From contig CAWEHK010000025.1 in the NCBI GenBank assembly GCA_963808625.1, positions 86,048 to 150,047 on the forward strand: a DNA stretch of 64,000 nucleotides, in the 5' to 3' direction. A program made the position numbers and the translations under genes. The notes under the pieces are model-generated. The model was not told the origin of the DNA. It saw only the letters and a program-made list of their open reading frames with translations, and did no database searches. The first letter of the stretch is position 1. Every line of letters starts with the position of its first letter. Shown here in pieces: positions 1 to 64,000 of the stretch. The DNA comes from an uncultured delta proteobacterium. Its GTDB lineage: Bacteria > Desulfobacterota > Syntrophobacteria > Syntrophobacterales > Syntrophobacteraceae.

Positions 1-310
1 TCTCCCAGCCGTCGCCTTAAAGTCATGCTTTATTGCCGTTCCGGGACCTTCATAATGATGCTCAAATGCTCCAACAGCGCCAGGGAAGCTTTATCATGGG
101 CATTCGAATTCAGTCCCCCAGCCTCACCGTCGTGGTTGACGATTCGCAAAGCCATGGAAGACTCCAAAAGGCCGCCCCCTGGCCGCACCGTCACGGTTCA
201 CGATCAAATGAATCAATGGAAAGCAATCGGTCCGGAGCTTGTCCTGCTCCCTGGTTGTTCAGCGGCATAATAAGGAAATCCAATACGAGGAAGGGAAAGG
301 AGCTTGACCA

Positions 311-2932
311 ATGAGCCCAACGGATGATCTGAAATGGCTTCGTGGAGGACGTCGTTTGATCCGGATGCTGGCTTCCGCCGGCTTGTTCTTCCTCCTGCTT
401 CTAGCGGCGGGGTCGGGACCTCGGGCCGAAGGAACGGGCGCCGATGCCTTCCTTCGGTTTACGGCCGGCGGTCATGTTCTGGGCTTCGGGAAAAGCGCCC
501 TGTACGTTGCCTCAGCCAACCACATGGTAAAGGTCGATTTGGCTGGAGGACGCGCGGTGGCGCCAGCCATGGAAGAAGGCGCGGTGTCAGGGGCGGGAGG
601 CGCTTCCGGCAAGGCGCCGCCCCTCAGCCGGGTTGCCTACTCGGAGGTATGGGATGGGGTAACGGTGATTTATGAAAAGCAGGACGACGCCATCTTGGAG
701 AGCTCCTATGAGATAAAGGCGGGCGCAGGGAGAAAGGCTCTCGAACAAATCCGCCTGCACTACAACCGGCCGGTGCGTCTTGATGAGCAAGGCGATCTGA
801 TCATCCCCTGCAAAACCGGAGCGATGCGCGAACGCGCGCCAGTAGCGTGGCAGGAGACCGGCAGCGGGAGAAAGTACGTGACCGCGGCGTATCGCCTCAT
901 GAGCGAGCATGAGGTCGGGTTCGAGGTGGGTGACTACGAGGGTGGGCTTCCCCTCATGATCGACCCGACCATGACCTGGAACACCTTTCTCGGCGGCAAT
1001 GATACGGATCAAGGCTATGGCATCGCTGTGGATGGAACTGGCAATGTCTACGTAGTAGGGGACAGTAATGACACCTGGGGCTCGCCTGTGCGCGCTTTTC
1101 AGGGTAACGGTGACGCCTTTGTGACGAAGCTTGACAGCAGTGGCAATCTTCTCTGGAGCACCTTCCTGGGCGGCGACGACTTCGATGAAGGCTTCGGCAT
1201 TGCCGTGGATGGCAACCTGACCGCGAATGTTTACGTGACAGGATATAGTTGGGCCGGTTGGGGCGAGCCCGTGCAGGGATTTTCTGATTACAGCAACGCC
1301 TTTGCGGCGAGGCTCGCGAGCAATGGTGCGGTTGTCTGGAATACCTTTCTGGGCGGCGGCGAAGCAACAACCTATGGCCAAGCCATTGCTGTGGACAGTA
1401 ATGCGACTGCGAATGTCTACGTGACCGGCTGGAGCGATGCCTCATGGGGTCCTTCGCCAGTCAGGCCTTACACAGGTTTGGATGATGCCTTTGCGGCCAG
1501 GCTCGGAAGTACTGGTGGGCTTGTCTGGAACACTTTTCTGGGGGGCAGCGGACAGGATGCCGGCTATGGCATTGCTGTGGATCAAAATGGCAACGTCTAC
1601 GTAGCAGGGGACAGCAATACCACGTGGAGCGAGGTACCGGTTCGACCATTTTCCGCCGGCGCGGACGCCTTTGCGGCGAAGCTTGACAGCAGCGGCAGTC
1701 TTACCTGGTATACCTTCCTGGGCGGGAGTGGCGAGGATCACGGAACCGTCATTGCGGTGGATGGCAATGCGACGGCAAACGCCTACGTGGCCGGATTCAG
1801 CTATGCTTCCTGGGGCTCGCCCGTCAATGCCTACTCGGGGGATGTAGATGCTTTTGCGGCCAGGCTTTCGAGCAATGGCGGGCTCCTTTGGAACAGCTTC
1901 CTGGGGAGCGAGAGCTATGATGACGGCCTTGGCATTGCCGTGGATAGAGACGGAAGTGTGCTTGTGACGGGTACCAGTACCGCCTCGTGGGGCTCGCCCC
2001 TGAGGGCGTTCTCGAATGCCGACAATCCCTCCGCCCACGATGCTTTTGTGGCAAAACTGAGTAGCAGTGGTTGGCTGACCTGGAATACCTTCCTCGGCGG
2101 CGAGCTGGCAACTACGTATGGCACGGCTGTAACCGTGGACACGATTACAAATGTCTACGTGACAGGTTATAGTGATTACACTTGGGGCTCGCCGGTGAGG
2201 GCACATTACCCATACGACCCGAACTCCAGCACCCTTGATGACGCCTTCGTCGCCAAGCTCCCGTCCACACCAACCCTGGTCGAGGTGGTTTCATTTCGTG
2301 CCAAAGCCGGAAGGGATTACATCGAGCTCACCTGGGAAACGGCTTCCGAGGTCCGGAACGTCGGCTTTTTCCTGTGGCGAAAAGGGAGCGGGGAGCGCTC
2401 CTCCGCCCGCATCAGCGGGTTCATTCCGTCCGAGAGCTTGTTTACCCTGGGCGCGAAGTATACCTATAAGGACATCGATGTGTTGCCGGGTGTCACCTAC
2501 CGATACCGCCTGGAGGATGTCGATATCCACGACGGGAGAAGCTTTCACGGCCCGGTGGCGGCAACCATCGGCGATATCGTCACGGTCGCCCCGAAGCAGG
2601 GGAAAAAGGTCCCGGTTCGACCACGTCCTCGTTTCAGGTGGACCAGCGAGTACTTCGACCGGTTCCGGCTGGAGTTCTCGGCAAGCCCCGGTTTTGAGTC
2701 AAAACAGGTGGTCGCCATCCCTCTGCCGAAAACTGGAGTAGCTGCCGCAAAGACCCCGTGGCTCACGGCCCAGTCCTACACGCCTTTGGCTCGGGAATGG
2801 AAAGCGATCAACCGGCTTGGCTCCGGTGGCGGGCGCGTGTATTGGCGCGTAGAGGGGAAGAACAAACTGGGCGCCACGTTCCGCTCCAAAGCGAGTCATT
2901 TTTCCCTGGACCTCGGGCCTGCGTCCCAATGA
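311..2932 (+). CDS. Secreted SBBP-repeat (beta-propeller) surface protein with a C-terminal PT-x-V-xx-F...W.T..E....GF domain and a basic tail domain
   Basis: Signal-peptide-like N-terminus; about 7 repeats of WNTFLGG..D.G.GIAVD..GNVYV.G.S...WG.P...DAF.AKL; PTLVEVVSFRA...WETASEVRNVGF...Y.Y.D...PGVTYRYRLEDVD domain. Confidence 0.88.
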   Translation: MSPTDDLKWLRGGRRLIRMLASAGLFFLLLLAAGSGPRAEGTGADAFLRFTAGGHVLGFGKSALYVASANHMVKVDLAGGRAVAPAMEEGAVSGAGGASGKAPPLSRVAYSEVWDGVTVIYEKQDDAILESSYEIKAGAGRKALEQIRLHYNRPVRLDEQGDLIIPCKTGAMRERAPVAWQETGSGRKYVTAAYRLMSEHEVGFEVGDYEGGLPLMIDPTMTWNTFLGGNDTDQGYGIAVDGTGNVYVVGDSNDTWGSPVRAFQGNGDAFVTKLDSSGNLLWSTFLGGDDFDEGFGIAVDGNLTANVYVTGYSWAGWGEPVQGFSDYSNAFAARLASNGAVVWNTFLGGGEATTYGQAIAVDSNATANVYVTGWSDASWGPSPVRPYTGLDDAFAARLGSTGGLVWNTFLGGSGQDAGYGIAVDQNGNVYVAGDSNTTWSEVPVRPFSAGADAFAAKLDSSGSLTWYTFLGGSGEDHGTVIAVDGNATANAYVAGFSYASWGSPVNAYSGDVDAFAARLSSNGGLLWNSFLGSESYDDGLGIAVDRDGSVLVTGTSTASWGSPLRAFSNADNPSAHDAFVAKLSSSGWLTWNTFLGGELATTYGTAVTVDTITNVYVTGYSDYTWGSPVRAHYPYDPNSSTLDDAFVAKLPSTPTLVEVVSFRAKAGRDYIELTWETASEVRNVGFFLWRKGSGERSSARISGFIPSESLFTLGAKYTYKDIDVLPGVTYRYRLEDVDIHDGRSFHGPVAATIGDIVTVAPKQGKKVPVRPRPRFRWTSEYFDRFRLEFSASPGFESKQVVAIPLPKTGVAAAKTPWLTAQSYTPLAREWKAINRLGSGGGRVYWRVEGKNKLGATFRSKASHFSLDLGPASQ

Positions 2933-2960
2933 GAATCCAGCCGTGGTGATATGGTTGCCG

Positions 2961-3059
2961 GTGCCGGCGGCAATGAGGACTCACGCTTCCTCGGGCAAAC
3001 CCCGGTTCCTGCTGGATATTTGCAGCATCCCTGGTGATCCGGCCTTGACGATGAAATAG
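2961..3059 (+). pseudogene. Relic of the extreme C-terminus of a C25 (gingipain-like) peptidase
   Basis: Translates VPAAMRTHASSGKPRFLLDICSIPGDPALTMK*, which aligns without gaps to [29 protein letters not shown] at the end of the C25 domain at 10778. Confidence 0.75.
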
Positions 3060-3387
3060 AGGGGCGGAAATCAGATTTTCCTATTGCTTTCAGGCGCATA
3101 ATATTGTTATACGTAATCGTTGTTATGTAAATGAATCGGGGGTCGTCACAAACCAACCTCTTGCGCTAACGAAGAATTGTAAACACATAAATTCAATCAC
3201 TTATGACAGCGTCCCGGGGTGACGACCCTTGCGTTTGCGTCACATTGTTCGAGAACTGCTGCCGACGGTGCCGTAGCAAGGTCGGGGTTTATTTTCATCC
3301 CTCAGGGTGAACCGTGCTCCCCGTTCATGCCTGTTAAGCCTGGCACAGCGCCGCATAGAAGCGTGTCCAGGTTCCGTGCTTAGATGC

Positions 3388-3552
3388 GTAGGTTGGGTTT
3401 CGTTCCGTTGCGAAACACGCAGATAGTTTTGAATGTCCCGGGGAACGAAACCCAACAAGGGCCGACCAACTGAAGCGGAATGTTGGGTTTCCTTCCTGAT
3501 CAGTCACGGCATTGTGAACCGCAATCATGGTGAGGAACGAAACCCAACCTGC
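3388..3552. repeat. GTAG-type REP pair (two long hairpins, BIME-like)
   Basis: GTAGGTTGGGTTTCGTTCC...GGAACGAAACCCAAC, then GTTGGGTTTCCTTCC...GGAACGAAACCCAACCTGC. Confidence 0.75.
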
Positions 3553-3608
3553 GAGGCTGTTGAACGTGGTATTGTCTTTCCCCCTGAGATGAGTTTTGAG
3601 AGGCAGCA

Positions 3609-3896
3609 ATGAGCTTGGCGGCACAACCTATCCCCAATCCGGCAGTGCTTTTTCGAGAGGTACCCATGGATGAGTGGGCCGTCCTGTTCAATCCGGAGAA
3701 CTTCTGTGCGATGTCCCTCAATGCCACCGGCGTGGTCGTGTGGAAATTGATCGACGGGCGGCGCACGATCGCGGAGATCGTCGCGGGGGTGAAAGCCCAT
3801 TTCAAGGACGTGCCGGACACGGTAACCGACGATATCGCCGCCCTGCTGAAAGTACTGAGTGGCGACGGTTACGTGGGGTATGAGGTAACCGCATGA
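3609..3896 (+). CDS. PqqD-family RiPP recognition element (ScmD-like)
   Basis: P.PNP.V.FRE..DEWAVLFNP......LNATGVVVWKLIDG.RT...I....F pattern; GAGG RBS. Confidence 0.88.
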   Translation: MSLAAQPIPNPAVLFREVPMDEWAVLFNPENFCAMSLNATGVVVWKLIDGRRTIAEIVAGVKAHFKDVPDTVTDDIAALLKVLSGDGYVGYEVTA

Positions 3897-4180
3897 AGAC
3901 AAGACAGTATGTGGCCAATCCGGTCGTCTCCTGCCGTGAGGAGGAAGGGGGCGCTGTGCTCTTCAATCCCGATACCGACGATATGGTCATCATCAACCCC
4001 ACCGGCCGGGTGATCTGGGACTTTCTCGCGACCCCTCGCAATACGGTGCAGGTAGCGGCTCACGTCGTAGAAAAGTTCCAGGGGGTTTCCCCCGAGCAGG
4101 CGGCGACCGATGCCGAAGCTTTCCTTCAGTCCCTGCTGCCGGACTTTATTCTGGAAGCGGAGGGGACTGATGAAGCCTGA
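3893..4180 (+). CDS. Second PqqD-family RiPP recognition element
   Basis: ANPVVSCREEEGGAVLFNPDT....INPTGRVIW; 4-nt overlap with the upstream gene (translational coupling). Confidence 0.88.
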   Translation: MKTRQYVANPVVSCREEEGGAVLFNPDTDDMVIINPTGRVIWDFLATPRNTVQVAAHVVEKFQGVSPEQAATDAEAFLQSLLPDFILEAEGTDEA

Positions 4181-5312
4181 GTCGATGGCGGCCATGGACC
4201 TGACCGTCCCACCCAAGGGTGTGCCCCCGGCCCCGAGAACGGTCGACCTGTCTCTTACGGGTCGCTGCAACTTGCAATGCCGCTATTGTTTTTTCGCGGA
4301 CTCGATGGCTGCGCTCACCGATCTCCCAACGGTGTCATGGCTCTCTTTCTTTGAGGAGCTTGGTGAGCTGGCGGTGCTGCGGGTGACCCTCTCCGGCGGG
4401 GAGGTCTTCACTCGCCCCGACTTGTTTCAATTGCTTGACGGCATCATCGCCGCCAGGATGCGCTATAGCCTGCTCTCCAACGGCACCCTCATCACCGAGC
4501 AGGTGATCCGCCGTTTTGAGGAAGGCAAGCGCCGTTTGCGCCTGGATTCCATCCAAATCTCCATCGATGGTTCCTGTGCCGAGGTCCACAACCGCAGTCG
4601 TCCGCCGGACAGCTTCGACCGCGCCCTGAATGGGCTCAAGCTGCTCAAGGCGAACGGCTTTCCGGTGACGGTCCGGGTTACGGTGAACCGGCATAACCTC
4701 GACGACCTGGAAAACATTGCCCGTTTGCTGCTGGAAGATATTGGCCTGAGCGGGTTCGGTACCAATGAAGTTGAATTCATGGGCGCCGCCCGCTGCCACG
4801 GCCAGGAAGTGGTGCTGACGCCGGGAGAGCGCCGGCAGGCCATGGCTGCCCTGGTCGCCCTGAACGAGAAATATGAGGGCCGCATCAGCGCCAATGCCGG
4901 GCCCCTCGCCGCGGCAAAGTCATTCTCGGACATCGAAGCCAGGCTGGCCCAGGGGGAGACGCACATGCCGGGTCGGGGGACCCTCTGCTCATGCGGCGGG
5001 GTCTTCAGCAAGATGGCAGTCCTCCACGACGGCGCGATGGTCCCCTGCGACATGCTCCCCACTCTGGTCATGGGCAGGGCGGGCAAAGATCCCTTGCGCG
5101 ATGCCTGGCTCCATCACCCGGCCATCAACGCCGTGCGAGCCCGGCGGGAGGTCCCCCTCAGCTCGCTCGCCACCTGCCGGGGCTGCCCTTACACCGGGTT
5201 CTGTGCGGGTGGGTGTCCGGCGTCGGTGATGGCCAAATATAGTCGTCTCGATGCCCGCGACCCCCTTTGCTGCTACCGGATCTACCGGGGAGAAGAGAGG
5301 GTTGATGGTTGA
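4170..5312 (+). CDS. scmE: Radical SAM/SPASM protein, SynChlorMet ScmE-like
   Basis: CNLQCRYC motif, SGGE, SNGTLI, SIDG; SPASM Cys set (CSCG...PCDM...CRGC.....CAGGC...CC); ATG at 4170 after GGAGG. Confidence 0.85.
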   Translation: MKPESMAAMDLTVPPKGVPPAPRTVDLSLTGRCNLQCRYCFFADSMAALTDLPTVSWLSFFEELGELAVLRVTLSGGEVFTRPDLFQLLDGIIAARMRYSLLSNGTLITEQVIRRFEEGKRRLRLDSIQISIDGSCAEVHNRSRPPDSFDRALNGLKLLKANGFPVTVRVTVNRHNLDDLENIARLLLEDIGLSGFGTNEVEFMGAARCHGQEVVLTPGERRQAMAALVALNEKYEGRISANAGPLAAAKSFSDIEARLAQGETHMPGRGTLCSCGGVFSKMAVLHDGAMVPCDMLPTLVMGRAGKDPLRDAWLHHPAINAVRARREVPLSSLATCRGCPYTGFCAGGCPASVMAKYSRLDARDPLCCYRIYRGEERVDG

Positions 5313-5356
5313 TAGTTGATGGTTGATAGTTGAGGGTTGAGGGTTGATGGTTGATA
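5300..5356. repeat. Heptamer microsatellite (GGTTGAT-like) overlapping the scmE stop
   Basis: ggttgat ggttgat agttgat ggttgat agttgag ggttgag ggttgat ggttgat. Confidence 0.85.
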
Positions 5357-5380
5357 TGCTCGTTTGGGTTGATAACCTTG

Positions 5381-5545
5381 ATTTTGGCGGACTTGGGAAT
5401 TAACCGCAGAGCACGCTGAGATCGCAGAGAAAGCCAATGATTCTTTCTGTGGCCTCTGTACTACTAAGGTTCAAATTGTTTAAATCTTATCAAGATTTTT
5501 GCTTAACTTTTTGTTTTCTCCGCGTTCTCTGCGTTCTCTGCGGTG
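5381..5545. repeat. Inverted CGCAGAG-nonamer repeat element (empty form)
   Basis: TTAACCGCAGAGCACGCTGAGATCGCAGAG on the left, CTCCGCGTTCTCTGCGTTCTCTGCGGT on the right; flanks homologous to 32920-33325. Confidence 0.8.
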
Positions 5546-5613
5546 GAAGAATAAATATTTGAACCTTTACGAGTATGGTTGATGGATCTACCAGGGAGAA
5601 GAGCTTGAGTTCC

Positions 5614-6783
5614 ATGAGCTTGTGTGATTTTATGGAACCGGATAACGGCCAGAGCGGACCGCTGCCCCAGGATCTGCCCGAGGGCGTGCCGCCGCTTCGA
5701 GCCTTTTACCTTTATCTCTCCACCAGCTGCAACCTGCGCTGTCGCCACTGCTGGATCACCCCGAGCTTTGTCGACGGCATTCCGGCTGGCCGAGGACGTA
5801 ATTCCGGTGGAAGCGCTCCGGGATGCCGTGATCGAGGCCAAACCGCTGGGCCTCTGCCACGCCAAGCTGACTGGCGGGGAACCCCTCCTGCACCCGCGCT
5901 TTGTCGGAATCGTGGACATGCTGACGGCCGAGGGGTTGCAGATGAATATGGAAACCAACGGCACGCTGATGACTGCCGAGCTTGGCCGCCATCTCAAGGA
6001 GAAGACCAACGTCAGCTTCATCTCGATCAGCCTGGATGGGGCCGACGCCAAAACTCACGACCGGTTTCGCGGCGTGGTCGGGGCTTACGATGCGGCGTTG
6101 AGAGGATTGGCGCACCTGACGGATGCTGGATACAGCAACGTTCAGGTGATCATGAGCGTCCATCGCGGCAACCTGGACCAGATCGATGGCCTGGTGCGGC
6201 TGGTGGCGGACCGCGGTGCGGGATCGGTCAAGTTCAACCCGGTTAGCTTTGCCGGGCGGGGAACCACCATGCATGAGCGGGGGGAGACCCTGGACTACGA
6301 GGAGCGGATGGCCCTGGCCGCGGCCGTTCGAGAGGAGTTGCCAGAGACGTTTCTCCATCCCCCTCATCTGCTTTCATCCACCGGCCCAGAAATCCATGCG
6401 GCACCTGTGGGATACCTCGCCGACAGCCCACCGATTGCGGGGTCCGCCACATTCTGGGCATCCTGGGGACGGGGGACATTGCCTTGTGCGGGATCGGCCG
6501 GACCGTCCCCGAGCTGGTCTACGGGCAACTGGGGAAAAACAGCATCCGGGAGATCTGGTTGACACATCCCACGATCCTCGAGCTCCGCCGGCTTCTGGAC
6601 GACTTCAGGAATTTTCCCGGCATATGCGGCCGGTGCATCCATGCCAAAACCTGCCGCACGGGCTGTGTCGCGATGAACTATGTCGACGCTCGGCAACTCG
6701 TCTGGCCGGACCCGCTGTGCCAGGAGTCAGAACGACGAGGGCTGTTTCCGGCCAGCCGGAAAAGGAAATCCGGCGGCCCTTGA
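5614..6783 (+). CDS. scmF: Radical SAM/SPASM protein, SynChlorMet ScmF-like (frameshifted in the assembly)
   Basis: YLYLSTSCNLRCRHCWI; KLTGGEPLLHP; ETNGT; SLDG; C-terminal CGIG...GICGRCIHAKTCRTGC...PLC, spread over three frames. Confidence 0.8.
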
Positions 6784-6854
6784 GCAGCGAACACCTCAAG
6801 GAAAGCACATCATAGCAATCGAGTACACGTGGGCCGAAATAAGTAGCCAGTTCC

Positions 6855-6928
6855 GGTGGGCACGGTGAAGCTGTGCCCACCCTACAGTGTTCCCGGACCC
6901 GTAGGGTGGGCAGGTTTTTTGCCCACCG
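6855..6928. repeat. GTAG-type REP pair
   Basis: CGGTGGGCAC...GTGCCCACCCTAC and GTAGGGTGGGCA...TGCCCACCG in inverted arrangement. Confidence 0.75.
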
Positions 6929-6985
6929 CAAACATGCACGAACTTATACCCATGTGTACTAGAGAGATGAGTGTTCATGAGGGCC

Positions 6986-7001
6986 TGGCATTATTTATGC
7001 A
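6986..7001 (+). promoter_or_regulatory. Putative sigma-54 -24/-12 promoter upstream of the precursor gene
   Basis: TGGCATTATTTATGCA, GG-N10-GC spacing. Confidence 0.55.
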
Positions 7002-7030
7002 TCTCAACAGTCGAAAGTTGCGTTTGTTCT

Positions 7031-7122
7031 ATCATTCTGGATGCCCGCCAGAAGCACGCGGGCATGACGATAGTTGGCCTGTTGCCGCACCGTCATTCCC
7101 GCAGGCTTTTGGCGGGAATCCA
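7031..7122. repeat. GTCATTCCCGC...GCGGGAATCCA REP pair
   Basis: TGGATGCCCGCCAGAAGCACGCGGGCATGAC and GTCATTCCCGCAGGCTTTTGGCGGGAATCCA. Confidence 0.75.
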
Positions 7123-7209
7123 GAAACTGAGACAAATCTAGGATTTCACCCTTAACGAGTATAGAATGATCATTTTCATGTATAATGAACCTTTGCAGGG
7201 AGAAGCGAC

Positions 7210-7449
7210 GTGTTGAAAAATGGAAAGGACGATCTGACGGACCGGCGGCCAACATACGAACCACCACAGGCCTTACGCATGGATGATATCCATGCAGGGG
7301 CAGGTGGGCAGGATTGTACCTCTGGCGCTAGCGCTGGAGGTGCTAACTGCGCTACGGGCGGCGCCGCTATCGGTGGACAGTGTATTAGTCCAGGGACTTC
7401 TGCTGCTACTGGTCAATGTAAATTTGGTGATGGAGCCTCTACATTTTAG
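7210..7449 (+). CDS. Putative RiPP precursor peptide with a YxxP leader and a four-fold Cys/Gly/Ala repeat core
   Basis: RPTYEPPQALRMDD leader; core CTSGASAGGAN-CATGGAAIGGQ-CISPGTSAATGQ-CKFGDGASTF; GGAG RBS; lies among RRE and rSAM genes. Confidence 0.82.
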   Translation: MLKNGKDDLTDRRPTYEPPQALRMDDIHAGAGGQDCTSGASAGGANCATGGAAIGGQCISPGTSAATGQCKFGDGASTF

Positions 7450-7472
7450 GGCGCAAGACTTACGGAGCTTTT

Positions 7473-8440
7473 GTGCCATGGGTGGAGGAACTCGATGAAA
7501 GCAGGGACCGGCGGATGGGGTTCGATTCGTCTCAAAAGAACTTTGGGGTCTTCTCCTGCGGGGGGGTTACTCTGATTCTAACACCATCCTCCACATATAG
7601 CCTTCCCCTTGCTGACGGGACCTGCTGGCTGGTTCGGGCCGGCGTCCCGGAGGCTGAGCACGTGGTGGCCCGTCTTGGAGCGGCTATGGAACTGCCGCCG
7701 GGCGGCGGCTCCGGCCGGGAACTGGTGGTTGGGTTCCACGGCCACCAGGCTTCCTCACCTGCTGCCCTGCGTGCAGCCCAGGGACCATCAGTGTGTCTGG
7801 TGAGCCCTCCCTGCAACGGGGAGAGGTTCGCCTTTCAGGCTATGCAGATATCCATGACCATCGTCAGGGATGCGCAGGTCCGTGGGGGATTGCTCATTCA
7901 CGGCGCGCTGGCCGCGTGGCAGGGGTCCGCTGAAAAGGCCGGCGGAATGGTTTCGGGTGCCATCATGGCGGGGCCGGGTAGCGTCGGGAAGACTACGGCC
8001 AGCAGTCGCCTGTCCGGCCCCTGGCGGTCCCTCAGCGATGACATGACCCTGGTGGTTCGTGACCCTCAAGGCCATTACTGGGCGCATCCCTGGCCCACCT
8101 GGGGGCGGTTTTTGGAAAATGCGGCCGGCGTTTCCTGGCCGGTGCCGCAGGGCCGTGCCCCTGCGGGCCGTTTTTTTCCTTTCCCAATCGCCCAACGACT
8201 CGGTAACCCCACTCAACACCGCCCAAACAATCGCCCTGCTGATCGAATCCGTGCAGCAGGCCTCCTCGCCCATGGTCTGCGCGTTGCCGGAGACCGAGGC
8301 TGCGGCTGTCTATGAGGAACAACTGGCGGCGGCCAGCGAGCTCGCCCGGACCATCCCTGCCTACCGGCTCAGCATAAGCCTGGACGGCGCCTTCTGGAAG
8401 GAAATGGAAAGCGTGCTCGCGGCGGCCCCAGCCCGCCCGG
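7473..8440 (+). CDS. scmC: HprK-like P-loop protein, SynChlorMet ScmC-like (frameshift near 8150; start uncertain)
   Basis: GLLIHGAL, Walker A GPGSVGKTT, LSDD, AHPWPTWG, AVPLRAVFFL.QS, ISLDGAFW. Confidence 0.75.
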
Positions 8441-9128
8441 TTGCATCTCGCCGAGCGTCACCCCCTTCGCCTCGGGTGCGACTGCCCGGAAGGTCCCCCG
8501 CTGCCGGTCGTCTACACCGGTCCCAGCATGAACCCCACCCTGCAGGGAGCCGGACCTGCTGGAGGTGGTCCCTTACGACGGAAGAGCGGTGTGCAAGGGG
8601 GACGTCATCTATTTCCACCCGCCGGGTGGGGGGCTCGCGGTCGTCCACCGGGTCGCGCGGGTCTTGCGGGAAGGCGTCCGCACCCGGGGAGACAACAACC
8701 CGATGGAAGACCCTTATTCTGTGCCTCATTCGGCCATTATCGGGCAGGTCGTAGCCGCGCAGCGGGATGGGCGTCGCCGCCGCGTCGCTGGCGGCTGGCA
8801 AGGCCGGATGCAATACCACCTGGCGAGGCTTGAAGGCACCGCGCTGCGCCTGGGCCAGAGACTCTTGAGCCGGCTGTACCAGGGGCTGGCAAGGTCCGGT
8901 CTCTTTCGCCAGGTCCTCCCCCCGAGGCTCACCCCCCGCCTGGTCGGGTTCGAAACGAGACGCGGCAGGCAGCTCAAGGTGATGATGGGAAGCCGTGCGG
9001 TAGCCCACTACCACCCGCTCGGGAGAGTGTGGCAGGTTCGTCGGCCCTTTCGCCTGTTTGTGGATGAGGCCGTTCTGCCCCGGCCCGAGAGCGAATTCCC
9101 TCAATCAGCCCCAGCGCTGGTGAAATAA
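8441..9128 (+). CDS. S24/S26-family signal-peptidase-like protein, possibly fused to ScmC (frameshifted)
   Basis: YTGPSMNPTL (catalytic Ser), GDVIYF, VVHRV, TRGDNN...D, IIGQV motifs. Confidence 0.75.
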
Positions 9129-9164
9129 CTGCAAGCAGATACCAGAACGCCCTCCATCTTTTTT

Positions 9165-9250
9165 ATCCACGAATTCACACGAAGATTTGTGAAGACACAC
9201 GAAGAACTCACTTCGTGGTCTTCGTGATCTTCGTGCTCTTCGTGGTGAAA
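9165..9250. repeat. CACGAAG-type inverted nonamer repeats (a further copy at 9833-9866)
   Basis: CCACGAATTCACACGAAG...ACACGAAG facing CTTCGTGGTCTTCGTGATCTTCGTGCTCTTCGTGG. Confidence 0.7.
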
Positions 9251-9424
9251 GATAAGGTGGTCTTTTGATTCATGCGCAGGGCCGGGTCCGCCAAGAACGC
9301 TGACCACGGTGATGGAGACTGGGTTGGGCATTGTACTGAAGCAGCCCAGTGGATCGGTAACGCGGACCGTGCAGGCCCCAAGCGGCGAAATGGAGAAGCG
9401 GTAGTGTGGTCGTCATGATCAAGT

Positions 9425-9526
9425 CTAGATGAAGACGTATTGCCCCTGCGTTGCTATAATGTCCACGGCATCGGGCAGTCCCTCGGCAAAGTCACAGTAA
9501 GTGTTGGTATCAAGGACCAGCTTCAC
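9425..9526 (-). pseudogene. vapC: Truncated VapC/PIN toxin
   Basis: GTG start overlaps the antitoxin stop; MKLVLDTNTYCDFAEGLPDAVDII... stops after 33 codons. Confidence 0.65.
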
Positions 9527-9762
9527 TCCCAGTCCCCTTCGTGGATCTCATTGAAGACCCGTAGTGAAGCTCGCAGCTCATCCGCTTCCTCGCGAGTCAT
9601 CCAACCCGCCAGCTCACGAACCAGCTTTTCGCGATTTTTCAGCAAGCCAAGCTTTTCATCAATAGCCTCAAGGATAAAAGCCGTCTTGGATTTTCCGGCT
9701 CTTCCTGCAACTTTTCGAATTATCGCCTCTTTCTCAGAAGGAATCCTCAGACTCACGGGCAT
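9523..9762 (-). CDS. Ribbon-helix-helix (CopG/VapB-like) antitoxin
   Basis: VSLRIP....I...A...GKSKTAFILEAI RHH pattern; GGAGG RBS; precedes a PIN start. Confidence 0.75.
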   Translation of the reverse strand: MPVSLRIPSEKEAIIRKVAGRAGKSKTAFILEAIDEKLGLLKNREKLVRELAGWMTREEADELRASLRVFNEIHEGDWE

Positions 9763-10029
9763 GGTTGATCACCTCCATGTATCGCCTTCGTGCGTTTTGT
9801 ATCTCAAATGGAGGGTGCTGTCAATTTTCTTCATCCACGAAGACACACCAACACGAAGACACACGAGCCTCTTGCAAAACTCAATAAGACCGTCACCCCG
9901 CTAGAAATGGCGGATACATCGGAAGTCACTGACCTACACTCTAGCGCGCATCCTCTCTACTCGGCGGTCAAAGCTATACCAGTTAAGGATGAGATAATAC
10001 GTTTTGATATGCTGGCTGAATGATGAATG

Positions 10030-10585
10030 CCCTGAAAGGGCTTCATAAGATAGCCCAGGGTCAGCGACAGCGCCACCCTGGGTGGGGACACCCGATCCCA
10101 TTTTGCCTTACCCTGAAAGGGCTTCAAAATACCCAGGGTCAGCGACAGCGCCACCCTGGGTGGGGACACCCGATCCCATTTTGCCTTACCCTGAAAGGGT
10201 TAGAGCGTGTCTGAAAATTCCCCCTAAAGCTGGTTCCCAAGCTCTGGCTTGGGAACCCACCTCCTTGGAAGCTCCAGCTTCGTCGGACTTGTGGATACCA
10301 TCTCATACTCAAGACGCACGGGAAGCTGGAGCTTCCGTACCTGCGTTCCCAAGCTGGAGCTTGGGAACGAGCGAACGAGCTCCCCGACTCTTTTAAAGGT
10401 GGGTCGGAGGGATTCTTCCTTCAAGTTTTGCGCAAAATTTGAATTTTCAGACAGCCTCTTAGATAAATCGGTGTGTCGGTGTCTTCTATGTAACCCCTTC
10501 AGGGTAGATATTGGTGGTTGTGCTTGGCCCCCAGGGTGGCGCTGGCGCGCTGACCCTGGGCTAATTTATCAAGCCCTTTCAGGGC
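10030..10585. repeat. Nested REP/MITE complex
   Basis: Two ~80-bp CCCTGAAAGGG...CCCAGGGTCAGCG..CGCCACCCTGGG units, with an inverted partner at 10492-10585; interrupted by a 10200-10462 element with TGTCTGAAAATTC terminal inverted repeats enclosing GTTCCCAAGCT...CTTGGGAAC palindromes. Confidence 0.8.
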
Positions 10586-10620
10586 AGAAAAGTGGCCCGC
10601 TGCAAAGTTTGCCAAATAGC

Positions 10621-10650
10621 AAAGACCCCCCGGCAAAACCGGAGGTCTTT
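10621..10650. terminator. Hairpin downstream of the giant gene, possible intrinsic terminator
   Basis: AAAGACCCCCCGG-CAAAA-CCGGAGGTCTTT. Confidence 0.45.
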
Positions 10651-10668
10651 GACTGGGTTAAGCGCTTC

Positions 10669-10801
10669 AGATGACCCCTTATTTCATATGCAGGGGGTGA
10701 TCGATGACCCCTTATTTCATATGCAGGCGGGGGTTGATGACCGCCTGCTTCATCTGCAGGGCGGGGTCGATGACCGCTTACTTCATCTGCAGGGCCGGAT
10801 C
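10669..10801. repeat. Four degenerating 33-bp tandem copies of the C25 gene 3' end
   Basis: Minus strand units GATCCGGCCCTGCAGATGAAGTAAGCGGTCATC / GACCCCGCCCTGCAGATGAAGCAGGCGGTCATC / AACCCCCGCCTGCATATGAAATAAGGGGTCATC / GATCACCCCCTGCATATGAAATAAGGGGTCATC. Confidence 0.85.
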
Positions 10802-13800
10802 ACCGAGAATGTTGTAAAGGTCGATCTCGAACCGCGGCTGCCCATGCGAGCTATAATAGGTCACCGCCGAAATCACGGCGTCGCCGAGGACCCTGGTGCC
10901 GTCCTCGAAGAGGGCCTTGAACAGTCCTTCATCAAGAAGGTGGGCATAGACGTTGTAGGATAGCCCGGTGGGCACCCACCCGGCAATGATCCCGCCACCC
11001 TGCCGCAGCACCAGGGTTTCAGCGAGGGTATCGTAGTTCGGCATCCCAAAATTGCCCATCGAACAGGACATCGCCGCCAACACGGGAAGGCGTTCGGCGT
11101 TGTTGAGACCGGCCACATCACCGGTTAGCAGAATGGCCTCCACCGTCAGCCGATCGGTGCCCGCATGGCCGATGTAGTTCATCAGCAGGGCGCCGCTGTT
11201 GATGCGCCGCAAGCAGCTTGGTGCGCGCCGCGCTGCCGCCGTCCGCCGTGCTCACGTAAATCTTGTTCTGCGCATTCTTGTAGGCAGAGGGAAGGGTATT
11301 GAAGAGCCCATCGCTGTCTGCCTGGAAAGTCCCGCCATCATCCGGGTTGTCGGCCACCATCAGCACCTGCTGCGTCCAGGCGCCGCCACTCGAACCTTCA
11401 TACGCCTTGATCTTCCCGATCATGGTCCCCAATTCCGCCGCCGTCAGCACCGGCAGCCTCCCAATCGCCATCTCCGGCACCCCGTCGTTGCCCACGAGGT
11501 CGACAAAGCGACCGTCACCGACGAAGAGACCATCAGGCGTCCCCACCATGAGCGGGGGCACGAGACAGTCACCATAACCGCGGATGTTCCGATAATCATA
11601 GGTCCCCTCTCCGACCAGCACCACATAACGGGGCGCCGGCTTCTGCCAGCTGTTATAGGTGTATGCCAGGAAGGTCTTGATCGCTTCCGGTGAGTAACAC
11701 TCCGTAGTTGAACTCGTCCACGACATCCTGGAAGTCCACCACCATGCTTTTCAGCCCGTGCACGCTGCGGTAGTCCGCCAGTTCCTGGGCGGCCGCCTTC
11801 AGCAGCGCCGGGGCGATGATCAGGTAGTCAGCCCGGTTCGTCGTCTTCTTCAAGGTCGACACCTGGTCGGCAGCTACGGAAACCGGCTGCTTCACCGCCC
11901 CTCCCGTCAGGACGAGATAAGGCGTCGTCGGGGTGGCCGGGACGAAGCTCGCCCGGTAGCGCCCGGCAGCCGGCTGATCCACCGTAAGCGCCGTCACCTG
12001 GCGCGGCTTCCTGGGATCAGTCAGGTCGAACACACTGATTCCCGCGTCGCTGAACCCGTCCACGCTCACCACCGCATTGCCGTCTCCCCGGGCGATCAGT
12101 TGCCCGTTCACCGCTTGATAGGTGCGCGCATAGGTGACGTCGAAGGAGTCTACATAGAACAGACTATAGGACACGCCGGGGTCGAGAACGGCCGTGACCT
12201 GCACCGTGTTGTTGCCATCCTGGAGCAGCGAGGCGTCGAAGGTCACCTGAAATCCGTGGGCAGTCATTCCCAGCCAGGTGCTCTCGCCAACGCTTTGGCC
12301 GTTGAGCGTCACCCGGGCGTGGTGCTGCGTCGCCGTGTCGCCCACCAGTTGCACCTTGAGGGTTCCCTGACCGCTCCCGGCGGCCCCCGGCAGATTGATG
12401 GTGAAAGCCTTGCTCCCGTAAGTTGGATTGCCGCCAACCACAAAGTCCCAGACCCAGAAATCGGCCGCCGGATCGGTAAAGCTTGCCGTCGCGCCGATTT
12501 GTCCTGCTCGAAATGCAGGGTTTCCTGGAACGTCTTGCCGGTCACCGCCTTCGGTCCCTTGCCTTTGAGAGTGGCCATGCCCGTGCCGGTCCCGATTTCA
12601 AGCCAGTAAACATTATCTCTCGTGTAAAGGCTGTCGATTCCCTCCGCATAGAAGGTCATGCCCGCGTTTCCGCCGGCCACGCTGTAAGCCACCGGCAGAC
12701 CCCGTTGGTGAGCGCAAACCGGTTTCCTTTCAGATACAGGGCCACCGTTGCCGGCGACATCCCAAAGGCCGATCCGATCGTTGCTTTATCCAGATAGTAG
12801 AGCCCGTTCTCCCGCACGGTAATCCTGGCCCTGCCCGTAGGCGCCGCGGCGGCGGTCAAGGTCGGACTGTCTGCTGACAAAGGCTGGCCGGTGGCGGTTA
12901 GCTCTTGGCTCTTGGCTCTTAGCTCTTGGGCTAAGACGCCCTGGCGGTTGGCCGCGGCCTGCTCGGCCTTCATCGCTTCGAGACGCGCCTTCCTGGCAGC
13001 CGTCATGCCGTAGGGTTTCCGGCTGTAGCCGGACACCAGGGTTTCGTTGTCCAACTCGGCGCGAGCCTGCTTCGACAAGCCGCGGGCGGCAGGACTCGGG
13101 GCCTCGGAAACCACGCTCACCGTCCAGGGCCCGTAGACGTTCTCCTGACCCTTCGTCACCACCTCGACGAGGCGATACCGGTAGGTCTCGCCCGGTGTCG
13201 CCGAGCCGTCAACATACTGGTAGACACCGCCCTCGGGCGAAGTCAGCAGACCCGGCAGGAGATGATCGTTCAGCCGCAGGTAGTCCCCGCTCGCCGCCTC
13301 GAAACGCTCCAGGTAGAAGCCCACCGTACCCACCTCACCCGACGTCTGCCACGAGACGATGACTTGACCGCCCTGCTCATGGACATGGAAGGAAGAGATG
13401 AGCGCATAGGTCGGGGTGGGCGACTTATAGCCGAAGTCATTGCCGGTCGAGTTGAGCGTTGTTGATCGTCACCGGCTGCATCCATCCCGTGGCGCTGGAC
13501 TGGGTGGTCTGGGTCAGGCCGGCCGCCGTGGTGCCCGCAGTCTGCACCGCGATGAGATACTTGCCATTGGGCAGGTCCGTGAAGCTATAGGTGCCGTCCG
13601 AGGCGCTGAGCGTGTAGCCGATCTGAGGATCGCTCGCATCCAGCTTTCCGTCACCGTTCAGGTCGCGGTACAGCAGCACCGCAGCCTGTTGCACCCCGGC
13701 CTCTCCCGAATTCCACGCTCCGCTGCCGTTGGTGTCGATGAAGACCTTACCGCTGGCAAGATAGCCTGTTCCTGCCTTGTAGCCAAAGTCCGCCGTGTAG

Positions 13801-16800
13801 TTGGTAACGCCGGCCCCCGAGGCGGTCAACGTGACCGCATAGGGATTGGCCTGGCTGTAGTTATCGCTCCCGGGACTTGTTCCCGTGGTCTTGTTAAACC
13901 CGCTCAGGACACTGGTTGCCACCACCTGGACCTGGTACTTGGCCGGAGGCAGGCCGCTGAAGACATACTCCCCATTGGCATTGGTCGTGGTGGTCCGGAC
14001 CAGGTTGTCGATCCCCGCATGGATGGCGGTATCATTGTTGTCCAGGTTGAGCCAGAGCTGCACCGTTACTCCCTGGATGCCCGGTTCCCCGGCGTCACGG
14101 AAGCCATTGCCATTGAGGTCATGCCATACCAGGTTACCGATGGCGCCCATGTTTGCCGCCCGATAGCCGAAATCGGCATCGTTGTAGACGGGCGACCCGC
14201 TGTTCAGGGTAATCGACCCGGTCGGGTTGGCGCCCGATGTCAGGGTCAGGCCGCTCACCGCGCCGTTCAGGTCACTCACCTGCACGGTATAGGTGCCGAA
14301 AGGGACCCCATAGAAATGATAGGTGCCGTTGTCATCGGTAGTCGTGGTGCCGACAACGACGCCGCTGTTGTTCAACAGATTGAGCGTCACCCCGCCGATG
14401 CCTTCACCCGCATTGAAGGTGTCACTGGCATTGCTATCCAGGAACACCTTGTCGCCGATGGTGCCGACGGAAGCGGTCGTATCGTCCTTGAAGCCGAAGT
14501 CAAGGGTCAGGTTAGCAGTGTTGGCCGGGATGCTCACCGTCTGGTTCACCGACCCGGTGGTCGGGGTCGGATTGTAGCCGGTGGGTGGCGTTACCGTCAC
14601 GGTGTAGGTCCCCGGATCATAACCGGTGAAGCGATACGTCCCGTCCGCAGCCGTGGTCGTGGTGGCGATGGTCGTACCGCCGTTCTTCAGCGTCACCGTC
14701 ACCCCGCCAATCCCCACTTCACCCGGGTCCTGGATGCCATTGTTGTTGGCATCGGAGAACACGGTGTCGCCCAGGGTTATCTTACCGGTGGCGCTGCCGT
14801 AACCGAAGTCGGCGTTCTCGTAAATCTGGCCTTCGCCCAGGTTGATGACGCCGGTCGGGTTAGTGCCCCCGGTCAGCGCCAGGCCGGTCAGCACGCCGCT
14901 GGTATCGGTAACTCTTACCTTATAGCCGCCCGCAACCAGGCCCTGGAATTCGTAGAACCCGGCGGCGTCGGTGGTGGTGGTGGTCGCGTTGTTGTCGTCG
15001 CCTGTTCCGAAGACCCCATCCGCCCCGGCATACACGAGCCTCAGGGTGACCCTGGAAATCCCGGCCTCACCCGCATTCTGCACGCCATCGCCATTCGCAT
15101 CCAGCCACACCCGGTCGCCGATGCTCCCGGTCGCCCCTTCGCGCACATAGCCGAAGTTGACATTGGTGACGCTGGTCGTCCCGACGACCGACACCGGATA
15201 CTGATCCAGACCGCTGGTCAACTGGTAGCCGTTCAGGACCCCGCCCTGATCGGTCACCTTGACCGTATAGCTCCCGGCCGGCACATCAAAGAAGCTGTAG
15301 GTGCCGTCGGCAGCCGTCGTGGTGGTGGCGATCACTTTGCCGGTGCTGTCCACGAGGGCCAGGGTCACCCCGGCCAGGCCGTTTTCACCGGCGTTGATGG
15401 CCGCATTCTTGTTGAGGTCGTTCCACACCGTTCCGGAAATATCCGCCAGTCCCGTATTCTGGAAGCCAAAGTCGGCGGTCAGGTAACGTGGGCTGGCTCG
15501 TGGTCACGAAACCATAGTCGTCAGTGGTCACCGAGCCGCTGCCGTTGACATCGAGCTGCCCCGCGATAACTTTCATGCCGTTCCACCAGCCGTTGTCGGA
15601 GGCATCTGCCGCACCGCTGCCGTTGAGGTCAAGCTTGCCGCTGATACACGGCGACCCCGTTGGCCATGCCGGTGTCGCTGCTGTTGATCGTGCCGTCCCC
15701 ATTCATATCGAGCAGGCCGCCAATGACCCGCACGCTGACGGCGCCCGTGCTGAGCGTGACGTCGATTTCCGTGCTGTTCGCCGTGGCCGGTTCCTGGTCT
15801 TTCGTCATGCGGGTGTAGCCGCTGAGAGCGGTCTGGGTGTCGGTCAATGCTGACGAAATAGGTCCCGGCGGCTAAGTCGTTGAAGTAGTAATGGCCGCTG
15901 CCGTCGGTCGTGCATGGTCGATGGAAATGTAGGTGCCCGCGATTGAAGATGCCGTCGCCGTTGTGTCCCGGTAGAGCGTGACCGTGACGCCGGCGATGCC
16001 CGGCTCACCCAGCATCCTGGAAGGCCATCGCCGTCGTGGTCGCTGAACACCGTGTCGCCTATCGGCCCCAGGCCCGCGTAGCCGAAATGTTCACCCGTAA
16101 GGCTGGCGCTGGCGATGGTCTCGCCGCGATAGCCCGCCTGGGCATCAGCCGTAGTGCCCTGGTAGTTGATGAGCTGCCCGGCGTTGTCGGCGATTTCCAT
16201 GACGTACTTGCCATTGGGCAGGCCGTTGAAGGAGAAGTTGCCATTGCTGTCCGTGTAGTCGGTGGCGATCACCGGATCCACCAGGATCGTCCCGTTATCG
16301 CCGGCTGCCGACGCCGCCGCTGCGGTTCATATCGAGCATGCCGTCGAATGACGGGAAGCCCATGTAGGCGCCGTCGTCGCCGGTATCAATACCATTGTTG
16401 CCGTTGAGATCCAGTTTCCCGCCGATCACCTTGATGCCCTGGGCCACCGTGCCATCGTCGGCGGCGGTGACATTCCCATCGCCATTGAGGTCAAGGAGGC
16501 CGTTGATCACGTGGGCGGTGACATTCCCGTCGCCGTTGAGGTCCTGGTAGAGGTTCACCGAGACCCCGGCAATGCCCGTCTCACCGGGACTTACCAGCCC
16601 GTCGCGGTTGGCGTCGTACCAGACTTTATCGGTAATGGAATAGAGACTGGTATTGCGATAGCCAAAGTCGGCGTCGAGATACACCTGGCCGGCGGCCACC
16701 GTGATCGGGGCGGTCGGATCGGTGTTCGACTGGGCCCCGGTGATGAGCGTATAGCCCGCCGGCGGCGTCGTGACGTCGACAATATACGTACCGGGATCGA

Positions 16801-19800
16801 CATTGGTGAAGTAGTAGGTGCCGTCGGCCGCCGTGGTCGTCGTGGCAACCGTCACATCATCGCCGGTGCCGAACTGCCCGTCCGCACCGGCGCTCTTCAG
16901 GGCCAGGGGCACGCCGCTGATCCCGGCTCCCCGCCATCCTGGATGCCGTTGCCATTGGCGTCGCTCCACACGAAGTTCCCGATGATGGCCTTGGTGGTGC
17001 TGGCGTTGGTGTAGCCGAAATCCACATCCAGTTTGTTCTGTCCGGCGGTGAGGGTAAACATTGCCGTCCGGGTTGGTCGTCCCGGGCGATTCCGTGAGCG
17101 CCCCCAGGATCGGGTATTTGCTCTCATCCACCTCGACTTTGTAGCTCACCCCGCCGGGCACGTCGGTGAACAGGTAGTTGCCGTTCATATCGGTCGTCGG
17201 TGCTGGCGACAAACGTGCCGTCGTCGCCTTCTTGAGCGTCCACCGTCACGTTGGCCAGGCCCGGCTCACCCACATCCTGCACGCCGTCACCGTCCACATC
17301 CAGCCACACGGTGTCGCCGATGGCCCCGGGCGGGCTCTGGATCTCGAAGTCACGCCCGGTGACGGTCTGGCCCACCGCCAGGTTACGCTGATGTTGTTGG
17401 GGTTGCCCCCGTCGCGCGTCCGCCAGGCTGGTGTAGCCGGACGGGTTCATCTTCGTCACCTGGTAGATCCGGGAGCCAGGTTGCTGAAGGTGTACAGGCC
17501 GCTGCCGTTGGTGGTCGTGGTGAACACCTGGTCGTCGGCGGTGCCCAGGATGCCGTCCGCACCCGCATAGGTCAGGAACACGGTGACGTTGGCCACGGCC
17601 GTCTCCGGCGGGACTTCGCAATGCCGTCCCCGTCGGCGTTCCTCACCACCGTACCGCTGATGGTGCCGAGACTCTTGTGGTAGCCGAAGTTCTCGTCGAT
17701 CACGTTGGCGCCGGTCGACCGTGACATCGGACTGGTTGTCGTTGGTCGGCGCGTCGGTGTCATAGGTCTGCACGTAGGCCGTCGAGGGAAGCGTGCTGGT
17801 GTCCACCTTGACCACGTATTCGCCGTTGGGCACGCCCGCTGAAGGTGTAGTTGCCGCCGGCGTTGGTGGTCGTGGTCGCGAACACCGTGTCACCGGCATC
17901 GTAGACGTTATTGTTGTTGGTGTCGTTGTAAAGCGTCACGGTGACGCCGGCAATCCCCGGTTCTCCGCCGTCCTTGTCACCGCCGTTGTCGTTGGTCATC
18001 CCAGACCGTGCCGCTGACGTTATAGCTGGTCGAGTTCCGGTAGCCAAAATCGGCATAGCCGATGGTTGCGCCGCCGGTCAGGGTGGTGGCGGTCTGGTTG
18101 TCGCAGCCGCCTATGGACCCGCACGGCAGCCCGTTCGGCGAGCCGGAAGTGCTTTCGCCCGTTGCCGTGAAACCGGTCGGCAGGGTGGTGGTATCCACCT
18201 TCACCACGTATTTCTGATTCGAAGTGGTATTCGGCAGGCCGAGGAACTGGTAGAGGCCGGTGGCGTCGGTGGCCTGGGCCGTGATGAAGGTTTGGTCGCC
18301 CGTGGTCGTGACGTTGCCGTCGGCATCCAGGTAGAGTTTCACCGTCACGCCCGCCAATCCCGGCTCTCACCGGTGGTCTGGTTGCCGTCGCCGTTGGCGT
18401 CGTTCCACACCCGGTCGCCGATCTTGCCGGTGTTGTCCACGCCGAAGTCGAACACCGCTTGCCAATCCTCGCCGGGATAGGCATGGAAGGTGATAGCTGG
18501 TGGGCGTGGTGGCGTCCGGATAGCCCATCGCCGTCGTCTGCGCGGTGTTGTAGGTGAGGGTGTAGTTGCCCTCGGGCACCACGAAGGAGAAATGCCCGGT
18601 CGGCGTCGGTGGTGGTGGTCTCCGTTAATCGGGTTGCCGAACATGTCGGTGCCGGTGAGCGTCACCGTCACCTGGGTCAGGCCGTTCTCGCCCGGCTCGC
18701 TGCTGTCAAAGAGGCCGTTGCGATCGGCATCCCAGAAGACATTGCCCTCCACCTTCGCGCCCTGGAAGTAGCCGAAGTCGGCGGTCCTGATAGCTCTCGC
18801 CGGCGGCCAGGTTCTTGTACACCACGTTATTGGTGGTGGGCACGATGTTGCGCACGCCGTTGGTGGTGATGCTGTCCTCGTAGACATCCACCAGGTAAGG
18901 TCCCGGGCGGCAGATTGGCGAACTGGTAGGCGCCGCTGGCGTTGGTAGGGCTTAAAGCCGACCTGGTAGTCGCCGTTGGCCGGATCAAGAATGCCGTTGC
19001 CGTTGGCGTCGAAGTAGAGCAGGTCACGACGGCATTGGCGATGGCCCTGCGTCGCGTTCTCATCCTGCAACCCGTTGGCGTTGTCGTCCCACCACACGTA
19101 ATTGCCGATGCTGCCGGCCCAGTTGTAGCCGAAGTCGGCGGTCAGGTAGACCGTCGATTGCTGGCCAGCGTCGAGGGTGACGTCGTGCATGCCGTTGGGC
19201 GGCGGCGTTGTGATGGGCGAGCCGCCTGGCACCGCTCGAGGCTCGCCGGGAAGTCCGCGGTAGGTCGAAGTCACGTCCACCAGGTAGTTGCACCGCGCGC
19301 GGTAATCACCGGCGGTCAGGCCGGTGAAAAGGTAGTTGCCGGTGGCGTCGGTCGTGACGGTCGAGGAGCAGGTCGCCGACATCGATCGCCCGTCGTTGTT
19401 CATGTCGGCATAGAGCCGCACGTCCGACGTTCGGCATCGCGGTTTCACCCGCATCCGACCACGCCATTGCCGTTGGCATCGAGCCAGACGGTGTCGCCGA
19501 TACTGCCCTGGTGCCCGGGGCGGCCGCAGGCCGAAGTCGGCGTCGCTGTACTGCTCGGTCGGCGCCCAAGCTTGGTGTGGTCTGCAGCAGGGGCGTGCTC
19601 GCCACATAGCCCTGGCCGGGATGAGAGTAGCGGACGTTATACGGCGGTGCCCGCGGTCAGGCCATAGAAGCGATAAAGGCCGGTGGCATCGGTGGTGGTC
19701 CACTGCTCGCCTTCGCCGCTGTCCCAAACACCGTTGTCGTTGCCGTCGGTCCAATCGAGGAACGCCATCGTTCGGCGTCAAGCTAGACCGTGACATTCGC

Positions 19801-22800
19801 GATGCCCGGTTCGCCCGTGTCCGTGTCGGGCCCACTCCGTCGCCGTCGAGGTCGGCCCACACGAGGTCGCCGATGCTGGGGCCGATGGCGGTGGTGGCGT
19901 CGTCGCTGGCATCCAGTCCCGCGCCTTCGTCGGTCAGGGTGGCAGTGTTGTTGACCTGGGTCACCCGGCGTATTGTTGACGGTGACCTGATAGGTCAAGG
20001 GCGGGCTGGCGCGCAGCCCTTCCGACGTGCCGGCGTTGAAGGTCACGCCGCTGGACGAGGTGGGCTTGCCCCGGAAGGTGACCGACGAGGGCGAGCCGCC
20101 CGGCGTGACGCTGCACACGTACTTGAAGGTGACCGGAACATCGGCCGCGAGATCGACCGGGCCGGTCGGAGCCGCGCTGCCGCAGCTCACGGTGGCCGCA
20201 CCGGGGTTGATGGTCAGGCTGCCCGGGCTGACCCCGGTGACGGCCGCCTTGGCCGAGACCATCATGGTCACTTCCACCTCGCTGGCGGTCGTGCCGGAGT
20301 GCAGGCGGTCGTTGATGTGCAGCTCGGTGCGCGTCTCGGTGGACGTGGTGGGTGTCAGGGTCCAGTTGACGATCAGCTTGGGCCGGTTGGCGGCAGTGGT
20401 GGATTCGCGGGACGAGTAAACGACGTCATTGTCGAGAATTGCCGCCCGTACCGGTGGTGATCAGCACCAGCCCCTTGTTGATCTTGGTTCCGGCGACCCA
20501 GGCTTCCACCAGGGTCTTCAGCGCGGCGTTGCTGAGGGTCTTCAAGCCGGTGGAAGACGGGTCGATGGTCCCCAGGGCCGTGCCGTTGTAGTCGCTGGTG
20601 GAAAACGTCGCCGCTGGCCCAGGTGGCTGCCGTTCGTCCTTGTCCCAGGTCGCACCGGTTTCGGTCCAGCCGCCGGTCGTCATCTCGTAGACGGAGTCGG
20701 TGTGGCCGGTCCTGCGCGCGTCAGGACATTCATCTGCAGGGTCACGCTGTTGATCGTGGCGCCCGAGGGGATGCTGCTGAGGTCGAAACGCAACAAGGCG
20801 TTCGGTCGTTCGTTGGTCTTGCTCGCGTGGTGACAAGGTCGTCAGAGGTGCCGTTATTTTTGGCCTGCTCCGGGTCTTTCCGTTGATCTAGGTATCGGCC
20901 ACCGCCGGGGCATCAGCGTCACCCGAGCAGGCGCTGCTGGACTCGTAGAGATAGTTGATGACGAGCGCCGGCTTGGTGGTGCCGGAGCGGCTGACACCAG
21001 GTCGCGTCCGCGTTCTCACTGGTGCCGGTCGCCAGGAGGACCATGCCGTTGTTGGGGCCGGTCTGCCAGCTCTTGACCAGGTCCGTCACAGCGAAGGTGG
21101 CGGTGGTTTCGGTCTGGGGCACCACAAAGGAGCCGTAAGACAGTGGCGCCGTAGTCGCTGGCGCCGAACCCGCCGCTCGTCGCCCAGTCGCCCGCAGCAG
21201 CCCCATTGGGATCGTTCCAGGTGGCCGTCGTCTCCGCGAAGGCGGTCAGCAGATTACGCACCTGGACCGTTTGCTGCTTCTTGTTATTGGCGTAGTTCGC
21301 CGACATCGTGATCTGGAGCGTGGCCGACTGGATCGAGGCGCCGGCCGGCAGAGTGCTCAGGCTGAAGTGCAGGAGCGCATGCTTCTTCTTGTTGGTCTCG
21401 TTACTGGTCTTGAAAGTGGTGGTCGTGCCACTGGCATCGCCGGCGGTATCTTTCGAGTTCTCGTTGATAAACGTGTCCGCGTCGGGGTTCAACGGTCAGC
21501 GTCGCCGGGCAGAAGACCTTGCCGGAGGGCGGGGTGATGCCGGGCTGGGCGGCGCTGTTGCCGCCGAGGGACCAGACGATGGAGTCCAGGCTGCCATCGT
21601 CGGATCGATCGATCAAGGAACTCGCCGCCCGCATTCGCGCTGTCGGTCACATACGTGGTGCCCGCCGGGATCGGGTCGGTCACCTTGGCGTTGGTCAGCA
21701 GCTCAGGCCCCGGGTACTTCGGCAGGATGGTGTAGGTGAGGGTCTGTCCGGCGCGTGGCCGTGGCGAGATTCACCGTCTTGTCGATCAGGGGCTCGAAGG
21801 GGAAGTCGGCCGTCAGGTAGGCGGTGCCGGCGGGCAGAGCGATCGCATACTGGGTCGACGCTGGTCGACAAACCGGCCGGGATGTCCGATCGGAGGTGTC
21901 CACCACGACGATGTAGTCGTCGGCATCAGGCCGTCGAACAGGTATTTGCCCGTGGCGTCGGTAACTGTGGTCACCGCCGTGGCCGCCTCATTGCCATCGA
22001 TGATGCCGTTGCCGTCCAGGTCTTGATACAGGGTGACGGTCACGTTCGCCAGCGGGGTGTCGCCGGTGGTGAAATTGCCATCACCGTCGCGGTCGATGAA
22101 GACCTGATCGCCGATGGAGCTGGGGACGAGCCGGTCGTAGCCGAAGTCCTGCGTGGAAGTGCCGGAGAGGTTCAGACACCGGGCGCGGGTCTACCCCGTC
22201 CGCGCCGGAGACCGCAGAATAGGTGTCAGAGCCGAAATGGCCGGCGAGATCCGGGTCGGTCTGCACGATGTCCACCAGGTAGCTCAGGCCGCTGGCCAGG
22301 CCGGTGAACTCGTAGATAGCCGTTGGCATTGGTCACGGTCGGTGGCAATCAGCAGATCACCGGTATCGATCTGAGCCATTGCCATTGGTGTCTTCGTAGA
22401 GGTTGACCGTGACATCATCGATCTCGGTGTCGGCCGTAGTGTAGTCGTTATCGGGCGCGGCCGAGTCTTCGTAGACGGTGCCGTTGATGGCCGCCGTGCC
22501 GGCGGGCCTGTAGCCGAAGTCGATCGTCGAGGTCGCGCCGTTTTCCGGCAGGACCACCAGGGCCCGGCCATCCAGCGAGCCTTGCGGATCACCGGTCAGG
22601 ACATAGCCGGCCGGGACGCCGCTGTCGATGGCCACCCAGTAGGTTGCGGCGGCAAGCCCGGTGAACGAGTAGAGGCCGCTGCTATTGGTCGTGGTCGGTC
22701 TGCACGCCAACGTCGTCATCGCCGGTGGGCTCGAAAATCCCGTCGCCGTCATCTTTGTACAGTTTAACGGTAACGACCGGAGATCCCTTCCTCGCCGCTG

Positions 22801-25034
22801 TCCTGCACGCCGTCGCCGTTCCAGTCCCGCCAGACGAAGTCGCCGATGGTGCCGGCGCCCAACGCTAACACAGGCCGCCGAAGCCGGTGGTGATGGGCAC
22901 ACCGTTCTGGGTCACCGAATAGGTGTTGCAGTAGTACGCCGGGGCTGGCGTTCGCAGGGACATTGGCCCGGAAGGTGATGGTGAGCTGGTTGTTGGCCGC
23001 GATCGCGGCCGGGATGGTGAACAGGGGCTGGTTGAGGCTGTTGGGGCTGGCGGTGCTGACCGTCGGGGTGATCGCCGCACCGTTGACCTTGGCCACGGGC
23101 GTGTAAGTCGCATCATAGGTGAACCCGGTGGGCAGGAATTCCTTCACCGTCACCGGGCTGCCGGTGGGGCCGCCGCCGATGTTCCTTGACCAGGACGTCA
23201 TAGATCACCGTGCCGCCGGGCGTCACGGTGGTGGATCGCGCGGTCTTCGTGGGCACCAGGAAGGGATAAGGCCCCGAGACGGTGGTGTCACATGCGGATT
23301 GCGGAGGCATCTGGTCCGAGTAGACCGTCATGCAGTTGTCGACATACCCGGTGGCGCTGGCCTTGACGGTGACGATGGCCTCGAATTTCTCGCCCGGCAG
23401 CAGCGTGCCGACGTTCCACACCAGCGGGTTGGGGCCGGTGCTCTGGGCCGGGAACAGCACTGATGAAGGTCACGCCGCTGGGCAGGGTGTCCTTCACCAC
23501 CACGTTTGTCAGGGAAAAGGCCTGGAGGTTGTAGACCTTTACCGGGTACTGGTAGGTATCGCCGGACTTGATGAGCTCCTTGTCGGCGGGCTTGCCCGGC
23601 AGCACACAGAGATTCATCTCGATTTCAGTGGGTTCGTAGTAGCGCCACAGGTGGTCTTTGCCGTTGTCGGTGCCGCCGGCGTCCCCGCCAAAGGTGTCGC
23701 CGTGCAGGTAGGGGCAGCCGTCGGGGTCGGTGATGTTGGCCGTGCTGCTGGTCACCCTGATCTTGACCCAGGCATACTCGGGCCGGTAGGCGGTGAGCTG
23801 GCCGACGGCCCAGCGGATGGCATTGGTGCTGGTGGTCGGTCTGCGACAGCGGATTGCTGGGGCTGACGGCATAGCGCCGATGCTGCCGGCATCCTTGCTG
23901 GCATAGCCGAGCACGGTCGGAGATCAGGCCGGGCTGGTCGTAGGAGACGCGGCTGCCGGGATACTTGATGCGTTTCCAGGGGCCGATCTGGTCGGTGCTC
24001 ATGGCCGCCTGCATGTGCGGCGGGTCCGGGGGCTACCGCTGCGCCACTTTAGTCCCAGTCGAAGTTCCATGCGTAGCCGCTCTGCGGGCCGGCGACGCCG
24101 CTGGCGAAACCCCAGGGGGCGTTGCCGCGGCCGTCGGCGTAGTCGACGATGGCGTTGGCCGCCACGCCGCGCGGCAGCACTGTAAGTCGTGCCCTTGGCG
24201 CCCCAGCCATAGAGCTGCTCGGCATCCCACTTGTTGCAGGGCACGACCACGTCGCCCGAGTTGTTGGTGATGGTCCGGCCGTTCGGCACGATGCCTTTGA
24301 GCGCCGCGATGGCGAGGCTGCCGCAGTGGTTGGCGGTGAATCGGCATCGTTCCAGTCGCTTGCCGCTCCGCCGTTGGCCTTGGTGAAGCGCTGCCAGGAA
24401 CCGTAGGCCGTGTCGGGGTCGGTGGAGTAGAAGATGCCGGTGTCGCCGTAGACGCCGGCGATAGTGCCGAGATGCAGGCCGCTGCGGGGTTACCGCCGTC
24501 GAGGAAAGCGCCGCTGGCGGTGCTGTCTGAACAGCGTGCTGAAGCCCACGAGCTGGCGGTGGCCTTGGCGCCGATGGGGCCGGCGCCGACCGCGATGGGC
24601 GACTGGCCCTTCATGGCCGCCTTGTCGTAACCGCCGGCGCCGTTGGGAATGACGTAGCCGACATCAACCACCTCCACGCCCTCGGGGACGTAGAAGTCGA
24701 TGTGGCCGCCGACGCCGGTGGTGGTGCCGTCGCGCGGAATCACCTTGATAATGATGCCGAGCTCATCGCCCACCTGGAGCACCGGCTGGCCGGGCGCCCA
24801 GCTCCGGCAGGCCAGGCAGACCAATAGCAGCACAGGAGGCGGGTAGGGCGTGGTGACCTCGAGGCGGGCATCGATACAGGCCTGGGTCTCGGGGTCGAAG
24901 AACATGTAAACCATGCGGGTCTGCAGGTTGTGCGCCCAGATGGCGGTGACGCTTACCAGGGTAAGGACGAATCCCAACGTGACGATCCACCCAAGCTTTT
25001 GCCGCTTCGTTCTCGTGCCGCTCTGTGTCTTCAT
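10778..25034 (-). CDS. Giant secreted adhesin-like protein (~4700 aa if intact): DUF11, DNRLRE-like and many SdrD B-like repeats, C-terminal C25 gingipain-like peptidase; heavily frameshifted in the assembly
   Basis: Signal peptide at 25034; recurring IGD.VW.D.NGDG.QD.GE.GI.GVTV.L...TTTT...G.Y.F...DFG units; DADTFINE...ALLHFSLS domains; C25 motifs [44 protein letters not shown]; fragments are collinear with no clear intergenic gaps. Confidence 0.75.
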
Positions 25035-25490
25035 TGACTGTCTCCTAAGATCTCGTCTTTTATATGAAACTCAAAAACCTAAATCGTTTACGCTGGAATT
25101 GTTCCCCGAAAACTTCCATTTCCTCAATTCACAAAAAACGCGTGTCGCCGGAGATGAATTTCAAGTTAACGAGTTTTCCAATAATCTACCGGCTTATTGC
25201 AGCCCAGAGAATCTATATGCATCGCACTGCAACAGATCAACCCGAAAAAATACTGCATTTGCACCAATGAGCACCGCGACATCCCCGCACGGGTGCAGAC
25301 AAGTGAAAAGCAATTGCATAACTGGCTTGATGGACCATCTCCTCATCCAACGAACTCATTTCCTGCGGCAGTCGTGCGCCGTCAGAAACTTCAAGAGAAT
25401 CTCAAACAGTCCTGAAGTTGACGCAAGTGGTTATTCTTCCAACCCATCATGTTTGATCGTCTCGCAAAAAGGCCCACAAGGTGTTTCTTC

Positions 25491-25570
25491 GTCATTCCGG
25501 CGAATGCCGGAATCCAGTGCTTTCAATCAGTCGGAAAATGCCTGACCCCGGTTTTCACCGAGGTGACCAC
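25491..25570. repeat. GTCATTCCGGCG...CCGGAATCCA REP pair
   Basis: GTCATTCCGGCGAATGCCGGAATCCA...GACCCCGGTTTTCACCGAGGTGAC. Confidence 0.7.
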
Positions 25571-25592
25571 TTTTTGCTGCCTTGTTGTATCT

Positions 25593-25610
25593 ATGCAAAT
25601 CAAATGCCGA
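25593..25610 (-). promoter_or_regulatory. Putative sigma-54 promoter for the giant surface protein gene
   Basis: Minus strand TCGGCATTTGATTTGCAT, GG-N10-GC. Confidence 0.5.
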
Positions 25611-26000
25611 CTTGGTCACTATTTAATAGGGAATATCGGATAATCAGCGTTCAAATCACAATGATTCGCCTATGCCTGAAGCAAGTGTTTCCGGTAAGAG
25701 CGGATGTGATGATAAAAAGGTCCTTTGCATCTCTACTTTTGGTAGAGTCTCTGATCCCCCGCCAAGCCCGTCCGAACCTTTCAATTCCATAATCCGCCCG
25801 CGTTCCTGCGCCTCCCCTCGCCACCCAGGCTCATGTCCGGCGACTCTACTATTGGTAGAGTCCATGATGACCCGCTCCCGCGAAAGGGACATTTCCCGGC
25901 AGTATCCAAAGAGCGTCACCGACCGGAGCGGACCCGACCCTTCCGCACAGGAACATGCACTCAGGGGGACCGGCACTCCACTTGGCATTTGCTGGGCCAT

Positions 26001-26751
26001 TTATCTCACCTCTTCCGCACAGGAACATGCACTCAGCGGGACCCGGACCGTGATGTGGACCCCGCTTCCAGGCTTTGCTCCGGCCTTGAGGGAGCCGCGA
26101 ACCAGGCTTATCCGTTCCCGCACGGCGCCAAATCCTAAACCCCTTTTGTCTCCTGTCTCTCCCTGGTCGCACCCGATTCTGTCATCTCGGACAGAGAGGT
26201 GGAGAGCGCCTCCCTTCACTCCGAGAAACACGACTACCTTGCCGGCCGAGGCGTCCTGGCCTACGTTTTTCAGCGCTTCCTGCACGATCCGAAAGATGCA
26301 GATGGCTGGTTCGATTGGTAAATCGGACAGGAACTGCCCGCGACCGAAATCTTACCTCGATCCCTTCCTCCTGCTGGAAGGCAAGACACTCCGAACGGAT
26401 CGCCTCAACCAGCCCAAGGTCCTCCAGGATGGCCGGGTAGAGTTTTTTGCAAAAACGGTGCGCATGCTCCGCCAGCTTGACGGAACAGTTCTTGATCTCA
26501 CTGATACGCGTCAAAAGCGGAGTCGCCGACTTTTGGGCTTCCTCTTCGAGCATTCCCGCCTGGATCGCCAGGGCGGCCAGTTGCTGCGTAAGTTGATCTC
26601 CCACTTCCCGCCGCAAGCGCCGTCGTTCCTCTTCCTCGTTCATGATCAACTGGTGAAAAAGCACGCGGTAATACTCGCGGTCCTCGAACCGATTTTCCTC
26701 GGACTCGGGGGCAGCGTTCGCATTCGTCGCATTATTAAGGGAAGGTCTCAT
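26001..26751 (-). CDS. Sensorless HisKA_3/HATPase kinase-like protein lacking the phosphoacceptor His (frameshifted)
   Basis: EEERRRL.REVGDQLTQ (H replaced by G), LYPAILEDLGL, QEALKNV, GLGFGAVRER; paralogous to the C-terminus of the 58269 kinase. Confidence 0.7.
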
Positions 26752-26819
26752 GATCCTATCCGCAATCGGTGTTCACGTCTACTTGCGGCAAACATTCTCG
26801 GTGCTTTCCTGTCCGGCCC

Positions 26820-26980
26820 TTAGTACACCCCCGCATAAATAGGTGTCCGAATTCGAGAGGTCATTCCCGCGTGTTTCTGGCGGGAATCCAGGGTGGGCAA
26901 ATTCTCTGGATTCCCGCTAAAAGCATGCGGGAATGACGCCCTGGGGTAATGGACACTCTATTCTGCGGTGCTGTACTTAG
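26820..26980. mobile_element. ~160-bp MITE-like element carrying an internal REP pair
   Basis: Imperfect terminal inverted repeats TAGTACACCCCCGCATAAATAGGTGTCC / GGACACTCTATTCTGCGGTGCTGTACTTA; second copy at 33081-33241. Confidence 0.7.
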
Positions 26981-27492
26981 AACAGGAGGACATCGACTCA
27001 AAAAAATCCTGTTAGCCTTTGTATCGCAAATAGTTTTCCGGTGGGAATTCGAAAGAATACTGCAGCGAGCCGCAAAAAATACTGCGAGGGAAATGAGGAA
27101 AACGACGCGGCGCGAGGGGGATAAAGGCTAAGAGGAAGAGGGGCTTTGCTGTCAACCCCGGCCGCTCGTGACTTGTCCGATTTGACAAGACTTCCCGGCG
27201 GGTGGGAAGCCCAGCCGCTATTGCATTGCTCCGGTGAGACCCCTTCATTGGCCGGAAAAAACTTCCCCGGAAATGCTGGAATCAAGCGTCTCCAACACTT
27301 GCCGTAGCGTGGGGAGCCGGGAAGGAGATCACAACGGCGTTATTGGGGTGCGAAGTGTCTCTCCGCTCTTCGCTCCGCGAGATGGATGCAGGCGAGCGGC
27401 TGCGAAGTCTCTCAGAAAGGACCGAAACCATCCGGGACGAAAGGATCCGCTCCCTCTCTTGATGTTCGGCGGGTTTGCATTCTCGGGGCTGT

Positions 27493-27936
27493 CTACTTGA
27501 GAATTGCTTTCAAAAGCGGGTGTGGTTTTGAAGCATAGGGGTCGACTACCGTGACGCCTCGCCAGGTGAAGCCGTCTTGGAAGTCCTCGCTCAACAATAA
27601 CCGGGAATGGTTTTCAGCAGAGACCGAAACGATCAGCGCGTCCCAAATCTGCAACCCGTGATCGTTGGACAGGTCCATTGCCGACTTAAGCGCCTCCCAG
27701 GTGGTATCCACCACATCGAAACAGTCTGTCCAGCTGAGGATGGCTTCACGGGCAGAGGCAGGGGTTCGACCGGCTTTGCCGGTCAGCACCCGGTAAAGCT
27801 CTCCAAGCACTTGAGTCGAAATAATCACCGACTCCTCAGGCAGGCGACTGATCAGCAACACCGACACGTCTCGTTTCACCGGATCTCCCACGCCCTCAGC
27901 ATAAGCAAGAATATTGGTGTCAAGAGCAACCCTCAT
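27493..27936 (-). CDS. vapC: VapC/PIN toxin
   Basis: MRVALDTNILAYAE, QVLGEL, IWDALI, LLSEDFQ. Confidence 0.88.
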   Translation of the reverse strand: MRVALDTNILAYAEGVGDPVKRDVSVLLISRLPEESVIISTQVLGELYRVLTGKAGRTPASAREAILSWTDCFDVVDTTWEALKSAMDLSNDHGLQIWDALIVSVSAENHSRLLLSEDFQDGFTWRGVTVVDPYASKPHPLLKAILK

Positions 27937-27941
27937 CCGAA

Positions 27942-28178
27942 TCAGTCCTCGTATAATTCGTCTCGGGTCCACTTGCTGGTCCCGGTGACTTTCTGGTTCT
28001 GCAATCGAGCTATGAGCGTCTCTCTGGCTGATGGGCGCTCAGCATCCCTGGCCAGGGCGGGACCTATGGTTGCCACGGGTTTTCCACGAGAAAGCACGAG
28101 ATATACTTCGCCCTGCCTGGCCTCCCTCAACAGGGCGGAGAAGTTTCGGTTGGCCTCTGCTGCGGTTACCGTTTTCAT
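27942..28178 (-). CDS. Phd/YefM-family antitoxin
   Basis: MKTVTAAEANRNFSALLR...RGKPVATI...WTRDELYED; GGAGG RBS. Confidence 0.88.
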   Translation of the reverse strand: MKTVTAAEANRNFSALLREARQGEVYLVLSRGKPVATIGPALARDAERPSARETLIARLQNQKVTGTSKWTRDELYED

Positions 28179-28299
28179 GGTTGCCTCCATTATGTAGTGT
28201 TGAAAACTACAATAGAAATCAATGAGCGATTTTGTCAACGGTTCTCTTGAAGATCTTCCAGAGCGCTTCCCGCACACGAGTGATGCGGTGGAAGCCGGA

Positions 28300-28790
28300 C
28301 GGATAGATGATATGGTGCAGGTCGGGTCCAAATCATCCCTTCGCTCCGGCAGATAGATGCAGGAGAGCGCCTGAGACGTTTCGCAAAATGACCCGAATCC
28401 ATCGGGGCCGACGAAAACGCGTCGTTTCGAAAGCTCGGGGTGGACCAGCGGCAGGTGCTCGTAGCTCCCCAGAAAGTAAGCGGCTTCATCCGGCCACATG
28501 CGCATGGTGGGATAGCCCGGGCGACCGATGAAGATGCCGCCGGTCTCTTCCACGGGCAGGATGTCGTCGGTCAAGAGCGGACAACCCACTTGCATCATCG
28601 CCGCAGCGAGGGAGCTCTTGCCGCCGTAGTTGCTCGACAGGAACGCCGCCGCTCTTCCATTGGCCACCACGGCCGCGGCATGCAACGCTCGAATCCCTTG
28701 CCGCTCGAGCCAGTACGAAAGCACGTCTCCCAGTTTTCGAACCATAACGGATGGCGGATCTGTTTGACAAGTGAAGATCAAGTCGGCAGG
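28300..28790 (-). pseudogene. Fragment of an HprK-related kinase
   Basis: ALHAAAV, GGKSSLAA, LLTDDIL, PGYPTMRMWPD; N- and C-terminal parts appear lost. Confidence 0.65.
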
Positions 28791-29152
28791 TGCTTCGCTT
28801 TGAGGACCGTTCTTTGCGTTCGGTGAGCTTGAAAGAAACCGAGAAACAAATTGGAATTCAGTTAACAGCGTCACCCCGAAAACGCCGTGAGTGCTCGAGT
28901 CGCCGCCTTGTTTCAGGTTCATATTGAAATGATTCGTTCTAGATTTTTCACATGGTGGCTGATTTCTCATCCTTCGGCTGAATTTGCATTGAAAGTCTCA
29001 CACGGCTCTCACGCGGCAGAATTTCGCTCGGGCTCTTTGCCATCCGGACGTTCTCCAGCCTGCCCCGTGGACCCGGGACTTGCCTGCAACATGATCCCCT
29101 CTTCCACCATGTCTTTCAGAATTTGATCAACCGTTTGTCGCAAGGACAGACG

Positions 29153-29887
29153 TCACTGCAACGCTTTTTCAACCAGGGCTTCAAAGTCAGCAGCAGTCTG
29201 ACAGTTCTTCATTTGCCGCCGCAAAAGGCGCAATACTTCATGACTCCGAATCTGATGGAGTTTTCCGATGAGGCTTTGAGATGGAACACCGAAATGCATT
29301 TCGATAAGATCGAGGATGACTTCACAAGCCTCTTGGAGCCTGCCTTGCATCAAGCCTTCCAAAAGCCCTTCTTTCCCTCTTCTTTCCCTTCATGAAACCA
29401 TTGTTCTGCAAGAGTTGACATGATTGCGCCTCCTTCAGGCATATTCGAGAGGGCTCTCTCAAAATCCTGACTGGTCAACTTATCGGTACCCTGAACAAGG
29501 TACCGGGGCCCAGGCCCCGGTTCCCTGAAAGAACCAGTGGCAGAATGACGGGAAGTCTCGTTAGACTGGCGAAGGTGCAGTTCCCAGATCCGAATCATGT
29601 ACTTGAGAAGCTGAAAAGCGGTGAACCGGTCCGAAAAACTCTTGTGCTCGAATAGAACATAGATGTAGGCCCGGCTATCGGCCAACTTCACCTCATAGAG
29701 CAGGTCGGAAAAGGATTCTCTGAGCTCCTCGTCAATGAAGGAATCCTTCCTGATCTCCATAGTCCCGAGATCAAGAGTCTGAAGGACTTCCGACGGCAAG
29801 TGATTGGCGAGGAAGTCCACCGCCGTGTTCTTACGGGAGAAAACTTCTTTAAAGAACCTGTCATGAGGATTGGCTACTTTGTGCACG
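29153..29887 (-). pseudogene. Rpn/YhgA-family (PD-(D/E)xK) nuclease/putative transposase, internally deleted
   Basis: NPHDRFFKEVFS, DSFIDEEL..SFSDLLY, YVLFEHKS, QLLKYMIRIWE, then jumps to MSTLAEQW..EG. Confidence 0.78.
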
Positions 29888-30334
29888 GTTGAGACCCCAT
29901 GGTGTTTGAGTGTTCTATTGCTCCCCCAATCCATCAGTTGCCTGCCTTGCCCATTTGACAAGATATTCGAATACGATATTAGCGCAACTACTCTGAAAAA
30001 GCTATGCTTCTTGGGTTTCTCCCAAGCGCATGTGATGAAGTCGGGATGGGTTGAGATGACAGATGATGCGATCCCGCATGCAGGGAAGATGCTGGAAGCC
30101 GGAAGGGTAGATAACGCGTCGGCCGCGCACTTCCTTCCAGATTCTGCGAGTCAGGCTCGAATTCTCATTGTCACGGGACGGCTGCCGCAAATTGCGAACG
30201 TCAATGCCAAAAATCTCTTCCGAATTCCAGTGGAGACTGAGAAGCCAAAAGTTTTCCCGAAGGAGAAGGTGGCTTGCAGGCCCTTCTCGAAGAAAGAGAG
30301 GAGCGATGAAGTTTTGGGATGCTTCCGCGATCGT

Positions 30335-30450
30335 CTACCGTGACGCCTCGCCAGGTAAAGCCGTCTTGGAGGTCCGCGCTCAGCAATAGCCGGGAATGGC
30401 TTTCAGCAGAGACCGAAAAGATGTCACCAAGAGCATAGGCCAATATTTTC
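30335..30450 (-). pseudogene. Internally deleted copy of the vapC at 27493
   Basis: ILAYALG joined to SVSAESHSRLLLSADLQDGFTWRGVTV; DNA closely matches 27545-27630; abuts a plus-strand PIN start MKFWDASAI at 30306. Confidence 0.7.
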
Positions 30451-30669
30451 TGCTGGTTTTTCTGAGATTTGAAAAAGGAGTTTTGCGGAGTATGATAAAT
30501 AGGTGAATGTATACCGGTGGCACAAGTCATCGGCAATGGAACAGATAGCAACCGAGAGTTTTTGAGAATCAATTTCCGCATCAGGCGAGCAGGCAGTACC
30601 GGGCGCCAAGAAGGCGACTGCCCGAAGAATCAGGGCACGGCGAAATCGATTAACAGAAAGGAGACGGAT

Positions 30670-30918
30670 ATGCCCGAAGATCAACTTCTTCATCGTATTA
30701 CCGTCAATCGAGAGATTTTCGGAGGAAAACCGATCATCCGAGGGATGAGGATCTCGGTGGAACTTATCCTTAGTCTGCTTGCTCAGGGCGAAAGCGTTGA
30801 GGGTCTTCTTGAGGATTACCCGCAACTTGATCAGGAGGACATTCGAGCTTGTCTGGCCTATGCACGTGCGGTGATTGCCCATGATACGCTTGATGAGGTG
30901 CAGATTCAAAGCAGGTAG
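30670..30918 (+). CDS. DUF433-family antitoxin
   Basis: RITVNREIFGGKPIIRGMRISVELIL..LA.G......DYP.L..EDIRACLAYA. Confidence 0.9.
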   Translation: MPEDQLLHRITVNREIFGGKPIIRGMRISVELILSLLAQGESVEGLLEDYPQLDQEDIRACLAYARAVIAHDTLDEVQIQSR

Positions 30919-30926
30919 CAAAGGAT

Positions 30927-31283
30927 ATGAGATTCCTCGTTGACCGCTGTGCCGGCTGCAAGCTGGCAAGATGGCTCATAAGTCATGGCCACGACGTTAT
31001 CGAATCAAGCGCCATGGGACCGGATCCGGGCGATCTCCAGGTACTGGAGTGGGCATTTAGTCAGGAACGCATCCTGATCACTATTGATACGGATTTTGGT
31101 AAACTGGTATATGCCGGCGGTGTGAATCACTGCGGTATGGTTCGGCTCCCTGATGTTCCGGCGGAAAAACGCATTCAGTTGATGGAACTGGTCCTCAACC
31201 GTTATCAAGAAGCCCTTGAAACGGGTGCGATCATTACTGTTCGCGGCGAGAGGATCCGGGTGTCAAGACCGAAATTCAATTGA
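30927..31283 (+). CDS. DUF5615 PIN-like toxin
   Basis: MRFLVD, GHDV, D...LEWA...RILITID.DFG; follows DUF433. Confidence 0.85.
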   Translation: MRFLVDRCAGCKLARWLISHGHDVIESSAMGPDPGDLQVLEWAFSQERILITIDTDFGKLVYAGGVNHCGMVRLPDVPAEKRIQLMELVLNRYQEALETGAIITVRGERIRVSRPKFN

Positions 31284-31356
31284 CCTCATTTCCTTCTCAT
31301 TTCTTCCTTAGCGGTTGCTGGCAAGGCCATCGGATGGGAAGGACCCGCCCGAACTC

Positions 31357-32880
31357 TCACTCATCTTCTCCAACCACGGTGAAATCGAAGCTTTCGCGGG
31401 ACAGAAGGAGGCCCGTCACCTGGTCATACAGGCCGAGGCGCTGCGTGTAAACACCGGGCGGCATGTCGGCCTTGACCTGGTATTTGTAGTTTTTGACGGT
31501 CCTCTCGTCTTCCTTAAGGAAAAGTTTCCAGGTCTGCCGGTCCTTCAGCTCGCCCTGGGCATCCTGCACTTCGCGCTGGAGCCTGACCGGGAATTTCTCG
31601 TCCGTGGTGTTGAGCATCGTCGCGGTGTAATGGAGCTCCTTACCGGGCAATAAAATGGGGTTGTTGGCCTTGAGCTTCAGGGGAAAGCGCTCGGCCCATT
31701 CGATCAGCAACAGGCAGGCCGGCTTGAGGTCTTCCCAGATGGGCAGAATTTCCGATTCCGGGGTGAGGAAAGTCCCGGTGCCCAGCTCGATCCCGAAGTC
31801 GGGAACGCCGAAGAGGCCGTAGTCCCAGTCAACGCTCGAGCCGGCAGCCGGGGGCGCCTGTGAAAACGAGTAGCCCTGGCCGCGCACGTTGAAAATGGCC
31901 TGCGACATCTGCCCGGCAAGCTCATTCAGGCTGGGTTGATCGACAGCCGGATCGCGAGAACCGGACCAGGGGTAGTAGATGATCTGGCCGTAGCTGTGAA
32001 AGGATACGCCGGCACTGAAGCGAGTGGCCATCCCGAGCTTCATGATCGCCTGCACCTCGGGTTCGGAAGCCGCTTCCGGCCCACGGTAAATATCCGAGCA
32101 GGCCTGATCGCTCGTTCCCGGACCTCCCCACTTAAAGCTGAAGTTTCGATTCAGGTCGACCCCGTAGCAGCCGCCGGGATCGACGCGCCGGTTCTTGCGC
32201 CACAGGCGGTCCACAGCGACCGTGTACTGATGGCCGTCGGGGTTCGCCATGGGTACGATCCAGATTTCCGCTTTGTTCACCAGGGCCTTCACGCTTTCAT
32301 CGGAATCATAGTTTTCAACCAGGAATTTCGCCAAAAGCATCGGGACCTCGACGCCGATCCACTCGCGGGCATGCAGGCCGCCCACAAAAAGAATATCGGG
32401 CTCGAGGGCCTGGTCGGTTTTCACCCCGTCGCTGATCTTGAGCGCCCAGATCGTGCGCCCTTCGTGGCTGCTGCCGAGGTTGTGGACCCTGGCAATTTTG
32501 GGATGTTTTGCGGCCAGTTGGTGCAGTTCCCGGTCAACTTCAGCGTAGGTATGGAACGCTCCCGCGTCGCTTTGAGCGGCGAGAAGCTGCCGCTGAGCAC
32601 CCAGGTATTCGGCCGAGGTGCGATACAGGATATGGACCGTGTAGCCTTGGTCCCGAATGGCAGCCAGCTCGGCATCGGTAACATCGGCGATCAGATGGTT
32701 GGGCTGCACTTCCCATATAGCGCCGAAGTTCGAGAGGACCGCAACGTCTTCAGGGCCGTGAATGTCCACCCGGATAATGCGAAACTCATCCCCGGCGGCC
32801 ACGGTCTGAGGCAGCGCCAGCCCAAGAGAGAGCAACAATGAAACACCACACAGCAAAACGTCTCGCAACAGTTTTTTCAT
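31357..32880 (-). CDS. Secreted M14 zinc carboxypeptidase (carboxypeptidase T-like)
   Basis: Signal peptide; HAREW, NPDG, WRKNR, GVDLNRNF, YRGP...SEPE, SFHSYGQ, GSSVDW, IEL. Confidence 0.92.
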   Translation of the reverse strand: MKKLLRDVLLCGVSLLLSLGLALPQTVAAGDEFRIIRVDIHGPEDVAVLSNFGAIWEVQPNHLIADVTDAELAAIRDQGYTVHILYRTSAEYLGAQRQLLAAQSDAGAFHTYAEVDRELHQLAAKHPKIARVHNLGSSHEGRTIWALKISDGVKTDQALEPDILFVGGLHAREWIGVEVPMLLAKFLVENYDSDESVKALVNKAEIWIVPMANPDGHQYTVAVDRLWRKNRRVDPGGCYGVDLNRNFSFKWGGPGTSDQACSDIYRGPEAASEPEVQAIMKLGMATRFSAGVSFHSYGQIIYYPWSGSRDPAVDQPSLNELAGQMSQAIFNVRGQGYSFSQAPPAAGSSVDWDYGLFGVPDFGIELGTGTFLTPESEILPIWEDLKPACLLLIEWAERFPLKLKANNPILLPGKELHYTATMLNTTDEKFPVRLQREVQDAQGELKDRQTWKLFLKEDERTVKNYKYQVKADMPPGVYTQRLGLYDQVTGLLLSRESFDFTVVGEDE

Positions 32881-32919
32881 CTTAAGTTCCTCGAATTTCG
32901 GTGGTTACGTGCACCCTCA

Positions 32920-33325
32920 TTTTGGCAGACTCGGGAATTAACCGCAGAGCACGCTGAGAGCGCAACGCAGCCGATTGCCGCAACCAAAAAAATTAACCGC
33001 AGAGAGCACAGCGCAGCCGATGGCCGGATCCCAAAAAATTAACCGCAGAGATCGCAGAGGTCGCAGAGAAAACAATGACTTCGTACGCCCCCGCACAAAT
33101 GGGTGTCCGAATGCCACTCGTCATTCCCGCGTGTTTCTGGCGGGAATCCAGGCTGTGCAAATTCCCTGGATTCCCGCTAAGAGCATGCGGGAATGACGAC
33201 CGGGTGGCAATGGGCACTTTATTCTGCTGTGCTGTACTAAGGTTCAAATTATTTAAATCTAATCAAGGTTCTTGTCCAACTTTTTGTTTTCTCTGCGTTC
33301 TCTGCGTTCTCTGCGGTTAATTCTT
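32920..33325. repeat. Inverted CGCAGAG element (filled form) containing a MITE at 33081-33241
   Basis: Three TTAACCGCAGAG units, the MITE, then CTCTGCGTTCTCTGCGTTCTCTGCGGTTAA. Confidence 0.8.
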
Positions 33326-33470
33326 TTGGTTACGGCTTGCACAAGACGGCTATAGCACTTCGGTTATCGCACAAGACGGCAAAGACGAGACGCCGCATCA
33401 AACTGGAACCAAAAGCGGGCTCAAGAATCATCTCGAACCCGCTTGCCTCGCGCCGGTGCAGGGAAAGGAG

Positions 33471-33503
33471 GAATGACAGGCCCCTTGCGAGGGCCTGTCA
33501 TTC
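33471..33503. terminator. Strong hairpin just downstream of the 33523 gene
   Basis: GAATGACAGGCCC-loop-GGGCCTGTCATTC. Confidence 0.55.
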
Positions 33504-33522
33504 GCATCAGGGGGTCATTGAT

Positions 33523-36500
33523 TTAGGGGCAGACCAGCGTTTCGTCGCTGTCCTTCATGCCCCGGAAGCGCCATTCGTTGACAAAGCCGGTCAAGCCTTT
33601 GCCATCGCCCTCCAGCTTGCCGCAATCCGAAGGATCATCCATATCCCGATCGGAGCAGGAAAGATGGAAAGTGGAGACACCGGTGCCGTACGGAACGGTC
33701 GTCCCCGCCTTGAAGATCTGCCAGTAAACATCGTTGGGCGACCCGGCGAACCCGCTTATGGTGACGTTATCGCCTGGATCAATACCGTTCACCGTCGCCA
33801 GCTGGGTGCTCCCAATGGCGCCCTTCCAGGCCACGACGTCAACCGCCATGGTCCCCTCCCATTTCATCGTCAGCGCATCGATAGGCTTCGAGCAGGTCAG
33901 GGTGCCGCCGCCGCCCGGCGTTGTTCCCGGATTGAAGGCCACTTCGCAGCCCTCGGCGAAGGTCACCGTAATGCCGTAGTTACCCGGGGTGGTCTTGGCT
34001 TTCTTGGCGAACTCGAAGATCAGTTTTTGATGTTCATGAGCTTTGAGCTGTCGCTTCTTGATGTCGTTGATAAACGTGGTCACGGTTGCCTCGGTCGGGG
34101 GCAGTTCGGTCTTGAAGATCTCGTCGCCCTCCACCTTGATCTTCTTGAGGTTGCCGTGGCTGCTCGGCCATTTGATGTCAATGCTCTGGATGGTGATCGG
34201 GATTGAGCTGTCGTTGGTCAGGACCCACTCGATCTTATTGTCGCCGATCTTGATTTTGTTGGCCCCAGCGGCCGTACAGGTTGACCCTGGCCCTGGGTTG
34301 ACCTTGACTTTCGCACTCGACTGGGCCTGGCAAAGAGCGCCGTTCGCTCTCGTTCCGGTGGCATAAGCGGTGTTGGTAACCGTCTCGGAGATTTCAGCCA
34401 GCATGCTGTGCTGGACAGTCTCTCCCGCTCCCAGGACCGGGATGAAAGCGATCTCCCCAAGCCAATCGTCGGTAAATGGTGATATTGTCAATGGCCACCG
34501 TTGCCGTTATTGGTCAAGATGTATTGGAATTCGACCTCAGCCCCTTCCCGTTTGCCATTGAATTCCTCCAGCGTGAGACTGCCGTAGACATCCCCAGCCT
34601 GGAGCGGCTGCGAGCAGGAGGTGTGAATCTTGTTATTCTCCGATGCCCCACCCGGGTTGGTCAGGGTAAAATAGGAATCGGTGTTAAAGGTGCTGGCCGA
34701 TACCGTGAATTCTCCACCCGGACTTACGACGGCAGGTGTAATGGTGTAGCCGGTGTTGGTCGTCGTCACCGTAACGGGCAGGAGGGGGTCGAGAGGAGGA
34801 TTGGATGGCGTACAGATCGCCTTACCAAGGGCCTGGGTATTGCTGCTTGCCGCGCAGCCCCCGCCGGTGTACCTGAAAGTCAGGCTGGTGGGTTTGCCCA
34901 CCGTTTGACAATTCGGGCGCGGGCCGAGTTCCGCCACGCAGGTATGATTCAATGACGGATCATCCGGTGTGCACTTCAGCACCTGGTCGTTAGCTCCTGC
35001 CATGCCGTCAAACACCCACTTATTCACATAGCCGGTGAGGGCCTTCCCGTCACCGGCAATCTTGCCGCAGTCCTCCGGGCCGTTCATGTCCACATCCGAA
35101 CAGGACAGGTGAAAGGTTGACTTGCCCGTACCGTAAGGGGTTTCGGTGCCCGCGTAAAAGACCTGCCAGATCACATCGTTTCCCGAGCCGGCATAGCCCG
35201 TGACGATAACCTGGTCACCGGGCTTGATATTGTCCACGTCGGCCAGCAGGGTGCTGTTGATCGCACCTTTCCATGCCTTGATGTGGACCCTGGTGCCATC
35301 CCCAGGCTGCCAGATCATCGACAGGGAGTCGATGGGTTTGGCGTCACTGCACACGAATGGCGCGGGTCCCTCGGCCATGGTAGCGCAGGTCTTATCCAAT
35401 TTCATCCGACAGCCGCTGTCTCCCATGGTCGCTTTATGTTCCGGATGGAAAAACAGGGTATTACGCCCATCGGCGCCCTCGATCCGCCAGGTGTACTCAC
35501 CGGCTGGGATCCCAGAGACGACGACATCCGCATCGGGAGTCGAACCGTCATCGAGACCGACCTTGAAAACCTCCCACTCCTGGTTGCCCGAGGGGTTGTC
35601 GTTAATTGCGGTCCATAGGTCGCCGGGAGCGATGATCGTGTATTTAATAGGGGGCGGAATTACGAATTGCCAGTATGGACTGTCATCCAAAGGATCGCCG
35701 GGATTGACGCCCTGGTTAAGGGTCTGCGGTGAGGTCGGAAAGGGAGGTTGGGGAGGCGAGTTGGGATCGTTGGTATCATCAGCCCGATCCAGGTCGCCGT
35801 CCCAAAAGGTCAATCTCACCGAGGGCTCCATCAGGCGCACCGTCCATTCGAAGGTCCCGTCGTAGGTGGTCGGTGGAAAGAACTGAGGCCTCGGGTCATT
35901 CGGACCATAGGCGACGAAGCCGATGGAGCTTCCTTCCATGATGAAAGCGGAGCCCTGGAGCGCGACTTTCAAACCGTTCTGTTCATTGACAAGAGTCAGC
36001 GGTTGGACCCAGTCGAGCGCCAGGTTGTAGTAGTAAACGTTATCCTCCGCGTTATAGGCGCCGGGATCCTGGGGTATCAGCGCCAGCCCGCTCGTGTCAC
36101 AACTCGAGAAATTGCTGGGGCTGAGAACACACCAGGCGTCATCGGGCATCGTTCCGCCGTTCCATTGGTATAAACGGTCAGCAGCATTGGAGTTGAGCTT
36201 CAACAGCGGGTCGCGGTAAAGGTTGAAAATCACCTGGTCCCCGGTATTGGAGGTTGGCCAAGCCGCAGTGTTCCCAAAGTCCCACTTACCACTTAGGCTG
36301 CCGTCAAAAATCTGCAGCTTGAACGCCGTCAGGGAAGCAGGGACTGCCAATGAAACACTGAGGACGTTATTTGTGCCACCTACGTCACCGAGGCTGGCAG
36401 TACCGCGAACGACATTGAGGAAACGCCCGCTCGTGGGATCCAGGTCAGGCATACCCGTAAGCGGTACGGTGGCACCCGCCGATAGATTAGCCGGCGGGGT

Positions 36501-36620
36501 GGTAAGGAGTACTGGTGGCTTCGCCGCAACAGGCTGCGCGGTGAGCAGACCGGACATCACCGTCGCCAGCAACAGCACCGCGATGCAAAACAATCGAGTA
36601 ATCAGTCTTCTTGTCTCCAT
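33523..36620 (-). CDS. Large secreted Cys-containing repeat protein (~1030 aa; one frameshift near 34490)
   Basis: Signal peptide METRR...VAA; two copies of a ~120-aa KPID.L.M.W...AWKGAI...STFHLSCSD....DCGK..GDGK domain; IHTSCSQPL motif. Confidence 0.75.
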
Positions 36621-36835
36621 GGATTTCTCCTTTTTAGATTTAGTTAAATGGTCCCTCACTTTTGCCCTCTTAATGTTGTGAATTATCGTGGTGTTGAAAG
36701 ATTGTAGGGGTCAGTTCCTCTTTCTCAAGTTGAAAACAACTTCATTCAGGAACCAAAACTTTGGGCGCCGCTGATCCTGTTTACTCATCACCCTGGCGGC
36801 CGAGGCAGCTTTAGAGGAGGTCCAGGCGCAAACAG

Positions 36836-36872
36836 AAAAAAAAGCCGGGCCACCTCTTCCAGGCAACCCGGC
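36836..36872 (-). terminator. Intrinsic terminator of the riboswitch expression platform
   Basis: GCCGGGTTGCC-TGGAAGA-GGTGGCCCGGC-TTTTTTTT, overlapping the aptamer 3' strand. Confidence 0.8.
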
Positions 36873-36938
36873 TATCCTATACCGATAGGACCCGTAGCTT
36901 TCCGTCCCCCCCTCACGAAGGGTTTGGCTTTTTCTAGT
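36858..36938 (-). ncRNA. Cyclic di-GMP-I (GEMM-I) riboswitch
   Basis: AAAAAGCCAAACCCTTC-GTGA-GGGGGGGACGGAAAGCTACGGGTCCTA..TAGGATAGCCGGGTTGCC matches the GEMM-I consensus; sits 5' of the 36620 gene. Confidence 0.9.
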
Positions 36939-37066
36939 TTTTAAATTATGGAATGTAGCCTAACAAATCCCATCGGCATTGTCAACAGATTTTTCGCGGG
37001 AAAAAAGACCGCTCGACCAAAAACAACCATCGCTTCAACAGCCGCCAATGACTTCGCGATGATCTC

Positions 37067-38784
37067 TCATTGCACCTTATATGCCATAACATTGTTGGTT
37101 TCGTTCTTTTCCGAAACCTTGCCGGCATAGTCGGCTTTGACAATGATGTATTTCCCGATCAGGGACGAGCTGTAGGTAAGCGTCATATCCAGGTACACAT
37201 CCTGGCCGGCCGCCAGGCGGTGGTGACATTTTGGACCAGCAGGCGCGAACCCAAGTTTGACGCCGTCGGTCGAATAATAATAGCCTACAGCAAATGCGCC
37301 GGCAGCATTGTTGCCGATGTTGCTCACTTTCACCCTTCCGGTAACGGTCTTGCCGGCGTTGGAAGAGGTCAGGCTTTCCCACGAGGCGGTAAGATCGGCA
37401 GCGGGGGGAACAAGGGTCGGCTTCAGGGTGTAAGGTCCCAGACGCACCATTGTTGCCCTCGACGACAATGTAGTAGGTCCCCGGCGGGGCATTGGGATAG
37501 ACCGCAACCGTATCGCCAAAGGCCACGCAGTCGTTGCGGTCGCAGGATTTCAGAATGAGCACATCGAGGTCCCGGCCGGTGATGTTGGTCAAGGTGGCGG
37601 TGAGGTCACCCTTGGTCGGTGGTGGTGATCGTGTGCACCTTGTGGGGACCGCTTAGGTTGCGGGTGGTGCAGGAATAGCTGCTCACGTCGGTGGGACTGC
37701 CGAGCGGTGGTGCCGTTGTAGCCTCTCCCCAGGGTAAGCTTGACCGGGGTGGTGCAAACCAGGTTGGGAAGCGGGGGGTCAACCGGACACGTGGTAAACT
37801 CCACAAAATTCGCAGCGTAGCCGACATTGGAGACGCCATAGCGAACCCTCATGTATCCCGACTCTCCCCACAAGGGTCCCCAACTGTTCTTGACAATCCA
37901 ATAGCCGTTATCGGTGCCGTTGTCATCAAACCACCCGACCAGCGTTACCGAATGATTGACATCGTCGGCGCAGGTATCGCCGAGGTTCATGATCCCGCTC
38001 CTGTAGGCCTGGAAATTGGGACCCGCGCAGATACCGACGGCAATCGGGCCGTAGACATACATGGCTTCTTTGATGTTGGCGGTTGGCGCCACGGCCTCGT
38101 AACTGGCGATGTAGGCCCAACGGTCGGCCTTGTAGGCGGTGAGCGTGGGGCACGTTGCATGCCACATCGGCGCCCACATAGGGGATGACGGACTCGAGCA
38201 CCGCACCGGCCTCCGTGTCACCCTTGGCGGAGTCAAACCTGTTTATGTGAAGGGCATGGAGAAACCATCCTCCGTTGCAGCCATAATAGTATTTGTTGCA
38301 CGAAATGAGGTGCTGTTCCGAAAGGTCTTCCGTCTTTCCGCAGCGATTGCTGGCGATGATCTCCAGGGGCATGACGGTTGCAAAGGCCCAGCAGGAGTCG
38401 CATGCACCCTGATCTCTTACCGGGGTATTGCCACCCGGCTGCTCCCGCCAGTCGAAACCCGGGCTGATGGTAGGTCGTAAGGAAGGGGGGGACATCTACA
38501 AACTCGCCGGTCTCTCTCCAATCCGGCGGTACAATCAGGCCGGTGATCTCGGAGAGGCTTTGTTCCATGGCAGGATTGTAGCCTACCTCGAAGGTGGCCC
38601 CGAGGGCATCCAGTTCGCTTTGAAGTTCGAGCAGTGCTCCCTGCAGTTCCGGCCGTTCAGAGAGCAGCGGCTCCTCGTCGGTCGTCTGAGCCGGAAGCGG
38701 GGGGCAAAGAATGAGAAGCGTCAGGAACATGAGCAGACCCGAACTCCACGAACGTCGTCCAAACCTTTGTTTTATTTTCGCCAT
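37067..38784 (-). CDS. Secreted papain-family C1A cysteine protease with C-terminal beta/CARDB-like domains (frameshifted paralog)
   Basis: RDQGACDSCWAF, LSEQ, NHSVTLVGW, YWIVKNSWG..WGESGY. Confidence 0.85.
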
Positions 38785-39952
38785 GAGAAATCCTCCTTTG
38801 TTTTTTTGAACAACCAATCGCCCGCATGAGAGAGCGGAATATCTGGTAACGCTCAACGCGCCACCGGGGCAGAATTCAGAAGCCGAACCTCTGATGCCCT
38901 TGTCTGAACGACTCAGACACTCTTGCATTCTAAAGCAACTCTATGGGAGTTTAAAAGGCACAAGTTTGAAAACAGCTTCACCGAAGAGAGAGATTTGCAA
39001 AAGCCGTTCCCGAAGCGGGGATTAATCTGTTTATATTATAAAAGCAAGTATATAGAATTAAAAGCACAATCTTTATCTTGCTCAAATGTTCAACCGTGCT
39101 CAGGCCAACGATTCATACCAAAGCGATTGATGCTCATTTCATGTTGCCCTTCACAAATAAGATTAGCTGTCTATCATGAAATGCAATAGTCATTCCTAAA
39201 CGCATATTCTCTGTTTAGACAAGTAAGTGCCAGGCCAACGAAAGCAAGGTATAGATGCTCGAACGGACAATCTTATCTCGCCTTCCGGTATGCCGCCATG
39301 TCGGCAACCATTCATGCCAAAGCGATTAAGGCTCATTTGCATAATGCTCCTTCCGCGCTCCGGACTGCCTCCCCTGTCGGCGACGGCGCCCAGCAGCAGG
39401 GGCATGGCCCTGGAAGCCTCAGCCCCGCCCGGTTTTAGTGGTAAGTTTCTTGCATAAACCCAAGTCGTGAAAGTTAACATCAAATGTCGATTAATAGGTA
39501 ATCCGGAACAGAGGCCGGCAGGCTTCGAGAGACAGGTTTTTCCGGGGACCAGGAACTTGAAATGATTCGGATTTTCTCCGGAGACATCTTCAAGTAACAA
39601 GGCAAAGATTTTTTTCGGGGTTTTTGGACTCTCCTCTGGAGGTCTTTGCGGCGCGGGATAAAGGATGGACAAGAAACTCGCCGCCGGGTAGAAAACTGAG
39701 GTCGATTTGCACCCCAAAAAGATGAAAAATCTACCATTCCGTAGAGTTCTTTAAAGCGGTCGCAAACGATTGAATTTTGGGGATGCTGATGATATAGGTG
39801 CAGGAGGTCGGGAGTTCTCAAGGGCCCGCAAAGGGCCCTGCTGAGCGATGGTTGTTAATGATCGGCCTCTGTTTTTTCAAAAGATTCCATCATGATGCTG
39901 AGATTAGAGGAGTCGCCGGAATGATGCCGCAGAAGAAAAGATTTCCATTTAT

Positions 39953-40828
39953 TTGGCACTGGCAAATTTGGTGTTGATTTTTTTGCTGAGTGCTTTTTCG
40001 ACATCAGCTTTCTCAGCGGACCTTCCTGAAATCAAGGAAAAGGGCGTTCTGCGACACCTGGGTGTCCCCTATGCTAATTTTGTGACGGGGAGCGGGGATG
40101 GGCTCGATGTGGAGATGATCAAGCTTTTTGCTCAGCACCTCGGCGTCAAATATGAGTTTGTCGATACCACCTGGGATAATTTTGTGGCGGATCTTAGCGG
40201 CAAGAAGGTCAAACCCACCGGGGACAATGTGGAAATCCTCGGCCCGGCGCCGGTCAGGGGGGATATTGCCGCCAATGGCATAACGGTGATTCCGTGGCGG
40301 GAGAAGGTGATCGATTTCTCCGTGCCCACCTTTCCCAATCAGGTGTGGCTGGTTGCCGCGGCCAATTCCCCGCTGAAACCCATCGAGCCCTCCGGTGATC
40401 CCGGAAAAGATGTCGCAGCCGTCAAGGCTCAGATCAAGGATGTCAGTGTCATGGGGGTAAATGACACCTGCCTGGACCCGCGCCTTTATGGTCTGGACAA
40501 ATCCGGAGCAAAATGCAGCGACTTCGAAGGTTCGGTGAACGAGATCGTTCCCGCGATCATCAACGGTCGAGCCGATGCCACCCTGCAGGATGTTGCGGAT
40601 GCCCTCATGTCCGTGGAAAAATGGCCCGGCAAGATTAAAGTGATCGGACCGGTTTCTCCCATGCAGGACCTGGCTTACGCGTTTTCACGGTCATCGCCGC
40701 AACTGCGGGAGGCCTTCAACAAGTTTTTTGAACAGTGCATGAAAGACGGCACCTACCTGCGCCTGGTGGAAAAGTATTATCCTGCGATTCCGAAATATTA
40801 CCCCACATTCTTTGAACCGAAGAAATAG
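39953..40828 (+). CDS. Family-3 (amino-acid type) periplasmic solute-binding protein with no adjacent transporter
   Basis: DL.EIK..GVLR, GLDVE...FA..LGVKYE, DIAANG.T..PWR...IDFS.P. Confidence 0.85.
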   Translation: MALANLVLIFLLSAFSTSAFSADLPEIKEKGVLRHLGVPYANFVTGSGDGLDVEMIKLFAQHLGVKYEFVDTTWDNFVADLSGKKVKPTGDNVEILGPAPVRGDIAANGITVIPWREKVIDFSVPTFPNQVWLVAAANSPLKPIEPSGDPGKDVAAVKAQIKDVSVMGVNDTCLDPRLYGLDKSGAKCSDFEGSVNEIVPAIINGRADATLQDVADALMSVEKWPGKIKVIGPVSPMQDLAYAFSRSSPQLREAFNKFFEQCMKDGTYLRLVEKYYPAIPKYYPTFFEPKK

Positions 40829-41155
40829 CAGGAAGGATTAACCGCAGAACCGTCAATGAGTTAGACGATTATTGGTTACTAAGAAGTTGAAGGTTGCAGT
40901 GGAGACCTCGTCATCGGATAACCGGATAATCGGATTGAATCTCGAATCCCGCTACACTGAATGTCCACTGAGCGATTATCCTACGTTGTAACCGTTTAAT
41001 GCAATTGCGGCATAATGAACAACGAATCTCGATTGAACTGCTAACTTCCTTGTCTTAGGGCTCTCTTCCCCTTAAAATTCCCTCATTAGCGGTTCCGGAC
41101 GCCTGGTTTCATTTGGGGGCGTGAGTCCAATCCGTGGCCTTAAGGAGTCGGGGAT

Positions 41156-44100
41156 ATGGCCCAAGCAAATCGCACCACGACCAGACGACGCTCGATGCCT
41201 GCCTTGCTGGCGGCGATCCTGCTGACCGCGCTCGATTGCCTTTCTCATCGGCAAAATCTATGAGTCGGAGGTGGAGTTGCGGGAATTCGCCATGGCCAAT
41301 TTGCGCCAGGACCTGGCAAACCGCGCCGCCGCATTCAGTTTCCTCTTTTGGAACGGAAAAATGATCTCCAGGACCTCACCGAAAGTAAGGCACTCTCCGT
41401 TTTTTTCGAGAACAAGGCCCTCGGAATGAGCATGGAATACGGGCTGAAAGCCAGTCTCCTGGGTATCCACGACGTCTTTCTCCGGCTCCTTAGAGATCGA
41501 AAATTCGGGAACACGAAGGCCTACGACCGCATCCTTTTCCTCGATGATTCCGGCCAGGTGCTGGTCGATAGCTTGACGGGAATCCTCAATCCGGAAGCGG
41601 GAGCGAACTGGAACCGGTTTCTTGCTCCGGGGTCCCGGTGAATCGCAGATCATCGTGGAATATGATGGAGACGCGCCGGAGGTGATCATTTCCGCGGCCT
41701 ATTACTTCAAGACCGCGTACGTGGGGCAGATCCTCGCATGGGTCCCGATCCGGTCCATTTACGACAATCCGCTGATGCAGCACAAGGGTTCCACGACGCG
41801 TATCTACTATTTCACTTACAGCCAGGACGATTCCGTGGTTCCCTTTGCAGCGGAGGAGGCGGCTGGTTTTTTGTCCGCTGATGACATTGCCCGGGTCTCT
41901 TTTGACCAGGGCAATGATATCAAGCGGTTTACCATCGCGGGATACCGTGGAGAGCTTATGGCTGCTCGCGCTGTCATCAGTGGCACGCCCTTCTGGATTA
42001 CGACGATTTTGCCCGCAGCCGAACTGCTCGGGACCTCGGAACTATGGCATCTGCCCACGGCCCTTGCGGCCTTGGCGACACTTCTTCTGGGAGCAACGTG
42101 GATGGTTTGGAGGAGCTCCGTCCGCAACCTGGTGCTCCAGACCCGCCTTGAAGAGTCGTCCAAACAGCAAGAGGCCATGGTCGAGAAAAATCGCGAACTG
42201 GAAGCAGCAGATGAGCGAACGCAGGCGGGCGGAAACAGCGCTGCGCGATTCGGAAAGGCGCTATCGGGACCTTTTCGACAACATCTCGGATTTCATTTTC
42301 ACGCACGATCTTGAGGGGCGCCTGTTGACCTTCAATGCCGCTGTTTGCAGGACCCTGGGTTATTCCCCGGAAACCATCAAGGGCAAGCCTTTGGCCGATT
42401 TCATGCGGCCTGACCAAAGATCGGCTTTCTATCAACACTACCTGCCCCAGATCCAGAGCCGTGGCAATTTCCGGGGCATCACCCCGTTCCTCGCCAGGGA
42501 CGGGTCTCAGCGCTACATCGAATTCGAGAATTCGGTCGTCAAAGAGAGCGGCAAGGAGACCTATGTCAGGGGTTCCGGGCGCGATATTACGGCGCGCAAG
42601 CAGGCTGAAGACGAACTGCGGGAAAGTGAAGAACATTTGAAGACCATCATGGAGGCCATCCATACCGGAGTGATGGTAATCAACGCGGAAACGCAGCGGA
42701 TTGTGGACATCAACCCCTATGCCTTGCAGATGATCGGGGCGCCGAGGGAGGAGGTGGTTGAGCAGCATTGCGAGCAGTATGTGGTCCGTAGCGATGCGCG
42801 GCGGTTCCTGCCATGATGGACGATGCTCATGGCGTAAGGATTTCGGAGCAGCAATTGCGTTCCGTCGACGGCGAGCATTTTCCCGATCTTATTGACGGAA
42901 GTCCCGGTCGTGAGGAAGGGACATGGTTATCTCATTCAGAGCTTTTTCGATCTGACCGAGCGCAAGCGTCAAGAGGAGGAACTGCAGAAGGCCAAAGAGT
43001 TGGCCGAGTCTTCCAGTCGCGTTAAGACGGAATTCCTTGCCACCATGAGCCACGAAATTCGGACTCCCCTCAACGTCATTGTGGGGATGAGCGGGCTGCT
43101 CGCGGAAATGGACCTGAGCGAAGAGGTGCGGGAGAATGTTACCATCTTGAGGAATTCCGGAAAGACACTCCTGAGCCTGATCAACAATATTCTGGACCTC
43201 TCGAAAATTGAAGCCGGTCATCTCGAATTGGAGTGCGTTGAGTTCGATCCTGCCGAACTGGTTCAAAGCGTGTGTGGGGTGATGCAGGTTGGCTGCGCAT
43301 GATAAACCGATCCAGGTGACCTGTGAGCTCTCGCCCGAGATTCCGGCCGAAGTGATGGGGGACCCGGAGCGGGTGCGCCAGATCCTTACGAATTTGGTCG
43401 GGAATGCCATCAAGTTCACGCACGAGGGTTCCGTGGTGATTGCGGTCGAAAGAGAGTACCCGGGAAGGGAACCTGGGGCAGGTTTTTCGGGATGCTGCAG
43501 AGACCGAAAACGACGAGGTGGTCCTCCGGTTTCGCGTGGCCGATACCGGAATAGGCATCGAAGAGGAGAAACTGAAGTTCATCTTTGACACCTTCACTCA
43601 GGGGGACTCTTCAGTCACCCGACGTTATGGCGGCACGGGACTCGGCCTGACCATCTCCAAGCGGCTGGCGGAACTGATGGGGGGAAACATTCGGGCAGAG
43701 AGCACCGTCGGCCGAGGAAGCACCTTTTGCGTCACGCTCCATTTCAGGGCTTGCGCCTTGCGAGGAAGGCTCGAGGCACCCTCGCTGCGAGACCCAAGGA
43801 ACCGCCGGCATGGCCGACCGGGGCGCTGCCCGCCGGAACGCCCGGGCGAACGGAAAGGCATTTCGGCTGCGAGGGGGCCGTTGCCTTATCGCCGAATCAG
43901 CCTCAGCGATCGCGGGACCTCCCCGGAAGCGCCTCCGCCTGCAGCGGAACTCCCTGCCTCCTCGGCGCATTCTCCTGGTCGAGGACAGTGAGGCCAACCG
44001 CTTTCTCGTCCTTGCTTACCTCAAGAACACCAGCTATCAGATCGACATCGCTGAAAACGGGCTGGTCGCCCTGGTGAAGCTTAAGTCCAAGCCCTACGAT

Positions 44101-44340
44101 CTCGTGCTCATGGACCTGGAAATGCCGGAGATGGACGGTTACACGGCGACGCGTCGAATTCCGAAAATGGGAAGCCGAAAATCGGGCGCCGGCCGACTCC
44201 CGTCATTGCCCTGACGGCGCATGCCTTCAAGGAATACAAGGATAAGAGCCGGGATGCCGGGTGTACGGCCCATCTCACCAAGCCCATCGAGAAATACCAG
44301 CTCCTGGCAGCGATTCGCGATTTTATCGGGTGACTCGTAA
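41156..44340 (+). CDS. Membrane hybrid histidine kinase (periplasmic sensor, 2 PAS, HisKA, HATPase, REC); multiple frameshifts
   Basis: [59 protein letters not shown]. Confidence 0.85.
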
Positions 44341-44343
44341 GAA

Positions 44344-45078
44344 TTAACCGCAGAAGCGCAGAGAACGCAGGGCAGCCGATGGCCGCAACGGAATAGCCAC
44401 AGAGAAAGCAGGCAGAATGCCGCAGAACCGCAGAGAGCGCAGAGAACACAGAGAAAAAACTTAGAAGGGTGTCTAAAAACCCTCAAAAAGTGCCCTTGTG
44501 ATGGTTGGCATGCCGCATGGAAAAGTCCAAAATCGTCATTCCCGCATGCTTCTGGCGGGAATCCACGTACTGTTTGTGCCCTGGACCCCCGCCAGAAGCA
44601 TGCGGGGGTGACGACCGGAGGACCATTTTAGACACGCTTTTAAAGAGAGGTCCTGATAAAAATTCAAGAAACCAAACGCCAGATGGGCAGAGATGATGAC
44701 AGAATTGAATAAAATCACCGAAGCCGTCATTGGTGCGGCTAATTGCGGTTCATCGAGAGCTTGGTCCGGGTCTGCTTGAGTCAACCTATGAGGCATGTCT
44801 TGCGTATGAGTTGGTTGATCGAGGTTTGCGAGTTGAGCGGCAGAAAGCCCTCCCGGTAAAATATCGAGAGGTGTTGCTTGACTTATGTGGGGTTATTGAT
44901 CAACTTCAATGTCACTGAGCTGAGACGTGGGATAAGGCGCATGGTAAACAATGCCGAAAGAATAACCCTCCCTGTGATCGGTGTAATGCGATCATGCAGT
45001 TTCCTGAAAGTTCTATCATGATTTACTTTCTATATGTTCATTGTTTTCTCTGCGTTCTCTGCGTCCTCTGCGGTTAAT
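44344..45078. repeat. Inverted CGCAGAG element enclosing a MITE (44461-44643) and a GxxExxY gene
   Basis: TTAACCGCAGAAGCGCAGAG... on the left, CTCTGCGTTCTCTGCGTCCTCTGCGGTTAA on the right; the MITE has GTGTCTAAAA/TTTTAGACAC ends and an internal GTCATTCCCGC REP. Confidence 0.78.
44693..44970 (+). pseudogene. GxxExxY (PD-(D/E)xK) protein, internally deleted
   Basis: ITEAVIGAA..VHRELGPGLLESTYEACL.YEL...QK.LPV.Y....LD joined to GLLINFNV..L..GIRR; central catalytic segment missing. Confidence 0.8.
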
Positions 45079-45112
45079 TTTCTTGGGTTGTGGCCAATCA
45101 CAGCTTAAACCT

Positions 45113-45463
45113 TCACCCCGTCACCGCAGGAAGGCCCTTCAACGGCCTTGGCGAGGGCGGCATTGAGCAGCTCCAGCTCCTGCTTCGAGGGCAATGACTG
45201 CGGGAAGCAGATCGGCGGCGATTACCCTGGTCACTCAAAACCTCAAGACGGCGGGCGGCTTCAACGGACCGCCGGGCGCCGAAGGTGCTCACCAGGCCTT
45301 TGATGGTGTGAGCCAGGCGCGCTACGGTTCCGGCATCGGACCTGGCGATGGCGGCGCGCATTTCCCCGAATTGCCTCTTTGACTCTTCCTTCAGGACGGC
45401 TGCAAGTCCTTCGAAAATGGCCCTGTCACCATCCAGGTAGTGCATGGCCACAGTCCATATCAA
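45113..45463 (-). CDS. Hpt domain protein (probable frameshifts)
   Basis: L.GD..IF..L...........M..AI...D......AHTIKG....FGA......A..LE. Confidence 0.75.
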   Translation of the reverse strand: MIWTVAMHYLDGDRAIFEGLAAVLKEESKRQFGEMRAAIARSDAGTVARLAHTIKGLVSTFGARRSVEAARRLEVLSDQGNRRRSASRSHCPRSRSWSCSMPPSPRPLKGLPAVTG

Positions 45464-45481
45464 ATGGTTCTTCGTGTCTTA

Positions 45482-46417
45482 TCATTTTTTATCGGGTTCT
45501 TTGTTCGGTGAAGCACCCTTCTTGAAGTGTTCGGGGTAAAATCTGCTAAAGAAAGGGTAGTACTTGTCGACCAGTTTGATATAGGTCCCGTCCTCCACGA
45601 TTTTCTCGAAGAACTCATTGAAACTCTGCCTGAGAAGCTGGTTTTCCTTGGCAAACGCACAAGCCATGCTCTGGGGAGGTGAGAGGGGGCCGATGATCTT
45701 GAACTGCCCCGACCATTTTTCCAGGGCAATCAGCGCGTCGGGCATGTCCAGCAGGGAGAGGGGCGCCTCGCCTTTGATGATGCTGGGGACTAATTCATTC
45801 AGACTTCCGGCAAAATTGATACTTTCCGCACCGGCCGCTTTTATATTGTAGAGTGATGGATCGAGACACGTATCAGCTTTACCCAATAGTCGCTGTCCTT
45901 TGAGAAGTGATCTCACCGCAAGAATATCTTTGTCGATATCCCCGGAAGGCTTGATGGGAGTTATGGGAGAATCGGCGCGCGCGATGAGCCAGATCTGGGT
46001 TGGGAAGGTGGGGACGGAGTAGTCCACCATTTTCTCGCGAAGGGGAAGCACCGTGAAACCGTTGGCGAGGATATCCCCTTTATGGGAGCTTCGCCGACCA
46101 CGGTAACATGGTCTCCGCTGGTGACAAATTTCTTGCCGGTAAGATCTCCGATCACGGTTTCCCAACCGGTGGGGACATACTGGTATTTAACCCCAAGGTG
46201 TTGCGCATAAAGTTTTATTAATTCAACATCGAGGCCTTCGCTTCCATCTTCTGAAACAAAATTGGCATAAGGGATCCCCAGGTGCCGCAGGACGCCGGCT
46301 TTCTTTATCTCCGGCAGGTCTGCGCACCAACCCCCAGGAGTAAAGAAACGAGGTCACCGCAATGAGCACGATGAGAATTCCTGGCGCCGCAGGGTGACGT
46401 CCTCTTCTTGTAAACAT
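45482..46417 (-). CDS. Second family-3 solute-binding protein, paralog of 39953 (frameshifted)
   Basis: ADLPEIKKAGVLRHLGIPYANFV, GDILANG, PTFPTQIWL, DTCLDP.LY. Confidence 0.82.
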
Positions 46418-46684
46418 CTTCAGGCTCCCATCGATTCAGGGACCTTGAGACAGTTACTCGGTACACCACGGCAGACTCAAGCGACCATCTTCCTGCCGCG
46501 TCATTCCGGCAAAAACCGGAATCCAGAAAGATCGCCTGGATTCCGGCGTTCGCCGGTATGACGAAATAGATTGGGGCAGGTATTTCTTCGGACTTGCCCT
46601 TTTCGCGGCCAGTCCACCACCCCTTGCGGGATTCCGAAATCAGCGTTGCCCCAATCAATGCCTGCAGCAGAGTGCTTCTCGGCC

Positions 46685-47190
46685 CTACTTGCCGGCAGTC
46701 ATCGAAACCTCAAGCAGCGCGTTCCTCGGCAGGGCCCCTGCCTGGATCGTGGCCCGAGCGGGAAGATACACGCCGGCACAATCGCAGCCGCACGCACTGG
46801 GAGGACCAGCGGTGTAGGTGCACGCGCACCCGAGGTCCTCTCCATAAGCGCAGTTGAATTCATTGAACTGATTGATGTCTTTTAGATAAACGGTAGTCAT
46901 GATGACATCATCGAAGCTCATCTTGGCCTCTTCGAGGATGGCCTTAAGATTTGCCATGACCTGATGGGTTGCATCGGTCATATTCGAGCTTACAAGGACC
47001 CATTTGGAGTCAGAGGAATCTGACCCGAGGTGAAGAGAAAGTCCCCGTACTTGATACCCTGGGAGTAGGGCCCTACGGCGGCGGGGGCGCCGGGCGTGGA
47101 GACGACCTTCGGGTCCTTGGCCAGGGCGACCGTGCCGAACACCAAAACCACCAACACAATCAGGAAAACATTCAGACTAACTTTCTTCAT
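46685..47190 (-). CDS. ridA: RidA/YjgF-family protein with an N-terminal signal peptide and Cys-rich insertion (frameshift near 46990)
   Basis: APAAVGPYSQG, LFTSGQIPL, NLKAILE, TVYLKD...F..FN..Y, PARA, LLEVS. Confidence 0.85.
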
Positions 47191-47441
47191 GGAATTCTCC
47201 TTTTGCTAGGAACCGGTAACGGACTCGTTCAAGAGATGCCATTCCCACTCCGCACTCTGGTAAAGATACCTTTTTGCGCCAACTGATGTCAATACGCTCA
47301 ACTTGGCAATTCTTTGCGCCATCACCTCCTTTCATTCTACCGGTGATCCTGAAGCGACAGGCCATCTTCAACCCGGCATCGCAACCATCGAGCAAACCTC
47401 CGGCCCCCGGACCCGACTTTGCTCCTGGAAGAATTGAGTAT

Positions 47442-47457
47442 AGCAACGGTCATGCCA
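47442..47457 (-). promoter_or_regulatory. Putative sigma-54 promoter of the ridA-like gene
   Basis: TGGCATGACCGTTGCT. Confidence 0.65.
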
Positions 47458-47572
47458 TCTGCTCAGCAGACATAATTTTCTCTTCCGCCACTGCATAACG
47501 ATGAGCCGGTCCCTGTTTTTCACCGCCGGGGGGCCGCCCAGACAGAGTTACTGACTCTGAAATCATTGGATT

Positions 47573-47867
47573 TCTCTGCGTTCTCCGCGTGCTCTGCGGT
47601 CAATTTCCGCGTTTCCCAAGAAGAAGGTCCTGAACCTCAATACGTATATCTCGAAATGGTCGCGACGCCATTGATCGCCATTTTGGCGGAAGTCGGGCTC
47701 CAGGCAATTTTTCTGGATCCCGGTTTTCACCGGAAAGACGCGTCAGGGGTATGGTCACTTTATTGCGCGATTCTGTATTGATTAGGGTTTTCTCTGCGAT
47801 CTCTGCGGTTCATTCATTCGGTTGCGGCCATTGGCGACGCTGCGATCTCTGCGACCTCTGCGGTTAA
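47573..47867. repeat. CTCTGCG repeats with an embedded degenerate REP/MITE
   Basis: CTCTGCGTTCTCCGCGTGCTCTGCGGT; 47640-47780 resembles 52905-52990 and, inverted, 46460-46565. Confidence 0.65.
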
Positions 47868-47895
47868 TTCCTCCTTGCCGACCGCTTCGCTTGCG

Positions 47896-48189
47896 CTACC
47901 GGGCGACACGCAGGACCGCTGTCCCGGTCACAGTCAAGGACTGGGGAAGCCCAGGATAGTGAAACACGGATTGAAATGTCAGGCGGGCGTGGACCTGAAC
48001 ATATTCGATGAGTCGGTGGCCCGTTGCACAGGGTGACGGAGTTGAGCTACAGGCAACCTTTGTGCCGGGCTGGTGCGAGCACTCGCAGAAGCGGAGCGGG
48101 GTGACGGTTATGCCGCTCAAAACCACCGGTTGCGTCCCGGCATCGTCCCTGGCCAAAGATTGGCCGGTCAACTGCCGGAATGACGACAA
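47896..48189 (-). pseudogene. C-terminal part of a TadE-like minor pilin
   Basis: FCEC...VAC....C......YVQV.A...F..VF.YPGLP.S.T.TG.AVLRV; no prepilin N-terminus found. Confidence 0.55.
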
Positions 48190-48191
48190 CG

Positions 48192-48956
48192 TTACCTCTC
48201 GCTATATGGTGATGAAGTACACCAGGCTATGGTTTTCTCAGCGTTCTCTGCGCCCTCTGCGGTTCCTGTTTGCGTTGCGCTCTGGGCGGTAACGGTTTGG
48301 GTTGCGCCCGCGACAGCAACTTTTTGCGTTGCGGCCTCAACAGCTCCAAGTCGAGAACGTTCAGTCACTTCATCGCCATTTTTCCCTGGGGCAACTTTCT
48401 GCCCTGCGGTCCTGGCAGCCCGGAGCAGTGCCTCCGCACTCTCGCCATCGAAGGGGTAGAGGCTGAGGCGTGTGGCAGCGGTAACGGACACTTCCCGCCC
48501 CCCCAGGGAAAATGGCGCGGCGAGGGCGCGGCGAATACGGCGGGCCACTTTCGTTGCGTCAGAGGGCTTTTTGATGCTCGTCAGGCAAATGGCGAACGCT
48601 TCACTCCCCGAAGCTGCAGCCTGGCAGCGCCCGGCCTCGAGGTGCAAACGGGCAACGCAATCGCTGCGCCGAATCAGTCCGGACATGCGATTCGCTGCCT
48701 CTTGCAGCAGTACCTCCTCGGCAGGCTGGGGCGAGGAGCCGTCCAGCCCGGGAAAGCCGCCCGGATACACAAGCAGCACGGCCACGATCCGGTGGCAGCG
48801 GCGGGCGAAAGCCAGAGCCTCGTCGAGAAAATTCATAAAGTTCTGAAGGTTCGGCAGTCCAGGCGAGATGAAGTGAGCTTTCACCAGGCTCGCATTCCTC
48901 TGGTGAAACCTCTCATCGCTCCAGCTTTCGCCCAAACTTGCCAACACGTCACGCAT
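48192..48956 (-). CDS. Degenerate GGDEF-domain protein
   Basis: GLPN...F...L..ALA.ARR....VAVL, IRRSDCVARL, GSEAF in place of GGDEF, PF.L.G....V.A, YPFDG...E.LLR.A. Confidence 0.7.
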   Translation of the reverse strand: MRDVLASLGESWSDERFHQRNASLVKAHFISPGLPNLQNFMNFLDEALAFARRCHRIVAVLLVYPGGFPGLDGSSPQPAEEVLLQEAANRMSGLIRRSDCVARLHLEAGRCQAAASGSEAFAICLTSIKKPSDATKVARRIRRALAAPFSLGGREVSVTAATRLSLYPFDGESAEALLRAARTAGQKVAPGKNGDEVTERSRLGAVEAATQKVAVAGATQTVTAQSATQTGTAEGAENAEKTIAWCTSSPYSER

Positions 48957-49180
48957 CTCCAGACTCCATGTCTCATACTCGTTAAGGATGACATGCTTCT
49001 ATTTTGGCACAATCCCTCCGCCGATCTTCGCGTACGCGTACCTGGACGAGCACTTCCCTCACCCTGGCATACTCTTCTTCAATCATGGACAAGATCTCCA
49101 GGGATTTCCTCCCGTCACTCGCCCGTGAGGCCTCCTCCATTCTTCTGCTGAGGCGCACCAGGTTATGGGTTGCGACGCCC

Positions 49181-49867
49181 TCACCGGAGAGCGCCGAAGG
49201 CAGATCTTCCCCGGCCATTGTCGGTGGAGGAAACCCCCGCCGCCACCCTTCCCCGGGCCTGCTCATTGGCGCCGGCAGCCGCATCTTTCAAGCGCTTGAA
49301 CTCCAGCATGGTCTGGTCAAGACATTTCTTGGCCTTGGCGAACACCGACGCCTGCGCCGCAAGCTCATGTTTCAGGCGCTCGCCCTTCGATTCAATGGAC
49401 GCATCGAGCATCCGGACGTGATCCAGGAGTTCGTCAAACCCTTGCTTATCAACCGCAAAGGCGAGGCCTCCAGGGAAGCTGAAAGCGGAATTATCTCCAC
49501 GGGCAGAAGTGGGTCTGGAAACCTTGATTCCCGGCTTTTCACAGGCAGCAACCGGGGAGCTGTTGTCTTTGGCATAAATGGAGGTTGCCAGGATGGGCGG
49601 CTTCGCTTCCAGGCCGGCGAGGTTTTTTGCCAACTTTGCCTGGTCGCGGACCGTGAGAGGCGCACGGCAATCGAGGGCGAGCTTTTCCCCGATATCGTTC
49701 AGCCCCTTAATCAAGCGGCCTCTTTCGACCGTCAGATCGTAAGCGAGAAAAACGATCCCTGCGGTAACCGTCGGCACGAGACTCACCAGCAGCCGGAAGG
49801 TCACGAGCCTCGCTTTGATCGTGGTGTGGAAACCGATTCTCACGGGTTTCTCTTCTTTTTTGGCCAT
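49181..49867 (-). CDS. Remnant of a membrane sensor (TM plus CHASE-like periplasmic domain)
   Basis: TIKARL...TM...AYD, APL...D...A...LA.L...P.I....IY; no output domain in frame. Confidence 0.45.
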   Translation of the reverse strand: MAKKEEKPVRIGFHTTIKARLVTFRLLVSLVPTVTAGIVFLAYDLTVERGRLIKGLNDIGEKLALDCRAPLTVRDQAKLAKNLAGLEAKPPILATSIYAKDNSSPVAACEKPGIKVSRPTSARGDNSAFSFPGGLAFAVDKQGFDELLDHVRMLDASIESKGERLKHELAAQASVFAKAKKCLDQTMLEFKRLKDAAAGANEQARGRVAAGVSSTDNGRGRSAFGALR

Positions 49868-50298
49868 CCCTGCTGTTCCTTTGCGGCGTTTCTACTGTTG
49901 GTAGAGCATTACCCTGATCGCGGGCCCTCGCGGGCTGCCGGCAACCGCCCTGATTCCTTTGAGAGAGCCGTTTTCAGTGCCGATCTACTCCGGGTAGAGC
50001 CGCTCTACCAAAAGGAGGGCCAAGTCCCTCTTCCTCACTCCGCACTGCTTTGGCCCAGGCTGCGAGCCGGTGGATTCTAGCGACCCGCTCTTGGTCCAGC
50101 GGGTGGAGCTCGCTCAATGCCCGGTGCAGCGCCGCCAGGGCGTCATGGATTTGGGCTACGAGCTTGCTTGAAGTTTCTGCGGCCGACATGGCTTTCCCCC
50201 GTGTTGCGTGTGATTCCACGTCGAAAGGTAGCAATAACTGTACCGTTGAGGCAGGGAGGCCGGAAAAGAGGCGCCGAAAGTTCCGGCATTGCCTTCGA

Positions 50299-50680
50299 TC
50301 AGGAGACGATGGTCAACTGGGAGGTGGCACTCGAGGTTATGGCGTTATGGTTGATAGAGGGCGTGATCGGAGTAAAGGCGGTCTGCACCTGAACCCGGAC
50401 GGTGCTCCCCGGCTTGTTATCGGGGTCCCTGGTCGTGGTAACGGAGATCTCAACGCCGACAACTTGAGCCTTGACATCGTTCTCAATAGCAACAGCCGAT
50501 GCGCGGGAGAGGCTCTTGGCGCCGTGAAAGGAGGCGCAGCGCGTGGCCCTGGCAGACGGCGTAAGACACGGTCGTGGAGGCATACATGGCCCGCCCAAAG
50601 GCGATGGCGCCGATGGTCAGCAGCAAAAACACCGGTAGCAGGAACGCAAGTTCGATAGCAAAATTTCCCTTACGGTTCAT
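50299..50680 (-). CDS. tadE: TadE-like minor pilin (frameshift near 50540)
   Basis: MNRKG|NFAIELAFLLPVFLLL..G...FG prepilin motif; PG.TV.V.V...FTPITP; GGAGG RBS. Confidence 0.78.
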
Positions 50681-51226
50681 ATGCCTCCTCAGCTTCCTTG
50701 GCATGGGTGCCATCTCCCCGGGTCTTCTGCTATCGGGCCCGGATTTCGGCAGTGCGCGACAGGGCCCTGCTGCGACTCATCCTTGTCAGGCCGACAACCT
50801 TCATGTGGGCGGACTCAGGAACCAACTGCAGAGCACGCAAAGATCGCGAAGAAACGCAAAAATCTCAGAGCTCTCTCTGTGCACTCTGCGTTCTCCGCGG
50901 TTAAGAAAGGACCTTCGCCCTTAACCACTATTTCTTCTATCTCCCCGGGGTACCGCCGGGGGGAGGAGGCACCACCGATTGCCTGCCGGACCTTTTTCAG
51001 GTTATCATTTATGTCTGCGTAGAAGGAGGTGCGCAGTTCCGTGGCCCTCTGGAAGCAGGCTGCCGTCCTTTCGTAGACCCCGTTATCCAGACAAAGGCGC
51101 CCATGATTGTTATCGGCCTGCGCCTCATCGCCTCCGTGGGGGAAGGTCACGGGCTTTCGAGGCGTCGCCAGGCGTTGTTTCGAGGGTACCTTTCGACGCC
51201 TGGCGGGAACGGTTTGGTCATTGCTG

Positions 51227-52660
51227 CTAACTCGCCGGGAACGGATACGACAGCCCTGAAGGCACCGGAAGATAATCCTTGCCGTCTCCTCCTCCCTGGA
51301 TGGCGGAGGAATGGATGGCATGCTTCTTCATTTTCTTCCACAGATTCTTCGCGCCCAGGCCCAGCAATTCGGCGGCCTGAACCTGGACCCCGGCGGTCTT
51401 GCGGAGTGCTTCGATGATCAGGCTTCGCTCGATTTCCTGGAGGGTGTTACTGAGGGAGTCGCAAGGCAAGGCCATCGCGAGACATTGCCTAATAGGCGAC
51501 GCGGCGAACGCCGATTGCACATCGCTCAACGAAAGCACTCGCGTCGCGCAGTGAATCGCGGCTCGCTCCACCACATTGGACAGCTCTCGTACATTCCCGG
51601 GCCATCCGTAAAAGAGCAGAGCCTCCATCGCGTCCTTGGTGATAAAGTGGATACAGGTCCTCAGTTTCAGATTGATCTTCCAGAGAAAATGATGCGCCAG
51701 GAGCGGGACATCCTCCCTTCTTTCGCGCAAAGGGGGAAGGTGGATGGCGGCCACATTGAGGCGGTAATAGAGATCTCCCCGAAGTTTTTTCTCGGCAATC
51801 AGTTCCTGTAAGTCCCGATTGGTGGAAGCAATGAGGCGCACATCCACGGCGAGGGGCTTTCTCCCCGCGAGGCGGTCGACTTCTTTTTGCTCCACCGCCC
51901 GCAGGAGCTTGCCCTGGATTGAGATCGGCATCTCGCCCACTTCATCGAGAACGAGCGACCCCTTGTTCGCCAGTTCGAACTTCCCCGGCTTTTGGATGTG
52001 CGCCCCGGTGAAAGCGCCTTTCTCGTGCCCGAAGAGTTCGCTCTCCAGCATCGTTTCGGGAATGGCCGCGCAATTGACCTGGACCAGGGGGCCGCCGGCC
52101 CGCCGGCTTTGGTCGTGAATCATCTCGGCCACGAGCTCTTTCCCGGTCCCACTTTCGCCGGTGATGAGGACGGTGGTGTCGAGCGGGGCGATGCGGTCGA
52201 TCAGTGCCTTCACGGCCTTGATGGCGTCACTTTCGCCGATGAGCACCCTCTCGTCCTGCAATCGCTGGCGTAACCTATTGATTTCAGAATTCAGTTTGCT
52301 TTTCTCAACGCCTCTTCTGACAACCGTTTGAATTTCCGTCAAGCTGAAGGGTTTGGTGAAATAGTCGTAAGCACCCTTTTGGATTGCTTCGAAGGCCAGG
52401 TCCGTCGTCCCGTAGGCGGTAATGACAATGATCTCCAACTCCGCAGCAAGCTCCTTCATGAGTGGGATGGCGTCCAGGCCGGACATTCCAGGGAGCCTGA
52501 TGTCGAGGATCGCGAGGGTGAAAGAAGAAATTCTCAACTTCTCCAGGGCTTCCTCGGCCGAAATCGTCCCCACAACCGCATAGCCCTCCTTTTCCAGCAC
52601 CTTGCTAAGAGCAAATCTCATGCTGTGATCATCTTCCACCACCAAGATTTTTTCTGGCAT
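51227..52660 (-). CDS. Sigma-54-dependent response regulator (REC-AAA+-HTH)
   Basis: ILVVEDD, LDIRLPG, GESGTGKE, ESELFGHEKGAFTGA, WPGNVREL; ATG at 52660 with GGAGG. Confidence 0.92.
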   Translation of the reverse strand: MPEKILVVEDDHSMRFALSKVLEKEGYAVVGTISAEEALEKLRISSFTLAILDIRLPGMSGLDAIPLMKELAAELEIIVITAYGTTDLAFEAIQKGAYDYFTKPFSLTEIQTVVRRGVEKSKLNSEINRLRQRLQDERVLIGESDAIKAVKALIDRIAPLDTTVLITGESGTGKELVAEMIHDQSRRAGGPLVQVNCAAIPETMLESELFGHEKGAFTGAHIQKPGKFELANKGSLVLDEVGEMPISIQGKLLRAVEQKEVDRLAGRKPLAVDVRLIASTNRDLQELIAEKKLRGDLYYRLNVAAIHLPPLRERREDVPLLAHHFLWKINLKLRTCIHFITKDAMEALLFYGWPGNVRELSNVVERAAIHCATRVLSLSDVQSAFAASPIRQCLAMALPCDSLSNTLQEIERSLIIEALRKTAGVQVQAAELLGLGAKNLWKKMKKHAIHSSAIQGGGDGKDYLPVPSGLSYPFPAS

Positions 52661-52784
52661 GAACGCCTCCAATGTGTGATAAGGAGTCAAGAAGGCGGGA
52701 GCACCTGTAACAATGTTGCGCCAACTCCCTGTTCTCCTGTTCGATCGCTCGAACTGCCTGTGCGACTCTCCCTCGCCTGAAAAT

Positions 52785-52800
52785 AGCAAACAGCGTGCCA
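52785..52800 (-). promoter_or_regulatory. Sigma-54 promoter upstream of the activator gene
   Basis: TGGCACGCTGTTTGCT, near-perfect consensus. Confidence 0.8.
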
Positions 52801-52989
52801 GGTCGAGAGTGAATCTGGGGGAGGCGGCGAGCAGAGCTGCGCAACCGATGGCCACAACCAACACATTAACCGCAGAGGGCGCTCAGAACGCAGAGAAACC
52901 CATTAGGAACTATCTCAACATGGTCAAAACGCCGTTGATCGTCATTCCGGCGAAAGCCGGAAGCCAGTCTTTCCTAGGGATTCTGGACC

Positions 52990-53502
52990 TCTCCCGGCAG
53001 CCGGCAGTGGAGATCAAACCGGTGGATCTTGGCGCGCTCCTGTCCAACGCTTCTCTGCTTGCCCGGCAGGCCTATCCCCAAAAAGCGGTGCGCATCCCTG
53101 AAAATTATCTAATCCGATGGGATCTCAACTGGTTGGCGATGCCGCCAAACTCATGCACGCCTTTCTCGGCATCTTTGTCAATGCTATCGAGGCTTCTCCG
53201 GAGGGTCATCGATCGAGGTTTCGGCGAACTACCTCTCTCATGAATCGCCGTCAAAACGATCGGTCCGAATCTCCATTGCCGATCATGGGACCGGAATCCC
53301 GCCTGAAGATTTGGACCGGATTTTCGAGCCTTTCTTTTCGACGAAACCGGGTGGGTCAGGTCTCGGCTTGTGTCTGGCCTATCACATCATTGCTGCCCAT
53401 GGCGGCATTATCAAGGTCTTCAGCCAACCTGGCCGGGGGAGCACTTTTTCGGTTACCCTGCCCGAGAACAATTTCGAACCTTTTGAGATAGCACAAGGAT
53501 AA
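52990..53502 (+). pseudogene. Truncated histidine kinase (HATPase part only), 5' end replaced by repeats
   Basis: [41 protein letters not shown]; begins directly after a REP. Confidence 0.7.
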
Positions 53503-53503
53503 G

Positions 53504-54886
53504 ATGATGCCCGAGAAGATCCTGGTGATAGACGATGACTTAGGCATGAGATACGCGCTTTCGGAGGCGCTCAGGAAGTCCGGGTACCTCGTCGATCTGG
53601 CAAACTCCGCCGAAGAAGCCCTGCAAAAGATCCGTACGGCTCCATACGAGCTTTTGCTCCTCGATGTGAGACTGCCGGGAATGTCGGGTATCGACGCGCT
53701 GCCCCTTTTCAAGCAGATCGACCCCGGCGTGGACATCATTGTCATTACCGGGCATGGGACCAAGGATATCGCTCTGCAAGCCATCCAGATGGGGGCCTAC
53801 GACTATTTCACCAAGCCCTTCAGTCTCAAGGAAATCGAGATTGTAGTCAAAAGGGCCATGGGTAAGCGCCATCTTGAATCCGAAGTCAAGACGCTTGAGA
53901 GAAGAAATCAAATACGGCGGCAAGCTTATCGGTCAAAGCGACGGCATGAAGGCGGTGAAGGCTTTGATCAACCGCATCGCCCCGCTCGACACCACCGTCC
54001 TCATCACCGGCGAGAGCGGGACCGGGAAAGAGCTTGTGGCCGAGATGATTCACGACCAAAGCCGGCGGGCCGGCGGCCCCCTGGTCAAGGTCAACTGCGC
54101 GGCCATTCCCGAAACAATGCTCGAGAGCGAACTCTTCGGGCACGAGAAAGGCGCTTTCACCGGGGCGCACATCCAAAAGCCGGGGAAGTTCGAACTGGCG
54201 AACAAGGGGTCGCTCGTTCTCGATGAAGTGGGCGAGATGCCGATCTCGATCCAGGGCAAGCTCCTGCGGGCGGTGGAGCAAAAAGAAGTAGACCGCCTCG
54301 GGGGAAGGAAGCCCATCGCCGTGGATGTGCGCCTCATTGCTTCCACCAATCGGGACTTGCAGGAACTGATTGCCGAGAAACAGTTTCGGGGAGACCTCTA
54401 TTACCGCCTCAATGTGGCCGCCATCCACCTTCCCCCTTTGCGCGAGAGAAGGGAGGATATCCCGCTCCTGGCGCAGCACCTCCTGGATAAGATCAATTTC
54501 AAACTGGGCATGAGCCTTCGCGGCATCAGCAAGGAAGGCGTGGGATGCCTGTTGGCCTATCACTGGCCGGGGAACGTCAGGGAACTTGCCAACGTCCTCG
54601 AAAGAGCGGCGATTTCCGGGTCCCAGGAGGTCCTGACCCTGAGTGACCTGCAGAACATTCTCGAGCGTTCAACCGCTGGTCCCGCATTCACCCTCGCCCG
54701 GAGGAGGCTCCCATTTCGCTCAGCGCCACGCTGGAAGAAATCGAGAGGGCCATCATTGTGAGCGCGCTGCAAAAAACCGCAGGGGTCCAGGTCAAGGCCG
54801 CGGAACTGCTGGGCTTGACCCCCAAGAACCTCTGGAAAAAAATGCGGATGCTTGGAATCTCGGCGGATAAGTTCAAACGGCATTGA
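53504..54886 (+). CDS. Second sigma-54-dependent response regulator (frameshifts near 53895 and 54710)
   Basis: REC, GESGTGKE, GAFTGA, WPGNVREL, AAELLG...KNLWKKM. Confidence 0.88.
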
Positions 54887-54955
54887 AGCAAGGTGCGCGA
54901 AATCCCCATAGCGAGGATTGGTCGAGAGGACCCTCATTTTCGTGGACTCAGCACT

Positions 54956-55095
54956 TAACCGCAGAGAGCGCAGGGCAGCCGATGGCCGCAGCCAAAAGAA
55001 TGAACCGCAGAGAACGCAGAGAGCGCAGAGGAATAGAGAGCTGAAAAAAACCTTGATAAAATCTCAAGAAACTGAACGTTCGCAACGCAGAGAAA
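54956..55095. repeat. CGCAGAG repeat cluster
   Basis: TTAACCGCAGAGAGCGCAGGGCAGCCGATGGCCGCA...CCGCAGAGAACGCAGAGAGCGCAGAG. Confidence 0.75.
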
Positions 55096-55132
55096 TGCAA
55101 AGTTTTAAGGTCGAAGCACCCCTCCACGCCCC

Positions 55133-56842
55133 TCACTGGACCTTAAAAGCTGCAACGTTGTTGGTCTCGTTCTTTTCCGCAACCTTGCCGGCATAGTCGG
55201 CTTTGACGATGATGTATTTCCCGATCAAAGAAGAGCTGTAGTTGATCGTCATGTCCTGGTAGAGGTCCTGGCCCGCTGCCAGGCTGGTGACCTTTTGGAC
55301 CAGCAGTCGCGTCCCGAGTTTGACGCCGTCGGTCGAATAGTAATAGCCTACGGCAAACGCGCCCGCAGCATTGCTGCCGATGTTGCTCACTTTCACCCTT
55401 CCGGAGACGGTCTTGCCGGCGTTGGACGAGGTCAGGCTCTCCCACGAGGCCGTAAGATCAGCAGCGGCGGGAACAAGGGTCGGCTTCAGGGTGTAGCTCC
55501 CCAGGGCGCCCTCGTTGCCCTCAACGACAATGTAGTAGGTCCCCGCCGGGGCGTTGGGATATACCGCAACCGTGTCGCCAAAGGCCACGCAGTCGTTGCG
55601 GTCGCAGGATTTCAGAATGAGCACATCGAGGTCCCGGCCGGTGATGTTGGTCAAGGTAGCGGTCAGGTCGCCCATCTTGGTGGTCGTGATCTTGTGTACC
55701 TTATGGGGACCGCTTTCGTTGCGGCTGGTACAGGAATAGCTGCTCACGTCGGTGGGATCGGTGGCGAGGGTTTTGCCGTTGTAGCCCTTCCCGAGGCTGA
55801 GCGTAACCGGTGCAGTGCAGCTCAGGTTGGGAAGCTGAGGATCAGCGGGACATTCCGTGAAATGCACGAAATTAGCGGCGTACCCGACATTCGAGACGCC
55901 ATAGCGAATCCGCATGTATCCCGACTCCCCCCACAAGGGTCCCCAACTGTTCTTGACAATCCAATAGCCGTTATCGGTTCCGTTGTCATCGACCCACCCG
56001 ACCAGCGTCACTGCATGGTTGACTTGGTTGGTGCAGGTATCGCCGATGTTGAAAATATCGCCCGTGTAGGCCTGAAAGTTGCCGCCCGCACAGATAGCGG
56101 TGGCAATTGGACCGTAAACATACATGGCCTCTTTAATGCTGGCAGTCGGCGCCACGGCATTGTCACTGTCGATGTAGGCCCAACTGTTGGCCAGGTAGCG
56201 GTGCGGGTGGGGCCCGTTGCAGGCCACATTGAGGGCCTTGTAGGGGAAGATGGACTCGAGCACCGCCCCCGGCTCCGTTTCACCCTTGGCGACGGAAAAC
56301 TCGTTTATGTGATACTCATGGAGAAACCATCCTCCGTAACAGCTGTAATTGTAATTGTTGCACGAAACCAGGTACTGTTCCGAAAGGTCTTCCGTCTTCC
56401 CGCAACGAAGGCTGGTGAGAATCTCCAGCGGCCCGACGGTCGCAAAGGCCCAGCAGGCACCGCATGAACCCTGATCTCTTACCGCGGTGGCGCCGCCCGG
56501 CTCCTGCCTCCAGTCGAAACCTTCGGTGATATAAGTCGTAAGGAAGGGTTGCACCTCTTCAAAAACGGCGGTGTCTCTCCAATCCGGCGGTTCAACCAGC
56601 CCGGTGAGCTCGGAAAGGCTGCGCTCCATGGCAGGATTGTAGCCTACCTTGAATGTGGCCCCTTTGGCATCCAATTCCCTTTGAAGGTTGACCAGCGCTG
56701 CCTGCAATTCCGGCCGCGCAGAGAGCAGCGGTTCTTTGACGTTCGTCTGAGCCTGAACCCAGCCACCGGAAAGCAACAAGACGGAAAGCAGAAACAGGGT
56801 GACAATTCTTGATTGACGTTTGGGCAGGTCTGCGTTTCTCAT
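55133..56842 (-). CDS. Secreted papain-family C1A cysteine protease (intact paralog)
   Basis: Signal peptide; FDWR, DQGSCGACWAF, NHAVTLVGW, KNSWG; C-terminal ADLT...VKVSNIG...V.EKNETNN (CARDB-like). Confidence 0.92.
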   Translation of the reverse strand: MRNADLPKRQSRIVTLFLLSVLLLSGGWVQAQTNVKEPLLSARPELQAALVNLQRELDAKGATFKVGYNPAMERSLSELTGLVEPPDWRDTAVFEEVQPFLTTYITEGFDWRQEPGGATAVRDQGSCGACWAFATVGPLEILTSLRCGKTEDLSEQYLVSCNNYNYSCYGGWFLHEYHINEFSVAKGETEPGAVLESIFPYKALNVACNGPHPHRYLANSWAYIDSDNAVAPTASIKEAMYVYGPIATAICAGGNFQAYTGDIFNIGDTCTNQVNHAVTLVGWVDDNGTDNGYWIVKNSWGPLWGESGYMRIRYGVSNVGYAANFVHFTECPADPQLPNLSCTAPVTLSLGKGYNGKTLATDPTDVSSYSCTSRNESGPHKVHKITTTKMGDLTATLTNITGRDLDVLILKSCDRNDCVAFGDTVAVYPNAPAGTYYIVVEGNEGALGSYTLKPTLVPAAADLTASWESLTSSNAGKTVSGRVKVSNIGSNAAGAFAVGYYYSTDGVKLGTRLLVQKVTSLAAGQDLYQDMTINYSSSLIGKYIIVKADYAGKVAEKNETNNVAAFKVQ

Positions 56843-57086
56843 ATCTTTAGTCTCCTTACTATTAGATTGGGTCAATCCTGTTTGTGAACAACAGGGCCAA
56901 CGAATTCACAACAGTTAACGTCCAGAATCGTATCTTCTCAATGGCCTCAGATTCACAAGATACCCTGAGAGTCTCCGATCCTTATTCCCTTAAGCCTCCG
57001 GCGGGAATCCAAAGTTCGTGGAAGGGTCGTTTTCCCACCTCCTCTGGAGTTGCCTTGAATCCGCCCAGCCATGAACCTTCAAGATA

Positions 57087-57102
57087 TGCAGAATGCGTAC
57101 CA
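57087..57102 (-). promoter_or_regulatory. Possible sigma-54 promoter of the C1A protease gene
   Basis: TGGTACGCATTCTGCA, GG-N10-GC. Confidence 0.5.
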
Positions 57103-57499
57103 ATATTAGAAGTCGAAGCCTCACGTTCAGGATGAACGACCTTCCAAGTTCATTTCCTGAAGGCCCGTGTGAGAACGATAGAGTTTTTCGCCATTACTTT
57201 CTATTAATAAGTCGTGAGTTGCTCGTGGGCAATCGGAATAATTACTGCAGAGAGAGAAAAATACTCATATTCTTTTCTCCAGGAACGCTTCTTCGAGCGA
57301 TTTTATCAAGGATGGGGCAAAGGGCCGCTCTTACAGAAAGCGGATTTCCAACCTTAACGAGGATCAGCAGCGCGAGGCGGGACAAGCGTGAGCATGGAGG
57401 TTAAGCGCTGACAGAACAAAAGGGCTCATCGGGGGATTCAAGAAGAATTTTCGCGCCTGCTTGACAGCGCCCTGCATCCCCGATTAAGCCGGTTGCATA

Positions 57500-58201
57500 T
57501 CAATCCGCCGGCTTGTCTTGCGCGATCATCCCTTCGGGTTGCGGCGACTCGGCGAGGATCCCGGACTTCATGGCGTAGGCAACAAGCTCGGCCGCATTCT
57601 TGAGCTTGAGGCGTTCCATCAACCGGTACTTGTGCGCTTCAACCGTCCGTTGGGACAGGTTGAGCCTGACCGCGATCTCTTTGGCCGAAAGGCCGTCGGC
57701 GAGAAGGCAGAGGATTTCCCGCTGTCTTTCCGTCAAGGCGGTGCGGCCGGTCTCATGCCTCGCCGGCATTGCCGGGGCGCCGATCTTATAGAGCTGCAAA
57801 AGTTGCCCTGCGATCCGGGGGCTGATGTAGGTGCGCCCTTTCATGGTCTCGTGAATGGCCGTAACGAGCTCGGAAGGGGCGGAATGCTTGAGAACGTAAC
57901 CCGTGGCCCCGGCCTCAAGGGCCTTGGCCGCATAGGTCACGTCCGACTGCATGGTCAAAATGATCACCCTGACCTTCTTGTCAAACCTTCTCAGCTCGCG
58001 CAAAGCCTCGATGCCATTGAAAAAAGGCATGGCGATATCGGTCACCACCAGGTCCGGCCGAAGCTCCCGCGTCCTGCTGATCAGCTCGCGCCCGTCCTCC
58101 ACCATGGCGACCACCTCGAATTCCGGTTCCAGGATCGCCTGAAGCCCGTGCAGGATGATCTTATGATCATCGGCGAGTAGGATGCGCAACCGACTCATCA
58201 T
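57500..58201 (-). CDS. NarL/LuxR-family response regulator
   Basis: ILLADDH, DIAMP, GYVLK, LTERQREIL.LLA.G.S.KEIA..L.LS.RTVE.H. Confidence 0.93.
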   Translation of the reverse strand: MMSRLRILLADDHKIILHGLQAILEPEFEVVAMVEDGRELISRTRELRPDLVVTDIAMPFFNGIEALRELRRFDKKVRVIILTMQSDVTYAAKALEAGATGYVLKHSAPSELVTAIHETMKGRTYISPRIAGQLLQLYKIGAPAMPARHETGRTALTERQREILCLLADGLSAKEIAVRLNLSQRTVEAHKYRLMERLKLKNAAELVAYAMKSGILAESPQPEGMIAQDKPAD

Positions 58202-58268
58202 TCCTCCCGAGACAGGCAATATGTCACGACGCCTCCTTGCTCACTCCCCAAAAGGATGCGCAGCGGCT

Positions 58269-60633
58269 TCATCGTTCCCCCTCCGGCAGCGGGAGGCGCA
58301 CCTGGATTTGGGCGCCTTTTCCCGGTTTCGCTTTGACCACCACGGTCCCCTCGATCAGACTCACCCGCTCGCGCATGCTCGCAAGCCCGAGCCCCCGCCT
58401 CTTCCTGGCCTCGGCGGGGTCAAAACCGATCCCATTATCCTTGATCGAGAGGAGCAGGCAAGCCTCCCGGCCCGTCAGAGAAACCGTCACGTTGGTGGCG
58501 TGAGCGTGTTTCGCGATATTTCTCAGGGTTTCCTGCACGACTCGATAGAGGCACACGGCCTGGTGGATCGCCAGATCTTTCGGGACCTTGCGCTGCGTAA
58601 ACCGGACCGGAATCTTCCTGGTGTCCTGAAACTGCAGACACTCTGAGCGGATGGCCGCGACGATGCCAAAATCCTCCACCACCGCTGGGTGCAGCTGCCG
58701 GGAGAGGGAATGCACATCTTCGGCCAGTTTCATGGCCTGCTGGTTGAGCCGCCGGAGCTGTTCCGCGAGCGGTGAGGGCAGGCTGTTCCCGTGTTGCAGC
58801 AGGGTCCCAACTTCCATGGCCAGGGCGGTGACCCGCTGGGTGAGATCGTCATGAAGCTCACGGGCCAGCCAGCGCCGCTCTTCTTCGCGAACGGTGATCA
58901 ATTTGCGCGCAAGGATGCGGTAATACTCGCGGCTCTTGAGCAGCTCTTTCTGGCTGGTCCGCAGATCTTCCTCGGCCCGCTTGCGCGCGGTGAAGTCCTG
59001 CACCAGGGCCAAGACGTGCGGCACTTTATCCTCGAACTTCAGGGCTGTCGTCGAAACTCTCAACACCCGGTTCGACCCATCCGTATGAGCGATCTCCCAT
59101 TCCTCGGCGACCAGGTTCTCGCCCCTTTGCATCCGCTGCGTACGCTCGGTGGCTCGGGTTTGCACCTGCGGGTCGGGACCCAGCACCTGATGCCAGCCCA
59201 TGCGGTTGATTTCCTCGAGGGTGTAGCCGGTCATTCGGGTCATGGCATCGTTCCAGACCGTGAACCTGACATAAGGGTATTCGAGGATGTCGTGGCATAC
59301 GCAGATACCATCCCTGGCCTGGGAAATGACCGCTTCGAGAAACGAGCGCTCTCTGGCAAGAAGCTCGTTCGCTTCTTTCTGCGCGGTGATATCCTCGGCA
59401 ATCCCGACGATCCTCGTCATCCGGTCGCCTTGCCGGACGGGAAAAGTGCGGGCATGGAGCCAGCGCCGGTCGCCGTCCGGGCGAACGATGCGAAACTCCT
59501 CATTTAATGTTCCCCGGGTGCGTCTCCACCTCGAGGGCGCACCGCAACCGCTCACGGTCATCGGCGTGGACGAACTCCACAAAGGCGTCCGGGTTGCGAT
59601 AGAGGTCTTCCCGCGGCGTCCCCCAGATCTTTTCGTAGGCGGCATTGATGTAGAGAATTTCATCAGGGGTCCTGAGCCATAGCACCTGTTCCAGGTTTTC
59701 GGCCAATTCGCGCAATTGGGCCTCACTTTCCCTCACTTTCTCCTGGGCCAGCATTTCCTTCCGGGAAGTGATGTCCCTGGCGACGCCCGCAAGCATGCAA
59801 AGCTTTCCATGCTCATCGCGAAGGGGAAAACCATGGTCATAAATCCAGCGGACCGAGCCATCGGGCCGGAGGATGCGGTATTCATGGTCCTGCCACATGC
59901 CCCTGGCATGATCTGCGACGGCGGCCGTCATCCTCTCCCGGTCTTCGGGATGAACGGCTTCCAGGAAGGAGCGCGGGTCACGGTAAAGACCGGCGCAGGA
60001 CCGCCCCCAGATTTTCTCATAAGCGGGGCTGACATAAATGATGCGGCCGATGCCGGGAGTACTCATCCAGAAAACCTCGTCGATGGTTTCGGTGAGCAGG
60101 CGGAAAATCGTCTCCCGCTCGCGGAGTTGGGCTTCCGCAGCCCGGCGTATGTTGACCTCGCGTTGGAGCTGGTCCAGGGTCTGCTTCAACCGCAGCTGGA
60201 CCTCGACGCGGGCGAGAAGTTCCTGGTTGGTAATCGGGCGCGCGATGCAGTCTTCGGCACCGGCTTCCAGACTGCGGGCTTGAAGCTCCGAATCCGTCCT
60301 CCTGCTCGAGAGGAGCATGACATGCGTATTCTGAAGCTGCTGGTCGGCCTTGAGGCGCTGACAGACCGCAATCCCATCGAGATCGGGGAGAACCATCTCG
60401 AGGAGGATGAGATCCGGAACGCACTCCGTGGCCCTGGAAAGGGCTTCCGCCCCGCTCGCGGCCTCAAAAACGTCATAGCCCGCGGCACGCATCAGTCGCG
60501 CGTAAGCCTGCCGCATTTCCAGGTCCTCATCGACAAGCAGGACCCGAAAGCATTTTCCAGCCTCCATACCCTTTTCTACCCCCCTCGGAAGCATTCCCCC
60601 CTCACGCGAATGCGGGCCGTTCGCAGCCGGCAT
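58269..60633 (-). CDS. REC-PAS-PAS-PAS-HisKA_3 histidine kinase (frameshift near 59520; start uncertain)
   Basis: N-terminal REC; YVSPAYEKIWG..HPEDR PAS; ARELHDDLTQ; QETLRNIAKHA; DNGIGF; GLGL. Confidence 0.88.
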
Positions 60634-60822
60634 GTCAACTGAACTATATAAATTTTATACTATTTTTGATCCAAATAAGGCAATTGTGTTTGCTAAAACG
60701 CGGACGCAAATATGGACCTGCGACAACAGGTGAGGTTGACGCGTTGGTGCTGGTTGATTTTCTCCGACAGTGGTTTCTCGAACACACCGTTCTTGTTCAG
60801 CCCGAACGAGCTTAAAGGACTT

Positions 60823-61236
60823 TTAGAACGGCTCCAGCCAATTCTCCACTGCAAGTTTCCCAATCCGAGTGAAATGTCGGGTATTCGCTGTAACCAGGAT
60901 GCATTGATGATGCAAGGCAGTGGCTGCAATGAGAACATCTTCGATGCCGATGAGCTGGCCGGTTTTCTGTAACGAGGCGAGAAGATCGCCTGCCGTCAGC
61001 GCTTCCTTAAGATCCAGCGGCAAAATCTTCACTCTCGAAAGGATCTCGTCGGCGATTCTCTGCCAGAAGTGTTCAAAATCTTTGCGCAAGGCGCTTCCAA
61101 GACGCAGTTCCATAACGCAAATACATGAGGTAAACAGCGCTTGCGCCTCCACAGAGATCAAACGGGCAAGAAAATGTGGATTCGGGTGTTTCTTGATCAA
61201 CTCGCTCAAGATGTTGGTGTCGAGGAGGTACATCAT
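60823..61236 (-). CDS. vapC: VapC/PIN toxin
   Basis: YLLDTNILSE, EL..G, DVLIAATA, LVTAN.RHF. Confidence 0.9.
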   Translation of the reverse strand: MMYLLDTNILSELIKKHPNPHFLARLISVEAQALFTSCICVMELRLGSALRKDFEHFWQRIADEILSRVKILPLDLKEALTAGDLLASLQKTGQLIGIEDVLIAATALHHQCILVTANTRHFTRIGKLAVENWLEPF

Positions 61237-61502
61237 TCCTCCAGTTGCTCAGCCATAGCCCTCGGGACATGCCTGCTCCGCTCCCGGACGATGCGATCCA
61301 TGGTTTGGAAAAACTCATCTCCTTCATCCAGCCACCCGTTTGCCTCTGCCAGGTGCTTCATGGTTTTCTCCGTCGATACCAGTCTCGCCATCGGTTTTCC
61401 GCGCTTGGTGATGACGAATTCTTCTTTTCCAAAGGCAACCCGTCCCAAAAGCTCCGAAAGGTGCTTTTTGGCATCCGCAACGCTGATGCTTTGCCGGCTC
61501 AT
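61233..61502 (-). CDS. Phd/YefM-family antitoxin
   Basis: ISVADAKKHLSELL..V..G.E..ITKRGKPMARLV; AGGAG RBS. Confidence 0.88.
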   Translation of the reverse strand: MSRQSISVADAKKHLSELLGRVAFGKEEFVITKRGKPMARLVSTEKTMKHLAEANGWLDEGDEFFQTMDRIVRERSRHVPRAMAEQLEE

Positions 61503-61540
61503 AAAATCTCCTTTCGCTGTCCTTTTGGCAACCTTCCCAC

Positions 61541-63898
61541 TCACTCCAACGGGTCGTTTTCCACCAGGTCCCAGATGCCGCAGGGGCACACTCCGGCGCA
61601 GAAGCCGCAGCCGATGCAGCGCGCGGGATCGACGGTGAGCTCGAAGTCGGCGCCGTTCCCCTGCTTGGGACCGTTTTCCTTCTTGGAGATGGCGGCCTGC
61701 GGACACATGGTGATGCAGATGCCGCAGTCCCGGCAGGAACCGCATGACGAGCACTGGGAAGCGCACGCTTCAACCCCGTCGAATTTCAACAGCCGCGGAT
61801 CGAAGTACTCAACCTTGACGCGGGAGGTGTCGAGCAGTTTGCGGGCATCGCCCCGGGGCCGCTTTCCTTCCAGGACATCCGACATGGTCTGGGCAGCTTT
61901 GCGCCCGGCGCCGATGGCATCAGTCAGGAGGCCCAGCTGCACGGCATCGCCAATAGCGAACACCTTCGGATCGGAAGTCTGAAACGATTCGTTCACCTTG
62001 ATGAAGCCGCGTTCCGTCGCAACGCTCTCAGGGAGAAAATCCAGGTCCGGCATATCACCGACCGAGATGATCACGGTTTCGGCGGGAATCACCTCGCCGG
62101 TCGTCAGCTCTAAGCCTTCGTCGGTAACCGCTTTGCTGAAACAGGGCCAGCGGAAGCGGGCGCCGACGGCCACGGCCGCTTCCCGTTCCTTGCCGAACGA
62201 GAGCGGTTCCTGAATATCGACCAAAGTGATCTCCTCGGCCCCCAGCCGATGCGCTTCGGTCGCGGCATCACAGCCGACGTTGCCGGCCCCGATGACCACC
62301 ACCCGTTTCCCCACCTGGATTTGATCCAGCTTGCTCCGACGCAGGAATTCGAGGGCCGGGATCATCTTTTCCTTGCCGGGAATGGGCAGGATGCGCGGCT
62401 TTTGCGCCCCCACGGCGACAACCACAAAATCATGATCGGCCTTGATCTGTTCGAGATCGTCGGGTGCCAGTTTCTGTTGCAGATAGACATGGGCAAGGAC
62501 CTCGCGCACTCGTTCCAGCTCGGCCTGCACGACGTCATCGGGAATGCGGGTCCGGGGAATCAAGGCCGAAATCTTGCCGCCCAGCGCCTCGCGCATGTCA
62601 TAAAGGATCGCTTCATGGCCCCGCCGGCGCAGTTGCCAGGCCACCGATATCCCTGCCGGACCGGCCCCGATTACGGCCACCCGCTTTCCGGTCAGCGGAG
62701 GAAGCTCGGGGGCCTTGGCCTTGATGCTCGCTTTCCCCAGTTGCGTGACGTCCACCGGCAGCAAGTTGACGGTGTGCCGCGTGCACCCCTGCATGCAGAG
62801 ATTGGGGCAGAGATAACCGCAGATGGTAGCGGGAAACGGCGTGTACGAGAGCGCCAGGTCTACCGCTTCATCGATGCGCCCTTCCCGAATCAGCCGCCAG
62901 CGCTCATGGACGGGGATTCCCGTGGGACAGCTGGCCTCACAGGGAGGCACATACTGCCGGTTTTCCCAGACCGGGACGTAGCGGCGCAAATCACCGTTAA
63001 CGATGACGGGAATGGGGCTGCGATCGAACTCGACCAGGTCCCCGATGAGTCCGCCTCGTCCCAACTCGCGTTCCCAGACCTCACGGTGAAAGTTTCCCAT
63101 CGAAGGCCGGGGCTTCGCCGCCTTTTCCAGCGGCGACCGCGCGACGAGGAGCTGCCAGTGGGTGCGGTCGGCGAGTTGCTTGATGAGCTGCGGTTGCTTG
63201 ATCGTGTCAAGATAGGTCTTGAGGTTGCTGACCAGCCATTCCCAGTCTTCATTGGTGATCGGGACCAGCTTGGCATCCGTCTGGCTGTAGCCCTGATGCG
63301 GGCCATGAAAGTAAATCCTGCCCCCCACCATGCCCACGCAGGGACGGTATCCCAGCACGTTTTCGGGGTCCTGGGGCCGGTATCCGCAGACGACGGCGAT
63401 GCCGCCGGCCATGAATTCGGCGAAGTAATCGCCGACCGAACCCAGCACCCACAATTCGGGAGGCTCGAAACGCGGGTTGCGCTTGGTCATGGTCATGCCG
63501 CGCGCCCCAATGTTTCCGGCGATGCAGACCTTCCCCTGCGCCATCGCATTCGCGGTACCGTTGGCGGCATTGCCATGAACGATGATTTCGGCGCCGCCGT
63601 TCAACCATCCGACATCGTCCGAGCTCGGCCCCATGACCTCGATGCGCGTATTGGGGAAGCCCATGGAACCAACGCGCTGCCCGGGAGAACCCAGGACCCT
63701 GACCGAGATCGACTCCGCGCCGGCCTTCCAGAGCCGTCCCCCGATGCCATGCTGGCCGAACGCCTCAACCTCGAGATAACGATTCCCGCTCTCCACAGCC
63801 CTCTGGATGCGCTCCTCGAGGACCCGCGACTCCAGGCGTAAACCATTTTCCATTCCGGAAATCCGATAATAGTGCTGACTTTCCATTGCTATACCCAT
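61541..63898 (-). CDS. Glutamate synthase-related fusion: GltB C-terminal (GXGXG) domain, GltD-like FAD/NAD(P) oxidoreductase and 4Fe-4S ferredoxin
   Basis: GXGXG beta-helix repeats, AEFMAGG; PCEASCP, CGYLCP..C...C; GAGPAG; GAGNVG; CSSCGSCRDCGIC..MCP and CIGCGFC..VCP. Confidence 0.9.
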   Translation of the reverse strand: MGIAMESQHYYRISGMENGLRLESRVLEERIQRAVESGNRYLEVEAFGQHGIGGRLWKAGAESISVRVLGSPGQRVGSMGFPNTRIEVMGPSSDDVGWLNGGAEIIVHGNAANGTANAMAQGKVCIAGNIGARGMTMTKRNPRFEPPELWVLGSVGDYFAEFMAGGIAVVCGYRPQDPENVLGYRPCVGMVGGRIYFHGPHQGYSQTDAKLVPITNEDWEWLVSNLKTYLDTIKQPQLIKQLADRTHWQLLVARSPLEKAAKPRPSMGNFHREVWERELGRGGLIGDLVEFDRSPIPVIVNGDLRRYVPVWENRQYVPPCEASCPTGIPVHERWRLIREGRIDEAVDLALSYTPFPATICGYLCPNLCMQGCTRHTVNLLPVDVTQLGKASIKAKAPELPPLTGKRVAVIGAGPAGISVAWQLRRRGHEAILYDMREALGGKISALIPRTRIPDDVVQAELERVREVLAHVYLQQKLAPDDLEQIKADHDFVVVAVGAQKPRILPIPGKEKMIPALEFLRRSKLDQIQVGKRVVVIGAGNVGCDAATEAHRLGAEEITLVDIQEPLSFGKEREAAVAVGARFRWPCFSKAVTDEGLELTTGEVIPAETVIISVGDMPDLDFLPESVATERGFIKVNESFQTSDPKVFAIGDAVQLGLLTDAIGAGRKAAQTMSDVLEGKRPRGDARKLLDTSRVKVEYFDPRLLKFDGVEACASQCSSCGSCRDCGICITMCPQAAISKKENGPKQGNGADFELTVDPARCIGCGFCAGVCPCGIWDLVENDPLE

Positions 63899-63920
63899 TC
63901 AGGTTGAAATTCTTATCTTT

Positions 63921-64000
63921 CACCGCCGAGACGCAGGGTAGCCGGTCGCAGAGCGCAGACGCAGAGAAATTTTTCATTCTTTGTTTCTCTGCGCTCTCTG
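63921..64000. repeat. Inverted CGCAGAG repeat element (runs off the window)
   Basis: CGCAGAGCGCAGACGCAGAG...CTCTGCGCTCTCTG. Confidence 0.65.

Follow-up and report, generated by a model that had tools for sequence, protein, structure and literature searches.

A SynChlorMet-type peptide maturation cassette beside a giant surface protein gene with a PorU-like C25 domain

The window, a 64-kb stretch of DNA, carries a RiPP maturation cassette that lies between the gene of a secreted SBBP protein on one side and a convergent giant surface protein gene on the other. The features are as follows:

311–2932, plus strand: secreted SBBP beta-propeller protein, 873 aa, intact (Pfam SBBP 1.3e-26; DUF7948 1.3e-21)
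2216–2566, plus strand: SBBP tail domain D1 (aa 636–752), matching the stretch that precedes C25 in the giant gene and in the C25 gene of contig C12
2567–2929, plus strand: SBBP tail domain D2 (aa 753–873), matching the C-terminus of operon-type C25 proteins
2931–3059, plus strand: relic, the last 42 codons and stop of a C25-domain gene (BLASTP against the end of window 10781–11251, minus strand)
3609–3896, plus strand: RRE1, PqqD-type peptide chaperone, ScmD-like (Pfam PqqD 1.8e-14; TIGR04248 72.0 bits)
3893–4180, plus strand: RRE2, second PqqD-type chaperone (Pfam PqqD 4.3e-12; TIGR04248 37.7 bits; lasso_PqqD_Strm 36.3 bits)
4110–5312, plus strand: ScmE, radical SAM/SPASM maturase, intact (TIGR04250 388.3 bits against a cut-off of 400; Pfam Radical_SAM and SPASM)
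5575–6783, plus strand: ScmF, second radical SAM/SPASM maturase, three frame pieces (TIGR04251 31.8, 168.2 and 92.4 bits)
7210–7449, plus strand: precursor peptide, 79 aa, GTG start (from the translation)
7473–8420, plus strand: ScmC, HprK-like P-loop protein, two frame pieces (TIGR04249 71.5 and 76.7 bits)
8441–9128, plus strand: S26 peptidase, SipW/archaeal-type signal peptidase I-like, two frame pieces (TIGR02228 40.4 bits)
9158–10593, no strand: spacer of short dispersed repeats between cassette and giant gene (as many as 97 genomic copies)
10781–25034, minus strand: giant surface protein gene, in at least 18 stop-free pieces; reading through them gives about 4,750 codons
10781–11895, minus strand: PorU-like C25 cysteine-peptidase domain at the C-terminus of the giant protein, three frame pieces (PF01364 positions 1–42, 44–204 and 206–374)
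13127–13453, minus strand: D1 of the giant protein, common with the SBBP protein (tblastn 33% over 111 aa, 5.9e-9)

The full inventory of the cassette as first predicted was recovered, namely two PqqD-type RREs, ScmE, ScmF, a precursor, an HprK-like ScmC and an S26 peptidase, although the ScmF, ScmC and S26 genes are split into three, two and two frame pieces. The ScmE translation shows a CxxxCxxC motif and is 41–47% identical to ScmE of same-genus and same-family genomes. The pieces of ScmF cover TIGR04251 model positions 2–29, 37–212 and 246–352, and those of ScmC cover TIGR04249 positions 110–201 and 201–292, with a Walker A motif visible in the translation. ScmD is the top NCBIfam match of both RREs, at scores below the cut-off of 100, and the best solved match of RRE1 is LppB (9x8z_B, 8.8e-7). 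The S26 protein, with Ser, His and Asp motifs visible across its two pieces, scores 202.6 bits with an HMM made from the S26 sequences at eight ScmE loci and is the probable leader peptidase of the cassette. The precursor combines a YxxP-type leader with a core rich in Gly, Ala, Ser and Thr that bears four cysteines at a spacing of 11–12 residues; its C-terminal residue is not Ser. Small open reading frames with the same leader and a Cys-repeat core adjoin the ScmE loci of 14 of 15 genome contigs and all three loci of the relatives, and none of this kind is listed for L018, L020 and L022. Because of the NCBIfam and Pfam matches, the precursor family common to ScmE loci, the match of RRE1 to LppB, and the occurrence of the accessory genes at many ScmE loci, the window cassette is, at the level of sequence, almost certainly of the SynChlorMet type. 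As in SynChlorMet (SCM, TIGR04248–TIGR04251), two PqqD-type proteins, two radical SAM/SPASM enzymes and ScmC share one cluster, an Scm model is the top NCBIfam match for each of them, and the precursor is of the type found at other ScmE loci; the differences are that ScmE and both PqqD-type proteins fall below their cut-offs, that the ABC exporter and NTP-transferase are missing, and that a C25 gene is a neighbour.

The original prediction of an exporter-free cassette holds, since a tblastn search of the 64-kb window and the 20 kb upstream of it gave no ABC exporter of the cassette type; the PF14907 NTP-transferase, usual in other ScmE loci, is absent as well. An HprK-like gene, S26, the ABC exporter and the NTP-transferase are found with ScmE at many loci. 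Among the 15 ScmE loci on genome contigs, S26 occurs in 8, the ABC exporter in 8, and the NTP-transferase in 9 (Pfam) or 10 (tblastn); in the 38 metagenome loci that span 7 kb or more, the corresponding counts are 27, 29 and 20. The closest relatives carry the ABC and NTP-transferase genes in the place taken by the SBBP gene in the window.

Both flanking proteins have N-termini that look like signal peptides (judged by eye). In the giant protein this segment is followed by DUF11, CBM96, many SdrD_B repeats (13488–22850), D1 and C25, with three C25 pieces, twelve frames matching SdrD_B, and others matching DUF11, CBM96 and the N-terminus. The best solved match of its C25 domain is PorU (6za2, 2.8e-5), and the His and Cys columns are conserved. 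A giant adhesin with a C25 protease had been predicted here: the C25 domain does lie at the end of the convergent gene, but the gene is not one open reading frame. The domain said to be common to the two surface proteins was found, as residues 636–752 of the SBBP protein match the stretch just N-terminal of the giant-gene C25; D2 in turn matches residues 994–1076 of L107 (9.3e-15). The predicted C25 relic downstream of the SBBP gene was likewise recovered: residues encoded at 2931–3056 align without gaps to the end of the giant C25 domain (18 of 42 identical, 28 of 42 positive), both terminate at a stop, and at the DNA level the relic matches the reverse complement of 10779–10837 with 73% identity over 59 nt. 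Relic and cassette share a strand, with the relic 550 nt upstream, and the linked C25 operons described below are arranged in the same way. The repeat elements of the spacer also occur in same-genus genomes and have high depth in metagenome contigs.

The many frame breaks raise the question of whether the locus is a decaying remnant, in which the breaks in ScmF, ScmC, S26 and the giant gene are true mutations and the system is dead here. At least four breaks fall within 3.6 kb of cassette and many more within the giant gene, the exporter and NTP-transferase are gone, the C25 relic records earlier gene decay at the locus, and the spacers are full of repeat elements. However, rpoC of the same MAG assembly is in five frame pieces, with three of the four junctions at short C/G homopolymers of four or five bases (C5, G5, C4G3), which makes the breaks a property of the assembly; moreover, the pieces in the window give ordered, full-length model matches with no domain missing, and the catalytic motifs are intact. 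A dead remnant is thus very improbable. Because the essential rpoC is equally broken, the frame breaks in the window are best read as assembly indels rather than decay, and from their assembly-wide occurrence we infer that 10781–25034 is a single gene of about 14.25 kb.

An enrichment of C25, SdrD_B or SBBP genes near ScmE homologues had been put forward as the test of a coupling between peptide and surface protein, and its outcome was against such a coupling. Among 98 other ScmE loci (15 on genome contigs, 3 from relatives with 20 kb of flank on either side, and 80 from metagenomes), C25, SBBP, SdrD_B, D1 or D2 was found near none, leaving the window as the sole C25-adjoining cassette of 99, and the 15 loci on genome contigs contain no open reading frame longer than 900 aa. 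Of the nine loci most similar to the window (59% identity or more, and 7 kb or longer), all carry the ABC exporter, eight the NTP-transferase, and none C25, D1, D2, SBBP or SdrD_B. Six of the 15 genome loci lie inside polysaccharide loci. By our own estimate, assuming two C25 loci per 4.8-Mb genome, a few tenths of chance adjacencies are expected over about 99 cassettes, so that one adjacency is roughly near chance expectation, and the window was itself chosen on account of this adjacency. The neighbourhood could therefore reflect a coincidence of rearrangement, in which a SynChlorMet cassette of the usual kind lost the ABC and NTP-transferase genes upstream of it, lies beside surface-protein genes by chance, and makes a peptide unrelated to C25. 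The substitution of the SBBP gene for those two genes would fit such a history, as would the orientation of the giant gene, which converges on the cassette across 1.65 kb of repeat elements and so belongs to a separate operon; this separation counts against a C25 link, as do the frame breaks in several cassette genes and the giant gene and the lack of an exporter in the window, which bears on the peptide's way out of the cell. Three further facts speak against chance: C25-family sequence flanks the cassette on both sides, as the relic and the giant gene; the only other C25 gene of the genome, on contig C12, is joined to a sister cassette; and both other members of the window's C25 clade are cassette-linked. 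We regard coincidence as possible, though on the unlikely side.

The sister family consists of cassettes with a single radical SAM enzyme, a YxxP-leader Cys peptide, and PqqD, HprK-like and S26-like genes. Taking as linked any C25 locus with radical SAM/SPASM and/or HprK-like genes within 5 kb, such cassettes directly adjoin PorU-like C25 genes in 15 of 61 C25 loci (window excluded), one of the 15 being the contig C12 gene, and an S26-like gene lies beside the C25 gene in 10 of the C25 loci. Across 65 control radical SAM/SPASM loci (983 kb), there was no C25 or S26 match and one HprK-like match. In one linked case (L098), S26-like, S8 and C25 domains lie within one open frame. The C25 proteins of linked loci have signal-peptide-like N-terminal segments (by eye), and the peptides encoded there have YxxP leaders and short, Cys/Pro-rich cores that are conserved beside the protease gene; four of five precursors of the C12-type cassettes end in Ser. 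In the genome of the window, the HprK-like loci number exactly two, as do the loci of this C25 clade, and the two kinds pair up. In the C25 tree, the window domain groups with L092 and L093 (SH-aLRT 100), the cassette-linked partners mentioned above, of which one is the contig C12 gene, and all 15 linked rows and the window fall inside one 30-row clade, with no linked row among the 14 outside it. The association emerges only when profiles of higher sensitivity, built locally, are used: in a 301-genome phylum sample, the window's own genome is the only one with a TIGR04249-detectable ScmC-like gene beside C25. This counts against a link, as does the lack of a cassette in the retrieved flanks of about half of the close C25 homologues, and the counts overstate the support for it, given that related genomes are not independent samples.

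The same gene linkage would also fit a reading in which the peptide is a regulator or inhibitor of C25, a small cross-linked molecule that holds the secreted protease inactive until needed and is neither substrate nor decoration. Cross-linked RiPPs can act as protease inhibitors, and the short, conserved cores beside the protease gene are compatible with such a role. Yet no resemblance to any known inhibitor emerged, and in the linked operons the C25 proteins come with a Propeptide_C25 domain of their own, which in gingipains already does this job. A role as inhibitor is accordingly very improbable. We read the neighbourhood as functional because sister cassettes are physically joined to C25 genes of the same clade, both here and in other genomes. 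The predicted coupling of peptide and surface protein thus draws support from the linkage of the sister family, from the C25 clade with its paired contig C12 gene, and from the same-strand upstream relic, whereas the ScmE loci themselves lend it none; we consider the chances that the link between peptide cassette and C25 is real to be evenly balanced.

No paper naming the SynChlorMet family was found in the literature searched, and the statement that no product has been characterised still stands, although the accessory genes do have a studied relative in the linear polyphosphorylated peptide (LPP) clusters of Bacillota (LppA/K/B/S/D/N), which form the closest studied system to the window cassette (PMC13381572, Nat Commun 2026). 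The functions of LppB, LppK and LppS are demonstrated there, and the two kinds of cluster have in common a stand-alone RRE for binding of a YxxP leader, a kinase of the HprK-like type and, as leader peptidase, a signal peptidase I of the archaeal or SipW-like type; an MsbA-like exporter and an NTP-transferase are common to LPP clusters and relatives of the window cassette (PMC13381572). LPP clusters often lie in capsular loci (PMC13381572), as ScmE clusters often do in polysaccharide loci. The window differs in phylum, in its Cys-repeat core, in lacking exporter and NTP-transferase, and in having two additional radical SAM/SPASM enzymes, because of which its product is probably cross-linked, unlike linear LPP. 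The term "radical SAM" is absent from the main text of that report, and the supplementary domain matrix has Radical_SAM, Peptidase_C25 and Propeptide_C25 as column heads (PMC13381572).

Other systems are similar in single respects. In lasso tailoring of the paeninodin/pseudomycoidin type, with an HPr-kinase homologue and a nucleotidyltransferase, the leader is likewise recognised by a PqqD-type RRE, and the Ser-ending precursors of C12-type cassettes recall this type (PMC8498205); the window, however, has no lasso cyclase or B2 cysteine peptidase, and its precursor ends differently. Thioether-forming radical SAM/SPASM maturases (of sactipeptides, ranthipeptides such as that of PapB, and SCIFF) are, as here, RRE-dependent enzymes acting on Cys-containing cores, but matches to the PapB, StsB, AlbA and SCIFF models are weak and far below family cut-offs, and the leader type, kinase and S26 differ. 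Models of PorU, the type IX C25-family sortase, match over C25 and the preceding region both in the domain at the C-terminus of the giant protein and in the C25 proteins encoded by linked operons, and the conserved His and Cys columns align with those of PorU and gingipain R. Against a PorU model cut-off of 420, the window pieces reach 75 and 80.6 bits and L107 280 bits; the window's C25 domain stands at the very C-terminus. A PorU linked to a RiPP cassette was not found in the literature searched.

The window cassette is best understood as a radical-SAM-bearing relative of the LPP pathway outside Bacillota. By analogy with studied homologues, a PqqD-type RRE would bind the YxxP motif of the precursor leader, the HprK-like ScmC would phosphorylate a Ser/Thr residue of the peptide, and the SipW-type S26 peptidase would cut off the leader after presentation by the RRE, while ScmE and ScmF may introduce cross-links, most likely thioethers, at the four evenly spaced cysteines. 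If the link to C25 is real, its mechanism would presumably lie outside the cytoplasm, where the secreted PorU-like domain may handle the matured peptide, either trimming it or, in the manner of a sortase, joining it to the giant protein itself or to a polymer of the cell surface, an attachment step that we consider doubtful.

Two PqqD-type genes, two radical SAM (rSAM)/SPASM genes, and ScmC lie together at 3609-8420 on the forward strand of the window, the clustering by which a SynChlorMet cassette is recognized. The original prediction had set two RREs, two rSAM/SPASM enzymes, a precursor, an HprK-like protein, and an S26 peptidase between an SBBP protein and a convergent giant region ending in C25, and Pfam, NCBIfam, and translation find every one of these parts in place.

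Features of the cassette and its flanks, with the source of each assignment
311-2932, forward strand: SBBP/DUF7948 protein, 873 aa, intact (Pfam)
3609-3896, forward strand: RRE1, PqqD-type (Pfam/NCBIfam)
3893-4180, forward strand: RRE2, PqqD-type (Pfam/NCBIfam)
4110-5312, forward strand: ScmE, rSAM/SPASM, intact (TIGR04250, 388.3 bits)
3' of ScmE, forward strand: ScmF, second rSAM/SPASM, in three reading frames (TIGR04251 positions 2-29, 37-212, and 246-352)
7210-7449, forward strand: small precursor ORF, 79 aa (translation)
3' of the precursor, ending at 8420, forward strand: ScmC, HprK-like, in two frames (TIGR04249)
3' of ScmC, forward strand: S26 peptidase, in two frames (TIGR02228)
25034 down to 10781, reverse strand: giant region with a signal-peptide-like N-terminus, DUF11, CBM96, SdrD_B, and C25

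The 388.3 bits of ScmE (cut-off 400) cover model positions 1-350 of 358, and one sub-lineage of genome ScmE loci scores 376.6-401.6 on the same model. ScmF matches TIGR04251 (cut-off 400) piecewise owing to its frame breaks (31.8, 168.2, and 92.4 bits), in order over positions 2-352, and the two pieces of ScmC score 71.5 and 76.7 bits over positions 110-292 of TIGR04249, each below the cut-off of 125 and their simple sum above it. Both PqqD proteins are below the cut-off of 100 for TIGR04248, the ScmD model (72.0 and 37.7 bits), and ScmD is still the top NCBIfam match for each. The ScmC pieces contain a Walker A motif, making this protein a candidate kinase, and the larger S26 piece scores 40.4 bits on TIGR02228 and 15.9 bits on the SipW model, with Ser, His, and Asp motifs; it belongs to the only cassette-type S26 copy in this genome. 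As predicted, the cassette has no ABC exporter: neither an MsbA-like exporter nor a PF14907 NTP-transferase occurs within the 64-kb window or 20 kb upstream, and the single PF14907 copy of the genome is isolated on contig C51.

What had been described as a giant adhesin ending in C25 keeps its C25 end, in three pieces covering model positions 1-374, but it is not one ORF: the region from 25034 down to 10781 consists of at least 18 stop-free pieces, with about twenty SdrD_B matches spread over twelve frames. We attribute such frame breaks to the assembly (a MAG, 84.6% complete, in 54 contigs), because rpoC, which is essential and must be functional, is likewise broken into five reading-frame pieces (G000 contig C22:89339-93327), and three of the four frame junctions coincide with C/G runs four or five bases long (C5, G5, and C4G3). 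Since indel errors run throughout the assembly, no gene of this genome should be called a pseudogene unless reads bear it out; two public read runs hold 0.06-0.07 of the sampled words of the stretch, and the assembled pieces are short and mostly dispersed repeats. The broken window genes retain ordered, full-length model matches and catalytic motifs; in our reading, those of the cassette are intact, their breaks being assembly indels, and the reverse-strand region is a single gene of about 14.25 kb. Ranking the locus for decay by long stop-free frame coverage or a codon-usage gene caller was too noisy in this high-GC genome and was dropped. Short dispersed repeats of roughly 90-260 bp, resembling MITE or REP-like elements, fill the spacers of the locus (3345-3558, 5300-5577, 6818-7168, 9158-9253, and 10023-10593). 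Their copy number in the genome ranges from tens to over 200; same-genus genomes carry them too, and wetland metagenome contigs do so at high depth. Beyond the giant region are a small mobile/defence patch (27496-31280: a PIN-domain gene accompanied by a Phd/YefM antitoxin-like stretch, a YhgA-like Transposase_31, and a DUF433/DUF5615 pair) and a row of probable secreted hydrolase genes on the reverse strand (31360-38242), comprising an M14 carboxypeptidase (515 aa), a 740-aa DUF7467 protein, and apparently frame-broken CARDB and papain-like Peptidase_C1 pieces.

C25-related sequence flanks the cassette on both sides. A C25 relic had been proposed after the SBBP gene, and it is borne out: directly after the SBBP stop, in another frame (2931-3056), 42 residues are encoded that give an ungapped alignment with the final 42 of the giant C25 (18 identical, 28 positive), each sequence ending at a stop codon, and at the DNA level a 59-nt stretch is 73% identical. 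Relic and RRE1 share a strand and are 550 nt apart, the relic upstream, which is the layout of an operon on contig C12 of the same genome and of its relatives, in which a cassette follows a C25 3' end. The two surface proteins also share a domain, as had been claimed: D1 (SBBP residues 636-752) matches the stretch preceding C25 in both the giant gene and the contig C12 gene and occurs nowhere else in this genome, and D2 (residues 753-873) matches a C-terminal extension of operon-type C25 proteins. In a tree of 44 C25 domains (quick IQ-TREE search), the window domain, the contig C12 gene, and a cassette-linked gene of a same-family genome form one group (SH-aLRT 100), and one 30-row clade (support 90) contains the window and all 15 rows with cassette genes nearby, there being no linked row among the 14 outside it. 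The best solved match of the domain is PorU 6za2 (2.8e-5), followed by gingipain R, and alignments to both keep the His and Cys columns of the C25 fold, which we take to be its catalytic residues. The only NCBIfam models matched by the C25 domain are PorU models, every score falling below its cut-off; for the full-length PorU model NF033707 (cut-off 420 bits), the window protein yields two pieces of 75.0 and 80.6 bits.

SynChlorMet cassettes occur widely among anaerobes and sediment bacteria, and we know of no product for them. We compared the window with ScmE loci from three same-genus or same-family genomes (flanks of 20 kb on each side), 15 genome contigs, and 80 metagenome contigs, of which 38 reach 7 kb or more. 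The expectation that C25 and giant surface-protein genes would be found near homologous ScmE/ScmF cassettes is refuted here: none of the 98 other loci has a nearby C25, SBBP, SBBP tail domain, SdrD_B, or match to the N-terminus of the giant protein, no ORF exceeds 900 aa in the 15 loci from genome contigs, and whole-genome searches of 18 genomes show either no C25 at all or C25 genes that are on a different contig or over 200 kb from ScmE. The adjacency of a canonical ScmE/ScmF cassette to C25 is therefore 1 in 99, in a window picked for study because of that adjacency, and is close to chance. What does accompany ScmE, among the genome loci and the metagenome loci of at least 7 kb respectively, is an S26 peptidase (8/15 and 27/38), an MsbA-like ABC exporter (8/15 and 29/38), and a PF14907 NTP-transferase (9/15 by Pfam or 10/15 by tblastn, and 20/38), with polysaccharide export or synthesis genes at 6/15 genome loci; S26 and the NTP-transferase are absent from 65 control rSAM/SPASM loci. 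In the nine loci of at least 7 kb nearest to the window (59-69% ScmE identity), the exporter is present in all nine and the NTP-transferase in eight, and in most of them these genes lie directly upstream of RRE1, in the place that the SBBP gene takes in the window. The cassettes of the three same-genus or same-family genomes have ScmE proteins only 41-47% identical to that of the window and, by tblastn within 20 kb on either side, no ABC, NTP-transferase, or S26 gene; because of this low identity and the differing flanks, they are not orthologous to the window cassette, which was probably acquired separately. Among the matches listed from a DNA search of the same-genus genomes are repeat elements only, and no orthologous locus.

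A sister family of cassettes, with a single rSAM gene, is joined to C25 directly. The only other C25 locus of the genome that holds the window (G000:C12:8000-27999, genes at 5068-12897) has, in order, an AgmC-like gene, a frame-broken PorU-like C25 gene, a precursor-type ORF with a YxxP leader (9970-10155, 61 aa) of the same type as that in the window, an HprK-like gene whose top NCBIfam match is ScmC (53 bits), a PqqD gene, and one rSAM/SPASM gene. Upstream of them is a GNVR chain-length gene, and no S26-like gene is present. We sampled 13 C25 loci from ScmE-bearing genomes and 47 from 301 genomes of the phylum, 33 of which have C25, and scanned them with locally built profiles. Over 61 loci, the window left out, an rSAM/SPASM gene lies within 5 kb of the C25 domain in 13, a further two have only an HprK-like gene, and an S26-like gene directly adjoins or is fused to C25 in ten, compared with no C25, no S26, and one HprK-like match in the 65 control loci (983 kb). 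One complete genome, G015, combines two linked operons with a canonical cassette. The commonest linked layout runs from a PqqD gene through a YxxP-leader precursor with a short Cys/Pro/Ser/Thr core, a PqqD-rSAM/SPASM fusion, and an HprK-like gene to a PorU-like C25 protein of about 1,100 aa (signal-peptide-like start, Propeptide_C25) and then an S26-like peptidase. At one locus (G055:C152, 5683-10533), a single 1,616-aa frame with an S26/S24-like N-terminus, a subtilase S8 domain, and a C-terminal C25 domain directly follows an rSAM, precursor, and HprK-like cassette, so that the cassette peptidase and the C25 protein are joined in one chain. The HprK-like homologues of linked loci match HprK_rel_A/B and Hpr_kinase_C weakly. 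The linkage is visible only by protein query and by local profiles; a phylum-wide TIGR04249 search places an ScmC-like gene beside C25 in no genome but that of the window. Roughly one in two close C25 homologues lacks a cassette in the flanks retrieved, and the related genomes in these counts are not independent. The window contains all six kinds of part of the single-rSAM C25 cassette but falls outside its definition, with two rSAM genes of the ScmE/ScmF type and a C25 gene that is convergent and 1.65 kb away, whereas that definition has the six kinds adjacent on one strand, an orientation that in the window only the upstream relic has. Two C25 loci, from genomes G310 and G282, have a stand-alone PqqD, an HprK-like gene, and an S26-like gene; the retrieved flanks show neither an rSAM/SPASM gene nor a recognisable precursor, and the pair may represent a C25-joined form that lacks rSAM and resembles the linear polyphosphorylated peptide (LPP) pathway.

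The precursor called in the original prediction holds up in the light of other ScmE loci. It has a YxxP-type leader and a Gly/Ala/Ser/Thr-rich core with four Cys spaced 11-12 residues apart; small ORFs of this type in ScmE loci share a leader of basic residues, Tyr-x-x-Pro, a hydrophobic residue, and then Leu/Gly or Asp-Leu, followed by 3-10 regularly spaced Cys. Such an ORF occurs in 14/15 genome-contig loci and in all three loci of the relatives, as picked by eye from the output of a loose regular expression that matched many false ORFs (6.1 matches per 100 kb in controls and 13-14 in cassette loci); none is among those listed for L018, L020, and L022, the last of which also lacks the remaining cassette. 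By leader and Cys pattern, these ORFs define the precursor family of the SynChlorMet cassette. In linked cassettes of the contig C12 type, four of five precursors end in Ser.

Among all solved chains, RRE1 matches 9x8z_B best (8.8e-7), and PqqD and the lasso RRE TbiB1 less well; the solved-structure matches of RRE2 were repeat-protein noise and were set aside. The 9x8z structure is LppB bound to the LppA leader, from the LPP pathway of Bacillota, in which clusters with YxxP-leader precursors often lie within capsular polysaccharide loci, a kinase polyphosphorylates one Ser, the RRE requires the YxxP motif, and a peptidase cuts off the leader only if the RRE presents it (PMC13381572). The main text of that paper contains no mention of radical SAM, and its supplementary domain matrix has 834 column heads, Radical_SAM, Peptidase_C25, and Propeptide_C25 among them (PMC13381572). 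The window resembles LPP in an archaeal-type/SipW-like signal peptidase I that adjoins a discrete RRE, in a putative HprK-like kinase, and in a [Y/W]xxP leader motif in the 79-aa ORF and in small ORFs of related loci. It differs in having neither the NTP-transferase nor the MsbA-like exporter, both of which most relatives of its cassette have, and in its two rSAM/SPASM genes, whereas LPP is a linear product made with no cross-linking enzyme. Judged by gene content, the SynChlorMet cassette is exactly the LPP set plus two rSAM/SPASM enzymes. Our literature search returned no paper on SynChlorMet or its TIGR models, nothing relevant on ScmE/ScmF, and no paper tying peptidase C25 to rSAM/SPASM RiPP gene clusters.

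Several observations argue against chance as the explanation of the window: the relic lies on one side of the cassette and the giant gene on the other, the two C25 loci of the genome pair with its only two HprK-like loci, the window C25 domain has the tree placement described, and both cassette families have a common parts list. On balance, we hold a real functional link between peptide cassette and C25 to be an even call. The C25 proteins look secreted and would therefore meet the peptide after export. Because PorU is a sortase-like enzyme, our first guess, itself a rather unlikely one, is that C25 may cleave the peptide, with or without transfer to a surface acceptor; that the peptide instead inhibits the C25 protease is a weaker rival. 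Cleavage with transfer could be carried further, at a probability that we put quite low, to PorU-like C25 proteins outside Bacteroidota being sortases for a class of small radical-SAM-cross-linked phosphopeptides, which would be cut once exported and covalently joined to surface polysaccharide or to the giant adhesin with the C25 domain. If this sortase reading were true, the cell surface would be decorated with a RiPP, and the window would count as a bridge form, a complete SynChlorMet cassette with both rSAM genes having come into the service of a C25 protease of this kind. No other two-rSAM cassette in a C25 setting turned up among the loci compared, and the window is a lead and not proof.

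The tie to LPP gives SynChlorMet testable roles, namely YxxP leader binding by the RRE, phosphorylation by the kinase, and leader removal by S26, and a defined precursor family makes heterologous production practical. In the literature searched, we found neither surface-destined RiPPs of such a kind nor a role for PorU outside type IX secretion. The recurrent position of sister cassettes beside secreted PorU-like C25 proteins suggests that certain RiPPs are destined for the cell surface and are not free antibiotics, and that the functions of PorU-type enzymes extend beyond type IX secretion.

Follow-up and report, generated by a model that had tools for sequence, protein, structure and literature searches.

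A probable divergent ScmA-type precursor peptide in a SynChlorMet radical-SAM cassette of an uncultured delta proteobacterium

The open reading frame at 7210-7449 (+) of the window (the whole stretch of 64,000 nucleotides analysed here) probably encodes a divergent ScmA-type precursor of a SynChlorMet (SCM) radical-SAM RiPP cassette, for which a maturation scheme is proposed. At the level of sequence comparison, the peptide gene is shown to be real and conserved, at the ScmA place in related cassettes. ScmA is the precursor of a widespread SCM pathway, and it belongs to a known, curated gene family that is chemically blank in NCBIfam. A literature search found no paper on SCM chemistry, nor on RiPPs combining SPASM enzymes with an HPr kinase. 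Among the best 20 of 418 literature matches to TIGR04249-52, ScmE and ScmF there were only unrelated acronyms and no TIGR term, and neither PMC10288494 nor PMC10114670 has any occurrence of Scm, TIGR0425, SynChlor or HPr.

Direct reading of the DNA gives an open frame of 79 codons followed by TAG. Translation starts at GTG 7210 (alternative start, TTG 7213), 4 nt after a Shine-Dalgarno-like GGGAGAAG at 7198..7205 (+), whereas the in-frame ATG at 7279 (M24) was ruled out as start because the conserved leader lies upstream of it. This leader (residues 1-32; 7210..7305, +) contains the segment TYEPPQALR, pointed out previously, as T15 to R23, and its residues Y16-E-P-P19-Q-A21 and G30-A-G32 align to the family leader positions Y0/P3/h5/L8/G9/G14/G16; the cleavage point would fall after G32. 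The core (residues 33-79; 7306..7446, +) is 47 residues long. The earlier note had described four Cys spaced 11, 11 and 12 residues apart in C-x2/3-G-x-x-A units within a region rich in Gly, Ala, Ser and Thr, and the translation agrees on each point: the Cys are residues 36, 47, 58 and 70, and the units read C-T-S-G-A-S-A, C-A-T-G-G-A-A, C-I-S-P-G-T-S-A and C-K-F-G-D-G-A. In alignment A3, C36, G39, G50 and C58 are invariant columns, and C47, C70 and G73 are at least 90% conserved.

Comparable peptides at equivalent places in homologous cassettes, which the earlier note had looked to as a check on its proposal, do exist. A phmmer search with the window peptide against 7306 small ORFs of 72 ScmE-related loci gave matches down to E 4.3e-11, and an iterated profile found 45 homologous peptides in 37 of these loci. 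Of the loci that hold both ScmE and ScmF, 32 of 45 have ScmA; when at least 1 kb on both sides is required, the figure is 23 of 29. It was not found in L008, L018, L021, L023, L046 and L062 despite room on both sides; in these six loci it may lie outside the fetched DNA or have been missed. Where found, it is always adjacent to cassette genes, in the order A-D-E-F-S26-C or D-D-E-F-A-C::S26, the latter being the order of the window and of L012, L013, L037 and L009.

A profile search of 1.84 billion proteins yielded 1810 cluster representatives (clusters at 50% identity) at E<=1e-3. Architecture was counted on the 144 short proteins among the best 150 of these representatives; the long top-scoring proteins P0002, P0003, P0011 and P0024 were dropped beforehand and rejected as relatives, being unrelated tandem repeats with periodic Cys. 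The consensus of the family reads K-x-K-Y-E-x-P-x-h-h-x-L-G...G-x-G, followed by C-x-x-G-x-x-A repeats with a period of 10-12. The motif [YFW]xxP occurs in 142 of the 144 short relatives (Y in 140), with the first Cys 17-30 residues after it, and the Cys-Cys spacing is 10-12 in 569 of 659 cases. Position +3 after Cys is G in 90% and position +6 is A or P in 64%, and the number of units per ScmA-like peptide goes from 3 to about 10 or more. The unit Cys is the only invariant side chain of each repeat. A word-indexed homologue search with the peptide gave no candidate, its exact sequence is absent from a 15-billion-protein collection, and neither a protein search nor a profile search found a paralogue in its own genome. 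The nearest ESM Atlas clusters (scores 0.91-0.93) are unnamed 'hypothetical protein', and the source names of nine peptide relatives are 'hypothetical protein' or none.

A curated name, ScmA, exists for this peptide family, and the earlier note makes no mention of its model. This is TIGR04252 of NCBIfam (SynChlorMet cassette protein ScmA, SCM_precur_ScmA), an equivalog model of 49 positions with a cut-off of 35 bits. It does not match the window peptide at E<=0.01 or at E<=1, and searching the genome in six frames also left the locus without a match. Among the relatives, it matches 7 of 41 in one set (best score, 23.2 bits) and 27 of 145 at E<=0.01 in a larger set (best, E 6.1e-8, about 33 bits), and none of the 145 appears to reach the cut-off. 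The peptides of L052 and L057 match both TIGR04252 and the family profile, and through this profile the TIGR04252-matching peptides are homologous to the window peptide. Both kinds are short cassette peptides accompanied by ScmC, ScmD, ScmE and ScmF, with a K-Y-E-x-P leader and then C-x-x-G units. However, the window peptide is of a Y-E-P-P-x-A-x-R-L/M-x-D subtype, common to Methanothrix, Methanoregula and Chloroflexota loci, and its first Cys lies 20 residues after the Tyr instead of the 18-19 of TIGR04252-type ScmA. With the wider ScmA family it shares the cassette context, homology, the Y-x-x-P...G-x-G leader and the C-x-x-G repeats.

The placement of a precursor-type peptide within an rSAM/SPASM cassette, proposed before from the DNA, is borne out by the flanking ORFs, whose best NCBIfam families are ScmD, ScmD, ScmE, ScmF and ScmC. 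ScmD1 (3609..3896, +; 95 aa) is a discrete PqqD-type RRE with 72 bits for ScmD TIGR04248 (cut-off 100) and 54 bits for Pfam PqqD. ScmD2 (3893..4180, +; 95 aa), a second PqqD-type RRE, scores 37.7 bits for ScmD, 36.3 for lasso_PqqD_Strm and 46.6 for PqqD. ScmE (4110..5312, +) is a radical SAM/SPASM protein in an intact frame, with Radical_SAM and SPASM matches, 388.3 bits for TIGR04250 (cut-off 400) and the motifs CNLQCRYC and CRGCPYTGFCAGGC; its orthologues align from 4170. ScmF (5575..6783, +), the second radical SAM/SPASM protein, is spread over three frame pieces (about 5575-5787, 5795-6376 and 6418-6783), two of them with 168 and 70 bits for TIGR04251; the intact orthologues of L012, L037 and L009, when aligned, bridge two frame changes, one near 5785 and the other near 6400-6430. 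Thus, rSAM/SPASM maturases and RREs stand beside a Cys-containing precursor, which is the context of sactipeptides and ranthipeptides, and the motifs CxxxCxxC and CxxCx5Cx3C are visible.

Downstream of the peptide gene lies the ScmC domain (7473..8420, +), with the P-loop GPGSVGKTT, a PEPCK/HprK-like kinase fold and a frame change near 8140-8160; TIGR04249 matches both of its pieces (71.7 and 76.7 bits). A signal-peptidase-like domain of S26 (SipW/SEC11) type is fused to it (8480..9128, +; TIGR02228, 38.3 bits, and SEC11A/C alignment), with frame changes near 8450-8480 and 8527. In L012, L037 and L009 one ORF of 515-564 aa spans window positions 7602-9116. The window ScmD, ScmE, ScmF and ScmC all score under the curated cut-offs (ScmF pieces, 168 and 70 against 400; ScmC pieces, 71.7 and 76.7 against 125), and of the intact orthologues ScmC reaches 142-173 bits with TIGR04249, over its cut-off of 125, and ScmF 343, under its own. 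The window cassette is a divergent SCM subtype with two genes fragmented by frame errors.

The steps of the proposed scheme, in falling order of confidence, are RRE binding, ring formation, leader cleavage and phosphorylation. In the first, the discrete PqqD-type RREs would take up the YxxPx[A/V/L/I] leader as a beta-strand, with ScmD1 serving ScmE and ScmD2 serving ScmF. In LPP and lasso systems, experiments reported in PMC13381572 show that RRE binding requires the leader motif [Y/W]xxPx[L/V/I/F/A]. The window leader has this motif of the discrete lasso/LPP RREs and two PqqD-type RREs are encoded next door, so that the former assignment of the YxxP leader to the RRE-binding type holds and an RRE-type leader is supported for ScmA. 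A complex prediction for ScmD1 with leader residues 1-37 scored 0.49 (best control 0.02, partner pLDDT 58), with runs agreeing in at least 90% of the contacts. Of 157 solved complexes, 116 pass the mark used for such predictions, as do 2 of 215 mismatches; scores of 0.60 or less at the mark belong to only 18 of the 157 solved complexes and to both mismatches that passed. Solved RRE-leader complexes exist, so the predicted ScmD1-leader complex counts as a likeness and gives weak support. Besides, a PqqD domain is fused to the N-terminus of ScmE in nine related loci and ScmD2 lies directly upstream of ScmF in loci of E-D2-F type, from which we infer that the two RRE paralogues pair with particular rSAM enzymes, ScmD1 with ScmE and ScmD2 with ScmF.

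In the second step ScmE and ScmF, both full SPASM enzymes, would act on the periodic Cys units, the most likely product being one small un-nested thioether ring per repeat of 10-12 residues. The candidate rings are a 4-residue sactionine, in which the sulfur of Cys would be bonded to the alpha-carbon of the Gly at +3 (90% conserved), or a link to Ala/Pro at +6; these thioethers, like the phosphorylation considered later, are putative. In the window peptide there is no fixed offset at which an acceptor side chain is conserved, therefore a ranthionine to a defined Asp, Asn or Thr is not indicated. Ranthipeptides (freyrasin/PapB, SCIFF/CteB) also have an rSAM/SPASM maturase acting on a Cys-rich core, and freyrasin carries six local Cys-Asp bridges according to PMC8326336. 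However, ScmA has no conserved Asp, Asn or Thr acceptor, the PapB model gives only 53-63 bits against ScmE and ScmF, and SCM cassettes encode, besides two maturases, discrete RREs, a kinase and an S26 peptidase. The type 2 sactipeptides (streptosactin/GggB, QmpB) have serial un-nested small sactionine rings, and in streptosactin these are a pair of un-nested 4-residue rings, as described in PMC9389541. The C-x-x-G of ScmA would give the same ring size, in 3 to about 10 or more units compared with two. The ring acceptor in streptosactin is reportedly Gly.

There is a low, still appreciable, probability that the peptide is a true ScmA precursor on which ScmE and ScmF carry out chemistry other than Cys thioether formation, such as epimerisation, C-C or C-O links, or oxidation of Cys/Ser as in anSME, or that it is a redox or metal-binding cofactor-like peptide with free Cys ligands. 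Both enzymes score equally or better against PqqE, AhbD, NirJ and MftC than against AlbA, PapB and StsB: ScmE gives 67 bits with AlbA, 63 with PapB and 95 with StsB, compared with 97 for PqqE and 99 for AhbD, and ScmF aligns over its full length with MftC at 121 bits. They are, then, no closer to known thioether synthases than to PqqE, AhbD or MftC, and the absence of a conserved acceptor side chain and the occurrence of the cassettes mostly in anaerobes point in the same direction. On the other hand, the side chain kept in every repeat is that of Cys, no sulfatase-type C-x-P/A-x-R motif is visible in the ScmA-like sequences inspected, and aromatic residues, needed for most known C-C/C-O rSAM links, make up little of the family cores (Y 2.0, F 1.5, W 0.4%), a point against C-C cross-links through aromatic residues. 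The C-termini of ScmA-like peptides are also variable, unlike those of the mycofactocin and PQQ precursors.

That the cassette is decaying here, and the peptide a relic no longer matured, is an unlikely reading. It could be drawn from the five frame changes in ScmF and ScmC::S26, from profile matches in none of the 7 same-genus genomes and only 2 of 40 relatives, and from two dispersed repeats inserted 5' of ScmA. The first repeat (6819..6963, no strand assigned; inverted-repeat pair I2), between ScmF and ScmA, is MITE-like, with 15-nt terminal inverted repeats and at least 17 copies at 84-97% identity on other contigs; the second (7011..7168, no strand assigned; pair I1) contains an inverted repeat with 35-nt arms (7035-7069 / 7091-7125) and occurs in several copies. 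ScmA is thus separated from ScmF by two MITE-like insertions. Nevertheless, the essential rpoB and rpoC of the same genome are each in 5 pieces and the reading of a C25 peptidase in the window is likewise spread across three frames, because of which the breaks in ScmF and ScmC::S26 are regarded as assembly-wide indel errors and not as decay. The frames of ScmD1, ScmD2, ScmE and ScmA are unbroken, and the catalytic motifs have been preserved. The 'repair' of the enzymes foreseen in the earlier note likewise reflects assembly-wide indels rather than gene decay. A scan of 6700-7600 found no two-hexamer promoter; its one terminator-like site (6898-6910) falls within the MITE-like repeat. A single TATAAT is present at 7182-7187. 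Rfam gave no match at E<=1 on 6600-7600.

Leader removal, the third step of the scheme, would be carried out by the S26 domain of the ScmC fusion and would depend on an RRE; the cut would probably follow the conserved small-x-small G30-A-G32. The fusion of this domain to the HprK-like gene was absent from the earlier description. The motifs GPSMNP, VVHRV and GDNNPMED are found in the window across frame pieces, and the SEC11A/C alignment covers S-M-x-P, V-H-R-V and G-D-N-N. The L012 orthologue, with its Ser and His motifs, scores 55.3 bits for TIGR02228 (cut-off 51.85) and so belongs to the curated S26 SipW/SEC11 (archaeal) type. S26 is present in 26 of the 30 loci with at least 3 kb downstream, and the domain fused to ScmC is, as a conserved candidate, the likely leader peptidase. 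In the LPP system, as described in PMC13381572, the SpI-like peptidase cleaves the leader only together with the RRE, and the leader ends in F-E-T instead of small-x-small; the G-x-G cleavage rule for ScmA is therefore a guess. The same peptidase neighbour, together with the small-x-small motif ahead of the first Cys, could suggest a secreted Cys-rich small protein, with an ordinary signal peptide at its N-terminus that the neighbouring signal peptidase cuts. This is very improbable, as the leader KDDLTDRRPTYEPPQALRMDDIHAGAGG has no hydrophobic core of signal-peptide length and contains an RRE-binding motif, two RREs and two rSAM enzymes co-occur across loci, and the S26 domain is fused to a kinase domain of cytoplasmic type.

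In the last step ScmC, a P-loop kinase of PEPCK/HprK fold, would phosphorylate Ser/Thr of the ScmA core. The HprK-like character noticed earlier is consistent with the predicted structure of the L012 ScmC domain (pLDDT 84.4, pTM 0.83), a model with a PEPCK/HprK-like kinase fold from which activity is predicted. The fold search gave PEPCK at Z 12.8 (rmsd 5.4, 247 aligned) and HprK/P at Z 9.5-9.7 (1ko7_B, Z 9.6, rmsd 3.3, 126 aligned), the next kinase families being at Z 4.0 or less, with one unrelated row, 8j9h_E2, at Z 9.9. G-x-x-G-x-G-K-T is invariant in alignment A4. Pfam Hpr_kinase_C does not match the ScmC orthologues at E<=1; the evidence for kinship with HprK comes from the fold search and from weak TIGR04352 matches. 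Of the 30 loci with enough space for ScmC, only 17 were found to have it, therefore phosphorylation cannot be a requirement of the class. For paeninodin-type peptides, PMC13381572 cites the phosphorylation of Ser by HprK-like kinases.

The closest characterised logic to SCM is that of the LPP family (linear polyphosphorylated peptides, Nat Commun 2026), which combines an RRE, an HprK-like kinase and a SipW-like peptidase according to PMC13381572. The YxxP leader motif is common to both, and RRE-dependent leader cleavage is documented by experiment for LPP in the same source. Nevertheless, the main text of that paper mentions no radical SAM enzyme in LPP clusters, whereas SCM has two; LPP cores, as presented there, are not periodic in Cys, and LPP clusters come mostly from Bacillota. 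From the LPP core set (SpI-like peptidase, discrete RRE, HprK-like kinase, NTP transferase and MsbA-like exporter) the first three are present in the window, and no NTP transferase or ABC exporter was found among 21 ORFs from 311 to 15428. The window leader does not follow the LPP consensus YxxPxVLxHQxIxFETxxS given there, YxxPx[A] being the only common part.

The leader motif [Y/W]xxPx[L/V/I/F/A] is also common to lasso leaders with their B1 RRE and paeninodin-type kinases, and ScmD2 resembles the lasso PqqD chaperones (36.3 bits). A lasso-peptide precursor is nevertheless effectively refuted. Apart from YxxPx[A] and the ScmD2 match, this reading has in its favour one family member that matches lasso_cyano weakly (E 0.019); against it, the scan of 21 window ORFs (311 to 15428) revealed neither a lasso cyclase nor a B2 peptidase, the best family of every neighbour is an Scm model, and the 47-residue core with periodic Cys is not lasso-like.

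The reality of the gene was assessed with a leave-one-out profile built on 144 database relatives, with the window peptide excluded, which was applied to the 1430 stop-to-stop frames of at least 25 aa in the window. The peptide reached 48.1 bits (E 7.5e-14), and both of its parts contribute, the leader alone giving 14.5 bits with zero bias and the core alone 18.1 bits. A chance ORF could be imagined in GC-rich DNA with many overlapping ORFs, the more so as the core is of low complexity and the core part of the profile also matches unrelated tandem repeats with periodic Cys, but this is effectively refuted by the margin over the runner-up frame (8.3 bits) and the best of 1000 shuffles of the peptide (9.5 bits), by the unbiased leader score and by a position kept across 37 loci.

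The window brings no new kind of cassette and sharpens the target for study. The ScmA precursor family exceeds what the curated model detects by about two orders of magnitude, its leader is, judging from its residues, a putative ligand of lasso/LPP-type RREs, and the SipW-type peptidase is a conserved cassette member, commoner than ScmC (26/30 versus 17/30 loci). Intact orthologues suited to expression are those of L012, L013 and L037. It is tentatively proposed, as a possibility short of an expectation, that SCM products may constitute a new RiPP class, in which a string of three to ten or more small un-nested rSAM thioether rings, each formed on one C-x-x-G-x-x-A repeat, would be joined to an LPP-type module of RRE-guided SipW-like leader cleavage and HprK-like phosphorylation. 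Such a class, with about 1800 clusters at 50% identity, would be far larger than the curated ScmA model reveals and would have spread by horizontal transfer among anaerobic bacteria and methanogenic archaea. Should methanogens and syntrophic anaerobes indeed make a multi-ring thioether peptide of this kind, its scaffold would be new, and the molecule might act in signalling or antagonism within anaerobic consortia.

The peptide encoded at 7210-7449 (+) belongs, as a divergent member, to ScmA, a known but uncharacterised family, and its assignment as the precursor of a SynChlorMet (SCM) cassette is supported. The interpretation in the earlier note is supported in part, for this precursor role, the RRE-type leader, a kinase-like neighbour and counterparts in related cassettes. 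The ORF comprises 79 codons ending in TAG; it starts at GTG 7210 (alternatively TTG 7213), with a GGGAGAAG run 4 nt ahead. The YxxP leader and the four periodic cysteines described in the earlier note were confirmed residue by residue in the translated ORF: the leader contains T15-YEPPQALR-23, and the cysteines are found at positions 36, 47, 58 and 70 (spacing 11, 11 and 12), each in a C-x2/3-G-x-x-A unit. Domain scans gave no Pfam or NCBIfam match for the peptide, a word-indexed search no homologue, and protein and profile searches no paralogue in its own genome.

From NCBIfam and Pfam scans of the neighbouring ORFs, the gene group is identified as an SCM cassette, all on the plus strand: ScmD (3609-3896; TIGR04248, 72 bits; PqqD), a second ScmD-like PqqD protein (3893-4180), ScmE (4110-5312; TIGR04250, 388 bits for a cut-off of 400; Radical_SAM and SPASM domains), ScmF in pieces (5575-6783), the ScmA-type peptide, and finally ScmC in pieces from 7473 and a signal-peptidase-I-like (S26) piece extending to 9128. 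ScmC and the S26 peptidase form a single protein of 515-564 aa in the homologous loci L012, L037 and L009. Alignment of intact orthologues onto the window located two frame changes in ScmF (near 5785 and 6400-6430) and three in ScmC::S26 (near 8140-8160, 8450-8480 and 8527). On contig C22 of the same genome, rpoB, which scores above the cut-off of the bacterial model and so marks the organism as bacterial, and rpoC are each broken into five pieces, and a Peptidase_C25 gene (window 10778-12441, minus strand) is split over three ORFs and frames. This indicates that the assembly (54 contigs, 84.6% complete) carries about one indel per kb, so the frame breaks in the cassette are best read as assembly errors, and all gene models from this assembly need the same caveat. 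From 13437 to about 20500 (-) there are very large, adhesin-like SdrD_B/CarboxypepD_reg repeat protein genes; ORF 13437-15428 contains six SdrD_B stretches, and the many overlapping ORFs in differing frames past it probably reflect the same frame-error problem.

Two MITE-like dispersed repeats, which together have 47 genome matches, occupy the 427 bp that separate ScmF from ScmA; in relatives this distance is about 0-65 bp. The first (6819-6963) has 15-nt terminal inverted repeats and recurs on other contigs in at least 17 copies that are 84-97% identical; the second (7011-7168) contains an inverted repeat with 35-nt arms (7035-7069/7091-7125). Upstream of the cassette, 311-2932 (+) encodes a protein of 873 aa with SBBP beta-propeller repeats and a DUF7948 domain, for which no cassette link is evident. 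Downstream, two tandem repeats (10030-10199, 78-nt unit x2.1 with 96% matches; 10670-10794, 33-nt unit x3.8) are located in apparently non-coding DNA of lower GC.

Equivalent peptides, which the earlier note had proposed to look for in homologous loci, do exist. The ScmE scan, with one genome per species, provided 72 loci. A phmmer search of their 7306 small ORFs, with the window peptide as query, detected relatives down to E 4.3e-11; the iterated profile converged on 45 ScmA-type peptides in 37 of these loci. Fifty-five loci encode a nearly full-length ScmE of at least 40% identity, and 45 of them ScmF as well. ScmA is present in 32 of those 45; of the 29 among them whose D-to-F block is flanked by 1 kb or more on each side, 23 have it. 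Despite such flanks no ScmA was found in L008, L018, L021, L023, L046 and L062, and a relaxed search gained only one copy, which lies at the edge of L044 and is truncated at its 5' end. The position of ScmA is conserved in two main layouts: A-D-E-F-S26-C (Desulfobacterota, Lentisphaerota, Aminicenantes and others) and D-D-E-F-A(n)-C::S26 (Methanothrix, Methanoregula, Chloroflexota and the window). The expanded cassette of a Methanothrix MAG (L012, 5442-12875) has four ScmA genes (8321-8527, 10210-10497, 10746-10955 and 11055-11264), two ScmF paralogues (7097-8284 and 8762-9946) and an intact ScmC::S26 fusion, which makes it a good intact experimental reference.

The ScmA family extends far beyond what its curated model reveals. 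A profile of 41 peptides, run against 1.84 billion cluster representatives, matched 1810 proteins at E<=1e-3, of which 44 reach E<=1e-10. Among the best 150 of the 1810, six exceed 160 aa, and architecture was counted in the 144 short ones (66-154 aa). Four of the six, P0002, P0003, P0011 and P0024, were rejected as relatives: these long, unrelated, leaderless proteins consist of perfect 10-11-residue tandem repeats with one Cys each, match the core part of the profile strongly, and represent false positives to be filtered from any ScmA census. The 144 relatives share the consensus K(-3)-x-K-Y0-E-x-P3-x-h5-h-x-L8-G9-x-h-A-x-G14-x-G16-x-C, with [YFW]xxP in 142 and Y in 140. The distance from the aromatic residue to the first Cys is 17-30 residues (18 in 70 peptides, 19 in 53 and 20 in six, as in the window peptide). 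Cores are rich in G/A/S/T/C/N and poor in aromatics; 569 of 659 core intervals place successive cysteines 10-12 residues apart, Gly occupies +3 of the core Cys in 90%, and Ala or Pro +6 in 64%. A profile of the 144 built without the window peptide scored it at 48.1 bits (E 7.5e-14 among 1430 window frames), the next frame reaching 8.3 bits and the best of 1000 shuffles 9.5. The curated model TIGR04252 ('SynChlorMet cassette protein ScmA', SCM_precur_ScmA; 49 positions, cut-off 35 bits) matches seven of the 41 relatives at E<=1; in the set of 145, 27 match at E<=0.01. With best values of 23.2 bits and E 6.1e-8 (about 33 bits by scaling), all 145 appear to fall short of its cut-off, and peptide scans and the genome search gave no TIGR04252 match for the window peptide. 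Source annotation calls the relatives 'hypothetical protein' or leaves them nameless. The literature search found no publication on the cassette or ScmA, and two rSAM-RiPP surveys were also without cassette terms; from the TIGRFAMs description, the cassette name presumably derives from Syntrophobacter, Chlorobium and Methanocella genomes.

The leader sequence YEPPQA fits [Y/W]xxPx[L/V/I/F/A], to which discrete lasso RREs bind (PMC13381572), and V, L, I or A occupies +5 in 85% of the family. In the biosynthesis of linear polyphosphorylated peptides (LPP), mutagenesis and crystal structures show that RRE binding requires this motif (PMC13381572). Two PqqD-type RREs are encoded in the cassette, and the RRE-type leader previously proposed is supported. 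The predicted complex of ScmD1 with leader residues 1-37 scored 0.49 against 0.02 for the best control, which lends weak support as a likeness only. In nine loci (L016, L018, L019, L026, L027, L032, L034, L035 and L061; ORFs of 462-494 aa) ScmE carries a PqqD domain at its N-terminus as a fusion, and in E-D2-F loci a second PqqD paralogue immediately precedes ScmF, which suggests that each rSAM enzyme may be served by its own RRE; in L025 (2029-2619) two PqqD domains are joined to each other (197 aa).

Both ScmE and ScmF contain CxxxCxxC and SPASM CxxCx5Cx3C motifs. In each ScmA repeat Cys is the sole invariant side chain, and aromatic residues are scarce; the simplest reading would therefore be thioether cross-linking through Cys, with the conserved Gly +3 or Ala/Pro +6 as candidate acceptors. 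The strict local period points to one small ring in each unit and not to nested hairpins; precedents for local bridges and small un-nested rings are freyrasin, with six local Cys-Asp bridges (PMC8326336), and streptosactin, whose two un-nested sactionine rings span 4 residues each (PMC9389541). Other chemistry is possible, since in model comparisons ScmE and ScmF are no nearer to known thioether synthases than to PqqE, AhbD or MftC.

The kinase-like character of the neighbouring ScmC agrees with the AlphaFold model of the L012 ScmC domain (pLDDT 84.4, pTM 0.83), whose predicted fold resembles PEPCK (Z 12.8, rmsd 5.4, 247 residues aligned) and HprK/P (Z 9.5-9.7; e.g. 1ko7_B, rmsd 3.3 over 126 residues); no other kinase exceeds Z 4.0, and one unrelated row, 8j9h_E2, reaches Z 9.9. 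The P-loop is invariant in the orthologue alignment. By analogy with LPP and paeninodin kinases, ScmC may phosphorylate a core Ser/Thr; the SCM cassette and the newly described LPP pathway have one module in common. The S26 domain, judged by TIGR02228 (55.3 bits in L012; cut-off 51.85) and its alignment to SEC11A/C, is assigned to the SipW/SEC11 type; the window retains the S-M-x-P, V-H-R-V and G-D-N-N motifs, and the domain occurs in 26 of 30 loci with at least 3 kb downstream, versus 17 of 30 for ScmC. Ahead of the first Cys, the family conserves G14-x-G16 (G30-A-G32 in the window peptide), in keeping with the small-x-small rule that type I signal peptidases follow; cleavage there would be a guess, and the candidate G-x-G differs from the F-E-T site of LPP. 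The SipW-like peptidase of LPP biosynthesis cuts the leader only with the RRE present (PMC13381572), and the S26 domain may similarly remove the ScmA leader.

Among the 40 genomes related to that of the window, only two gave matches to the ScmA profile, and the seven same-genus genomes gave none. The match in a same-family genome (a single closed contig) represents another cassette lineage, which is 42-46% identical and has unbroken ScmE and ScmF; its ScmA (locus L083, G015:C1:2685000-2700000; 6336-6575, reverse) has a W-x-x-P leader (K-W-Q-V-P), not Y-x-x-P, echoing the W/Y discrimination by lasso and LPP RREs (PMC13381572). The closest ScmE proteins of the one-genome-per-species scan belong to a Chloroflexota MAG and methanogenic archaea (63-67% identity). 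The SCM cassette is patchy in its distribution and has probably been spread horizontally among anaerobes.
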